A DNA stretch of 64,000 bases from Leucoraja erinacea (taxonomy: Eukaryota): positions 5,828,001 to 5,892,000 of the forward strand of contig NC_073414.1 of assembly GCF_028641065.1 (NCBI RefSeq). Direction: 5' to 3'. A model generated the notes under the pieces. It made no database searches. It was not told the origin of the DNA and was given only the letters and a program-made list of their open reading frames with translations. The stretch's first letter is position 1. The number at the start of each line of letters is the position of its first letter. Shown one piece after another: positions 1-64,000 of the stretch. Both the position numbers and the translations under genes were made by a program.

Positions 1-66
1 TATCGGAGCCATCCGTCCACAGCAGCTGATAAAGATTGTTGGGACTGTGAACACCAATGCTACCAG
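1..66 (+). CDS. Galectin CRD exon (5'-truncated by window edge)
   Basis: Frame from position 2 reads IGAIRPQQLIKIVGTVNTNAT. Donor AG|GTAAGT at 66/67, phase 2, matches the acceptor at 2575/2576. Confidence 0.85.
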
Positions 67-3000
67 GTAAGTTCTGACAAGTGTCTTCAACCTGAAACAT
101 TAACTCTCTCTCTCTCTCGGTAGATGCTTCAGTTGTTCCAGCATNNNNNNNNNNNNNNNNNNNNNNNNNNNNNNNNNNNNNNNNNNNNNNNNNNNNNNNN
201 NNNNNNNNNNNNNNNNNNNNNNNNNNNNNNNNNNNNNNNNNNNNNNNNNNNNNNNNNNNNNNNNNNNNNNNNNNNNNNNNNNNNNNNNNNNNNNNNNNNN
301 NNNNNNNNNNNNNNNNNNNNNNNNNNNNNNNNNNNNNNNNNNNNNNNNNNNNNNNNNNNNNNNNNNNNNNNNNNNNNNNNNNNNNNNNNNNNNNNNNNNN
401 NNNNNNNNNNNNNNNNNNNNNNNNNNNNNNNNNNNNNNNNNNNNNNNNNNNNNNNNNNNNNNNNNNNNNNNNNNNNNNNNNNNNNNNNNNNNNNNNNNNN
501 NNNNNNNNNNNNNNNNNNNNNNNNNNNNNNNNNNNNNNNNNNNNNNNNNNNNNNNNNNNNNNNNNNNNNNNNNNNNNNNNNNNNNNNNNNNNNNNNNNNN
601 NNNNNNNNNNNNNNNNNNNNNNNNNNNNNNNNNNNNNNNNNNNNNNNNNNNNNNNNNNNNNNNNNNNNNNNNNNNNNNNNNNNNNNNNNNNNNNNNNNNN
701 NNNNNNNNNNNNNNNNNNNNNNNNNNNNNNNNNNNNNNNNNNNNNNNNNNNNNNNNNNNNNNNNNNNNNNNNNNCCCAGCCTTAAGAAGAAAACCTCTCA
801 TGTGAGCACTTCAATCTTACCGGTGTCTCCCATGTTTATATCTCGTTACGTCTGCGTCAGGTTGTGCTCAAACCGTTTCTGTGAAATAACTTTGAATCTT
901 TGAATATGTTTTACTAACATTCTTAGTTTAACCTCGTGCATAAAGTCTGTTTCAAAAATCCTGAGTCTTTTTTAAACCCAGAATAATCACCATCTCACCC
1001 ATTGGGGCAGGTTAGGAGATTATGAGAGGCATCTATCGACTTCTTCTTGTCTTCTTCTATCAAATCTTTCTGCAAAGTGGTGACCAGGATGAGAGTTTAT
1101 TTAAAGTGTGTAAGAATTTCTTCTCACAGAGGGTGATGAATGTCCAGAGGTTTTTACCCAGGAGGTTGCGAAGGTTAGATTGTTGGAGGAGTTTAAAAAG
1201 AAGATGGATGGCAAAAGATTGATGAGGGCAGAGCTGTCGGTTCTATATGTGGATTTCAGCAAGGCATTTGACAAGGTTCGAGATGGGACGGTGCTCTGGA
1301 AGGTTAGATCGCATGGGATTCTAGGAGAGGCTAGCTGACTGGATGGAAACATTGGCATCATGGAAAGAAGCTGATGGTGATGGTGGAAGTTTGCTTTTCA
1401 GACTGTAGGCCTGTGACTTGTGGTGTGCCTCAGGGTTCAGTGCTGGGCCAATTACTGTGTGTCTTCTATATACAGGGACCTGAGGGGTAGTTTTTTTACA
1501 CAAAGGGTGGTGGGTATATGGAACGAGCTGCTGGAGGAGGTAGTTGAGACAGGGACTATCATAACCTTGTAGTAATTCACTAGTTGTGAAGAAAATGATC
1601 TTTATTGGCAGATACAACTGTTAAACAAACGCACGGTAAGTGAGAGCTCTGAACTTCCCTAGCAAACGCCCGCCAAACTCAGTCACGTGATCATTTTACC
1701 TCTCTGACGAGGGTTCGATCCATAAGTGGCTCAACCACCAGATGGCGCCACAATGTTTAAGAGACATTGGGCCAGGTACATGGATAGGATATGGTTAGAG
1801 GGATATGGGTCAAACACAGGCAAGTGGGACTTGTTGATGGGGCATGTTGGTCGGCGTGGGCAGTTTGGGCCGAAGGGTCTGTTCCCACACTGTATGACTC
1901 TCTTCCCTCCAGTCCCTCTCTCAATTCCTCTCACGCCTCCTCACATCTCCTATGACTCTGTGATTCTATACATTTTTGAAAGATTGGGGTACTGAGGGCA
2001 CAAAATGCACGATGAAGCTATAAAAATACAAATGGATTACTAAGGTAGACAAAAATGCTGGAGAAACTCAGCGGGTGAGGCAGCATCTATGGAGTGAAGG
2101 AATAGGCGACGTTTTGGGTCGAGACCTTTCTTCAGACTGATGTTGGGGGGAAGCGGGTAAAAGAAAGGAAGAGGCGGAGACAGTAGGCTGTGGGAAAGCT
2201 GGGAAGGAGGGAGTGGAAGGAGGGTAAAGCAAGGGCTACCTGATATTGGAGGTCAATGTTGGGATGTAAAGTCGCCAAGCGAAATATGAGGTGCTGCTCT
2301 TCCAATTTGCGGTGGGACTCACTCTGGCCATGGAGGAGGCCCACAACAGAAAGGTCGGATTCGGAATGGGAGGGGGAGTTGAAGTTCTGAGCCACCGGGA
2401 GATCAGGTTGGTTATTGCGAAGTGAGTGGAGGTGTTGGGCGAAGCGATCGCCAAACTTGCGCTTGGTCTCACCGATGTAGAGCAGTTGACACCTGGAACA
2501 AATGTCTAATGGAACAAATTACTAATGTCCTCAAAACAAATTACTTACCGTCATAGATGTTTTCTTTTTTTCAAGGTTTTCCATTAATCTGATGACGAGC
2601 TGCTGGGATAACATTGCCCTGCACATCGATCAAAGATTCAATGAAAATGCCGTGGTGCGGAACAGCAGAATCCAGCAGGAATGGGGTACAGAGGAGCGAG
2701 CTTTGCCCTTCCTCCCATTTGTGCCTGGCCAGACGTTTGAGGTACGTCATCCTCCTGGGCAGGGCCCAGGCTCGGAGTTTGCAGGCGTGCTGTAGATTAG
2801 GCGGCTGCCCTCGAGTCAGCAGCGTTTACCCTGGTAACGCTGTTGTTGACTATTTCCAGCTCGGGAAAGATATCCAGAGTGTGGTAACCGTACCCTTACG
2901 GTATTTAACCTGAAACGGTAGTCCTTGTGCAATTGTCACAAATAAAAAGGGCATCACGCTGGTGCAGCTAGTAGAGCTGCTGCCTCATAGCACCGAAGAT

Positions 3001-6000
3001 CTGGGTTCTATCCCGACCTCAGGTTCTATCCATGCAGAGTTTGCACCTTATCATAGAAACATAGAAATTAGGTGCAGGAGTAGGCCATTCGGCCCTTCGA
3101 GCCTGCACCGCCATCCAATATGATCATGGCTGATCATCCAACTCAGTATCCCGTACCTGCCTTCTCTCCATACCCCCTGATCCCCTTAGCCACAAGGGCC
3201 ACATCTAACTCCCTCTTAAATATAGCCAATGAACTGGCCTCAACTACCCTCTGTGGCAGAGAGTTCCAGAGATTCACCACTCTCTGTGTGAAAAAAGTTC
3301 TTCTCATCTCGGTTTTTAAAGGATTTCCCCTTATCCTTAAGCTGTGACCCCTTGTCCTGGACTTCCCCAACATCGGGAACAATCTTCCTGCATCTAGCCT
3401 GTCCAACCCCTTAAGAATTTTGTAAGTTTCTATAAGATCCCCTCTCAATCTTCTAAATTCTAGAGAGTATAACCAAGTCTATCCAGTCTTTCTTCATAAG
3501 ACAGTCCTGACATCCCAGGAATCAGTCTGGTGAACCGTCTCTGCACTCCCTCTATGGCAATAATGTCCTTCCTCAGATTTGGAGACCAAAACTGTACGCA
3601 ATACTCCAGGTGTGGTCTCACCAAGACCCTGTACAACTGCAGTAGAACCTCCCTGGTTATCCCTTTAACCTTGTGGGTTTCCTCTGGGTGCTATGGTTTC
3701 CCCCCACATCCCAAGTATTATGTGTTTGTAGATTAATTGATATCTGTAAATTGCCCCGTGTGTGTGTGTGTGTAGGAAGTGGATGAGAGAGTGAGATAAC
3801 ATAGAACTGGTGATCGATGGTTGGCATGGACTCAGGGCGGCTGTTTCCATGCTGTATCTCTGAACTAAACTAAGAGATCATTCTTCATATCTCACCATGG
3901 CATTTTGGTTATTAGTAGCAGAAATTGAATGAGATTCAGTCAATGATTCCATGACACTCAATTGTCACTTCTACCTAGGTACAGTGAAATTATTTGTTTT
4001 ACATACACTTTGGTAAAATCATATGGTAGATCTCACAAAGAGTTGCCATGTTTCTGCCAAAGTTACAAAAAGTTCAATGACCAGTCTTACCTTTTTGAAG
4101 TGGCGAACAAAGCTTGCGGTTGCATGTGGCCCCCTCACTGGGTCCCCCGATAGTCTTGGCGGTCCCCTGCTGGGACCCCCTGTGTTCTCAGTGAACAGTC
4201 CACTTTGTTCTCGTTTTTTTTTGTTGACTGCCACCCAGTCAGCGGAAAGACTAAACATCAAGTTCAAGTTGAATTTCACATTTATTGCGCCAATTAAGGT
4301 ACAGTGGAATTTGATTTACCATACAATCAAAAAGAGCACAATACACAATAGAATATAACATGAACATCCACCACAGTGGAATCAACATTCTTCACTGTGG
4401 TGGAAGTCAATGACGTTCAGTCAAACATGATTACAATCAAGCCATCCACAGCGTACAGATACAGGATTCTGGGAATAACATTTGGTGAAATTCAGATACA
4501 GTTCAGTAAAGTCAGATTGAAGATAGTCTGAGGGGTCTCCAATGAGGTAGATAGTAGTTCTGGACCGCACTCTAGTTCGTGATCAGAAGGTTCAATTATT
4601 TAATAACAGCTGGGAAGTAACTGTTCCTGAATCTGGCGGTATTCGTTTTTCACACTTCTGTATCTTTTGCCCATTGGCAGAGGGTAGAAGAGGGAGTGAC
4701 TGGGATGAGACTGATCCTTGAATATGCCGGTGGCCTGGCCAAGGCAGTGTGCGAAGTATAGATGGAGTCAATGGAAGGGAGGTTGGTTTGGGTAATGGTC
4801 TGGGCTGCATCCACAATTCTCTGCAATTTCTTGCGGTCTCGGATGTAGCTGTTCCCAAACCATGCTGTGGTGCACCCTGATAAAATGTTTTCTATGACTC
4901 ATCAGTAGAAACTGGTTAGAGATGTTGGGGACATGCCGAACATCCTAAGCCTTCTAAGGATGTAGAGGCGTTGGTGTGCTATCTTGGTCATTGCTTCGAT
5001 ATGCCTGGACCAGGGCATGTTGCTGTTGATATTTACTCCTAAGAACTTGAAGCTTTCAACCTTTTCTAATTTGGCGTCGTCAATATAGGTGTACCGCATT
5101 GCTTCCTGAAGTCGATCACAATCTCCTTTGTCTTGCTGACATTGAGGGAAAGGTCGTTGTCTAGGCACCAGGTTACGAGGTTCTCAAACTCCTTCCTGTA
5201 CTCAGTCTCGTCAGTATTTGTTATCCGGCCTACTGATACATGATACAATTGATACAATTTATTTGTTGTCATTTGAACCTCATTGAGGTTCAAACGAAAT
5301 GTTGTTTCTGCAGTCATACACACAAGAAAAAGAACCAAGGCACAACACAATTTACACAAACATCCATCCCAGTGAATCTCCTCCTCACTGTGATTGAGGC
5401 AAAGCCTTATCTCTCCCCTGCACTCCTCATTCTCCTCCCGATGTCAGAGTCAAAGCCCCCGGCTGGTGATGGTAAGTGTCCCGCGGCCATTAAAACTGCG
5501 CCGGGTGATGCAAGGCCGTGCTCCGGGTCTAGGTGTTGGAGCCCCCGGCGTGCACTAGCAAGTCCCACGGCCGTTAAAGCCGCGCCGGGCGATGTAAGGC
5601 CCCGCTCCAGGTAATTTTCAACTCCGCAACTCGGGCGGGAGAAGTCGCCGTTGCGGAAGCCCCGAAAAGCGGTCTCCCAGCAGGGACCCGCGGGCTCCCG
5701 GTGTCACCGTCCACCAGACCTGCGGTTGGAGCCTCCGAATATCTGGGGTCGGGTCGCAGCAGCGCGCCAACACTGCTCCTCCCGCTCCGAACTCGGCCAG
5801 CTCCATGATGGTAAGTAGGTCCGCAGCTCCGCGACTGTAGCCCCAGGTCGTTCCGGTTGGAGGCCGCTCCACGGTACTCGGCCCCAACGACAACGGACAC
5901 CCAACAGAGAAAAGGTTGGGTTCTCCGTGCAGGGGAAATATTTTAAAAGTTTCCCCACCCCCTGCCCCCCACACACATACCCAGTTAAAAAAAAAACTCT

Positions 6001-6462
6001 TTAAACTACATTCAAATGAGACAAAAATTAAAAAACGACAGACTGACTGCAGAGGCCGCTGCGACGTGAGTCGCGCCGCTCGCCCATTCAACTGCAGCGG
6101 TGTCGTCTGCGAACAATGTTTAGGGTTGGAACCCTTCTTCAGACTCAAAGTCCGAAGAAGGGTTCCCTTCACAGATGCTGCTTGACCTGCTGAGTTATTA
6201 CAGCACTCTGTGTTTTGTTCCAAATTCCAGCATCTGCAGTTCTTTCTTTCTCAAGAAAATGTTCTTTAATAAGTTAAAAGACTTTTATGATTTATCTGTA
6301 ATTCTTTCTTGGCAGATGCAGATCATGGTTCAATCAAGCTGCTACGCAGTCTCTGTCAATGGAAGGCACCTCTTCAACTACAACCACAGGCTGGAGCCCC
6401 TGAACCAGATTAATAAACTGGAAGTCCTTGATGATGTCAGCCTTTCTTTTGTGCAGTACTAA
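1..6462 (+). CDS. Galectin (galectin-4/9-like C-terminal carbohydrate recognition domain), 3' part of gene; exons <1-66, 2576-2741, 6316-6462
   Basis: The spliced translation is IGAIRPQQLIKIVGTVNTNATR|FSINLMTSCWDNIALHIDQRFNENAVVRNSRIQQEWGTEERALPFLPFVPGQTFE|MQIMVQSSCYAVSVNGRHLFNYNHRLEPLNQINKLEVLDDVSLSFVQY*. Galectin hallmarks are H-x-x-x-R, VVRN, WGxEER, PFxxGQxF and NGxHLFxYxHR. Junctions are GT-AG and phase-consistent (2, 0), with the typical 3-exon CRD layout. Confidence 0.93.
145..774. other. Assembly gap (630 N) in galectin intron
   Basis: Run of N. Confidence 1.
1065..1570 (+). mobile_element. Degenerate CR1-type LINE fragments
   Basis: Remnant RT and 3'-end motifs (tatatgtggatttcagcaaggcatttgacaagg = YxDFSKAFDK; ggtgtgcctcagggttcagtgctgggcc = GVPQGSVLG; tttacacaaagggtggtg). 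Confidence 0.75.
2043..2500 (-). mobile_element. Penelope-like retroelement 3' fragment (GIY-YIG endonuclease C-terminus plus pLTR-like repeat)
   Basis: The minus-strand ORF 2132-2395 contains NSPSHSESDLSVVGLLH..RKLEEQHLIFRLATL, typical of fish Penelope-like endonuclease C-termini. It is followed by the abundant ctgaagaa..gaccc..aaacgtc..gatgctgcc..ctccagcatttttgtctacc repeat. Confidence 0.7.
2576..2741 (+). CDS. Galectin CRD middle exon (sugar-binding residues)
   Basis: Polypyrimidine tract plus AAG acceptor. Encodes FSINL..HIDQRF..VVRNS..WGTEER. Donor GAG|GTACGT. Confidence 0.95.
2949..3873 (+). mobile_element. tRNA-derived HE1-like SINE split by a CR1 LINE insertion
   Basis: The 5' part 2949-3050 has A-box- and B-box-like tggtgcagctagtag and gggttctatccc. 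The 3' part ~3655-3873 ends in (aacta)n. Compare the uninterrupted copy at 40383-40682. Confidence 0.75.
3051..3653 (-). mobile_element. CR1-type LINE 3' end, young copy
   Basis: ORF 3143-3448 reads MRGDLIETYKILKGLDRLDAGRLFP..RTRGHSLRI..FFTQRVVNLWNSLP, the CR1 ORF2 C-terminus. The tail is (ttctatgt)n. A near-identical copy is at 62008-62310. Confidence 0.9.
4425..5238 (-). mobile_element. Rex1/Babar-type LINE fragment
   Basis: Minus-strand peptides WCLDNDLSLNVSKTKEIVIDFRK, VESFKFLGV and AHQRLYILRRLR. Confidence 0.8.
5240..6085 (-). repeat. GC-rich unclassified retroposon, copy 1 (related copy at 8355-9165)
   Basis: Clear similarity to 8355-9165 (gatgtcagagtcaaagccccc..gcaactcgggcgggagaagtc..gggacccgcgggctcccggtg). 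Short tandem tail at the left end. Confidence 0.7.
6316..6462 (+). CDS. Galectin terminal coding exon
   Basis: Acceptor ttctttcttggcag. Encodes MQIMVQ..VNGRHLFNYNHRL..VSLSFVQY, then TAA. An AATAAA at 6831 is a candidate polyA signal. Confidence 0.93.
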   Translation: MQIMVQSSCYAVSVNGRHLFNYNHRLEPLNQINKLEVLDDVSLSFVQY

Positions 6463-8354
6463 TGTTTTGAAGTAAACAATCTGCTTTATCCAGAAAACAA
6501 AATCAGCATAATCTTCCCAAATTCTCATTTTTAACCCTCTACTTATTTGGTGATCAATCCTCTAGATTGCTTATTGCATCTGAACCAATCAGAATAATGT
6601 AGCATCATTAACCCCAGCTTACTGTATACTTTATATTAACACCCACTTCCTACATTAAGTAGTCTTGGAAGCGGTAGTGATGAACTAACAACCTGCTGTA
6701 CCGCTCTGCTATATGTTATAATTAAAGATGACTTAAACTCAAGATCCGTGGTCTTTCCATCATTTACAAATCCATAGTTGAACATCCATTTCACATCAAT
6801 CAACGCATGGGTGAAGGTGAGGAAATGTATAATAAAATTGCTCAAATGATAAGTTCTTGTGTTAAGTTGCAAGAGGAGAGCTTGGAGTTGGGGCTTTCAG
6901 AAATACATGCCTCCACAAAGAAATAAAGAACAAAGAACACACACACAGGAGAACAGATGGCTTATCATAACATGGAAAGGTTGATCTGAATAGGCATATC
7001 TTTATTTATTGCTTTGAAGCAATAATCATGCTGTGAGAAGTAACAGTTGGTTTAGGTTGGTGTTTATAATAGAGGTTGTTAATAGTGCGGGTGACACAGG
7101 GCCCTCAGTAGGAAATAGAGTCATGCAGCGCAACAACTGCCCCTGCAGCCCAATTCATCCATGCCAAGACTGTGCATGAGTGTGCATTCACCCTATCTAT
7201 TCCCCCTCGTAATTTTACACACCTGCAAGATCAACCCAACTTTCTACACTCCAAGGAATAAAGTCCTAGCCTGACTAATACCTTCCTATAGCTCAGGTCC
7301 TCATATCCTGGCTATATTCTTGTAAACCTTTGCTGAATACTTTCCAGTTCAGGCCAAAGGCTTTTCTGACAAGAGATTTAAGTGATATCCCACAAAGACA
7401 AAACTCTCTGGCTGTTGCCTTGTGTTCGCAGCCAGGGGAAAGTTCTGTATGATTCTAAGGTCCATCAAAACTGAACTCAGTGCAATGGTTACAGTAAATG
7501 CTGTTGAATTCCCCACTAAATATTTAATTAACTCAGTCCCAACAGTGTAGAAGGGGACTGGGACTTGCTTTTATTATCTTTGAGAGATCATTTTGGTGAG
7601 TTTGCAAGCCATTACTCCATTACAGGAAACAGACCTAATGATGGATAGGACAGTCAAAGAGGGTATAGACTAAAGATAAGAGGGGAGAATTTTAAAGGTG
7701 ATCTGAGAGACATGTTTTTCCACAGAGGATCGGTGATTACCTGGAATGAGCTGCCAGAGCAGTTAGTAGCGGTAGATGCAATTACAATGTTTAAGAGAAA
7801 TTTGGACAGGAAAGTTGAGGATTATGAGCCTAATGGAGGTAAATAGAATTATAGATAGGCATAACGGTGGTATGGATGCGGTGGATTGAAGAGTTTATTT
7901 CTGCTCTTCATGATTCTATGAATATTTGTTCTATCGCAACTTGTTTCAGTGATTGCATCAACATCCCAAGTTCATGAAACATGCATGGTCAGCTGTTGAG
8001 ATATTTGACCATCAAGAAACACATTATTAACCACGTTCAGCATCTTTGACATTCTATTATCACAAGAATTGCTGATTAGTTGCTTAGAAAAGTTTTAACA
8101 CCCCTGCCATGGCTACCTGGAATAATAAAAGAAACTGACCGGAGTATCAAAACAAAATCAAAGAATTAAATAACATGATATGATAGTAATTATTGGATCA
8201 TAAAGTAGATGTACTTTGCATTATGACTTAATAAAACTCAAAGCAAACATTTACTGCCCCAGCCAAGCCCTAAACCTCCACAATAATAAATTGTTGGTGG
8301 ATTCTTTGGAAAAATAAATAAATAATGTTTCGGTCTGGATTTATGCCAGAAATG

Positions 8355-9165
8355 ATTCAAGATTCAAGATTCAAGATTCAAGTTTCAAGATTCAATTTAA
8401 TTGTCATTTGGACCCCTTGAGGTCCAAACGAAATGCCGTTTCTGCAGCCATACATTACAAACAAATAGACCCAAGACACAACATAATTTACATAAACATC
8501 CATCACATCGCTGTGATGGAAGGCCAAAAAAACTTATCTCTCCACTGCACTCTCTCCCCCCCCCCCGATGTCAGAGTCAAAGTCAAAGCCCCCGGCTGGC
8601 GATGGCGATTGTCCCGCGGCCATTAAAGCCACGCCGGGTGGTGCGAGGTCGCACACCGGGTCTTGATGTTAGAGCCCCCGGCGTGCGCTCGCAGAGTCCC
8701 GCGGCCATTCCAAGCCGCGCGGGGCGGTGCTGTAAGGCCCCGCACCAGGAGCTCTTCGACCCCGCAACTCGGGCGGGAGAAGTCACCGTTGTGAGAGCCC
8801 TGAAAAACGGTCTCCCTCCAGGGACCCGCGGGCTCCCGGTGCCGCCGTCCGCCAGACCCGCAGTTGCAGCCTCCGAATCTCCGGAGGTCGGGCCGCAGCA
8901 GCAGCAGCAGCAGCGCTCCACCACCGCTCCACCCTCTCCGGACTCGGCCAGCTCCGCGACGGTGACGGTGAGTCGTCGGCACCAGAGTCCCCGGTCTTCT
9001 CCTGTTGGAGGCCGCTCCTCGTTGCAGCCCCAACGACAACGGAGACCCGACAAGAAAAGGTCGGGTCTCCCGTGCAGGGAGAGATTTAAAAGTTACCCCT
9101 CCCTTCCTCCCACCCCACCCGCACCCCCCCACACACACCCCCCAACAAAAAATAACAAAAACTGA
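8355..9165 (-). repeat. GC-rich unclassified retroposon, copy 2, with (GATTCAA)n tail and internal (CAG)n
   Basis: (gattcaa)x3-5 at 8355-8396, then a body homologous to 5240-6085. Confidence 0.7.
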
Positions 9166-10454
9166 GATGTTACCAGAAAAGGATAAGCAAACTAGGATGA
9201 TTTAGGATGAGACAGTGATCCATCTTCAGCCCCGACCCCGCACTTTCTACATCCCTTCCTAAAAGCCTTTTAAACAGCACCACTATATCTGCTTCCAGTA
9301 CCACTCCTGGCAGCGTGTTGCAAGCACCCACCACTCTCTGTGTAAAAAAAAATCTGCTCCAAACATCCCTGTCAACTTTGACCCTCTCACATTGGTCATA
9401 CCAAGGTAAGGACTGCACAGGGAGAAGGGAGTCATCAAGTATGTCAATTTTCATGCGGTGCAAAACAAGGCCATATCAGTCCATTGAATCCATGTAACTT
9501 TATGGAGCAATCTTATTCCCCCATTAATTTTCCATCTCCCTATTCTCCCCACTTTTCCAAAATGGGTGAACAAGAGGAAGATGCAAAAGATGCATCCTGG
9601 CAGAGACAGAGACTGGCCTTGGAAGAAGAATTCACCCTTTCACCTGATTTATCTGTTGTTAAACTATATCAAAGCAATTAACATTCCCTAACTGGATTAG
9701 AGTTCCATAATCATAATTGCTCGCTGAAACAAGATTACTAAGAAATGTACACATAAAATATTATTTGTATCTTGCTCGTTGAATACATTTTATATGATTG
9801 CAAAAAAGCAACCTGCTTTATTGGATATCTTGCCAGGGAGGTAAAACAGCCCAGATCATTCAAGAGGGACAAAAGCATCTGGAATTGGAAGGTGCTGGTG
9901 ACACAGGGCCCTCAGTAGGAAATAGAGTCATGCAGCACAAAAACTGCCCCTGCAGCCCAATTCATCCATGCCAAGACTGTGTTTTTAAGAAAGTTATGGG
10001 CTTTTAACTGTCCTCGATCACAACTTTTGTGGTAAGTCAATGGAAAAGCAATAGGGAACAAGATGATAATTTCCGAGTATGAAAATGGCCATAACTTTTT
10101 TAATACTGAAGATATGAAAGTGAATTAGGTGTCAAATTAAACTTATTTTTATGCTTTATCTGATGGGATACATTGCAGACTTGATTTTTTAAATCTCAAC
10201 ATTTTGTAACATTGCTACATCAATGAAGGTAAACATACCATATGTCTTCTTCACCACTCTATCTACTGGTGTTGTTGAACATGGTAAAATAACGAACTGG
10301 ATGGAGGTATCTGATGCAATTTTTTGAAAAAGGTGAATTTTGTTTGTTGCATGCAGCCACCTGGCGATCAGTGGAACAAAGATTGCGAGCATTTCGTTGT
10401 CTCTGTACTGTACACTGACAATGACAATTAAAATTGAATCTGAATCTGATCTGA

Positions 10455-10800
10455 GCAGGCCACACGCCAGGTTGGGCGCCGCCATATTTGATACTGGCAT
10501 CCGGCATTGTGACGGGAGTCACGTGAGAGGAGTAGCCGGAGCGGGGTTTCCGCGCGCGCGCTCGTGCGTCGCCGGAGTCTGGCCGTTGGAGTTTGGGGGT
10601 TTGATTTTGAATTTGATTTTGAACTTGAAGGTGAAGGGGAAGCCGTTGGCCGTGCGCGCCATGCCCAAGAACTGCGCGGTGAGGGAGTGCACGCGGCACG
10701 CGGGACAGCTGGCGGCGGACAACAGGAGGATCAGCTTCTACAAGTGAGTGGCCTCGGGCCTGGGCCTGGTCTCGGTCCCGGCCCCGACCGGACACCGGTG
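10455..10800 (+). promoter_or_regulatory. CpG-island promoter of THAP gene with YY1-type site and E-box
   Basis: CpG-dense. CCGCCATATT (YY1 consensus CCGCCATnTT) at 10479-10488, TCACGTGA at 10519-10526, GCGCGCGC run at ~10552-10561, Kozak gccATG at 10661. Confidence 0.7.
10661..10743 (+). CDS. THAP gene exon 1
   Basis: Encodes [14 protein letters not shown](K). Donor AA|GTGAGT. Confidence 0.92.
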
Positions 10801-13553
10801 GGTGGGGGTGAGGATGGGTGTGTGGGGCGGGGTCTGGATGAGGGTGTGATCGGTGTATGGATATGAGGTGGCTGAGGGCGAGCGTGGGTGTGAGTGCGCG
10901 TGAGGGGGTGTGGGTTGGTGTGAGTATGGACGAGGGTGAGGGTGTGTGAAGGTGAGTGGGTGAGGGTGGATGTGTGTGAGGCTAAGGGTGGGTGTGTTGG
11001 GGCGGGTCTGCATTAGGGTGTGATCGGTGTATGGATATGAGGTGGTTGAGGACGTGGGTGAGTGTGAGTGGGTTGGGTGTGAAATGGTTGATGGTGTGTG
11101 AAGGTGAGTGTGAGTGAATGTGGGTGGGTGAAGTGAGTGGGTGAGGATGGGTGTGAGAGTGGATGTGGATGAGAGTATGAGGGTGGGTGAAGTGAGTAGG
11201 TGTGGGTGAGAGTGTGAGGGTGTGTGAAGGTGAGTGTGAGCGAATGAGGGTGGGTGTGAGAGTGGATGTGGATGAGAGTGTGAGGGTGGGTGAGAGTGTG
11301 CGGAGGTCGGTGGGGTGTGTGAGTGGGGGTGAAGGTGAGTGGATATGGGTGTGAGAGTGGATGTGGGTGAGGGTGTGTGGGTGAGGTGTCGTGTGAGGGT
11401 GGGTGTGAGAGTGGATGTCAGATTCAGATTCAATTTTAATTGTCATTGTCAGTGTACAGTACAGAGACAACGAAATGCATTTAGCATCTCCCTGGAAGAG
11501 CGACATAGCAAACAAACGATGTGGATGAGAGTGTGAGGGTGGGTGAAGTGAGTAGGTGTTGGTGTGGGTGAGAGTGTGCGGAGGTCGGTGGGGTGTGTGA
11601 GTGGGGGTGAAGGTGAGTGGATATGGGTGTGAGAGTGGATGTGGGTGAGGGTGTGTGGGTGAGGTGTCGTGTGAGGGCATGGGTGTGTGTGGGTGGGGGT
11701 GGTTGAGGATGTGTGGATGTGAGCGGGTGGGAGTGGAGGGCAAATCCGCTACTCTCCCGCCAGACCAGCCCCATCAGGACAGCAGCAGCAGCCCATTCGT
11801 CCCCTCTAACAGAGGGCGGCCATCCGATAATCTGGCATCGTGGGGTTTTAGTGTCAAACTGGCCGGTTCCCTGGGCTATTGGATGTTGCTAATAATATCC
11901 ACACTCAGTGGTTCAATTGTCACATATATCTGAGCACAGTGAAATTATTTTTGCATCCAGTTCAGTGGCAACTCTACTATCCATCAGGTATAGCAAGAAT
12001 CATACTAAGTATAAGAATGCAAGATTGTAGACCAGAATAAGTACACAAGAGTTGCATGCTTTATGTGCCATCCTGTAACCTTTAAGTCTGAGGTATTATA
12101 TTGGCCATACAGTTCTGATATTTTCAGAGAACCTAGTTATTATAGACGGAGATAAAAATATGAAAGCATTGGTCTCAAATACACACGTGGTTCATTGGGA
12201 GGTTTTACAGAGATATGGGTCAAACGTGACAAATGGGACTAGTTTAGATGGGGCATCTTATTTGGCATGGATGAGTTGGGCCAAAGGGCCTGTGCTGTGT
12301 GGCTCTATTCCTGACCCCTGGAGCTCTAGCTGCGACCCTGGCATCGCACTCTGCACTCTGACCTCAGCTGTGCTCTGGACCCCAGGTCTGGCCGCATGCT
12401 CCAATGGAGTTCTGCCTCGCATTCCTAAACTAATTGTTCTACTTGTGTCGCACACTATTGTCATGGTTTATTTACACTGTCATTTTCTTTTCACTGTTGT
12501 AAAATTCATGTATAACTAATGTTATTGCGTGTTTGTTTGAGTCTTTTTGCCTGTTGTGCTACTGCAAGTGGGGTTTTCAATGTCCCTGTACCTTCCCTTG
12601 TGCATTTGGCATAAACCCAACGACACAAAATGCTCGAGTAAATCAGCGGCCTCGACTGAGGTCTCAACCCAAAACGTCACCCATTCCTTCTCTCCAGAGA
12701 TGCTGCCTGTCCCGCTGAGTTACTCAAGCATTTTGTGTCTATCTGCAGTTTAAACCAGCATCTCCAGTTCCTTCCGACACATTTTGACTGATAAGTGAGC
12801 CAGATGCCAGATCATTGGGATTTCCGATCGCATGCTGGATAATTGGAGTTTTGCTATATTTACTCCTTCACCAATATCATTCAACCACAATAACTCTGTG
12901 ATCTTGTTGAGTATGCATTGGGTTGATGCATTGTCTATGTTGGAAATGTGGTTTTACTCTAGAGGGCTTACACTGAGTGAAGTGTTCTGGAAGTAGTAAA
13001 TCTTTGATTCTTCCTTCAAACTCCTTTGGATAAGAAGAGACACATTACTGATGAATCACTGGTTAGAAAAAAAAATCATAGAAATGTACAGCACTGATGT
13101 GGGCCCTTTTGGGCCCACCCTCTCTGTGCCAACTTTGATGCCTGTCTACATGAATTCCATCTGCACATATCCCTCTGTGCCTTTCTAAGACGTATCCAAA
13201 TGCTTTTTAAACATTGTAATAATATCTGCCTATACCACCTTGCCAGTTTGTTTAAGATATTCACCATTCTCTATGAAAAACCTATTGTTTGGATCTCCAT
13301 AGGTGTCTCTCGCCTTTAACCTGTATCCTCTGGTTCTTGACTTCCCTGCTCTGTGCGAAAAGATTCTGACCATCTAAGTACCTCAGAGACTTTGTAAACC
13401 TCAGTAAAGTCATTCCAATGATCCAGTGCGAATAAATCCACTCTATCCAATCTCTCCTTTTTACTGCAGTCTACAATCCCAGTCACAGGTGTAGGGGTTA
13501 TGGGGGGGAGGCAGGAAAATTGTGATTAGGATAGATAGATAGATAGTGATTAG

Positions 13554-13586
<33 letters not shown>

Positions 13587-16500
13587 GCCATGAGTAGACT
13601 TGATGGGCTGAATGGCCTAATTCTGCTCCAATCACATATGAATTTATGAACTCAACAGCCTGGTGAGTCTTTTCTGCCTCCCTCTATAGCTACCACATCC
13701 TTCATGTAGTACAGTGAGTGGAACTGTACACAGCACTCGGTATAGTCTAACCATTGATACAATCACAACACAACATCGCTATTCATTGATAGACAGAAAT
13801 ATGCTGAACTAAATCTGCGGGTTAGGCAATATCTGCTGTGAAAAATGGATGGGTGACGGCAATTGTTGTTAGGGGCAGTGTGATCCTAAGAGGGATACGT
13901 CATTGTGAACTGTGAAACTGATTGTTGACTTAGTGGAGGAAGGTGGGAAGGGTTTCTCCCCCCCCCCCCCCCCCCCCCCCCCCCACAAACAATCAGTCTG
14001 AAGAAGAATCCTGACCTAAAATATCTCCTATCCATCTTTGCCAGAGATGCTGCCTGTCCCATTGAGTTATTCCAGCATTTTGTGTCTTTTTTTGTAAACT
14101 AGCATCTGCAGTTCCTTTTATATTAGATTCTAATATCCATTACTTCAACCAATGAAGCCAAGCATACCAAGTGCTTTTTCACCACCCTATCCATTTGTGT
14201 CACAATTTTTGGGGCTATAGACGCACACCAAGGTATAGCTATTACATCAACGCTCTCAGGGTACCTGCCATGCCCATGTCCTGCCAGAATTTGATCTCTC
14301 TGAGTGCATTACCTCACATTTGTCTGGATTAAATTCCATCTGCCCCTGCTTCGCCCACCTCTCCAGCTGATCTATGTCCTGGCATATTCTTAGACTGCCA
14401 TCTTTGTTGCAAACGGTTCCATTGTAATCATAATCTTTCCACTGACTGGTTAGCATGCAACAAAAGATTTTCACTATACCTTGGTGCACATGACAATAAA
14501 TTAAATTCAACTCCACTCTAGTCAGAAAAACACTTATCCATCTTCATCTGAAAAAGGGTCTCGACCCGAAACGTTGCCTATTTCTTTCGCTCCATTGATG
14601 CTGCTTTACCCGCTGAGTTTCTCCAGCATTTTTGTCTACCTTTGATTTTCCAGCATCTGCAGTTCCTTCTTAAATATTCATCATCACTGCTTCTTTACCA
14701 CCAAGCTAGTTCTGGATCCAATTTCTTAACACCCCTTGGTGCGCCTTAATGTTCTGGAACAGCCTACCATGTAGGACCTTGTCAGAAGCCTTATTAACGT
14801 CCACATAAATGATATCCACCTGCAAATCACCTCCCCAGAAAATGTAAGCAGATTTGTGAGATGTGGTCTTCTCTGCATAAAACCATGCTAATTTCTTCCA
14901 AGCCTGTCAAGAGTGTCTAGATTTTGAAGACAAGTCCACAATTTGACTGTAGACTTTGTTCCAATGTAATTGGCCTTCAGTCAGGGTATTGAGTCTAGAA
15001 GTTGGAATGTTATGTTACAGTTGTACAAGGCATTGGTGAGGCCGTATTTTGAGTATCGTGTTCAGTTTTGGTCACCGTGCAATAGGAAGGATGTTGTTTG
15101 CTGGAAGATTTACGAGGATGGTGCCAGGACTTGAGGTCCTGAACTATAGTTAGAGGTTGAGCAGGCTAGACTTTATTCCTTTGAGTGCAGGAGGATGAGG
15201 TGTGATCTTAGAGAGATAATGATAAGATAATGAGGGGAATAGAAAGGGTAAATGCACAGTCTTTTACCTAGAGTTTGGGAATCACGAACCTGGGGACATT
15301 GCTTTAAGTGATGGGAAATATTATATAGGAATCTGAGTGGCAATTTTTTCACACAGAGGGTGATGGATAATGGAATGCACTGCCAGAGGAGGTAGTTGAT
15401 GCAGATCCTAAAACAACATTTAAAAGACATTTGGATAGACACATGGGGCGAAGGCAGGAGAATTGGGAAAGTTAGGGAAAGTTTAGAGGGCCAAATACAG
15501 GCAGATGGGACTAGTGTAGATGGGGTATCTTGGTTGGCATGGGCAAGTTGGGCAGAAGGGCCTGTTTCCGTACTGTATGACTTTATGACCCTAATATGTT
15601 TGGGGGCGCAGTTGACAAGAACAGTGTTAGGTTCAGAATTCATTGGGATGAGGAAATAAGATGTGAAGTACTATTCTGTTGAAGCTGCAGGAGCTGCAGA
15701 AATCCTCTAGATTTCATAAGAACAGCATAGTTCTCTGGCGTCCTGACCAATGTCACTAAAGCAGATTACATGGATACTTAATTCATTGGCTGTGTTTTGC
15801 TGCTGAGACGCCCTTGCAGAGATACATTAACTGTTGCCTTTTATGACAATGATTTGCATTTCAAACTTAATTATTTGTCCATTAAGCACTTTGGAAAGTT
15901 TAGGCTGTGTACATCTCCATGATGAATAAATCATGTCATTTTTATTGATTACTAGACCCCAACGCAGCCGTTCCCTACCCGTAGCCCCCACGGGAGACGT
16001 GGTCCTCCAACTCAAGCCGTTGCTGAACATAAGATTCCAGCACTCAGCAGTGCGGCTGTTTTTAAATGGCGTCTTTGAGGCGAGATGCGGGCGCCAGCAG
16101 CCATTATAGTCGCTGGCCAGCAGGAGGCGACAAAATTAGAAGGTGGTGGGGTGGGGGGAAGGATTTTATTAAAAATGTGTACATAAGCACAACAAAATTT
16201 AATGACGAGTGGATACTTGGAATGAAAAGTGAAATCTTTACCGAAATGGAAAAAATCAGGGGGTTTGTGGGTCGGGTGTTGGCGTGGCAATGAATCAAAG
16301 GCTGGCAGCCACAAGTCAAAAACACACACAGCCAGACACACACACAGTTTTAATATTATATATAGATGTTGTGTAGTTCTTCATTTCCCTATCTGGGAAT
16401 GTCTGCACTAGATATATTAGTGTGATTGTAGGGAATAGATGTTGCACCATTTGGTTTCTTCTGAACTTGTGAATAAATCCATGTAAACCTCAGTTGCACA

Positions 16501-19500
16501 CATTTGATGTATGGTATATTTTGTGCTACATTGCAGTTTATTTTCCAATATTTTTATCATTAAATCCTGCATAGATTACTTTGCTGATGGATAACGGCTG
16601 TGAAGCACTGAAAAGTTAATTTATGAGCTTGCCTTAAATTATGAGTAGCAGACTATTTCAATGCTAGAGTACAATTACACGCAGTACTTTTCCCTACATT
16701 CTTTTCGTAAGTTCCATCAGACATAAGAGCCGAATTAGGCCATTTCGGCCCATTGAGTCTGCTCCGCCATTCGATCATGGCTGATCTATTTTTTCCCTCT
16801 CAACCGCATTCTCCTGCCATCTCTGTCTAAATAATTATGCAATTTTCTCATTTTATTTATTCTATTTAATTTATTAATTATTGATATGAGCCTCTCTTTC
16901 CCATGATAAAGCAGTAGTTAATCTGACAACCATCTCAAAAATGAAATTTTATTTAATTCTTTTTGCTGATATTGTGAAGATTTTAAATTGCTGGGTCCTT
17001 TTGTATTGAATCTCCACTCAAAAGAAATGGTCAAATCACTTTATTTAACACATCACAATTTTAAAAATGGTAGCTTCCATTCCTCCACGAGGGGAGTACA
17101 ATACTCCATGAGAGGAGTAAAACACACAGTCTTTTAAGTATTCACACCGCTTTTGAGCTGGTAACTTAATTGACAACTAGATTGGATGAATCATGGAGAA
17201 ATCCTTAATTTATTAATGAAAACAACAGTGTACTTGAGACGTCTTGAGAGTGAGTGCAGTAGAATTAATGAAAATGTTACAAAAGACAAGTGCTCTGAAT
17301 AAGCTATTACCTACAGTAACAGAAAGAGCCCAATGTCTTTTTTTTGAGTCTCACAGAAGCAACTTTTTTGTTTTGATTGAGGTTTCCATCGAATGACAAA
17401 GAAAGACTCGCGCAATGGCTTTCAAATATGAAAAGGGAGAAATGGGTTCCATCCCAGTACCAGTACATCTGCAGTGAACATTTCACTCCTGAAAGCTTTG
17501 AATGGAGGTGGGGGACACGATACTTGAAGGCAGGTGCCAAACCTACAATTTTTTCTTTTCCGGAGCAGCCTACGGTACGTTTAGTCTCAATAGGTTTGGA
17601 TTATTCTGCCATATTTACATGCCCCGAAAGTGGATTAATACTGGAACTAAATCTGACATTGCTTCAAATGTAATGAGTGGTGCAACCAACCTCTAGTGTA
17701 TCAAAAAAGAGAGATGATCTAAAATAGTGAAGATGTAACAGTTTAAGGTGAATGACAGAAATTGGGAATTAACGTCCCATTATTAATTGAGATTTGAATT
17801 ATTTTATTTATTAAGGTTGGACATAAAAGTAACTTCTGCCAGTAAGAGTTTAAAAACCCAACTTTATCCATTGGAAAGGAAAATTGCTGTTGTTGTCCTG
17901 TCTGGCTTGTCACTGATGTTGAATCTTAACTGTTTCCTAACGTTCCTCTGGTCAGTGTGAACTGGCATTTCCATTTATCTCCACGTGCAGAGAGTGAAGT
18001 GTATTTTACAAAAAATCTGGCCGACCACTAAATGAAAGCTGCAGTCTAAAAGGTGCTCAAGAATTAGTAACCTTAGACTTGGATAAATGTTATATTAAAT
18101 ATCATATTTTTGCATATAAAGGATTTGTTAGAGAATCAGTTATAGAATATAAGACAATAAAAAGGGCACAAAATGCTGGAGTAACTCAAGGCAACATCTC
18201 TGTACAACATGGATCGATGATGTTTTGGGTTGGATCCTTCTGCAGTCCTGACCCGAAACATCTCCTAACCATGTTCTTCAGAGATGCAGCCTGACCTGCT
18301 GAGTTACTCGAGCACTTTGTGTGTTTTTGTGTAAACTAGCATCTACAGTTCTTTGTTGTGATGTTTTGATAATCAAATGGATTCAAGCTACAATTGAAGA
18401 AGCATTCAAAGCCAGGTTAAGCTATCTCAACCCAAACATGTGAACGCTGTCACGTATGATATTCATATTTTTTCAAATACAATTTTGTGGCCTGCAAGAT
18501 TATTTAAAGCATGACTTTATAAATTGCATTTACTCTGGAATGCACAAATTCTGAAGAAAGCCATCAGGTTGAGGCTCTGAAGAAGAGAACATAAAAGCTA
18601 TGTGGACAGGTACATGGATAGGAAAGGTTTGGAGAGATGTGGGCCAAACATGGGCAGATGGGATTAGTATTGATGGGGCATCTTGGTCGGCAAGGACAAG
18701 TTGGGCCGAGGGGCCTGTTTCCTTGCTGTGTGAATCTTAAGAGATGGAACAGTGAATCACTGACATATTTTATGCATATTGTGATGCCTTCATGAGTTGA
18801 GATTAGCCAAGCTCATTACTGGTCGCACCCTTGCAACTAAAAATTTTTTTTATTTCAACAGTGAAAACTGTTTCAAATTGAGGTGAATAGTCACTTCCAT
18901 TGCAGCTTAGCTATTCTGGAAGTTATTCCATGGTCTGATGCAGATTTGTCTTAATTGCATGCTCACTTGAACATACCATGTCAATTTACTCTATCAACAA
19001 CAAAGATATTATTTTCTTCTAAGGTGAGAGACACAAAGTATTTTCATTTCTTTTTTAAATGGACAGGTTACCAACCCGATTCACAACTCTTCCAGAAAAA
19101 ATGGCCAGCTAAAATTTTGGAGATGACTTGTTCCATTCTGTATTACGAATGTGTGAGATTGTACCAGAACCTGATGGTACCAAGCATCAGATCTGTCTAA
19201 AGATGGGGTGAACCTCACCTAGGAGTGTTTCTACCGTCATGGTTCATTCATTGATCTAGGAAATTATCATTTTACTTGCATTTTCCCATACTGAATTAAA
19301 TACTGACTTGAATTAACAAAGCACACGAGTATGGTATTTTAATCTATGCTGGTTCATTTGTGTCCTTTGTTTCAAAGTGGTATAGCTTATAGTGTAATTA
19401 AAATGGTATGAAGTTTAATACATTGAGATTGTCACACGGTGGCTGTTGAATATAATAATTTGTATGTCCTATAAGAACAGATCTGCAAATTGATAGAAAA

Positions 19501-22500
19501 CACAAAATACTCTATATTGACCAAGTAGGGCAGCAGTTGTGGAGAGAGAGTTAGCATTTCCAACCAGTCATTGACAATTAAACTGAAATATTCAATTACC
19601 TGCCCAGATGTTGCCTAACAGCTGACTGTTTCCATTATTTTCAATTTGTTTCACTTTTCTGGTGAATGCATGGTGTTTTACTATAAGTCTACAAGCTGTT
19701 CTCTGACATTCTGCTATTTAGACTTCTTTTCCTGCATTTGATTGTCCAATAATATACAGTGGTCTCTTTCTGTGCCATCTCTGGCAACAGTTTGCTGAAA
19801 ATAAATGCCTTATTCTAATAGGAACTAATAAGTGGTCATGATAATTGATTGTACCAGCCAAGTCTTTTTCGCTTGTTGCTGGATGCTTTGTAAATCAGAA
19901 GGTAATCAGAAAAAGTAAGTTATCTCAAATCAGAAAATCGGCAGTGTTGATAGTGAAGAGGATAGTCCCAAGTTAGAGAATGATATTGATCAATTGATAA
20001 TACGGGCAGCGCATTGGCAGATGCAGTTTAATCCAGCTAAGAGCAATATGGTGCGCTTAAGGTAAACTTAAAGTAGGACAGACTCATTGAATGATAGAGT
20101 CCTCGGAGGTATTGAGAAACATAGGGAACATTCGAGGTATGTCCAACCTGAGATAGCAGCATGGATAGATAAAGTGGTGAAGAAGGCATGCTAAATTACC
20201 TCCTCCTAACATTCTCCTTCATTAATCTGGATCATGGCTGGTTGGTTAATGTTTGAAATCATATTTTAAAACGTTCTAATACTAAATTATATTGTTTCTC
20301 TATGTTCCTTTTGAAGAAACACACTTTCACACTTGAGTACAGTTCCACCTGGCTTAGTTCAGTTGCCCTGCTTTTTTGGCTCCATAGAGGTGGTAGGTTC
20401 AAAAGCCCTCTGTAAGATTCAACGGCACAATCTTGGTAATTGTAGAGATGTTCTCCAGGTACCCTGACTAACATTTGTCTATGTAATAATGTGACCACAT
20501 CAAAGTAAAACACTTTGAACAATATTAATTACAGAAATATACTTGCAGGAAATGCATTGTATCCAGCTCCACATCAGCCAAATCATCTAACTTTCCAAAA
20601 GGACATAATGTAATGGAGTAACTCAGCAGGTCAGGCAGCATCTCTGGAGAACATGGATAGGTGATGCTTTGATTTGGGACCCTTCATCAGATTTAAGCAG
20701 AGGAGGTTCTCCTCAAGGCATGCCTACTTTGAAGAGATTCTCCTGCTTTGTCCAACGAGTTCTGTGAGACTCTCTCTCACTCCGTGATTTCTGTTGCTCT
20801 CCTAATCGACACGAGTCTGAAGAAGGGTCCCAACCTGATACTTCGCCTATCCATGCCCTCCAGAGATGCTGCCAGACCTGCTGAGTTGCTTCAGCAATTG
20901 TGTCCTTTCATGTAAACAAGCATCTGCAGTTCCTAGCTTCTACAACCTCGCCTTCCAGTTCTTGATCTGTAGCCTTGTACGCCCATCCAAGTGTATGTGT
21001 ATAAAGGGTTTCTGCCTCTGCTACCATTGAGTCAGAGAATCCATAACACTACAGCTGTGAGTCAAAATCAATTTCCACAACCTCTATTAGTTTAAATTCT
21101 ACTTTTTTTTAATGTTTCTATTAAATAGTCATTCTTCATTTATGAGCTAAGATGGTGCATGTTCAAATCTATTACAAGGCAAAGGACGTTCTGCTTGAAT
21201 CATGTTCCAATTTTTCCACCATATTATATTTATAATTGAGAAGCATTGATCTTTTGCAGACTGCACGCCCACCAATATAACAGTAGCTATACTTCAAGAG
21301 AAAAGAACATTTATTTTTCTATATAAAATTCCTTGGGTCCTGAAGTCATAAAAAGGGGCAGATAAATAAAAGTCATCTTTTGGAAGAGATTAGTAAACAT
21401 AACACATATAGTCATCCAACTTAGAAGTTCTGGTCCATGGTATCATATTCTGCCATGCTTTGCCCACGTCAATTGGGTCTTGAAGGCAGCTTATGCAATT
21501 TTCTTTTAAAATATAGTTTTAAATACCTACCAATCTATTTTTGAAGAATTCTTATTATTGGACAAATTACAGCCAATTGTTATTGTATGTGCCAGTGACT
21601 TTTGTGATAGTTACTGTACTCTAGGTACACATATAACATTGTTGCTGTGTTTTTTTGTTTAGTGGGTTTTGTTATTTATTACTTTAAAATTAAACATTTG
21701 AAATTGAATTTTTAACAAGTTCTATCTCTTAAATGAAACCTTTCAGCAGAAAAGGAAAGCTGTTGCTCGATCAAATGGAAATAAACGGCAAAAAAAGAGG
21801 TTGGAAGCTCAAACCAATGAAGAAGAACTGCTGCAGCAAGAGCAAACTGTTCCAGTCCAGTCTCCTGATTCAAAAGCACTCACAGTCCTAACCATGTCAT
21901 CAGAATCGACTTGTTTAACTGAGGTAACTGCATCTGCATCAATAATTGAGTTTGATAAGGTTGTCATGTCCTCTGTGGATCCTTGTGACAAATGTATATC
22001 TGAAACTATTACACCATCTACCACAGCTTTATCAAATGAGGTAGTGAATTATTTTAAACCACTTCAGATGAATAAAGATGGACCATCTCATACTTTACTA
22101 GAAGAGCAGTCAGTGTTACCATTTGAAAATGTTGCAGCAATTGAAACTGTGCAACTTGCATCAACGTTGGCATCAATTGAAACCGAAGGAATTACTGCAA
22201 TAATGCCATCTGTCAAAACTTTACAGTTTACGCCGATGCAAACATGTGATGATTCAGAATCTGAGTTAACATTAATAGAAATAGTATTACCGGAACAAGA
22301 CCAGCAAAATGTTGAGACATTGTCAGCCATCCAGCAAGACCTTCCAACACCAGAACTTTCAACCATTGTAACATCTGCTTTTAAGAATGTTACTGCTTTA
22401 GCTGTAGATTCAACTTCACAAGTGTTATCACCCACAAACCTGTCTTCTCAGACATCTCAATTACTGACTGCTGCAGCTGAGCCATTGAAAGCTGTCTCTA

Positions 22501-25500
22501 CTTTTCAAACAGAAGTAACGTTGCCCTCTACACTCATTATGCCAATTATCTCAACTCCACCAGTTGACCAGAACCACACAGCTACCCCTCCTGCACCAGT
22601 TATTGCAGAGGCAGAAACGGTCTTGACCACACAAAATGATACGCAGGAAGTACAAGATGAACATTCGTATCACAAAAACGATCTCACCATTGAACAACTT
22701 GAAGAGATTGTTGCTACCCTGCAGAAAAAAGTAAAAGTTATACAGCAGCGAGAGAGGAGAAATTCAGCCCGGCTGAAAGCCATGGAAAATCTTGTGGACC
22801 AACTGAAAAAGGAGAATGTTATTTCAGAGGAGAAGTTAAAAATAATGGAGATGGTAGGTGGAATTAAATTTAGGCTTATTGAGAGTCCTAAGTAACAGCA
22901 TGCAGTGCCATCACGGTTGATAAAAGTTGCAAAATCAAGTACGTAGTAGTGATAAAGTGAGAGACTAGTTCACTATCTGTTCTCCTGGCTAGCCCTAAGA
23001 AGAGGCTGTTGAAGGGTCCCGACGCAAATGTTGCCTGCCCATTCTTTCCACAGGTACTGCCTGACACACTGAGTTTCTCCGGCACTTTGTGTTTTGCTCA
23101 AGATTCTAGCATCTGCAATCTCATCCGTTTCCTGGCTAGTATCTTATTTTTAACCCTTCATAAAAGTTTGGTGTGTTTAGAAACTTGTTTAGAAATTTGG
23201 TTGTAACTTACATAAGAACAGTTCAATACAGTTCAAATGTATAAACTAACAAACATTTGTTCTAAAAAATGTAACTTTTAAAACACGATTTTCTTGCCAG
23301 TTACGAGTTTTTGTAAAGGGACTCAAACAGCTCTTCCATATCCATCTAGCACTTGTTCCATTCCCACATTCGGGGACCCAAACAGTCTTTCCAGGTGAAG
23401 CACTGAATCAATTGCAGTTCCTCCAATGTAAAGCACTACATTCAGTGTTCACAATGTAGCTTCCTCAACATCAGATAAACCAAACACAGATTGTGAGCAC
23501 CCAAGTTCACCCTGTAGGAGTCATGTTTAATTAATTATAATAATAATAATAATAATATCTTTATTGTCATTGCACGTCAGTGCAACGAGATTTAGTATGC
23601 AGCTCCAACCAATGAAAAAGAAAAGTAAAATAAATAAATAAGCTGTGTGTCGTGACCATCCGAGGGAGACAGTCCATGGGGGGTGGTGGGCACTCAGCAG
23701 GGCCGGTTCAGAGCCGCTATAGCTGTTGGAATAAAGCTGTTTCTGAGTCTGGAGGTTCGGGCGTAGAAGGCCTTGTAACGTCTGCCGGAGGGAAGTAGTT
23801 CAAACAGTCCGTTACAGGGGTGTGATGAGTCTTTATGGATGCTGACAGCCTTCCTGAGGCACCGTGTGTGGTAGATGCCCTCCAAGGCTGGTAGCTCTGT
23901 CCCAATGATCCTCTGCGCTCTGTGGACGACGCGCTGAAGAGCTCTCCTCTCCGCCTCCGTGCAACTGAGATACCACACAGAGATGCCATACGTTAATATG
24001 CTCTCTGTGGTGCAACGGTAGAACGTTGTCAGCAGCTGTTGGGGCAGACCAGTCTTTTTTAATGTCCTCAGGAAGAACAGTCATTGCTGTGCCTTCTTGA
24101 CCAGCGCAGCAGTGATGGTGGACCACGCGAGGTCCTCTGAAATGTGAGTGCCCAGGAACTTAAAGCTGGACACTCTCTCCACACTTTCCCCGTAAATGGC
24201 GATTGGGGCGTATTCTCCATTGTGGGACCTCCTGAAGTCAATAATCAGCTCCTTGGTCTTGGAGGTGTTTAGTGACAAGTTGTTACGTGTGCACCAGTCC
24301 GCCAGGTTCTGCACCTCCGCCCTGTATTTTATTTCATCACCGTTGGTGATCAGCCCAATCACTGTTGTGTCGTCTGCAAACTTCACGGTGGTGTTGGTGT
24401 CGAATGCAGGAACACAGTCGTGAGTGAAGAGGGAGTAGAGCATGGGGCTTAGTACACAGCCCTGTGGTGTGCCGGTGCTCAGGGTGATAGTGGAGGACAG
24501 GTGCGGGCCCAGTCTCACTGCCTGCGGTCGCTCCGTCAGAAAGTTCAATCGCATATCGGCGAGCTGAGGCCTAGCTGGTGGAGTTTGGTGGTGAGCTTGG
24601 TGGGGATGACCGTATTGAATGCAGAGCTATAGTCAACGAAAAGCATCCTCACGTACAAGCCCTGTCTGTCCAGGTGAGTCAGGACAGTGTGAAGAGCCAG
24701 AGAGATGGCATCCTCTGTTGATCTGTTTGCCCTGTATGCAAATTGATGAGAGTCCAGTGAGGCAGGGATGCTGGATTTGATATGGTAGAGGACCAGCCTT
24801 TCGAAGCACTTCATTGGGATTGGAGTTGGGGCAACCGGGCGGTAGTCGTTCAAGTTGGTGACTTTGGACTTTTTCGGCACCGGCACTATGGTGGCTGTTT
24901 TCAGGCACTTGGGGACCGTTGCCAGAGATAGAGATAGATTGAAGATTCTCGTGAATACCTCCGCCGCACAGTCCTTTAGTACCCTTCCCTGTACTGCATC
25001 CGGGCCTGCAGCCTTGCGTGGCATCACACCATTCCCAAATTGATCTATCCGTCAGTCACCGCTTGCAATGTTACAAATACTTCCCTGAGGAACAACACCT
25101 CCATCTTCCATCTTGGCATGCCACAACCTCCTAAACTCAATATCAAATTCTCCAACGTTTGGTAACACACATATTCTTTCAGTTTGTATCAGAATTGGCC
25201 ATATCTGCCGTTTATCATTTTGACTGTGTTTTTATTTTTTAAGTCTGATCTGCTGGGCATGCCAACAACCTTGATATTAGTAACATATTGCACAGTCATA
25301 GAAGCATCATTATCTCATCCTAATTGCTGCTCCTACTGCGACATTAACTCATCGTGTTTCACCCTATGAGCAATATTTCCTTTGTCTACTTATTCTTCCC
25401 CTACTTTCTCTACTCCTGTAAAGCAACTTGTTTTCTCTCTTACCCAGTTCTGTTGAAAGGCCCTAACATGATAAATTAACTTGCTCTTTCCACAGGGGCT

Positions 25501-28500
25501 GATTGACCCTCCGAGAGCCTCCAAATTTCTTTAAATGTGGCTTCCCATGATTAGCAACACCTCAGCTGCCAGACCCTAAATTTAATAATACCTACAATAA
25601 ATATTTGTCTTTTCATTTCCTTAAAATTTACCTCAATGACCATGTTGCTTTCTTAAAATTATACCCAGTAACACTGTTTCGGATATTGTACTACATTTAA
25701 ATGCTAGTTTATATTTGTCTTCATTCCAAGAGAGAATCTTAAGTTTAACAAAATAAAATAAATCTGAAAATTGCACTGAAGCACAGGGTTATGTTTGTTT
25801 TGACTTTAATATTTTGTTTTAATTTAAATTCTATTGAATGCAATTTAAATGGTTCTCACTAATTTTCTATATTAGATTGCCTTATTTCACTTACAGTTAA
25901 TGGAAGCACATTTGATGGGAAGTGCTAGAAGGTGATGCTTCATATTTTGAAACTAAACATTTGAGCTAGAGTTTGTATCAAAGTTGTGCCCATTTAAGAT
26001 TTGATGGTACTATCTCAGTCAGGACATTTCCTGCTTATATAAACATCAATGTAATTTTTAAAATTTTGGTTTTATCATTCGCTACGTTGGCTAGTAGAGT
26101 TGATTGCATATTCAAATTCCAATGCATTTTTGAAACTATAAATTGCTGTCAGAGAGGGAGAGTAATTGAGGTGAGGGTTTGAGGAAATCGTATTCCTGAT
26201 AGCAAGAACTGCACAAACTTTGAGCAATATCATCATACATTTGGGATCTATACACAGTAGTTGTTCAAAGCCTTACCTTGATGTAGCTCGAGTACCTTGA
26301 TGCCTGACCATGAGGTATACCATGAGGACTTAATGTAGGGTTAAGGTAGGTGTGAGTTTCTTCATGTATATTTTTTGAGGTATGCATATTGACTAGAATT
26401 CATTTCACATATACCTATTAGTTTTAAATTGATTTTATAGCTGTCTTTCTTGCTCCCAGATTTTCTTTACATTGCATTCTTTGCATTGCATTCTTATTGT
26501 GTATAAAATGTGAAAATGTTAACTGTTAGATGACAAAATGCTTACCATGAACATTAGCATGCATCATAAAGAAGGAAATAGAAATTGAGAGTGGAATTCA
26601 AGAGTTTAGCACATCATCAACGTTGGAGCAATTGAATTCAGGGATCATAAAATAAAGAAAACAGACAGAAAATGCTGGAGTAACTCAGCAGGACAGGGAG
26701 CATCTCTGGAGAGAAGGAATGGGTGACGTTTCGGGTGGAGATCCTTACATCAGTCTTGATCCTCGTAATATTCCTGCTCTATTCAGTGATAACATATTTT
26801 TGATTACCTTTGTAAAATCAGCCCTGAGCATCTCTTGCATATACAGTTACAATTCCTCCACTTGCTCTCAATTTAGGTGGTCCATTGATATTATTTGTTT
26901 AAGTATCCTTCATTCTGTCCTCTACAAAAACATTGGACTAAGCATACCACAGAGTCACCAAAATGTCTCCAAAGATCTAAGAATTAAATTAGAGGAGTTA
27001 TATGAATGAAAAGTAGTATTCTCTGGATTATAGACGTAAATAAAGTTCTGTTTTTTTTTTAAATTAGTGGATTAAAGAGGGCAAATTCACACAAAAAATA
27101 GAACACACATGGGAACTTCCTCACACAGTGATGAATACTAACTCCGTGAATAATTTTGAATCCGAGACTGATAATGTTTTCCAATGAATATGAGAGGAGA
27201 TGATAAAACAAGGGGAGTATATGATATGATAATATGAGAGGAGGTGATAAAACAAGGGGAGCTACACCTTGTTTACTAAACTCACGATATTAATGCTCAG
27301 TAGAAGAAGGTTGATGGGTTGAACTCATAATCCTATGTTCTAGTGTGATGAGAAAGCTTGGTAGCTTTCTCATAACACAACGTTCCAATCTGTACACGCT
27401 ATTACAGTTACAGACTTACGAAATTTGGAATCAATTTGTTTTCTTTCTCTACAGTACTGTAAGCTGAGGCTACTGTATCCACCCATGTGTTCAAATCATC
27501 TATTATGTTCCGCAGAAAATAATCATGTCACTGTTAAGCATTATTCCAAATGTTTTAACCTTTTACACTTTTCTACATGAAAACGTTTGCCACCCTTCAG
27601 TCGAATTCTTTAATCCGATAAAACAATCCACGTTTAATTGGTTTGTTCTGTTGCTACCAGGTTTCACTCCCCTTTTCCAAATCAATTGTGTACGTAGTGA
27701 ACAGGTATAGCCTCAACACTCATCCTGGAAAAGCTGCTGATCACTTCTTTCCAAGACGTACTGCACCCATGATTGAGGTCCTTTACATTGTGGAACAACT
27801 TTGGTTGCAGTCACGGTGATAATTGTCCAGATGTTACATTGCAGGGAGAATCGAGACTTTAAAATTTTATATGGAGCATTTTGACCTTAAGATATTGCAT
27901 AACAGGGATTTTTTTTTAAATCCAAAGCTTGCATTTGAGAGCTGGGCCTCTGAAGAATGACATCCAATCTTGAAATAACAGTTTTGTTCTATGAAATAGA
28001 ACTGTTTCAGGATTATCTCACAAATTAATATAGGGTGCCAAGAGTGGACGATCTACAAGGGATTGAAAGGGATAGCAGGGATTTAAATTTACTTTTTAAA
28101 AAGCAAATAATTTTTATGTCTAATATAAGGGACAGATCATTAACCATACACTTGTTAACTAATGAGAAAGATGAAAACATGATTCCAGCTTTGGATTAAT
28201 TTTGTGAAAGGATCTTTCTTCATTCTCTGCCTTAGGAAGCAGGGCTGAGAATGTGAGTATGTGTTTTGTTAGTTTCTGTCTAGATTTTTAGTGCATCAAG
28301 CTATCATGAGATCATTTTTAAAGTGCTAGCTTTGTTAACCTGCAGTACTATGCCAGAATAATAAAATAAAATATTTTAGTTTGTGTACCATGACAGTGTA
28401 ACTTTATGAATTTTATTACTCTCCTGGACATTTGTGGGAGGATCTCGCAAGGTTAAACTTAAATTTGAAAAAAAAAGTACACATTTTAAAAGCTGTACTT

Positions 28501-28699
28501 CACTGTCATAATGGCGTTAAGAAGTTGTGTTCTTTTATGCCTAATCATTGTTTGTTGTTGTAATTTTCAGACTTGCTCACAGACAAATGCTCAGGTTATT
28601 AATCCCTCCAATACGGTCATGGTTATTTGTGAAGACAATGGCAATCTGATTTATACACTTCAGGAGTCACCAATTGAAGATGATGACGATGTTCTTTGA
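10661..28699 (+). CDS. THAP domain protein, THAP5/THAP8 subfamily (N-terminus most like THAP8); exons 10661-10743, 17382-17574, 21747-22853, 28571-28699; ~503 aa
   Basis: [28 protein letters not shown]|[64 protein letters not shown] is a C2CH THAP finger with FP, W and an AVPTIF-like box. It is followed by a basic NLS-like segment, a long S/T/E-rich linker, an EHSY motif and a coiled coil. All junctions are phase-consistent (2, 0, 0). Confidence 0.92.
10795..11740 (+). repeat. GT/GGGT-rich low-complexity minisatellite in THAP intron 1
   Basis: Imperfect gtgag/gggtgt units with internal block duplications (e.g. ~11290-11397 repeated at ~11568-11677). Extreme G/T strand skew. Confidence 0.9.
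13530..13585 (+). repeat. (GATA)n microsatellite
   Basis: Two runs of gatagatagata. Confidence 0.9.
14970..15590 (+). mobile_element. Degenerate CR1-type LINE 3' fragment
   Basis: Contains ttgtacaaggcattggtgaggccg (LYKALVRP) and tttcacacagagggtgatg..tggaatgcactgcc. Confidence 0.75.
15951..16367 (+). mobile_element. Non-autonomous element with Helentron/HINE-like ends
   Basis: Begins ACTAGAC and ends (CA)n-ttttaatattatatatagat. A similar ACTAGACC start is on the minus strand at ~57610. The classification is tentative. Confidence 0.4.
17382..17574 (+). CDS. THAP gene exon 2
   Basis: Encodes FP..W..CSEHF..PTIF. Acceptor ttttgattgAG, donor ACG|GTACGT. Confidence 0.93.
21747..22853 (+). CDS. 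THAP gene exon 3 (linker, HCF-1-binding motif EHSY, coiled coil)
   Basis: Long ORF 21801-22895, extended in frame to the CAGCAG acceptor. EHSY at 22659-22670. Donor ATG|GTAGGT. Confidence 0.9.
23530..25027 (-). mobile_element. Rex1/Babar LINE, 5'-truncated, frameshifted RT, nested in an older Penelope-like fragment
   Basis: Peptides [49 protein letters not shown] and [12 protein letters not shown] across ORFs 24545-25027, 24081-24554 and 23694-23978. (TTA)n tail at ~23535-23557. Flanks 23340-23520 and 25030-25165 are Penelope-like remnants. Confidence 0.9.
28571..28699 (+). CDS. THAP gene terminal exon
   Basis: Acceptor aattttcag, phase 0. Encodes [42 protein letters not shown]. Confidence 0.75.
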   Translation, partial: TCSQTNAQVINPSNTVMVICEDNGNLIYTLQESPIEDDDDVL

Positions 28700-30354
28700 A
28701 GAAAGTTTACAGCTTCAAGAATACCTGCTTACTAATCACTGCAACAGTTGTTGCATGTTTGTTTGTTTGTCATTCATTCGTGAAAATGCCTGTTTTTTTT
28801 TTAAATGAAAAGATTAAATTATTTTTTTATTTCTACCATTTCTCTGTTATTAGTTTTTCTTAATTCAGCTGCAGTAGTGGTTTGACGATGATCTTGACCA
28901 GATGTAGAGCGATGTGCTTTAATGTTCATCAAGTTAAGAAATCTTTGGGAGCTACCATTTATGTGCTATTGTGTGATCAATATACTAACAACAGTTCGGA
29001 GGGCTACACTTCAAACATCTAACCGTGAAAACTTAACGCACAATATGAAAAGCAACCTGTTTAATCAGCTGAATTGCTTGTTCCTACCATTTAAAAATTC
29101 TGCTTGCTTTATTTATCTTTACGAGTTTTTATCCCTTGCTCTTCATCAAAGATCAGAATTTCTTCCTGGTGCTTGCTCAAGCAGACATTCAAAGAGTCAT
29201 AGCCATACAGCATGGTAATAAGCCCTTCGACCAAACTCGTCCATGGTAATCAAGTTGCCCTACATAAGCCAGTCCCAGTTGCCCATGTTTGGCCCATATC
29301 CCTCTAAAGCATTTCTACCCATGTACCTGTTCAAGTGCTTTTTAAATGCGAGCCTTAATGATAAATATTTTTGATCCTGTTGGTTACAAATAATTATTTT
29401 CACTAGGAGATAACTTCCCAGGTTTGTAGGTTAATTGGTTTCTGTATATTGTCCCTGGTGTGTAGGATAGTGTTAGTGTACGGGATGATCGCTGGTCAGT
29501 GCAGATTTGGTGGGTGAAGGGCCTTTTTTCTGCGCTGTATCTCTAAAGTTTGAAGTAGGTAGTATAACTGCCCCAGGAAAGATTAATGTGTTCTTGGATA
29601 GAGGTAAGAGAAGAAACGTATGAAAGAAGAACAATGCTCTTTTTCCTGTTATTGTCAACTATGCCCCAGTGGTCGTATTGTAACCTGGCCAGAAGGTAGT
29701 GGATTCAGCTTCCATGCTATAAACTTAAGTATATAATCGATGTTGACATTCCAGTACTGTACTGTTAAATACAGACTCCTGGATATACTATTAGAGCTGT
29801 CTTCACAGATGCTTGTAAAACATTGCATGGTACTTTCTAAAGTAGAGCTAAGAATCTTTCTGTGGTAGCCTAAATAATTTTTAACTGAAATGACTATCGT
29901 GTTGTTTACGGGGAAAGTGTGTGAAAATTAACGCGATTCCTGGATTACACAAATTATTTTTTTAAACTTCTAGATTGATTATAAAATGTCAAAGGACATT
30001 CTGCATTTTGAGACATTTAAGGCTTTGCTTACTCCAACAGATGGTCAAGATTTTGTATCTGATTCATGAGAGGAGAGTAAAACATGTCAAGCAGGTTGCT
30101 GCAGTAATCCAGAAGGTGGAGATAGAGAGAACTATTGTGAATGGTATTCACTGACTACTGCTGGAAAGTCAGGAAGAAGCTTGACTATAGAGCTCCACCA
30201 TGGAAATGATAAGAGGCCAAAAAGTAACTCAGCGGGTCAGGCAGCATCTCTGAAGAACATGGATAGGTGACGTTTCAAGTCGGGATCCTTCTTCAGACAG
30301 ATTGGGGGGGAGAGGGGAGAGGGAGGGAAGAAAGCCAGGAGAGAGGAGAGAAAC

Positions 30355-31510
30355 TGAAAAATAGGTGCAGGAGTAGGCCGTTTGGCCCCTTGAGCCAGCA
30401 CTGCCAATCAATATGATCATGGCTGATCATCTAAAATCAGTACCCTGTTCCTGCTTTTTTCCCATATCCCTTGATTCCTTTAGCCCTAAGAGCTAAATCT
30501 AACTCCCTCTTGAAAGCATCCTGTGAATTGGCCTCCACTGCCTTCTGTGGCAGAGAATTCCACAGATTCACAACTCTCTGGGTGAAGAAGTCTTTCCTCA
30601 TCTCAGTCCTAAATGGCTTACCCCTTATTCGTAATCCGTGACCCCTGGTTCTGAACTCCCCCAACATCGGGAACATTTTTCCTGCATCTAGCCTGTCCAA
30701 TCCTTTAAGAATTATATATGTTTCTATAAGATCCACTCTCACCCTTCTAAATTCCAGTGAATACAAGCCCAGTCAACCCATTCTTTCATCATGTCAGTCC
30801 CGCCATCCTGGCAATTAACCTGGTGAACCTACGCTGCACTCCCGCAAGAGCAACAATGTCCTTTCTCAAATTCGGAGACCAAAATTGCACACAGTACATC
30901 AGGTCCAGTCTCACCAGGGCCCTGAGCCTTGAGGCACCCCACTAGTCACTGCCTGCCATTCTGAAAAGGACCCGTTAATTCCTACTCTTTGCTTCCTGTC
31001 TGACCAGTTCTCTATCCATGCCTACCCCCAATACCATGTGTTCTAATTTTGCACACTAGTCTCTTGTGTGGGACCTTGTCAAAGGCTTTTTGAAAGTCCA
31101 GATACATCACATCCACTGGCTCTCCCTTATCCATTCTACTTGTTACATTCTCAAAAAATTCCAGAAGATTAGTCAAGCATGATTTCCCCTTCATAAATCC
31201 ATGCTGACTTTGACCGATCCTGTCACTGCTTTCAAAACGTGCTGCTATAACATCTTTAACAATCGATTCAAGCATCTTCCCCACTATCGATGTAAGGCTA
31301 ACTGGTCTATAATTCAGTTTTCTCTCTCCCTTATTACTTAAAAAATGGGGTTACATTGGCTACCCTCCAGTCCACAGGAACTGATCCAGAGTCGAGAGAA
31401 CATTGGAAAATGATCAATGCATCCACGATTTCTAGTACTCTGGGATGCAGACCATCAGGCCCTGGGGATTTATCGGCCTTCAGTCCCAACGGTTTACCAA
31501 CACCATTTCT
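30355..31510 (-). mobile_element. CR1-type LINE fragment (RT plus 3' end, internally deleted)
   Basis: Peptides QSQHGFMKGKSCLTNLLEFFE..YLDFQKAFDKVPH, KSPGPDGLHPRVL and DLIETY..FFTQRVVNLWNSLP. Confidence 0.9.
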
Positions 31511-34500
31511 TGGCAGGACAAAGGATGGCAAGTAATAGATTTATCACAGACAAGGGAGGGTTTTGATAGGCAGATGGATGGAACAAAGGCCAGAGATAAA
31601 AGCAGGTGTGGGACAGACGGATGGAAAAGTTGTGAATTCTGATGCCAGAGCAAGGAAAGTAGGGGGAAAAATAGGTGGGAGTCCAGTTGGGGCAAAGGGG
31701 AGGGGAGAATAGATTAATGCTTGTTATCTTTAAGCTAATAGGCAGAGCATTCCAGTGGAATCATTGTAATATTTCTTTAAAGTATTTGGACAAACAACGT
31801 TTCACTCGATCTGGTGATGGAAGAAATGGCACTTCATTCAGCCTCAACTAAATTGTTTTCTGAGTCAGAAGTCAAAGACTTGATCTGATTAAATTAACGT
31901 AGACAGACTGGTACAGTATGGACAAAATTCTGTTTTGATGGAAATGCTGTCCTTTGGGTGCATCATTAAACTAGGGCTCTCACTTATTTTGTTCGACAGT
32001 GTTGAAAAATCCCGTGGTGTTATTTTGAATATCGGAAAGGAGTTGATCATGGTCTTGCCCAATGTTTATTCTTGGCATTAATTTTTTTTAAATAGTTAAG
32101 AGCATCCTCACATCTTTTTGTGTGGTTAAGATCCTGTATTTGATGGCTGCTTATTCACTTTGGAATTGCTAAATGTGAATATATTCAATTTAAAAATGGA
32201 AAGGGGGAGCAGTTAGGGTAATGTAAAGAAATAAGGATATGGTGACGTTTCAAGTCGGGATCCTTCTTCAGACAGATTGGGGGGGGAGAGGGAGGGAGGA
32301 AAGCAAGCCAGGAGAGGGGAGAGAAACTGAAAAATAGGTGCAGGAGTAGGCCGTTCGGCCCCTTGAGCCAGCACTACCAATCAATATGATCATGGCTGAT
32401 CATCTAAAATCAGTACCCCGTTCCTGCTTTTTCCCCATATCCCTTGATTCCTTTAGCCCTAAGAGCTAAATCTAACTCCCTCTTGAAAGCATCCTGTGAA
32501 TTGGCCTCCACTGCCAGATTCACAACTCTCTTTTTGTGTGATTTTTTTTTTTCCCCCTCCCGAGTATGAATCATCTGCCTTGCCTACTTAATTGAGGCAG
32601 GAATACTTTCAAAGTTCTTGATTGGATGTAAAATGCATCAAATGTACTATAAAAATGCTTTTATGCATTTCTTTTTTGTAGTGTATTTCTAAATTAATCC
32701 AACATTGTGGCATTTAGTTGGATTCGCAATATTCAGATTCAGAGGAAAATGTTCCCATCTTAAGGAATTCATTTATTTATACTAAGCACTGTACAATTGA
32801 CCTGAACAAGAGTTAAGTATCAATGTCCTAAAACAACTATATTGAATTAACAACATTGTGTTGAGAATATTTATATATGTTTTATGTTCCATTATTCCCG
32901 AAGTGCTTTATATCTGTCATATTGTGAATTTAAAATGATTTGTTGCTTTTAAACCAACCACTACCGTGTGTTTTGACGGTATCTTTGAAGAATCTTGAGC
33001 AAAAAGCTAACTGCTTGAAGGAGGGTCCCGACCCAAAGTGTCATCTGTTCGTTTTGATACACAGATACTGCCCAACTTGCTGAGCCCTTGCAGCAGTTTA
33101 TTTACTTTGTATTTTATGTTCATTCCCAACCTTTCTGTTGATGACAGAAGGTAGACAAAAATGCTGGAGAAACTCAGCGGCTGAGGGTTGAGACTCGAAG
33201 GGTTGCCTATTTCCTTTGCTCCATAGATGTTGCCTCACCTGCTGAATTGCTCCAGCATTTTTGTCTACCTTCGATTTTCCAGCATCTGCAGTTCCTTCTT
33301 AAACTTTCTGTTGATGACTACTGCTTTCCATCCTGCATATTAGCTGTCAACATTGACAAATTCTTGAATGGCTGGACAAAGTGACAATTTTGCTCAGCTA
33401 TTTTTACTGTGTTGCATACTTGTCTGAAGAAGGGTCTCGACCCAAAACATCACCCATTCTCTCCAGAGATGCTGCCTGTCCCACTGAGTTACTCCAGCTT
33501 TTTGTGTCTATCTTTGATAAAACAATGGTTGGTTAAGATCCCGTATTTGATGGCTGCTTATTCACTTTGGAATTGCTAAATGTGAATATATTCAATTTAA
33601 AAATGGAAAGGGGGAGCAGTTAGAGTAATGTAAAGAAATAAGGATATGGTGCCTGCAATGAGCTGGAGTCAGGATGGCCACCTCCCAGGGAATTAAAGAT
33701 GTATAATTTTTTTACTACTAAAGCATAGTGACTCATTTTAAAAAAAACTACTCTGCTGCATCCTGAATGGTGAAGAACGAAAACAATATTGGATTTTACA
33801 ATTCAGATATATTTAATATCTATTAAAGGATATTGATTTTCATTGAAACAAAATTTGTATTTATTTTAGCATTCTGGAATTTTAACATCTATCTTTCCCA
33901 TTATGCAATTCCAGTTAACCTTAATTGCCAAAATGACAAAAACATACTTTTTCGGTGAGATGGGATTTTGGATTGATGCTGGTAATCTGGGGAATTATGT
34001 TGTGGTGATCTTTTATGGCCAGATTACAGCAGTAGTTTCTAGTGTTTCAAAGGTGAAGTGCAACTGAAATGCAAAAACAATAAGCATTTGAAGGAAATCT
34101 GAAAGAAAGACAAAAACTGCTGGAAATCCATCATTGACACTTTTCTGGAATAGCTGTAATTTCAATAGTGTTATAGTGAGCAAAGTACATTTTATCATAA
34201 TTGCCTTTTCTGCACGACAAAATATGATTATAATGTAGAAACAACGAGCTGCAGATGCTGGTTAATAAACAAAAGGACACAACGTGCTGGATTAACAGCG
34301 TCTCTGGAGAACATGGACAGGTGACATTTCGAGTCGGGGGGGGGGGGGAGAGAACTGAAATAGGATCCGAAGCGTCATCTATCCTTGTTCTCCAGAGATT
34401 ATGTCTGATCTGCTGAGTTACTCCAGCACGTTGTGTCCAAATAAGATTACAAATTTACCACAACTTATGGTTTTAGCCTATTTTTGATTATCATAGAAAC

Positions 34501-35149
34501 AACTTTTGAATTTTAAGTGAATACCATAACCTCGTTTGGATAATAAATTACATACATTTCACCTTCGGAAAAAGTTAAACTTAACGTTGGCTATGTTGTT
34601 CTCAGTACACCTCGTGATCAGAGTGCGACTGGCGAGTGACAGAGATTGCGAAAGCCTGAATGCGATTATTAATTCTTAATCTCTCCTGTTTCTATCACTA
34701 CAGGCAGAGGTGTGAAACTGAACTGGAAGGGTTGAGTTTGGCCAACACCACCACCATATCTCGAGAAAGAAACGTTTTGCTGGCAGCTCAAACTCTCTTG
34801 CCTTACACGGATATTTTAAAAAAAAGTTTGGCTGCACAGTTGTGCGGGCGAGCAAGCCTGCATGTGGGCGGGATGGAGGAGGTGGAGAGACCAGTCGATC
34901 GTGGATGTGGGACTACGTTTGCAACGCGATTAAAAAAAAAATCAAATCCTGACATGTTTTTTGTTTACTCCTTGTGGCAACCTCGTTCGCTCGGGAGGCG
35001 GTAGATGATTTGCACCAGTTAGTTGCTGTTTGCAGCCTGACCATGCTTGCACGGCCAGCAATGGGGTGGGATTAGCGTGCCAGGAGGGTGGAGGTGGAGG
35101 TGGGCAAAGATGCCAATACAAGTGGCAACCGAGTCTGCTGCACCCATGC

Positions 35150-36420
35150 AATGCCACCGCGGTACCACGTGGCCGGCGGTGGGGGTTGGGGGGGACAGGG
35201 GGGGGAGAGTCACGTGGTGCGGGCGGGAGGGCGCGGGCGGTGCGTGTTGTTTAGAGGCCTGGCAGCGGGCTCGAGCGCATCGCCTCGCCTCACCTCACCG
35301 CCGGCGGGCGAACGGACACCCGCGGGGTGGTGGTGGGAGAGGGAAGGGCAGTGGGACCGCACGGCCAACGCCATCCCGCTCACGGCTGCGAGGTAATAAA
35401 GCGCCTGGGGGGTGGGGGAGAGTGACCGGCGGAGAGAAGCAGGCGGACAGGCCCGCTGGTGGCACTCGAGGCCCAGGCGCCTTTTGTTCGGACTGTGAGT
35501 GCGTGTGTGTGTGTGGGGCGTGGGCCTTTGGCAGCGCTCACTCTCACCACCCCCACCCTCGCCACCTCCACCCACCTCCCCCCCCCCCCCCCCTCCTCCT
35601 CCTCCTGCTCCTGCCGCGGTGAGAGGAGCAGAGACGGCGAGGTGAGCGGTGAGCCCACCCTCTTACTTCCCACCCTCCCCCCCCCTCTTGCTTCCCTCCC
35701 ACCCTCTCTCTCTCCCCCCGAGAGCGGGCTGTGCTTGGCCCGCACCCAGTCCACTCCAGACCCAGACCCAGACCGCCAGACACGGAGCACGGCCCTGTAC
35801 AGCAGGGCCCCGGCCCGACCGCCTCCCACAATGGAGAAATGGAGAGCAATCACATGTCCGGCTACTCCCAGCGGTTCGCTCCCCATTGTCTCCCCGTCTC
35901 CCTCGGGGGAGGGTTTTCTTTGAACGATCTACCTCCCAGCTCTTCTATTTTAACTGGCCAAAAAATCACAGTCAAAGCCCGCTGCAGAACCGGTCCATGT
36001 GAAGTTGGCTGCCGCGAATCCAGCGCGTAAATTGCACCATTTATTTTCCCCTCCCCCTCCTCCCTCCTCGCTGCCCGCTTTATTAATCGGAGTTCTCGCC
36101 GCTTTCACTTCTAGGATGCCTTTGCCGAGTCGAGTGTGGAGCAGCCGCCTGACCCTCGGCGATGGCTGACGGCGGCCAGGAGCTGCCGGCCTTCTCCCGC
36201 CCCCCTTCCTGCTCCATGGCCGTGCATTGATTGAGGCGTCGCTGCGAACTGCAGGCTGCCTGCCCAACGGATTGCAAGCGCATACCTCTTGTCGTGTATC
36301 CACACACGTACACACACACACACACTTCGCCATGGACGGGAAAAAAATTGATGACATCGCTCCCGGCCGTCTTCGCCGCCTTGAAGACAACAATGGCGTG
36401 ATGAAGTCTCCTCCATCCTG
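35150..36420 (+). promoter_or_regulatory. CpG island, promoter and 5' UTR of MGA-like gene
   Basis: High GC and CpG density. CACGTG at 35166 and 35211, GGCGGGA at 35222. Candidate non-coding exon donor GAG|GTGAGC at 35641/35642 and acceptor ttcacttctAG at 36114. Confidence 0.7.
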
Positions 36421-37012
36421 CCTCAAGTCCGGGAACGTCAAGGTCTATCTGAAAAAGTGGAGCATCTGGGACAAATTTTACAATTTGGGTACCGAGATGA
36501 GAATGTCCAAACGGGGAAGGTTTATGTTTCCATACTGTGAATATTCAGTCTCCGGGCTGGATCCCGAGAAAAAGTACATCATGGCAATGGATATCTCTCC
36601 AGTGGACAGTTACCGCTACAGATACAATGGATGCAAATGGCAGATAAATGGGAAAGCAACCCCACATGTAATGGGGAGGCTTTATTTCCATCCAAATGGG
36701 AGTGTTTCTGGAAAAGAATGGATGCTTAAGACATTGTCTTTTGCCAAACTCAGATTGACCAATTGCCCTACAGCAGAAGAAGGCAATGCAATCCTTCATT
36801 CAATGCATCGATACATCCCCCAATTCCACATTATTGTAACTGATGGAATCATTGAGAAGCTAAACCTGAATGATCCCCGTGTCTACACATTTGTCTTTCA
36901 ACAAACTGAGTTCTTTGCTGTGACAAAGTATGAAAATAAATTTATCAGGCAGCTAAAACATTTCTATAATCCCTATGGCACTGCACTACGTGACCTAAAG
37001 ACCTCCAAACAG
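36332..37012 (+). CDS. MGA-like exon: complete T-box domain
   Basis: gccATGG Kozak context. Encodes W.KF...GTEM....GR.MFP, GLDP..KY, YFHP, W....LSF.KL.LTN, ILHSMHRYIP and F.F.QTEFFAVT.Y.N. Donor CAG|GTAAAT. Confidence 0.95.
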
Positions 37013-40000
37013 GTAAATAATCAGCTATAGATTTTTGGTGGAAAATTGTTATTGCATATAAGAGTCGGGTGTCATGATGCAGCTCTGTAAGATTTTGGTT
37101 AGGCTGCATTTGGAATATTGCCTGCTGTTCTGGGTACCCCATTACAGGAAGGATGTGGAGGCTTGTAGATGGAAGGCGCAGATACAATAATTGAGTTTGA
37201 GGCTTTTAGATAGGCACATGGATATGGATCACGTGCAGGCCGATGAGATTAGTTTATCTTGACATCAACTTCAGCACAGATCTTGAGGACCTTACGGCCT
37301 GTTTCTGTGCTGTACTGTTCAATGTTCCAAATGTGACCAATGGCCTTGCCCAATGAACTTGGTCACAATTGTATTCATCAAAGAGCAGTTAACTTTTAAT
37401 AATAATGTAAATCTTGGTGCTTGCTCTTGATTTTTTTCCCCACAAGCAGTAGCTCTACTCTACAACCAAAAGTCTAACCTCCTTTTGCTCTGGTTTTTTA
37501 TTTCATTCTTCACATGTGTAAATTATTAAGTTTTATTTGTAATTGTCTACTGTATATTGTGTTGTTACTTGCGAGCAAAGCACCAAGGCAAACTCCTTGT
37601 ATGAAAACATACTTGGCTAATAACATTTATTCAATTCAATGATTTAAACCATCTCCGTTGGCACATTCTTGTAGAATTTTATTCTGCTGAGACAATACAA
37701 ATTAAAGAATGCAGACTCCACTAGAGTCCCTTAAGGGCCTATCCCACTTGTACGACCTAATTGCCGACCTCTGCCGAGTTTGCCCTTGACTCGTACTCGC
37801 AGCATGGTCGCCATGAGGTCATGGGAGGTCTTCGTAACTCTTCATTATGCTCGTGAGTGGTCTCCGCGTACTCGTGTCCTCAAGTAGGTCAGTGTGATAT
37901 GTCTTGCTGCCGATGCAGTAATATCCGATGTGATTAAAGCATAAGCATCTTATAGTTCTGATTGCAGTTGTGTCAGTGCATCCACTGGATCTACACATCC
38001 AGTTGTTGATAAAATTATACTATTTGCCAAGCTAGTTTTGTAACTAGCATTCAGTGTAATAACAAATGCCTCCCTGGTATGACCACCAATTTTGCTAAAT
38101 TGTGTCCAACTCGTGCAACTTGAAAGTAGTTTTGCCATTGATTGTCCTATCAAGCTACACTACAACAAGTCAATGAGGCATCTTGCCAAAGCGTTTCAAT
38201 ATTTCAGGGCTATGCCCTGTTCTCTTATCTCCTGAAACCTCCCCACTTGCCCTTCCATTTGACATGCCTCAAATGTAAGTAGCTTGTGCTTAGCTTATGA
38301 AGATAAGTCAACCAGGGAAAGCATTTGCTGAGAGGCAACCACTTTCGTCACTTGCAGGTTTTTTTCACAAGTTCACAAAGTATGGTAGAATTAGGCCATT
38401 CGGCCCATCGAGTCTACTCTGCCATTCAATCCGAGCTCTGTCCAATTTTCCGGCCTTCTCCCCATAACCCTCGACACCTGTTCTAATCAAGAATTTGTCT
38501 ATCTCTGCCTTAAAAATATCCATTGACGTCCCCCACAGCCCTCTGTAGCAATGTGTTCCACAGATTAACTCCCCTCTGACTAAAGAAGGTCCTCCTCGCT
38601 TCCTTTCTGAAAGAGCGCCCTTTAATTCTGAGTGCCCTTTAATGACCCCTAGACTCTCCCACCAGTGGAAACATTAGATGTTCTTGGGTTTGTCAAAAGT
38701 TCTTTGTGTTTGTCCTTTGGGAATTTTTTGAGAATGGTCCTCGTGTATTGATTTTACTTGTTTTATTATGGAAACTACCTAATTGTATCAGAAATGGGGA
38801 AATTCCTGTCTGGAAAGTTGACTGGAATCCCAAGTGCATGAACGGTCCAGAGCAGTTTGTGATTCTTTCCAGCTTCTCCCTATGAAGCACTGAATGATTG
38901 TTCATTTTTTGCTCACAGGATGGTGTGAATAGCCGAAAGGCTAGGAAGCGATGTGAAAAGAAGTCTTTCCTCAATGTAGTAAAAATACACGATACCACAA
39001 ATAATAATGAGGAGTCTGAGCAGAAACTGAAGGCAATTATTCCCCTAAAGGATGGTGCAGGAAAAACCCAAGAATGTACAAATAACCAAGGACTTATGAA
39101 ACAAATGAGAAAAATTCCACCTGTAGAAAATGTACAAATAAAACAGTCATTCAGTTTTGAAGGTCAGTAATAGGAAGTCAATTACTTCACAGAATATTCT
39201 CCTATTGTGGTCCTAAATGCATTTATTTAAATTCCCAATCTGGTTATTGCAACTTATTTTCATACCGTGCAGGTTTCTCCACTCAAAGATTCTTCCTTGT
39301 TAGATCAACGTTTCATTCTTACTTGGCACCATGCTGTACCTTGCTTGAGCTATTATTTTTTCAAATGTTTTCTAATTTGTTGGCCACTGAGATTAATTAT
39401 TTCAACAGTGTATACCACCACCATCGTCCAAACCACCCAATCTAGTTTGTGTCCCCACTAGATTATTCTATTATTTCATCCTTGTCATATTTGACACTGT
39501 CTTACAAAACAACACCCTTTAAAAGATTAAATCAATTAAAGGCCGTATTCAAGCAGCATTAGCACGGAAATTTCTTGCCTGATTCTGCTCTTATGATCGT
39601 ATCCATTACAACCCAAAGGTTTCAGAAATGTTTCAGTATGTGAATCTATTACAGTTCGCTGGTTCATTACACAGAACAGCAGAGAGGCATGTAGATTGAA
39701 CTAGAACAGAATAATAGGACAAAACTTGGGGGGAAGAATAAATGTCCAGCATTCCAATGTGCAAATTGAGGAATGTTTTCTTGAATTTCCTGAGACACAG
39801 TGGTGACACAGTGGTGCTGCGGTAGAATTGCTGCCTAAAGGAGCTGTCCCACTTAAGCGATTTTTACTTGCCGGCACCCGTCACAGTCGCAGCAGGTCGC
39901 CGAAAATTTTCAAAATGTTGAAAATCCAGCAGCGACCAGAAAAAGGTACGACTCTTTGGGCGACTACTCACCACCAAACAGGCATCACCCCACAACATGT

Positions 40001-43000
40001 CTTCTTATAAAATCAAGCAATCTTTTAAATAAAAAACAAAGCTTCTACTTACCTCCAACAGATTCTCAGGACAGGATAGCGGAGATTGAAAATCTTGAAC
40101 AGAAACTACGGGATGAGCTGATATGGAATGGATCACATGAAATACTGCATCCAGTTCTACAAAAATGTTTGTACACTTTTTTGCTGTTTCCTACTTATGC
40201 ATGTTCCTTTTGTTAAATTTACATTTTAATCCTTTTAAGTTCAGCATTTGAGCAGGGGTTGACTTTAATTTCCTTAGTATTCAACTTAAACATTATATGA
40301 ACTGGTTTCTGCCTTTGGTATTTTACACTTCCAAATGTGGTTAGGTCAGTAATTGCCATTTAAACTTGCAGAGAAGATTAAAGGGAGACACGGTGGCACA
40401 GCTGTAGAGTCACTGCCTTGCACCGTCAGAGACCCGGGTTCCATCCTGAGTAGGGGGGGCTGTCTGCACAGAGTTTATATGTCTCCTGTGACCGCATAGG
40501 TTTTCTCCAAGTGCCCCGGTTTTCAAAAACGTACAGGTTTGTATGTTAATTGGCTTCGGTAAAAGTTGTAAATTGTCCCTGGCGTGTAGGATAGCGCTAG
40601 TGTCCGGGGATTGTTGGTCTGCGACAACTCGTGGACCGAAGGGCCTATTTCCGCGCTGTATCTCTGAACTAAACTAAACTAATTTTGTGCTGGTGAATTG
40701 GGGAGTCTTTTTTCTGAAGTTGGAGCTGAGTGGAAAGAACTTCACTTGGAGTGTGTCTGCGCTACAGCTGAAATGGTAATGCTTGTGTGGACACCAGATG
40801 CTAGAAACTGAAAATCAGGAAAAGAGTACAGATGCTGGAAATCTGGAATAAAACTCAGTAAATGTTGGAAACATCAATGGAAAGAGAAACAGTTAACTTT
40901 TCAGGTCCAAAATCCTTTATCAGAAATATATGAAGAATAACAGTGATCCCAATATCAACCCCTGGGGAACTTGATGATTCATTTCTTTCCAGTCCATAAA
41001 AAGCATTTCATTCTGTTTCCTTTTACTGAGCTGCTGCAAACCTTTTTATACCATGGTGTAAAATCTTGATGAAATGCCAAATATGTGCAATTAGCAATCG
41101 TTGACAATTGCATGTCATTAAAAGATTGATATACGCTTAAAAAAATCTGTGTTTAAAGGCCACATACTGTAAGGTAACAGAAAATAGGAGACTTGGAGAA
41201 TTCTGCTGTTCTTATAACACTGGCACAGCATCTTTCTTTGCCTGGCCTGACTTCCATGTTTCCTGAGACTATTTATACCCTCCGCCAAAAAGCCCAGGGT
41301 TAGCCCTCAAAAATGTGCAGATATTTACATCCTTGTGCCTCTCTGAGTGGCATGACTATAGTCAGGAGGTCAAAGTATATTGCTTGCTGGTGAGAACTGC
41401 TGTTGTACCATACTATAATACCTTCCATTGATGCTTGAGTTACTAGGCCTAATCCATGGTCTTTTAAAATAAGTGAACTGATCCTAATTACTTAATTGAT
41501 CTCGCTTATTGTGCTTATGCTCGCGCTCTCATTTTCTCTAGCTGGCATAAAACTAAGTGGCCTTCAGATCACCGAATGGCTAAACTTGAAACATTTAGGA
41601 CATGCTTTGTATCATGGACACTCTGTTCCCAGTTCTGAGCAGAATGCTGAATTGAATTATTCCTCCTTTTCTGGAGCCGAGTCACATGGAATGCGAGGTA
41701 AGTAAAGCATTCAGTCTAAGTTTTAATACAAAGTGTTCTCTTGGATAATGTGGTTTGTGCAGCCAAGATTTTGGTGCCGTTAAAGGAAGGATTACAGATG
41801 GATAATGATCTCATTCTTGCATTGCCCATCTGAATTGAGCAGATTGGCTGCATTAATAATACTTCAGGCAATATCTGTGGAGTGAATAATCTGACCATGT
41901 AGGGTTCTAGACATGAAACATTAACCTCAGGAGCGACTTTCACCCAGAGAGTTGTGAGTCTGTAGAATTCTCTGCCACAGAAGATAGTGGAGGACAATTC
42001 ACTGGATGTTTTCAAGAGAGAGTTAGATTTAGCTCTTGGGGCTAACGGAATCAAGAGATATGATTTTGGATGATCAGCCATGATCATTTTGAATGGCGGT
42101 GCTGGCTCGAAAGGCTGAATAGCCTACTCCTACACCTATTTTCTATGTTTTTATCAGAGAGCTGAGACATCTGTGGAAGATTAGACTGTTAAATGATTAG
42201 TTTAGACTGTTATGTTTAAGAGGGAACTGCAGATGCTGGAAAATCAAAGGTAGACAAAAATACTGGAGAAACTCAGCGGGTGAAGCAGCATCTATGAAGC
42301 GAAGGAAATGGCAAAGTTTTGGGTCAAGACCCTTCTTCAGATTAGACTGTTAAATGATTAGAGTCCGTTGGAGTAGCACATGGGAAGTGGCAGGATGGCT
42401 GATATAGACTTCCAGCATTGCACGCCAGTACTTCTGCAGGGATGCATTGGTTCAGCCTGACCCCAGGGTGAATAACAGAGATACCAGGAACTGCTGATGA
42501 TGGTCTGCTCTCAAGTAAAAATAAAATAAAATACCAGAAAAGCTCAGCAGAATCGGCAGCAACTGTGGAAGGAGAAACATAAGTAATGTGTTAGTTTAAA
42601 TACCCTTTGCCTGAATAAACCCAATATTCTCCATTCAGCTGAATCCATTGGCACTGGTTTGGATGCATCTGCTGTAGATATTTTGAGGATAGGGGATCAA
42701 AAGAGGAAAATCAACTTTGAATATAAAGTTCTTTATGCCACTTGTGACTGGGCCTCAATTTAAATTGTGTTTCTCTTGACTCAGTCTTCCTTAAACTTTA
42801 ATCCTTTGAGGATTTCTGCAAACAAATGGTCCACAAATATACCTGCAAATCTTTTGTGTATTGGTCCTCAAAATCACAAACATCTAATCACTTGAAAACT
42901 TGTGAAGGAAAGAACTGCCGATGCAGTTTAAATCGAAGGTAGATGCAAAATGCTGGAGCAACTCAGCATCTCTGGAGAGGAATCGGTGACGTTTCGAGTC

Positions 43001-46000
43001 GAGACCCTTCTTCAGTCATAAGACATGTCTCGACTTGAAAACTTGTGCTAATTTTAACAACAGCTCATGGTCAGTCCTGCTTTGGTAAATGATATTGATA
43101 TTGGGAGGTATGTTAAAATATCAATACATAATGACATCAGAAAAGAGCATACATGCTGGGTTTGTGAGTTTCCGTTATATTTACATATCTTGTGAATTTA
43201 CTACTTGCAGAAACCGGAATTCCATTTATCTCCCGGACAGGAAAAACCAATGATCTCACCAAGATTAAGGGTTGGAAGAACAAATTTAATCTGCAGCCAG
43301 GGTCACCTGATGACAAACCAAACCCATTACCTTCAAGTAAGCAAGATTTAAAAAAAATATTTTGTGATTATTTTGTAAAAAGTCTGACAAGGCAAGTCGA
43401 TTGTCATGGATTGGTGTAAAAATAGAATATTTGGAATTTATGTGCTTTTGTAGTGGAATAGACAAATCAAATCTGTTCTGCCTTGATTTGAATTCAGATT
43501 GGTGAGCACAGAAGCAAAGAATGAATGAAAGCTGGCTTTAGTTGCGATTTGAACATTTTTTTTTGTTGACCTGGTTTAAAGTTAAAAGAATGAGAGAGCC
43601 GCCAGGAATTAATTGTCAAAGCAACAGGTGTGGTTGACACTTTCAACAAAAAATCTATTGAGACGGGGAAAGAGTCAAGCCAAATGTTATTTTGTAGAAC
43701 AAAGAGCATAGAACAGTGCAGCACCAGAACAGGCCCTCGAGCCAAAAATATATGTGCCAAGCATGATGCCTAGACCAACTCTTATCTGCCTGCTCATAAT
43801 CCATTCTGCTCTGGAAGATTAGATCGCATGGGATCCAAGGAGAGATAGCCGACTGGATAAAAAAAATTGTATCATGGCAGGAAGCCGAGGGTAATGGTGG
43901 AGGGTTACTTTTCGGACTGGAGGCCTGTGCCTAGTGGAGTGCCTTAGGGTTTAGTGCTAGACTCATTGTCACCTGTATCAATGATTTGGATGAGAACGTT
44001 CAAGGCATGATTAGTAAGTTTACAGATGACACTAAAGTGAAGGCCGAAGGACGTGTTTCCATGCTGTATGAATCCGAATCTATCCCTACATCCCTCCATT
44101 CCCTGCATATCCATATGCCTCTCAAATGTTTCTTAAGTGCCGCTGTCATATTTGTCTTAATTGCCATCCTGGCAAGGTCTGTGCTCCAAAGCTAATTTTC
44201 ATGATGATACCAACCTTGTGGACAGTCTAGATCTGTTGCGGACTGTTGGCTGGGAGGAGATTGTAGTTAGTAGTCATGCAGCAGAACTTGTGGAGCCCAA
44301 AGGCAGTGGTCCAGCATTCCCCAATGGATTATTCCTGCTTGTCGGGCTGTCTATGGTTGGTTAAATAGAGCCACAGAAGTATAGTTGACCTCACCCCAGC
44401 TTGATGACTGTGAAATATATAGAGGAGGATGTTTTTTTTCTTCTTTAAATCATATAAAAGACGAGGGTCATGAAGGTTCAGAGGGACAGTCCCTATTGTG
44501 GAGATAACTTGTACAGAAACTTAGAGCATGAATCTACTCATTCCTTTCCTTAAACTAAGCTTGAATAGATTTTGTATTGGTCTATTTCAATTTTGAATTG
44601 TGGAAATTGTATTTAATTCAATATTTAAAAAAATTGTCTTGTCTCTCAAATCGATACCTTCAGTTTCAGTTCAGTTTATTGTCACGTGTAAAGTTTATTG
44701 TCACATGTACCGTGAAAAGCTTTTGTTATTCATGCTTCTTTTTATACGGTTATTTATGATTCCTTTATGCTTGCTTTTAATAGGTGCCACCACTACAGTT
44801 ATTAAAAATAGATCAGCATTTGTTAGTGATCTGCTGGATGAATACCTGGAAAAAGAAGGGAAGATTATTGAACAGCAATCTCTGCTGTATGACTATGAGA
44901 TGCCTGAGATTGGTTGTCGTACTCCGAACCTCTTTGATTCACCATGTAGTATTCAACAAAACCCTACTACCCATTCACCTGACTTGGCTCTGCCACCAAA
45001 AAACAAATCTGCACATTTGGAAATGCCACCTGTGCTGGAGAAACACTTCAGCGTTACAAACAAAGGGATATTCATCAGAGATGTACAAAGCAACAGCGTG
45101 CGTGGGAAAAAAAGGCGTAAAAAGCATAACAGCAGTTCTGTGGGTAAAAGGTCAAAAATACCCAATCAAAATAAAAATGCGTCAAAACTATCGATTAAAG
45201 ATGACCCGACTCAATTTCATGTCACACCCTCACAAAAGGTGAGCAATTTAGTATCAACCTTTTTTCTGTTTTTTTATTAATTTTATACATTTTCTAGTGA
45301 TTTTATTTCCTTCCTTGCTCTGTATTTTCACCCTTGATGTGACATGAGCCAGGAGCGGGATGAAATGCTGCTCGCTTGCCTATGTGGAGGCTACTTTGAC
45401 AACACCCAAGCTCAGTAGCTTCCATGACAAAGCAGCCACCTGACTGGTAACCCACACAACATTAAACATACATTTGCTTCGCTGCTCATTGTGGCTACTG
45501 TCTTTATGGTCTAGAAAATGTTCTAAAGCAATTTGCCAGGGAGTCTTTCCAGAACTACGATTCTTGGAACTTTTCTTACTGTTTTTTCTTCTTTTTTTTA
45601 AAGAAACAAATGAAACCAAATCCAGCAAACCTTAACGTCGTGCATGTGTCATCAAGAACCAAAGGTGGAAAGAAATCTAGTATTTCAGAAAGTCAAAATG
45701 AAGCCACATACGTTCCAGGTGAGGATATTGAAAGAAATATCTTTGAGATGTGAGGAATCATGGAGACAATGTCTTAAATTAGAAATATTTTTTAATGCAT
45801 TTTTAAGTGAAAATCTTACATAATCATAAAATATGCAAAATAATTCTTGTTTATAGAATTCTCATCTTCTAAAACCCGGGCTACCAATTTTTTCAAGAAA
45901 AATATTGCATATACCCGAGTTGGAACTTAGCCTGAATTTTACTAATAAAGGGTGTAAAAATCCCACCTTTGGGTCCTGTCAGCATTTTACATGAACCATT

Positions 46001-49000
46001 GTTTAAATGCAAGTTTTGTCTGAGCAGTGTTCTGCAATTGATATTGAATGTTAATTTGTGTTTACATTGGAGTCAATCAGTTGAGAAACAGGCCCTTCAA
46101 CCTGTTCAGGCATGTTAAAGTTCTGCTTTAACATGCCTGAACTGACCAGCAAGTCTCTGCTATGTTTGACGATTCAACATACTTAAACATTACTCCACCA
46201 TCGTCTGGGCAGTGTTTTGCAGATTTCATCCACCTGGGTGAAAATAATCTTTCACAAAGGCCCTCTAAACTCGAACCCCTAACCTTAAACCTATACATTC
46301 TGCCATAGGACTATCTGCATTAAGGCACAACAAGCTCTCCTGGGTGTACGGAAAAAAATAAACTCCTAAGCTTTTCATACTGGTGATGCTTTCCATGACT
46401 GGGGAACAATATTTTTTAAATTAAAGTCCCCTTCCACTGTAACCCTTCCATCTCTGTGATTTACGCACATATCTGCCCCTCTTATCTCCTGCTGACATTT
46501 CTGAAGCATGCCATATACCACCGGTAAATTATCACTCAAGGTTTGTTGCTAAGTTATACCCCTTATGGGCTAATTTGTGGAGTCTTCGAAGATATCTTCC
46601 CCCAATACTTAATTTACTGACTCCTAAATAAGTTGTAATACCAACTCTTTTTACATTCTTCCCCCATTCATGCACAAAGATTTATACCCTGGAATGTTGA
46701 ATTACTAGTCCTGCCCTTCCTTCAACCATGACTCTCTAATAGAAACAATAAGCAGAAATGTTACCTTAATATTTCTGGTCCATAAAACTTTATATTGGTA
46801 GGCACATAAACTATAAGCTGAGAGCTGATTTAAAAAAAAAAAAGGCCCTTTTAAAAATAAACGAAGTTGTGAAATCTAACTCTTATGTCAATTTGCTTCT
46901 CGAATTTTGTGCATTTTCTGCTTCCATTCTGTCTCCTTTTCAGTTATAACCTTTTTAACATGTTTCATTGCTAATTTTGCTAAATAAATCTTTGCACTTG
47001 GTTAAATTTTGTATATATCTATAAATATATATGTGAATTATTCCCTTCTCAAGTTTAAATGTAACCCTGACACAATCACAAATGTTTAGCCAAAGGGGAC
47101 TGAAGCTGGTAAAACTCTGCTCTGGTTGCTGCTTTGCGATAAATGCTCTTTTATTTTTGACAGGGGGCAGTTATATCTTATTCTGTTTAATTCTTCATTC
47201 AATGTCCTTGATCTCTATGCTGGCTTCCTAACCCCTTGTATACTATTTTCATCAATTCTGGAAACAAATGATCTCAATAATCGTTGCTTCCGTCTATATT
47301 AAGGCATCAATTAGTTTTTGCTTGCGGATCAGGAGTCAGTAGCGCTATTCCATACCTTAAGACTACTGCATGAAGGCCCCAGTCCATGCAGATAGTTACC
47401 AAGTTTGTATCATTTGTTTTTGCATTGTGTATGAAATATTTTGTAATAGATAGGGCTAAGATAACATGTTAATTAATTTAATATTTTTATTGCTCTAATA
47501 CCGTTTCTTCTCCATTATCTGCTCACAAAAAACACTTTTGCATTGTTATTAACAATTTTCTTCCTCTTGCAGATGCTAAAAATGTAGAGCGAGAAGAAAG
47601 GTGTAAGCAGCTACCATTGACGCCAAACAAACCACCTGACTCTAAAACAGTTGAGATAATATCCTACTGTGCATGGAACGAAAGTCGTGTTAAGATAATT
47701 AAGCTGATCGCAGAATGTGCAATGGCTAAAAAGCTTCCCTGTACACAGCGGTTAGAGACAAATATGAAATTCACGTGGAAAAAAGGGAAGGGACTTTGTC
47801 GTTTTCCCCTAAGAAGCAGGTTGATTTGAGAGCATCCATCCAGAATTTCTCTGACTTGGAATGTGTATATGACAAGCCAATGGTGCAAACTATGGTGATT
47901 GAAGCTGTGGTTGGCAAATCTGCTTTTAAAACAAAACTGAATAATTTAATATCCAAGGTGAGAGCTTCACTTTTTATATATTCCTTCCTGCAGCAATCAG
48001 TGGGATCTCTGATTACCATGCCACCTAACAATGTGCAATGTTCAATTCAGTGACCTGGGTCAAAATTTGTTAAGACTATCCTAACTATAGGCCTTTTGAG
48101 CAAGGACTTTCTTGAGCGTTAGTGTTCTCTGGGGCTCATCATACATTTGATTAACAAGTTTTCAATTACTATATCTTCTGGCTAGCAAGCTGTGTGTCTT
48201 TCTTCAATGGATTTAGTTTAGTTTCTAGATACAGTGTGGAAACAGGCCCTTCGGCCCACTGAGTCCATGCCGACCAATGACCAACACTATCCTACGCACT
48301 CTAGGGGCAATTTACATTTATACCAAGCCAATTAACCTACAAACCTGTACGGCTTTGGAGTGTGGGAGGAAACCGAAGATCCGGGAGAAAACCCATGCGT
48401 TCACGGGCAGAACGTACAAACTCAGTACAGACAGCACCCGTAGTCAGGATCGAACTGGGTCCCTGACGCTGCAACTCTACCGCTGCACCCTGTGACACTG
48501 GTTCAATTTAGTTTGTGTAAATTACAAACTATAGCATTTTGTTCCGATGTCCCTTCATTAATAGGCTTCTGAACAGTCCTTTCATAAGCTACAGCTAGAT
48601 TCACCTCTACCCCATTGCAGAACATTGGACTTTGTCCATGGAACTGATGCGCGACAATGCTGAGAACTATATTCGGCACTCTGTATCCTCTCCTTTGTTC
48701 CATCTATTGTACTTGAGTTTGAATTGACTGTATCTATGTTTGGTATATCTAATCTGGATTACGTGCAAAACAAACCTTTTCACTTTACCTTGGTACATGT
48801 GACAATAACAAGTTTCAACCTCATTGGAGATTCAAATATATTCCAATACCACAGTAGAGCAGCGAGGTGTTCCTTCATTTAGTGAATGTGATAAGGTTCT
48901 GATTAGTTGCAAAATAATGCAATACAGATTTTGGAGAGGAAATTTGACAACAGCTAGTAGTATTGTGTTTAATTACGGAGATCCTGACTTGAGCATTGAA

Positions 49001-52000
49001 CAGTGTGTGCATTGTAATAGGAAACCAGAGACCGGGGAGAAGGGGTGTGTGGGCAGGCTGTGAAATGTTGTAGTAATGGAGGGGAGGAGAGGATGTCTCT
49101 AAAATCATTCCTTCCTTCACTGATGGCATAATTCAGAAGATTAAATATTTATGTTTATATCCAACAGTTCACCCATAACATGTTTAACCTGTTCCATAGC
49201 TGTGGAGAATGTTTGGTTTTTATGTTGCCAATATCTTCATTGTAGAATAAAATCAATGCCTTTACAGGAAATTTATCTCAATGTTTTTGTAGTGTTTTAC
49301 TAGATTTGTGATTTGTATATTATGTTTTAGGCTTCCAAGAATAATTCCAACCAACCACCCGTCGAACAGATTAGTTCACCAGTTCATGTTGTGATGGATG
49401 TAGAAAAAAATTCATCGTCACCCGTAAAGTCCTCTGGTGTAACCAGTTGCACTGCCTCCCCACCCAATAGCGTGACTAGTAAGTAAATACTCTTGGTTCA
49501 CTACCTGTATTTGAGTGCCTTTCATCCTATCTTTTCATAACAGTCATTTCAATTCAGGTGGTAGCTTTTTAAAGCCGAATGAAATCTCCAAAACATCTTT
49601 GAATATACCTCATTAAAGTGATTAATACTCTGAACTTGCTTCAAAGTCTTCCTTCTACATTTGTGTATTCAGCAGCTCTATGATGTGCAGAAGTGTAATG
49701 GATTATTTTTCCAAGTTACTGGCATTTGATATAGGACGCTACATCTAAGGTTATTGTGAAAAATAAAAGCCTACAGTTTAAGGATAGAAGATTGACTTTC
49801 ATTAAGTTGGTACTAGATTTTTTTTCTTCTTCACTGTGATGCAGAACAGGATGACTGAGAAATAAATTTGCCTACTTGTGGTCTGCTTGTTTTTTGTTTT
49901 AAAATTCTCTCATTTTATTGTTTGATGGCAGAATTTTTAGTAATGGACACAAGAAACTGCAGATGCCTGAATCTTGAGCAAAAAAGTAAGGTGCTGGAGA
50001 AACTCAGTGGGTTAAGCAGCATCTGTGGATGGAATGGACATATTACGTTTTCTGACTCAAAGTTAGAAGAATGTTCCTGACCCAACGTCATCTGTCCATT
50101 GCTTCCGCAGATGCTGCGTGATCCGCTGAGTTCCTCCAGCACTTTATTTTTTGCTCAGTATTATATAATAGTTTGAGTGGAGAATTGCCCCTTCAGACAC
50201 CTCTCCTTTTTACGCAATGACGTATTCTGGCACGTTCGATGCTGGGCTGGGAGATAAAAAGCAATGCAAGATGTTCTGTGGTCCTTGAACAAGCATGATT
50301 GACAGATCAATTCTTCTCTCCTCCTGTATATTTGCTTTCTCATTTGAGCAATTTCCTCTGTTTAATTAATCACATCATGCTGCTAACATCTGAATATCAG
50401 TAGTGAATCAGTTACATAATACATGAAACAAACCCATAACATGTAATATAATCTTTAGTACCAGCAAATTAATGTAAATGTTCGTATACAGTAATTAGAT
50501 ACTTCACATTCATATTTCATCTTTTCTGCAGCAGAAGATAAAGCTCAATCACTTCCCGTGTCGATAGACCAGAAAAAGGAAGATGTCTTCACTGCAACTA
50601 CTGACGCTACGGTGAAAAATGTTCCCAAAGCCCCCACCTCTTCTAATAAATCTGCCGTCACTACATTCCAGAAAATTGGGGCTTTGAGTAAAGTGATAAC
50701 CAGAACAACTCTAACACCTACTTCAAGCTGCTTTGTGAATCCTGTTGCATCACAAAATAAAATTGAAACCTCATCTACTCCAATCCGTTACCTTTTGTGT
50801 AAGACCAATTCTTCTGGATTGTCTTTAGGTAGGCTTGATATTCATGATTTCTAATCATATTTGCTATCATGTAATCTATTAATGTGTTATTTGTTCTATA
50901 TGATAACTTTAAAGTTTGACTCATGCAGAACTAACAAAAGATATGGCATGTAGAGGAATAAGAGGATTTCAGATGGACACATGGAAGTGCAAGAAATAGA
51001 GGAATAAGGATCATGTACAGGCAGATGAGATCAGCTTAACTTGGCATCATGTTTGGCGCAAACATTGTGGGCTGAAGGGCTCATTGCTGTGCTGTACTGT
51101 TCTATGTCCTATAAGTGTTTGGGTATTTCTATTTCTCAATCAAAAACACCATGAAACCGATCTGAAAAATCTTGAGTTCAAATAGACATGCTAATTTGGC
51201 CACAACATGATGTAATCCTTGCATTAAATTGGTGATCTAGGTTTTGTCGGATAAATAACAGCTAACCTTCTGATAGTTTCCATTACTTCCCACATGAAAT
51301 GGCAACGTTTGGGATTTTATGTGTATCTAAACTTTAAAACTATTTTTCAAAAGTTTCTGATGATTATTTTGCTATATGCAGCCAACTCCTATAAAACAAG
51401 AACAATTAGTTCAATCAGCATAAATTTCATTTTTTATAACGCAGCCCTGCTATCTTCTTCTTTCGTGTGACGTGCACAGCCTAAAGTTGGTGGACAACTT
51501 GTTCTATTTGATCTTCCATTTGTGCACGTCGAGTTGATTGCATTAGTCGAAACAGGGCGGACCACGTGAAAGTTGCAATCTGCCACCCCAGCCCTTCTAT
51601 TACATATACCGACAACTTTGATGCATGATGTTCGCTTTTAATAGCATGTTATTTTGTAATGGCTGTACAGAAGATGTAGCAACAGAATATTTTTTCACGT
51701 CTAGTGTTCGCAAGTTCATAAGTAATAGGAGCAGAATTATGCCATTCGGTCCATCAATGGCCCTTTGCCATTCCATCATGACTGATCTATCTATCTCTCC
51801 CTCCTAACTCAATTCTTGGACCTTCTCCCCATACCCCTGACACCTGTACGAAAATATCTAATGAGTAATTTGAATAGTAGTGACTTTTTTAATAAACATT
51901 TGTAATATTGCATATGACCTTAGTTTTATACAATTTTTTTAGTACGTTGGGTACTATTTCTGGCTTCCTGGCTCTGAGAATGTATTAATATAATTGGCTG

Positions 52001-55000
52001 GTCATCCATTTTACCAGCTTTTGGCCACACTGACCCATTTGAACACGATGTACTAATTTCCCAAAGCAAAATAGTGCAGTGTGGGAACTTAAATAAAAAC
52101 ACATACTATGGATTAGGGAACATCTGGGGCAAAATAAATAATTGACATTTCAGATTGATGATTGTTAATCCCAAACACACTGTGTGCATCTTTCACTATT
52201 GTATTGATTTTGAATGATATACGACTTTCCTGAGTCTTGAATTAAAAGGAACTAAAATGCTCTGACATTTATTTCACTATCATAACCTTGAAAATGCATT
52301 GGCGTGAGTAGGAAAAAGAATGTTTTTTCCTCAGAAGATGTCTACCGTGGAAAAATTACGTGAATTGTTGGCTTCTCCTGTAGTTTTTTTTTAATGGTTC
52401 ATCTTTCTGTTAGGACCAACTGACTCTCTTGATCAAGATGGCCGACAGTGCTCCGTCGCCCTCCCAAGCACCTTGAAGCTACAGCCAGGAGAAAATCTAA
52501 TGCTTCGGCCTGTTAAGTCTGCAGATGGCCGACAGTTATATAAACACTCCAGTGGGAAAGTATTCCAACTAGTTTACACCAAGCCTCCAGGACGAGTCCC
52601 AGTTCAACAGTCTGACAACCCTCAATCATCCATTCTAGGTATGTAATGTAGATATGCGCAGAGTATTCAGTACTAGAGTTACTGTGTGGTCAGGCAGCAG
52701 CCCTGAAGAACATGGATAGGTGGTATTTTGGGTTGGGACCTTTCTTGAGTCTGAAGAAGTGCCCCGACCCGAAATGTCACTTATCTGTGTTCTCCAGAGA
52801 AGCTGTCTGATCTATTGAGTTACTCCAGCAATTTGTGTCTCTTTTTGTATAAAATAGCATCTGCAGTTCCTTGTATCTCCAGAATATTTAGTACTGCTGA
52901 GTTGTATTTGCTGCTCAAAGTCTATCTAGGCTTGCTTTTGGTAACCCCCTTACTATAATAATTAGGGAAAAGCTATGATTGTCCAAAGTGTGATATCAGA
53001 ATAGTACACCTTGATATTTTTAACCACCAAACTAACATAGTGGGAAATTATAGCCATAGAATATTATGCAAGGAATAATATAGGGAAGGTTCTTAATGTC
53101 TCAATGTGTAAATGCATTATAGGTATGGAATACCTGATAAGTCTAGATGCAGTGAAGTCGGCAAAAAAGGTACTACTCGTGATTAATTATAAGATCCCTT
53201 GAGGGAAAAATGTGATAGACACAAGGAACTGCAGGTGCTGGTTTACAACAAACAACAAAAAAGACACGAAGTGCTGGAGTAAGTCAGCAGGCCAGACAGC
53301 AGCTCTGAATGACACCTCCCCCCCCCCCCCCAGTAGTAATTTTTTTTAAATGCCTGGCACCTTCATGCTTGTGAACATTTCATAGTTGCTGGGGAATCTT
53401 AGACCTTTACCTGATTGTTCTTTTTAACTGCTGATTTAATTGTAATTTGATAATATGTTTGCGATTTTACAACGTGGTTCACAATGCATTGCCTCACAAA
53501 TCAAAGATCCAACGATTGGTCTAACTTCCAGCGGCGGGGTGAATTACGAATTATTACTTTGAATGAAAGTTTTGTTAGAGCACATCAGTTGCCAAACAGA
53601 ATGGTCTTTCATCTTTTTTGAGGATTTCACATGCAGTGTGTCCTTTTGTATGATGGTTGCAGGTTAATTGTTTATTTAAATAATACTTTGACCATTGCCA
53701 TACAGTCTAGACAGAATTGTTGAAGATTAGTATTGTTTTAATTCCAGGAAGCTCTCCACCGGTCGATGTGCTTGCACCTTCTACTGCTGCTGTCAAAGGT
53801 GATGGTAACACTCCTCGTTGCAAAACGGCTGCTACAAGTTCCGAATCGTACACTAAAAACAGTGTGGAAAGCAGTGCTGGGACAGGTTTATCCACCTCTT
53901 TATCTTCGTGTGACGTTGTCACCCGTGATGGAGCACCGCCACAAATTCAGAGTAGCTCTAAAGCTTGGAATATGGTGGATGAAGTTTCTTCACTCCAATC
54001 ACTACATCCCTTTCCAGAAGACACCACAACAGAGGTCAAACAACACAACAGACCACATACTATCATTCCAAGGGCTGATTGCCAGTCCAAACCAAATAGT
54101 GATGAATTAAACAATGATACACCTGACTTAAAAATGGAAATTGATCCATTGAAATTACCTGAGCCAGAAGAATACAATGAAAGCCCTGGTACTGTCGAAG
54201 GTTTTCCTATGAAAAATAGAGGCATTACTGTCACTGGAACTTACGAAACAAAATGGGCACCTGAGATTGAGGAGGATCACAAAACGACTGATCACGCATT
54301 ACAATTTAAATGTGACCTTGATGTCCACAACTCCAGAAAAACCCTCGTTAAGATGGAGAAGGAGGTGTCGGAAATAAATTCCTCTGAGCTGGTTGATCCT
54401 GACAGTTCTGAAATATGTGCCGTGACGGTTAAAGAGGAACCTTTGAATGAAGAGGAAGGCAATAGTTTTACCACGTTAAGAGAAGATACGTTTAGAAGCT
54501 CCAAGCTCTGGAACCGATCATTCAATTTAAATACAGAAGCTGTGACTGAGGCAGAATTGGGGGTAGAGGTATGTATAGATGAATAAATACTTCTGAAGAA
54601 ACAAATTATTTTTACCAGACATTGGCTTTACCATCATGGCAATGGAAATGAAAGCTGGAAAACTAAATGGATTAAGGATTATATTTCTGTGGCAATGCCT
54701 TTGACTTAAAAATTAAGTGCTTGTTGCACACAAAATAGTTGTGGATATTTAGGTGGTAAATATTTTCAGTTTAGTGGTGGTTAAACAAATGTTGTCAAGC
54801 ACACATCTACTCAATGGAGAGTTATTTCCCTCACCCATGGGGGATATGAGGAGGAGGGGGGTGGGGGGTTGGTTGCAGCTTATCAGAAGGTGATGTGGGT
54901 TTTTTAAACCCTCCTAGTCTGATTCCATTTTTGTTTGGTCCCCAGTCAAGTCAAGAGAGTTTATTGTCATGTGTCCCAGATAGGACAATGAGATTCTTGC

Positions 55001-58000
55001 TTGCTGCAGTACAACGGAATAGAGAAGGCATAAATACAGAACAGATCAGTGTGTCCATATACCATAAATACACACACACACACACACGCACACACACACA
55101 CACACACACTGATAAAGTGCAATAGGCTGTTATAGTTCGGAGTTTGTTTGAAGTTCTGTTTAATAGTCTGATGGCTGTGGGGAAGAAGCTGCTCCTGAAC
55201 CTGGATGTTGCAGATTTCAGGCTCCTGTACCTTCTACCTGATGGCAGCGGAGAGATGAGTGTGTGGCCAGGATGGTGTGGGTCCTTGATGATGTTGGCAG
55301 CCTTTTTGAGGCAGCGACTGCGATAGATCCCCTCGACGGTAGGGAGGTCAGAGCCGATGATGGACATGTAAAGTTTGGTCCCCACACCAATTCCTGTTCT
55401 CTTTTGAGCAATCATCCGAAACTTCTGTGACTGAGACACTTTCAAGCTCATTAAATAAGGAGACATGCCAGAGCAAGGATGTAGTCAGAGTTAGTCATGA
55501 GCTTCAGATAAATATACGATGCACTTCATTTACTGAGCAGAGTCAGTAACCTTTATGGATTTACCAGTATGCTGAAGCAATTGGATGGCTTTATTTAGGA
55601 TTTTAGATTGGTTTATCAGTTGTGGGGGGAGGGGGGGTAGCATGTTGTGATATAGCTATTAATGAAAATTACGAATTTTTTTTTTGTGGGGCATTTTGTA
55701 TTCAGTCAACCAAATTCATTCAGGTAGGAAGTGAAGTTGGTGAGAACGGGAGAGAATTATAAAATAATTGTATCTTGGAGGATGGATGTCCTCTCACAAA
55801 ATAAGAAGACATTTCAAGCAACTTAGATGGTGAAGCTGGCAGACACTTACCACCTAAATCAGTAGAACTGCCAGTTTTCTTTCCCCATAAATGCTTGAAT
55901 CTGTTTGTCATGTGGTAGATTAGCCAGGACATGATCACTGCAATGTCCCACTCCCAATTCCTTGGGCGGCAGCAACTCCTTCAGTGCAGATCCTGAGGAG
56001 ATCTATACATTTGTCTTACTCATTTCAAGAGATCTTCCACAATGCCACATCGCAGAAGATGCTGTTAAGCTTCATGAACTGTTAGCAGAATCGCTGGGGA
56101 AATATCAGTTTAAATGATGCTGCGACTAGTTTTAAGTTGCTGTACATGAGACTTCTTGCAAGCATTTGACATTTTGAAGAATATCTTCCATCTGGGTATT
56201 TGTTTTTTCTGCCACATCTATAACTACTGTGAGTTATTCTTTCCCTGGTAGACAAAAGTGCTGGAGAAACTCAGCGGGTGCAGCAGCATCTATGGAGCGA
56301 AGGAAATGGGCAACGTTTCGGCCCGAAACGTTGCCTATTTCCTTCGCTCCATAGATGCTGCTGTACCTGCTGAGTTTCTCCAGCACTTTTGTCTACCTTT
56401 GATTTTCCAGCACCTGCAGTTCCTTCTTAAACAGTTATTCTTTCCCTTGCAGACTCATTCCAATAGTAGAAGTAGAGTTGGATTTGGAAATCTGATGTCC
56501 AAATCAGCGATACCACGAAATTCATCAACTGACAGTAAACTGGATGTGCCACACAGGTCAGTAACAGTAAGGAGCAATGAAAGTTCCAACTTAAATCTCT
56601 ATTATACTAAAACTCTTCCCTTTGTGCTTAAGATTCTAAATGTCTGTGTGAGCCAGGGTTGTGTTGGCTTACTTTTAACTCCTTAATTTGTATCTTCTTC
56701 CAAACGCTTGGCCACAGCCTTCCCTTTTTCACACATGCTACTCACAATTTCTCTGCCGACAGGATACATATCTTCCCGTTGCATTTCAACCTATATTTAA
56801 CACATTTTACAAACAGCTTCAAATGATTAAAGTTTTCAACGTTCTCATTTAGAAGGAAAAAATTCCGACTGATGTCACAGTCGACTCCCAAGTCACGGCG
56901 GGACACTCCACGCGGGAGGGGCACTCAAGCGCTTCATACACAAAAAAATTCTGACTGCCGTCAGAACGGGACACTTCGCGCGGGAAGGTCACTCAAGCGC
57001 TTAAAACACACGAAAAAAATCAATCCACTCGCAAGTCGGGTCCTCGGGTCGACACCCGCTGCCTCGCTCGGGTCCACGCCCGCCCGCTGCCTGGTGGGGA
57101 GGCGGTTGCCGTGAGCCGAGCCTGGCGACTGGGCCTGGGCTGGAGCTGGAGTGAGGGCCGAGCTCGAGGCTTGGGATGGGGCCGTGACCGGCACCGAAAA
57201 AGAAGCCGCCGGTGCATCCAAGGACAAGCCGGGGTCAGGGACCAGCCCGGAGATAAGTTGGGGCCTGGACTGGAGACCATGTAGCGGCCGAGCTGACAGC
57301 TGAAGTCTACAGCCAGGGCCGGGCTGAGTACGAGAGCCAGGCCGAGTTCCAGGCCCTGGCGCTGCTCTACGACCTTCATAGGTGCTGCGGCAGGGAATGG
57401 GAGTGAGGAGAAGAGGATGAGGGAAATGAGGAGGAGGGAGATAGGCTGGGGCTCTGCCCCCCTCCCTCTCTGCCCCCCTCCCTCTCTGCCCCCCCCCCTG
57501 CCCCCCTCCCTCTGCCCCTCCCTCTGCCCCCTCCCCCCCCCCCCCTCTCCCTGCCCCTCACCCTCTCTCCCTCTCTGCTCCAATGGTTCCTGGTTCCTAT
57601 TTGGTCTAGTCTATTATAAAGAGCAGTCTAGCGAAAGTAAACCTGAAGTAGTGTTTCAGCCTAGGATAGGTATCAGGATTTGTAATGGGTATAGATGTAT
57701 TTACATGTGGCCTGATCAGTGGCTGGAAAGGATTTCCAGAATATTGAGCACATTGAAGAGGGAGCCAGATGTCATAATGATGTTGGTGGATTTGTATTCC
57801 ACAAAGATGCAACCAAATAGGATGGAAACTCTTTAAAATAATCTATAATGTGTAATCCCCCTATTTATTGTATGTACTGAGAGGGTGATATTGATCATAA
57901 ACCTCTTGTAAATAAGTTTCCATGTGAGTTTTAAAATTTTACCTTCAGTGGCACAGTTGAAAGGATGTTTGGTTGCAAGTAACATGATGGTTATCTCTGC

Positions 58001-61000
58001 AAATAATTTGACGAGATTTTATTAATTAAAGCAATGATATCTAATATCTTGGCTAAATTCATTGGGCAGTAAATTGCAGGCAATAGCAATTGACCTAAAC
58101 TCAATTTTGACCTAAATGCTAAGTCTTCTCTCAGATATGTGGGAATAAGGGAATTTCCTGGAGAAATCTGTTCCTAACGTCATTTGAGAAGCTTGTGCGA
58201 TGTAGATTTGTCATGTCATGAGGTGCACAATTACTGATAACAGTTTGAGCAGTTGGCTAAGCCTTAATTACCATACCATCAAAGCTGAATATTTTTGATA
58301 AACCGATGTTTTAACAAAAATTCTATGATTTGGGAAAAAGACTTTACAAATATTACCAAACTTGAATAAAGATCAACTTGATTAAATATCTGATATTCAA
58401 ACAAATATAAATTGACAGACACCTTGATATCTGATGGATGTTCTTCACCATTGAAATGAATGGAGATGTTCTGATGTTAGTTGAAACTAGCTCGGATCAT
58501 TGAGGTATTTTTGTAATGCCCCCAATTTATTTCAACTTCCCTTCAACTTGACCCCACTCCCAAAATTCCTACCTGAATTAAGACCTGTCCTTGTATCTCT
58601 TCCCTCTACTTCATCCAAGGACCCCAACAGTCCTTCCAGGTGAGACAAAGATATACATGCACCTCATCTAACCTCAAGTGTAGACTTGGTGACCGTTTCG
58701 TTAAACACTTGCGCTCGGTCCGCTGAGGCCTACTGGATCTCCTGGCTGCCAACCATTTTAACTCCCATTCCCATACTGGCCTTTCCTCCATTTCTTAAAA
58801 CGCCTCTCTTTCTTCACCCCCCCCCCCCGCTATAAGTCCATTAAGTAGTTTGCAGTTCACAACTACCGTATTTCTGCGAATTTGACACCCCTGGCCTAAA
58901 GGAAGCGTTTCAGTACAAAAAGGCAATCCAATCAGAAGCGACGACGCGTTAGCACGGGGATTTTCTCCATTTCAAACACCTGGTCTAGGTAGGAGCTGTG
59001 TAAATTCTGTTTAAGTTGTTTAACTCTGTAAATTGTTTAACACAGTACATTGTTTAACACTGTCAATTGTTCAAATGTATTATGGCATTTGCGAAAAAAA
59101 GGCTTTCTTACACCATTGGCTACAAGTTGAAAGTTATTGGATATGCCAAAGAACATGGCAACAGGGCTGCTGAGAGACGTTTTGGACCACCGCCAACTGA
59201 GAAAATGATCCGTTATTGGAGGAAGCAAGAGGACCTGTTGAAGCCTGTGATGAGATTTAAACGTAGCCTACATTGCTCTGCAGCAAAGTGGCCAGAACTT
59301 GAGGAAGAAATTAAGAATTGGATAGATGAGGAGAGAAATGCGGGCAAGTCAGTGTCAGCAATTACTATTATTAACGAATCAAAGTTGAGGGCAGCTGCAC
59401 AAGGTCTGGATGATTTTCAAGGCACGTCAAGTTGGTGCTAGAGATTTATGAAGAGAAATGGACTTTCAATGAGAACTAAAACAAGAACTGTTCAAAAGAT
59501 GCCTGAAGATTATGAAAAGAAAATCAATGCATTTCATAGCTTCATAATCAATGCAAGAAAAGAGAATGACTATGAACTGGGACAAATTGGAAACATGGAT
59601 GAGGTGCTGTTAACGTTTGATCTAATGTCAAATGAGACGGGGGATATCAAAGGCTCCAAATCAATAATTGTAAAGACGTCTGGACACGAGAGAACCCACT
59701 ACACTGCAGTGCTATCATGTTGTGCGGATGGGACTAAATTACCACCACTACTCATTTTTAAGAGGAAAACCATGCCAAAAGACACAATTCCACCTGGGAT
59801 TATTATCCACGTGCATCCAAAGGGATGCATGGATGGGGATGGAACGAAGCTATGGTTGGATAAGGTCTGGTCACGGCGTCCCGATAGCCACATTAAAAAA
59901 CCATCCCTACTTGTGTGGGACCAGTTTCGGGCTCACCTATCTATGGCTACGAAAGAAAGGCTAAAAAGAGGGAGGTCGAAAATGGCAGTGATCCCTGGTG
60001 GATTAGCTTGCCAACTTCAGCCTTTGGACGTATCCATCAACAAGCCCTTTAAATTGTTTATGAAAGAGGAATGGAATCAGTGGATGAGGAGCAAAAACCA
60101 TGATCTAACAAAAACAGGTTGTTTGAAAAGGCCATCCATTGCTCAGGTGTGTGAGTGGGTTTTAAAATCGTGGACCCGTGTTAAGACCGAAATTGTCGTC
60201 AAAGCTTTTAAAAAATGTGGCATCAGTAACGCGTTGGATGGCTCAGAAGACGACTATCTCTTTGACGATAGTGATGCTTTGAACAGCAGTGATGACCCTG
60301 ATGAATTACCGGTAGCCTTTGCAGATTCGGAAGATAGTAGTGAATATTCCGGATTTGAAGATTAAAATGTTTTTCATTTTTGTAATCTCTGTAATCTTTG
60401 TTCCGTGCACAATTAAATGTGATCTTTTCCAACCGCTGTGTTTTTTTATTACCGCACCGGTATATACATTATCTGTGTTTTGTACTGGAAATGGCCGCGA
60501 ATGGAAATGGCTGCCACCATGGTAAATGGAAATGGCCCCTACCATGGTGAATGGAAATGGTGGTCACCATGGTGAATGGAAATGGCCGCCACCATGGCGA
60601 ATGGAAATGTCTGTTTTATTTATTTTTTAATTAGCGACTTCACAAATCCCTCCTGGATTCACATCTGTTTCTATATTTAACCTTTGTCCAAAAATATTCC
60701 TGTCAAGGAACCTCCTTGCCTGGGGTTGTCTGTGGTCAGTCGTGCTTTGTCCTGCCTCTTTCCCCCCCCCCACTCCCCCAACTATAACCAGTCTGATGCA
60801 GGGTCCTGACCCGGAAGGTCATCTCATTTTCCCCCAGTGATGGTGTCTGACCCACTGAACTACTCCAGCATTTTGTGTCTATCCTCAATAGCTTTCTCTG
60901 CAGTCTTCTCTCCAGCTCACTTCCTATGCGGTCTTCACTCTGCAGAATTGTGAAACCTCAGAGAAATTACCTTTTCTGTCTCACCTTAAACTATGGTTTA

Positions 61001-63314
61001 GGTTTACTGTTGTTACATGTACCAAGCACAGTGAACAGTTTTGGTCATTGTCCCCATTTCGATAACCTGCTAAATTTACAGATAAAATCTGGTTTTGGAT
61101 AATCTAATTTGCAAGAATTTTAAGAAATGAAGTTTTGTAAACATGCAGTGTTTCCATTTATTTTTTTTAGCTGTTGCTAAAATTTGAGATCTGTTTAAGC
61201 TAATAAGTTGTTGCAATGGACTGCATAAGCCATAAACTTTTCCTATTCTTTAGGGGATATTTCCAGCCTTCACAGTCGTCCAGCCACTCCACTCAAAGAA
61301 AGGTGAGTCCAATCCAATGTTTGGTTATGTTGCATTATCATTACAATACGCTTCATTAAACCTCATTTATCATTACAATAGACAATAGGTGCAGGAGTAG
61401 GCCATTTGGCCCTTATAGCCAGCACCGCCATTCAATGTGATTAGTTAAGATACTCATTGTACCTCAAACACCAATACTGACCTTTATCCTATGGGCTCAA
61501 CTGGCTTCTTAATGGTTTTGTTATTCTTAGGCATTTGAGTCCTCTGTATTCTGTCAAGCTCGTAAGAAGGCAATATTACACAACATGAGAGAACGTGAGT
61601 CCCGTAGGATGATGGAAAATCGCTTTAAAATACTAAAGAACAAGCTTTTTGATGACCGGCAAATTGCATCAAAGGGTACAATCCTTGATGAGGTTTGTGA
61701 ATAATTTGATTAATGTTCACAGAGTAAGGAGTGGTGAGATTTTTTCCCCCCCATTTTTTAGCTGTTTTCACCGTACCTTTCTTGCATACATTGATCTTCT
61801 AAGGCAGTGATTCTTAACCTTGGGGTTGGGACACCCACGGGGGGTCATTTGGGGCTTTACCGAGGGACATGAAGGGGTTATAAATAACATATCCATTTGT
61901 TGAGCCCATTTTTAGGAACCTAACAAAGGTACATACCACATACAGTATTTTGTTTGTGTATGCGCGTACGTATGCCAAAATGGTTAAGAAACACTGTTCT
62001 AAGGGGTAGAAACATAGAAATTAGGTGCAGGAGTAGGCCATTCGGCCCTTCGAGCCTGCACCGCCATTCAATATGATCATGACTGATCATCCAACTCGGT
62101 ATCCCGTACCTGCCATGTCTCCATACCCTCTGATCCCCTTGGCCACAAGGGCCACATCTAACTCCCTCTTAAATATAGCCAATGAACTGGCCTCAACTAC
62201 CCTCTGTGGCAGAGAGTTCCAGAGATTCACCACTCTCTGTGTGAAAAAAAGTTCTTCTCATCTTGGTTTTAAAGGATTTCCCCCTTATCCTTAAGCTGTG
62301 ATCCCTTGTCAGATATCTTTGACAATTAAGAGATCTTTCTGGTGTCATTTAGTGCAGTCATAAGATTATTTATTAAATTAAACAGATCCCATTTCTGGCT
62401 GCAAATCATTTATTTGACTTGCCTGCTGGCATTTTAATCGCAGAGCAAGTAAGTCACACCACAAATACAACTCCTGTTAATACAAAATGATGTTTATTCA
62501 AAAATAACTCGTATTATAAAGATATTTATGCAATACAGTTTTGGTCGACCTTAGATTTAGAATAAATGTTTAAGAATGAACTGCAGATGCTGGAAAATCA
62601 AAGGTAGACGAAAATGCTGGAGAAACTCAGCGGGTGAGGCTGCATCTCTGGAGCGAAGGAAATAGGCAACGTTTTGGATTGAGACCCTTCTTCAGACTGA
62701 TGTGGGGGGGGTGGGGCGGGAAGAAGAAAGGAAGAGGCGGAGACAGTGGGCTGATGTATGGAGCGAAGGTATGCCTACTTTGAAGAAGTTCTCCTACTGT
62801 CAGCCCACTGTCTCTGCCTCTTCCTTCCTTCTTCCCTCCCCCCACCCTCACTTCAGTCTGAAGAAGGGTCTCGACCCAAAACGTTGCCTATTTCCTTCGC
62901 TCCATAGATGCTGCCTCACCCGCTGAGTTTCTCCAGCATTTTTGTCTACCTTTGATTTAGAATAGATAGCAATGGGATTGAGAAGAATAGCAAGTGGTCA
63001 GGCATTGGAATGGTTTGGCAACCACTGGACTGGAGAGAAAATCCAAATGTATCCTGTGCCACATCCAGCATCTAAGTCTGCACAAACCTTTTTGAAGTTA
63101 ATGTTGTGGATAAAAAAATGTATGAAGTCATTTGCAAAATTCTCCCAAATGTTAAATTGGACATTATTTTTGGTATTTCATGTTTTTGCTTGTGGTCTAC
63201 AGGCTGTTGATGTAATCACTAACTTGGATAGACAGTCTACAAATCTAACAATGGAGAAGCAACTACTTCTGGGGAAACAAAAGATCTTGTTGGAAAAGAT
63301 TTCCCTTTTATCTG
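36332..63314 (+). CDS. MGA-like (MAX gene-associated) T-box plus bHLH-Zip transcription factor, divergent paralog, 3'-incomplete; exons 36332-37012, 38919-39162, 40062-40166, 41542-41697, 43211-43336, 44784-45238, 45604-45718, 47573-47957 (frameshift), 49331-49478, 50532-50828, 52414-52638, 53748-54568, 56453-56556, 61254-61302, 61531-61692, 63203-63314
   Basis: The T-box is in a single exon, an MGA trait. MGA-type motifs occur in the expected order: LHPVLQKSGIKL..LNLKHLG, PFISRTGKTNDLTKIKGW, SAFVSDLLDEYLEKEGKI, VEIISYCAWNESRVKII, LMLRPVKSADGRQLYKHSSGKVFQL, then bHLH HNMRERESRRMM..F..LK..SKGTILDEA and zipper ..EKISLLSG. Every junction is GT-AG and phase-matched except for a 1-nt discrepancy inside 47573-47957. 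Confidence 0.88.
38919..39162 (+). CDS. MGA-like exon
   Basis: Acceptor tttttgctcacAG, open frame DGVNSRKARKR..SFE, donor G|GTCAGT. Phases 0 and 1. Confidence 0.75.
40062..40166 (+). CDS. MGA-like exon
   Basis: Encodes DSQDRIAEIENLEQKLRDELIWNGSHEILHPVLQK (MGA IHPGLQE-like). Phases 1 and 1. Confidence 0.8.
40383..40682 (+). mobile_element. tRNA-derived HE1-like SINE, near full length
   Basis: A box ggtggcacagctgtag, B box gggttccatcc, 3' tail (aacta)n. Confidence 0.8.
41542..41697 (+). CDS. MGA-like exon
   Basis: Encodes GIKLSGLQITEWLNLKHLGHAL (MGA GLKL..IDLKYLG-like). Donor G|GTAAGT. Confidence 0.8.
43211..43336 (+). CDS. MGA-like exon
   Basis: Encodes IPFISRTGKTNDLTKIKGWKNKF, a highly conserved MGA motif. 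Donor A|GTAAGC. Confidence 0.9.
44784..45238 (+). CDS. MGA-like exon
   Basis: Encodes RSAFVSDLLDEYLEKEGKII and a basic GKKRRKK NLS-like segment. Donor AAG|GTGAGC. Confidence 0.9.
45604..45718 (+). CDS. MGA-like exon
   Basis: Long polypyrimidine tract plus AAG. Encodes KQMKPNPANLNVVHVSSRTKGGKKSSISESQNEATYVP. Donor G|GTGAGG. Bridges phase 0 to phase 1. Confidence 0.75.
47573..47957 (+). CDS. MGA-like exon containing an apparent 1-nt frameshift
   Basis: The 5' half (VEIISYCAWNESRVKII) is in the frame of ORF 47617, and the 3' half up to donor AAG|GTGAGA is in the frame of ORF 47775. Confidence 0.75.
48211..48493 (-). mobile_element. HE1-like SINE, partial
   Basis: Reverse-complement similarity to 40383-40682, with a (tttag)n tail at the left end. 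Confidence 0.75.
49331..49478 (+). CDS. MGA-like exon
   Basis: Acceptor ttttAG, ASKNNSNQPPVEQISSP..NSVT, donor A|GTAAGT. Confidence 0.75.
50532..50828 (+). CDS. MGA-like exon (S/T-rich)
   Basis: Acceptor cttttctgcAG(cag)(aag), in frame with ORF 50558. Donor G|GTAGGC. Confidence 0.75.
51454..51588 (-). mobile_element. Short retroposon 3' end with (AAG)n tail and 12-bp target-site duplication
   Basis: Flanked by CAGCCCTGCTAT (51442-51453) and CAGCCCTTCTAT (51589-51600). Confidence 0.65.
52414..52638 (+). CDS. MGA-like exon
   Basis: Encodes LMLRPVKSADGRQLYKHSSGKVFQLV (MGA LQPVRS..G..LFRHPNGQIVQL-like). Donor G|GTATGT. Not in the ORF track. Confidence 0.85.
53748..54568 (+). CDS. MGA-like large acidic exon
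   Basis: ORF 53717-54586, acceptor attccAG, donor GAG|GTATGT. Contains LKME and VKEE SUMO-type motifs. Confidence 0.85.
54944..55366 (-). mobile_element. Rex1/Babar LINE 3' fragment with internal (CA)n
   Basis: Peptide IIGSDLPTVEGIYRSRCLKKAANIIKDPHHPGH..LPSGRRYRSL..RFRSSFFPTAIRLLN. Tail (cttga)n. Confidence 0.85.
56247..56432. mobile_element. Penelope-derived fold-back (inverted pLTR-like) insertion with 15-bp TSD
   Basis: Arms of ~75 bp are reverse-complementary around tttcgg-c-ccgaaa. Flanked by AGTTATTCTTTCCCT at 56232-56246 and 56433-56447. Confidence 0.8.
56453..56556 (+). CDS. MGA-like exon
   Basis: Acceptor tctttcccttgcAG, THSNSRSRVGFGNLMSK..VPH(R), donor AG|GTCAGT. Phases 0 and 2. 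Confidence 0.7.
58600..58795 (+). mobile_element. Penelope-like GIY-YIG remnant (target of pogo insertion)
   Basis: ttccaggtgagacaaaga..tgcacctcatctaacctc (FQVRQR.TCTSSNL) and agacttggtgaccgtttcgttaaacacttgcgctcggtc (RLGDRF..HLRSV). Confidence 0.7.
59082..60365 (+). pseudogene. pogo transposase (Brinker-type DBD, CENP-B HTH, DDE_1) with single in-frame TAG at 59439-59441
   Basis: Motifs KRLSYTIGYKLKVI..GNRAAERRFG, KWPELEEE..W, SSWC*RFMKRNGLSMR, GNMDE, VWDQFRAH and QLQPLDVSINKPFK. There are 35 residues between the second and third D, and an acidic tail. ORFs 59067 and 59448 are in the same frame. Confidence 0.9.
60487..60609 (+). repeat. ~25-bp tandem repeat (~4.5 copies) in transposon 3' region
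   Basis: Unit approximately gaatggaaatggccgccaccatggt. Confidence 0.9.
61254..61302 (+). CDS. MGA-like small exon
   Basis: Acceptor ttcctattctttAG, GYFQPSQSSSHSTQRK, donor AAG|GTGAGT. Phases 2 and 0. Confidence 0.7.
61531..61692 (+). CDS. MGA-like exon: basic region, helix 1, loop and start of helix 2
   Basis: Encodes AFESSVFCQARKKAILHNMRERESRRMMENRFKILKNKLFDDRQIASKGTILDE. Not in the ORF track. Confidence 0.88.
61805..61996. mobile_element. hAT (Charlie-like) MITE
   Basis: TIRs CAGTGATTCTTAACC and GGTTAAGAAACACTG, with 8-bp TSD TTCTAAGG at 61797-61804 and 61997-62004. Confidence 0.85.
62008..62310 (-). mobile_element. CR1-type LINE 3' end
   Basis: Near-identical to 3055-3357. Confidence 0.9.
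62565..62953. mobile_element. Penelope-derived inverted-repeat insertion with 11-bp TSD
   Basis: The left arm ~62600-62752 is reverse-complementary to the right arm ~62800-62953. GATTTAGAATA occurs at 62554-62564 and 62954-62964. Confidence 0.8.
63203..63314 (+). CDS. MGA-like exon: helix 2 and leucine zipper
   Basis: Encodes AVDVITNLDRQSTNLTMEKQLLLGKQKILLEKISLLSG, with heptad leucines. Donor G|GTAAGA, so the gene continues past the window. Confidence 0.88.
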
Positions 63315-64000
63315 GTAAGATCATTTATGTTAAGCGCTGAGAAATATTCTACTGACAGAATGATTTGAAATGTGCTATTGATTTCCATTTAAACATAAAG
63401 TTCATTGAAGACTTGAGAGGGTGGATTCTGGGAGACTCCTTCCCATATGTGAGCTAAGGATCATGAGTCTGTAGCAGTGTGCTGACCCGAATCGTCACCT
63501 GCCCATGTTCTCCAGGGATGCTGCCTGACCCGCTGAGTTACTCCACTTTGTTTCTACTTTTGGCATAAACCTGCATCTGCAGTTCCTTGTATCGAAGGAT
63601 CATGCAGTTGGATTAAGAGGATAGTTGTGTCTTCACAATTTTGACACCATGAGAATCAAGTGACAGGGTGGAAAGGAGGAATGGAAATTTTCGTTCAGAC
63701 ATGATCTGACTGAATCCTGAAGTAGTCCTGATAGGGTTTCAGACCTGCTCCTGTTCCTACTTATTTCTTCCCTCAATGGGGATAGTAGTCCTATGGCAGG
63801 GATCGAGATAGGTTTAACCTTAAAACTGCTGGCAGCAGAATTGTCCCGAGATTAAATGGCGATTCGGTTATAACGAGAGCAATGGGGGAAATTAGTAAAG
63901 GAACCAAAGAGAGGAGATGGTTTAACAAATTGAAATACAGTGTCTGAAAGTGGTGGAAGCAAAATTATTGAAAGTAAATAAGAACTTGAAGGAAATAATG

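Follow-up and report, generated by a model that had tools for sequence, protein, structure and literature searches.

An uncharacterised, conserved MGA copy with three bHLH-Zip units in cartilaginous fishes

MGA is a tumour suppressor that scaffolds PRC1.6, and its gene adjoins MAPKBP1, a paralogue of WDR62. Recruitment of PRC1.6 by MGA is attributed to both DNA binding and scaffolding in part of PMC5806899, and binding of L3MBTL2 is assigned to the DUF4801 region of human MGA in a passage of PMC8266391. An intronless T-box is noted as a hallmark of MGA in sections of PMC3177325, which also list MGA as single-copy in human and mouse and give the amphioxus Mga-like gene two bHLH-Zip and no T-box. 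In an excerpt of PMC9916924, mgaa and mgab are listed for zebrafish. Canonical MGA, including the shark form named 'MGA a', shares with the gene reported here the intronless N-terminal T-box, the block order, a MYC-family bHLH-Zip and exon borders. Whereas canonical MGA has ~3100 aa, one bHLH-Zip, the PF16059/DUF4801 region and Arg12, the paralogue has ~2200-2300 aa, three units and no DUF4801; it lies on another chromosome, and its T-box, in which the recognition helix is changed, is only about 50% identical to that of canonical MGA. SREBP, as an analogy only, likewise combines a class B basic region (His5, Glu9, Arg13) with a substitution of the conserved Arg12, but has Tyr12 and a membrane anchor, whereas the paralogue has Ser or Trp at position 12, an MYC/MGA-type zipper and a T-box, with no membrane anchor seen. 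Our main reading, to which we give a probability of about 0.5, is that this gene is an ancient duplicate of MGA, most likely from the 2R genome duplication, which would encode a MAX-partnered, re-specified regulator acting without L3MBTL2/PRC1.6 and would have been lost in bony vertebrates.

The window, i.e., the whole 64,000-nt stretch of Leucoraja erinacea DNA that was analysed, carries the gene on the + strand at 36332-63314, where 16 coding exons with canonical AG/GT borders run from an ATG at 36332 to a phase-1 donor at 63314. A first-pass annotation had described 16 exons encoding a T-box, MGA motifs in order and a bHLH-Zip, and this description is upheld by the borders and by a match of the exons to Amblyraja radiata protein P0051, in which 1356 of 1384 residues are identical (87-100% per exon). 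In this exon-wise match, no stop codon was found inside any of the 16 individual exons. The skate gene is a real MGA-family gene, and the match is far beyond chance. The features of the window, one per line, are as follows.

2576..2741, + strand: galectin carbohydrate-recognition-domain exon (Pfam Gal-bind_lectin E 2.8e-14; best solved relative galectin-9)
10661..28699, + strand: upstream THAP5/THAP8-type gene with exons 10661-10743, 17382-17574, ~21746-22856 and ~28571-28699 (Pfam THAP E 9e-14; EHSY motif, coiled coil)
34800..36400, no strand: CpG-rich stretch leading up to and covering the start codon, likely promoter or 5' UTR (GC 0.62 and CpG o/e 0.74 vs 0.42 and 0.44 for the window)
36332..37012, + strand: exon 1, ATG and whole intronless T-box, helix NPYGTAL instead of NPFAKGF (Pfam PF00907 E 1.7e-58; 227/227 residues identical to P0051)
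38919..39162, + strand: exon 2 (borders and P0051 match)
40062..40166, + strand: exon 3, start of MGA block 2, ILHP motif (borders and P0051 match)
41542..41697, + strand: exon 4, block 2, borders in common with a canonical shark MGA exon (borders and P0051 match)
43211..43336, + strand: exon 5, SRTGKTND motif (borders and motif)
44784..45238, + strand: exon 6, NRSAF / DEYLE motif (borders and motif)
45604..45718, + strand: exon 7; the canonical DUF4801/PF16059 region, expected between exons 6 and 8, is absent
47573..47957, + strand: exon 8, block 3 with the EIIS-x-C-x-W motif; the frame changes near 47755-47759 (borders and P0051 match)
49331..49478, + strand: exon 9 (borders and P0051 match)
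50532..50828, + strand: exon 10 (borders and P0051 match)
52414..52638, + strand: exon 11, MGA block 4 (borders and motif)
53748..54568, + strand: exon 12 (borders and P0051 match)
56453..56556, + strand: exon 13 (borders and P0051 match)
61254..61302, + strand: exon 14 (borders and P0051 match)
61531..61692, + strand: exon 15, bHLH-Zip unit 1 from the basic region through helix 1 and the loop, with His5, Glu9 and Arg13 kept and Ser12 (weak Pfam HLH match when the exon is taken alone, E 0.023)
63203..63314, + strand: exon 16, second helix and zipper of unit 1, ending in a phase-1 donor; the window does not reach units 2 and 3

Intron 13 holds a Pogo/Tigger-like transposase on the + strand at 59058-60362 (BrkDBD, Tc5 HTH, DDE_1 E 7.5e-23) interrupted by one in-frame stop (59439-59441). 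A search for terminal inverted repeats of at least 14 bases at this transposon found none, and a 25-bp tandem array follows the transposase at 60499-60609.

Short MGA blocks are held by exons 3-6, 8 and 11, in the order of MGA. Across the orthologue models, blocks T, B2, B3, B4 and BZ were found in MGA order in the 8 models with a T-box and B2-B4 in the other 3, in line with the proposal of MGA-specific linear motifs in correct order. The first zipper of the skate gene ends near codon 1395, in agreement with the earlier estimate that the zipper is reached after ~1400 codons. The description of the gene as compact applies to its spacers, which are shorter than in canonical MGA (91 vs 505 aa from T-box to block 2, 173 vs 462 aa from block 2 to block 3), but not to the gene as a whole, which extends past the window end at 64000 and has orthologue proteins of ~2200-2300 aa. 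A profile of the DUF4801 region matched none of 14 paralogue rows and none of the six frames of the window, while 5 of 6 controls scored 85-272 bits; the same profile search of the six window frames found no remnant DUF4801 exon in the introns of the skate gene. The L3MBTL2-binding region around DUF4801, which is the PRC1.6 scaffold feature, is thus absent from the paralogue.

The Pfam T-box (residues 39-221) lies wholly inside exon 1, and a predicted model of the skate domain (pLDDT 78, TM 0.84 to TBX1) retains an intact T-box fold. In the last helix, 8 of 8 paralogues have NPYGTA[L/F]R and 21 of 21 MGA sequences NPFAKGFR, and the same position reads F-x-x-x-F in TBX1, TBX3 and TBX5. In this F-x-x-x-F form, the two Phe residues make minor-groove contact. 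Entry of the last helix into the minor groove is described in part of PMC4365367.

The other end of the protein is further altered, as Pfam finds three HLH stretches in P0051, and three bHLH-Zip units are present in the models of 9 of 11 species, the model of Pristis (sawfish) having two and that of the chimaera, which lies on an 88-kb contig, one. The protein is therefore a triple-bHLH-Zip factor in sharks and rays and not simply a shortened MGA. A tree of the units, in which the bootstrap had not fully settled, gathers all paralogue units into one clade (100/100), with units 1 and 2 as sisters (98/94) and the chimaera unit grouped with unit 1, suggesting that the first of the internal duplications happened before chimaeras and sharks diverged. 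The sequence preceding unit 3 can be aligned with that preceding the single canonical MGA unit, and unit 3 is therefore probably the original, with units 1 and 2 as upstream copies. The three units, separated by linkers of about 50-320 aa, show 25-29% identity to those of canonical MGA. The zipper can be aligned in register with that of c-MYC, which is among the best solved relatives, and Lys is kept at the second zipper a-position, as in canonical MGA.

Every one of the 30 units, from 11 species, retains His5, Glu9 and Arg13 and has Glu at basic position 11, so that Arg11-Arg12 of MGA is replaced by Glu-Ser or Glu-Trp in 30/30 units. Position 12 is Ser in 11/11 copies of unit 1 and in 10/10 of unit 2, Trp in 9/9 of unit 3 and Arg in 23/23 canonical units. 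Passages of PMC8431614 and PMC6329520 give the roles of basic-region positions 5, 9, 12 and 13 and place the Tyr of SREBP at position 12, where it breaks a salt bridge to Glu9 and gives dual specificity.

Outside the window, an acidic EIDVE stretch before unit 3 (P0051 ~1690-1700) is conserved in 7 of 7 paralogues and presumably resembles the WDR5-binding box of MYC; the canonical MGA motif VDIETVEEL, which neighbours this stretch, is degenerate in the paralogues. Two more stretches of P0051 outside the window, the last 20 residues and ~2051-2100, are strongly conserved (88% and 70% invariant over 7 rows), and Pfam gave no match for either of these C-terminal stretches. More than one bHLH-Zip per chain is also found in the amphioxus Mga-like protein and in ray-finned-fish two-unit MGA-like proteins. 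Two bHLH-Zip were seen in 9 of 73 MGA-like unnamed representatives (P0118, P0136, P0139, P0143, P0146, P0151, P0167, P0169 and P0228), and the three of these that were placed in the tree show no relation to the shark triplet. The double units sampled from fishes fell outside the paralogue clade, and the triplication in the paralogue looks independent of them; MGA seems to duplicate its bHLH-Zip repeatedly.

A search with the chimaera protein returned 64 matches, among them 14 orthologue rows from 11 chondrichthyan species (one chimaera and 10 elasmobranchs), each carrying the name 'uncharacterized' or 'hypothetical'. The remaining 50 rows align, like MGA, over no more than about one fifth of the query. 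In sharks and rays, a second search found canonical MGA, a protein of ~3100 aa with a T-box, PF16059 and one HLH. The first-pass annotation had asked for a separate canonical MGA, and in 8 of the 11 species both genes are present, canonical MGA being on a different, larger contig (96 vs 26 Mb in zebra shark, 150 vs 20 Mb in sawfish; lengths are per cluster, for the longest contig). No canonical MGA of the chimaera, the basking shark or Amblyraja was found by name among the 120 of 1554 matches listed. Together with a clade of its own (100/100), this second locus in relatives bears out the claim that the paralogue is distinct from canonical MGA and rejects the skate gene as the canonical MGA of its genome. 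A recent lineage-specific duplicate is excluded by the chimaera orthologue.

In a T-box scan of 1.84 billion representatives, only three matches exceeded 224 bits among the best 150 of 668 (E<=1e-30), namely those of zebra shark and chimaera, both named, and one unnamed fragment with 84% identity. None of 73 unnamed MGA-like rows joined the paralogue clade in the T-box tree as a bony-vertebrate orthologue. These were 73 of 144 new unnamed rows from the best 150 of 668, T-box-bearing matches only; the 71 rows left out comprised 2 near-identical to mammalian MGA and 69 with at most one MGA motif, block 2 being present in 4 of these 69. The gene is thus likely absent from bony vertebrates, judged by the sequences sampled. 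Loss in mammals had been proposed, but the apparent loss spans all bony vertebrates sampled.

Two sets of candidate orthologues from bony vertebrates were rejected. Lizard 'MGA-like' proteins (P0034, P0036, P0037, P0038, P0041, P0081 and P0082) nest in tetrapod MGA, among lizard MGA, pointing to a separate squamate MGA duplication. The sturgeon model P0083 (Acipenser sinensis) nests in ray-finned MGA; it is a fused gene model of phosducin-like, PAS and MGA parts, whose neighbours we take to be PDCL3/NPAS2-like, which suggests that sturgeon MGA lies beside PDCL3/NPAS2-like genes rather than MAPKBP1. Skates have a further, T-box-less MGA-like gene (P0246, P0247, P0248 and P0250), which in Leucoraja is on a contig equal in size to that of canonical MGA; its bHLH-Zip nests with skate MGA, suggesting a recent local duplicate.

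With regard to its origin, an exon skipped in an isoform of Mobula canonical MGA has the borders of window exon 4; these common borders indicate a copy made at the DNA level and rule out a retrocopy. The MGA tree comprised 26 rows and 564 columns (7 of 33 rows were dropped), with anchovy TBX6L, represented by its T-box only, as sole outgroup. The paralogue clade (100/100) attaches between shark MGA and bony-vertebrate MGA. Its stem measures ~2.0 substitutions per site vs 0.1-0.4 for the crown branches, lengths that indicate a burst of change followed by long, strong conservation. The best tree places the single distant outgroup on the shark-MGA branch; in AU tests with this outgroup, 'outside all MGA' and 'sister of shark MGA' each cost 1.37 log units (p-AU 0.19), values that leave a 2R and a chondrichthyan-stem origin equally acceptable.

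That the paralogue is a 2R ohnologue, i.e., the second copy from the gnathostome genome duplication, is plausible though unproven, and we consider it somewhat more probable than other origins. An alternative, possible but less probable, is a segmental duplication of MGA in the chondrichthyan stem lineage, later than the divergence from bony fishes but before chimaeras and sharks separated, with transfer of the copy to another chromosome and no loss in bony vertebrates. It accords with the finding of orthologues in chondrichthyans only among the rows sampled, with block 2 and block 3 states common to the paralogue and shark MGA, with a tree that the AU test allows at p 0.19, and with local duplication of MGA elsewhere (the T-box-less copy on the skate MGA chromosome and the lizard MGA-like genes). 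However, the constrained tree equals the 2R tree in likelihood, so that no supported branch joins the paralogue and shark MGA. Group-wide site patterns unite the paralogue with bony-fish MGA at 9 sites vs 6 with shark MGA, and at one of the two T-box sites common to the paralogue and shark MGA the letter also occurs in the outgroup, so that it is the ancestral state. A short stem would also have to accommodate about 2 substitutions per site and two internal duplications, and a THAP5/8-type gene adjoins the paralogue, as the WDR62 paralogon predicts. The points against 2R are the outgroup on the shark-MGA branch, the 6 sites common with shark MGA, a galectin-9 best match and a THAP motif foreign to human THAP8.

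The last two points concern the neighbouring genes, as the first-pass annotation had placed a THAP8-like gene and a galectin beside the MGA copy. A THAP-domain gene and a galectin exon are present, but their identities as THAP8 and as a 19q13 galectin were not confirmed. The THAP gene matches only generic THAP clusters in the protein atlas, its zinc finger presumably resembles that of THAP8, and it has an EHSY motif, the HCF-1-binding motif. In excerpts of PMC13631171 and PMC6402169, this motif is given as absent from human THAP8 and present in THAP5. THAP8 adjoins WDR62 in a sheep gene order reported in part of PMC6478285, and the synteny of the skate locus with the WDR62/THAP8 paralogon is only suggestive, WDR62 and CLIP3 falling beyond the window. 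By the figures in a portion of PMC10620051, the 26-Mb zebra shark contig of the paralogue would count as one of the small chromosomes of sharks. In the H-x-N-x-R sugar-binding motif, the galectin exon carries Asp at the place taken by Asn in the aligned galectin-9 domains, no terminal galectin exon was identified after 2576-2741, and an assembly gap of 630 N lies at ~146-775, near the window start.

With the T-box fold and short motifs kept, DUF4801 gone, the bHLH-Zip copied twice and DNA-reading residues changed, the paralogue would be a nuclear, sequence-specific transcription regulator. Each of its three bHLH-Zip units would pair with MAX, as suggested by the zipper register and general zipper rules, and may read E-box-like or non-palindromic half-sites, as His5, Glu9 and Arg13 are kept and Arg12 is replaced as in SREBP; the T-box would read a variant T-site. 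With the DUF4801 region lost, the protein may act largely without L3MBTL2/PRC1.6, occupying or competing for multi-site targets and MAX rather than serving as a Polycomb scaffold. MAX binding, changed specificity and loss of Polycomb recruitment are all predicted from sequence, and Glu11 together with the loss of Arg12 could equally weaken DNA binding instead. A bolder version, which we hold only tentatively and consider unlikely as a whole, is that ancestral jawed vertebrates had a genome-duplication copy of MGA with a four-site grammar (a variant T-site and three non-canonical E-box half-sites) and up to three MAX partners, that this copy dropped the Polycomb-recruiting region and tripled its units before the shark-chimaera split, and that bony vertebrates lost it.

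Slightly more doubtful still is a rival account of function, by which the units bind DNA poorly and the protein sequesters MAX as a multivalent sink or forms intrachain pairs, acting as a MAX-independent or dominant-negative factor tethered by its T-box. The change of Arg11-Arg12 to Glu-Ser or Glu-Trp, which removes two basic residues from every unit, fits this account, as do the low identity to canonical MGA units and the presence of three units per chain with linkers long enough to allow intramolecular pairs. However, a pure sink would not need the base-reading residues His5, Glu9 and Arg13, which are kept in every unit, and the polar or charged a-positions of each zipper would, by the rules known for MYC/MAX zippers, argue against stable self-pairs.

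The first-pass annotation had further described the exons as phase-compatible, which does not hold for exon 8 (47573-47957). This exon measures 385 nt and changes frame near 47755-47759, so that the joined exons meet a stop after 712 codons. It carries two extra bases, in a short dinucleotide run, relative to 7 compared elasmobranch orthologues, all of which are in frame there. All GT sites were listed and none was strong in the phase needed for an in-frame rescue by another donor. Identity to Amblyraja is 669/683 before the break and 687/701 after it, 98.0% on either side, which indicates that the gene has not decayed, and the break is probably an assembly slip or a very recent allele. A young pseudogene in the skate, truncated by a genuine frameshift after 712 residues, would agree with the assembly as given and with the missing alternative donor, but is improbable in view of the equal identity around the break, the position of the extra bases in an assembly with a 630-base gap, the intact frame of all 7 orthologues and the finding of no other stop or shift across the 16 exons.

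The earlier description of the gene as largely uncharacterised agrees with the literature searched, in which no description was found in titles or abstract openings; supplements or genome-paper tables may list it. RefSeq contains the orthologues LOC116967820 (Amblyraja radiata, 98% identity) and LOC103191498 (Callorhinchus milii) as 'uncharacterized protein', and the further models LOC144671331, LOC125447831, LOC109924273 and LOC127586408 are automatic, with neither name nor function; no mention of any of these six identifiers was found in the main text of the papers searched. The paralogue is therefore a real, uncharacterised copy of MGA, and a more unusual one than had been noticed before.

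As a conserved MGA copy without DUF4801, this gene represents a natural experiment that separates the DNA- and MAX-binding roles of MGA from its Polycomb role. It also tests whether substitution of Arg12 re-specifies MAX heterodimers as it does in SREBP. If the synteny holds, it would be another case of a regulator that cartilaginous fishes kept and bony vertebrates lost.
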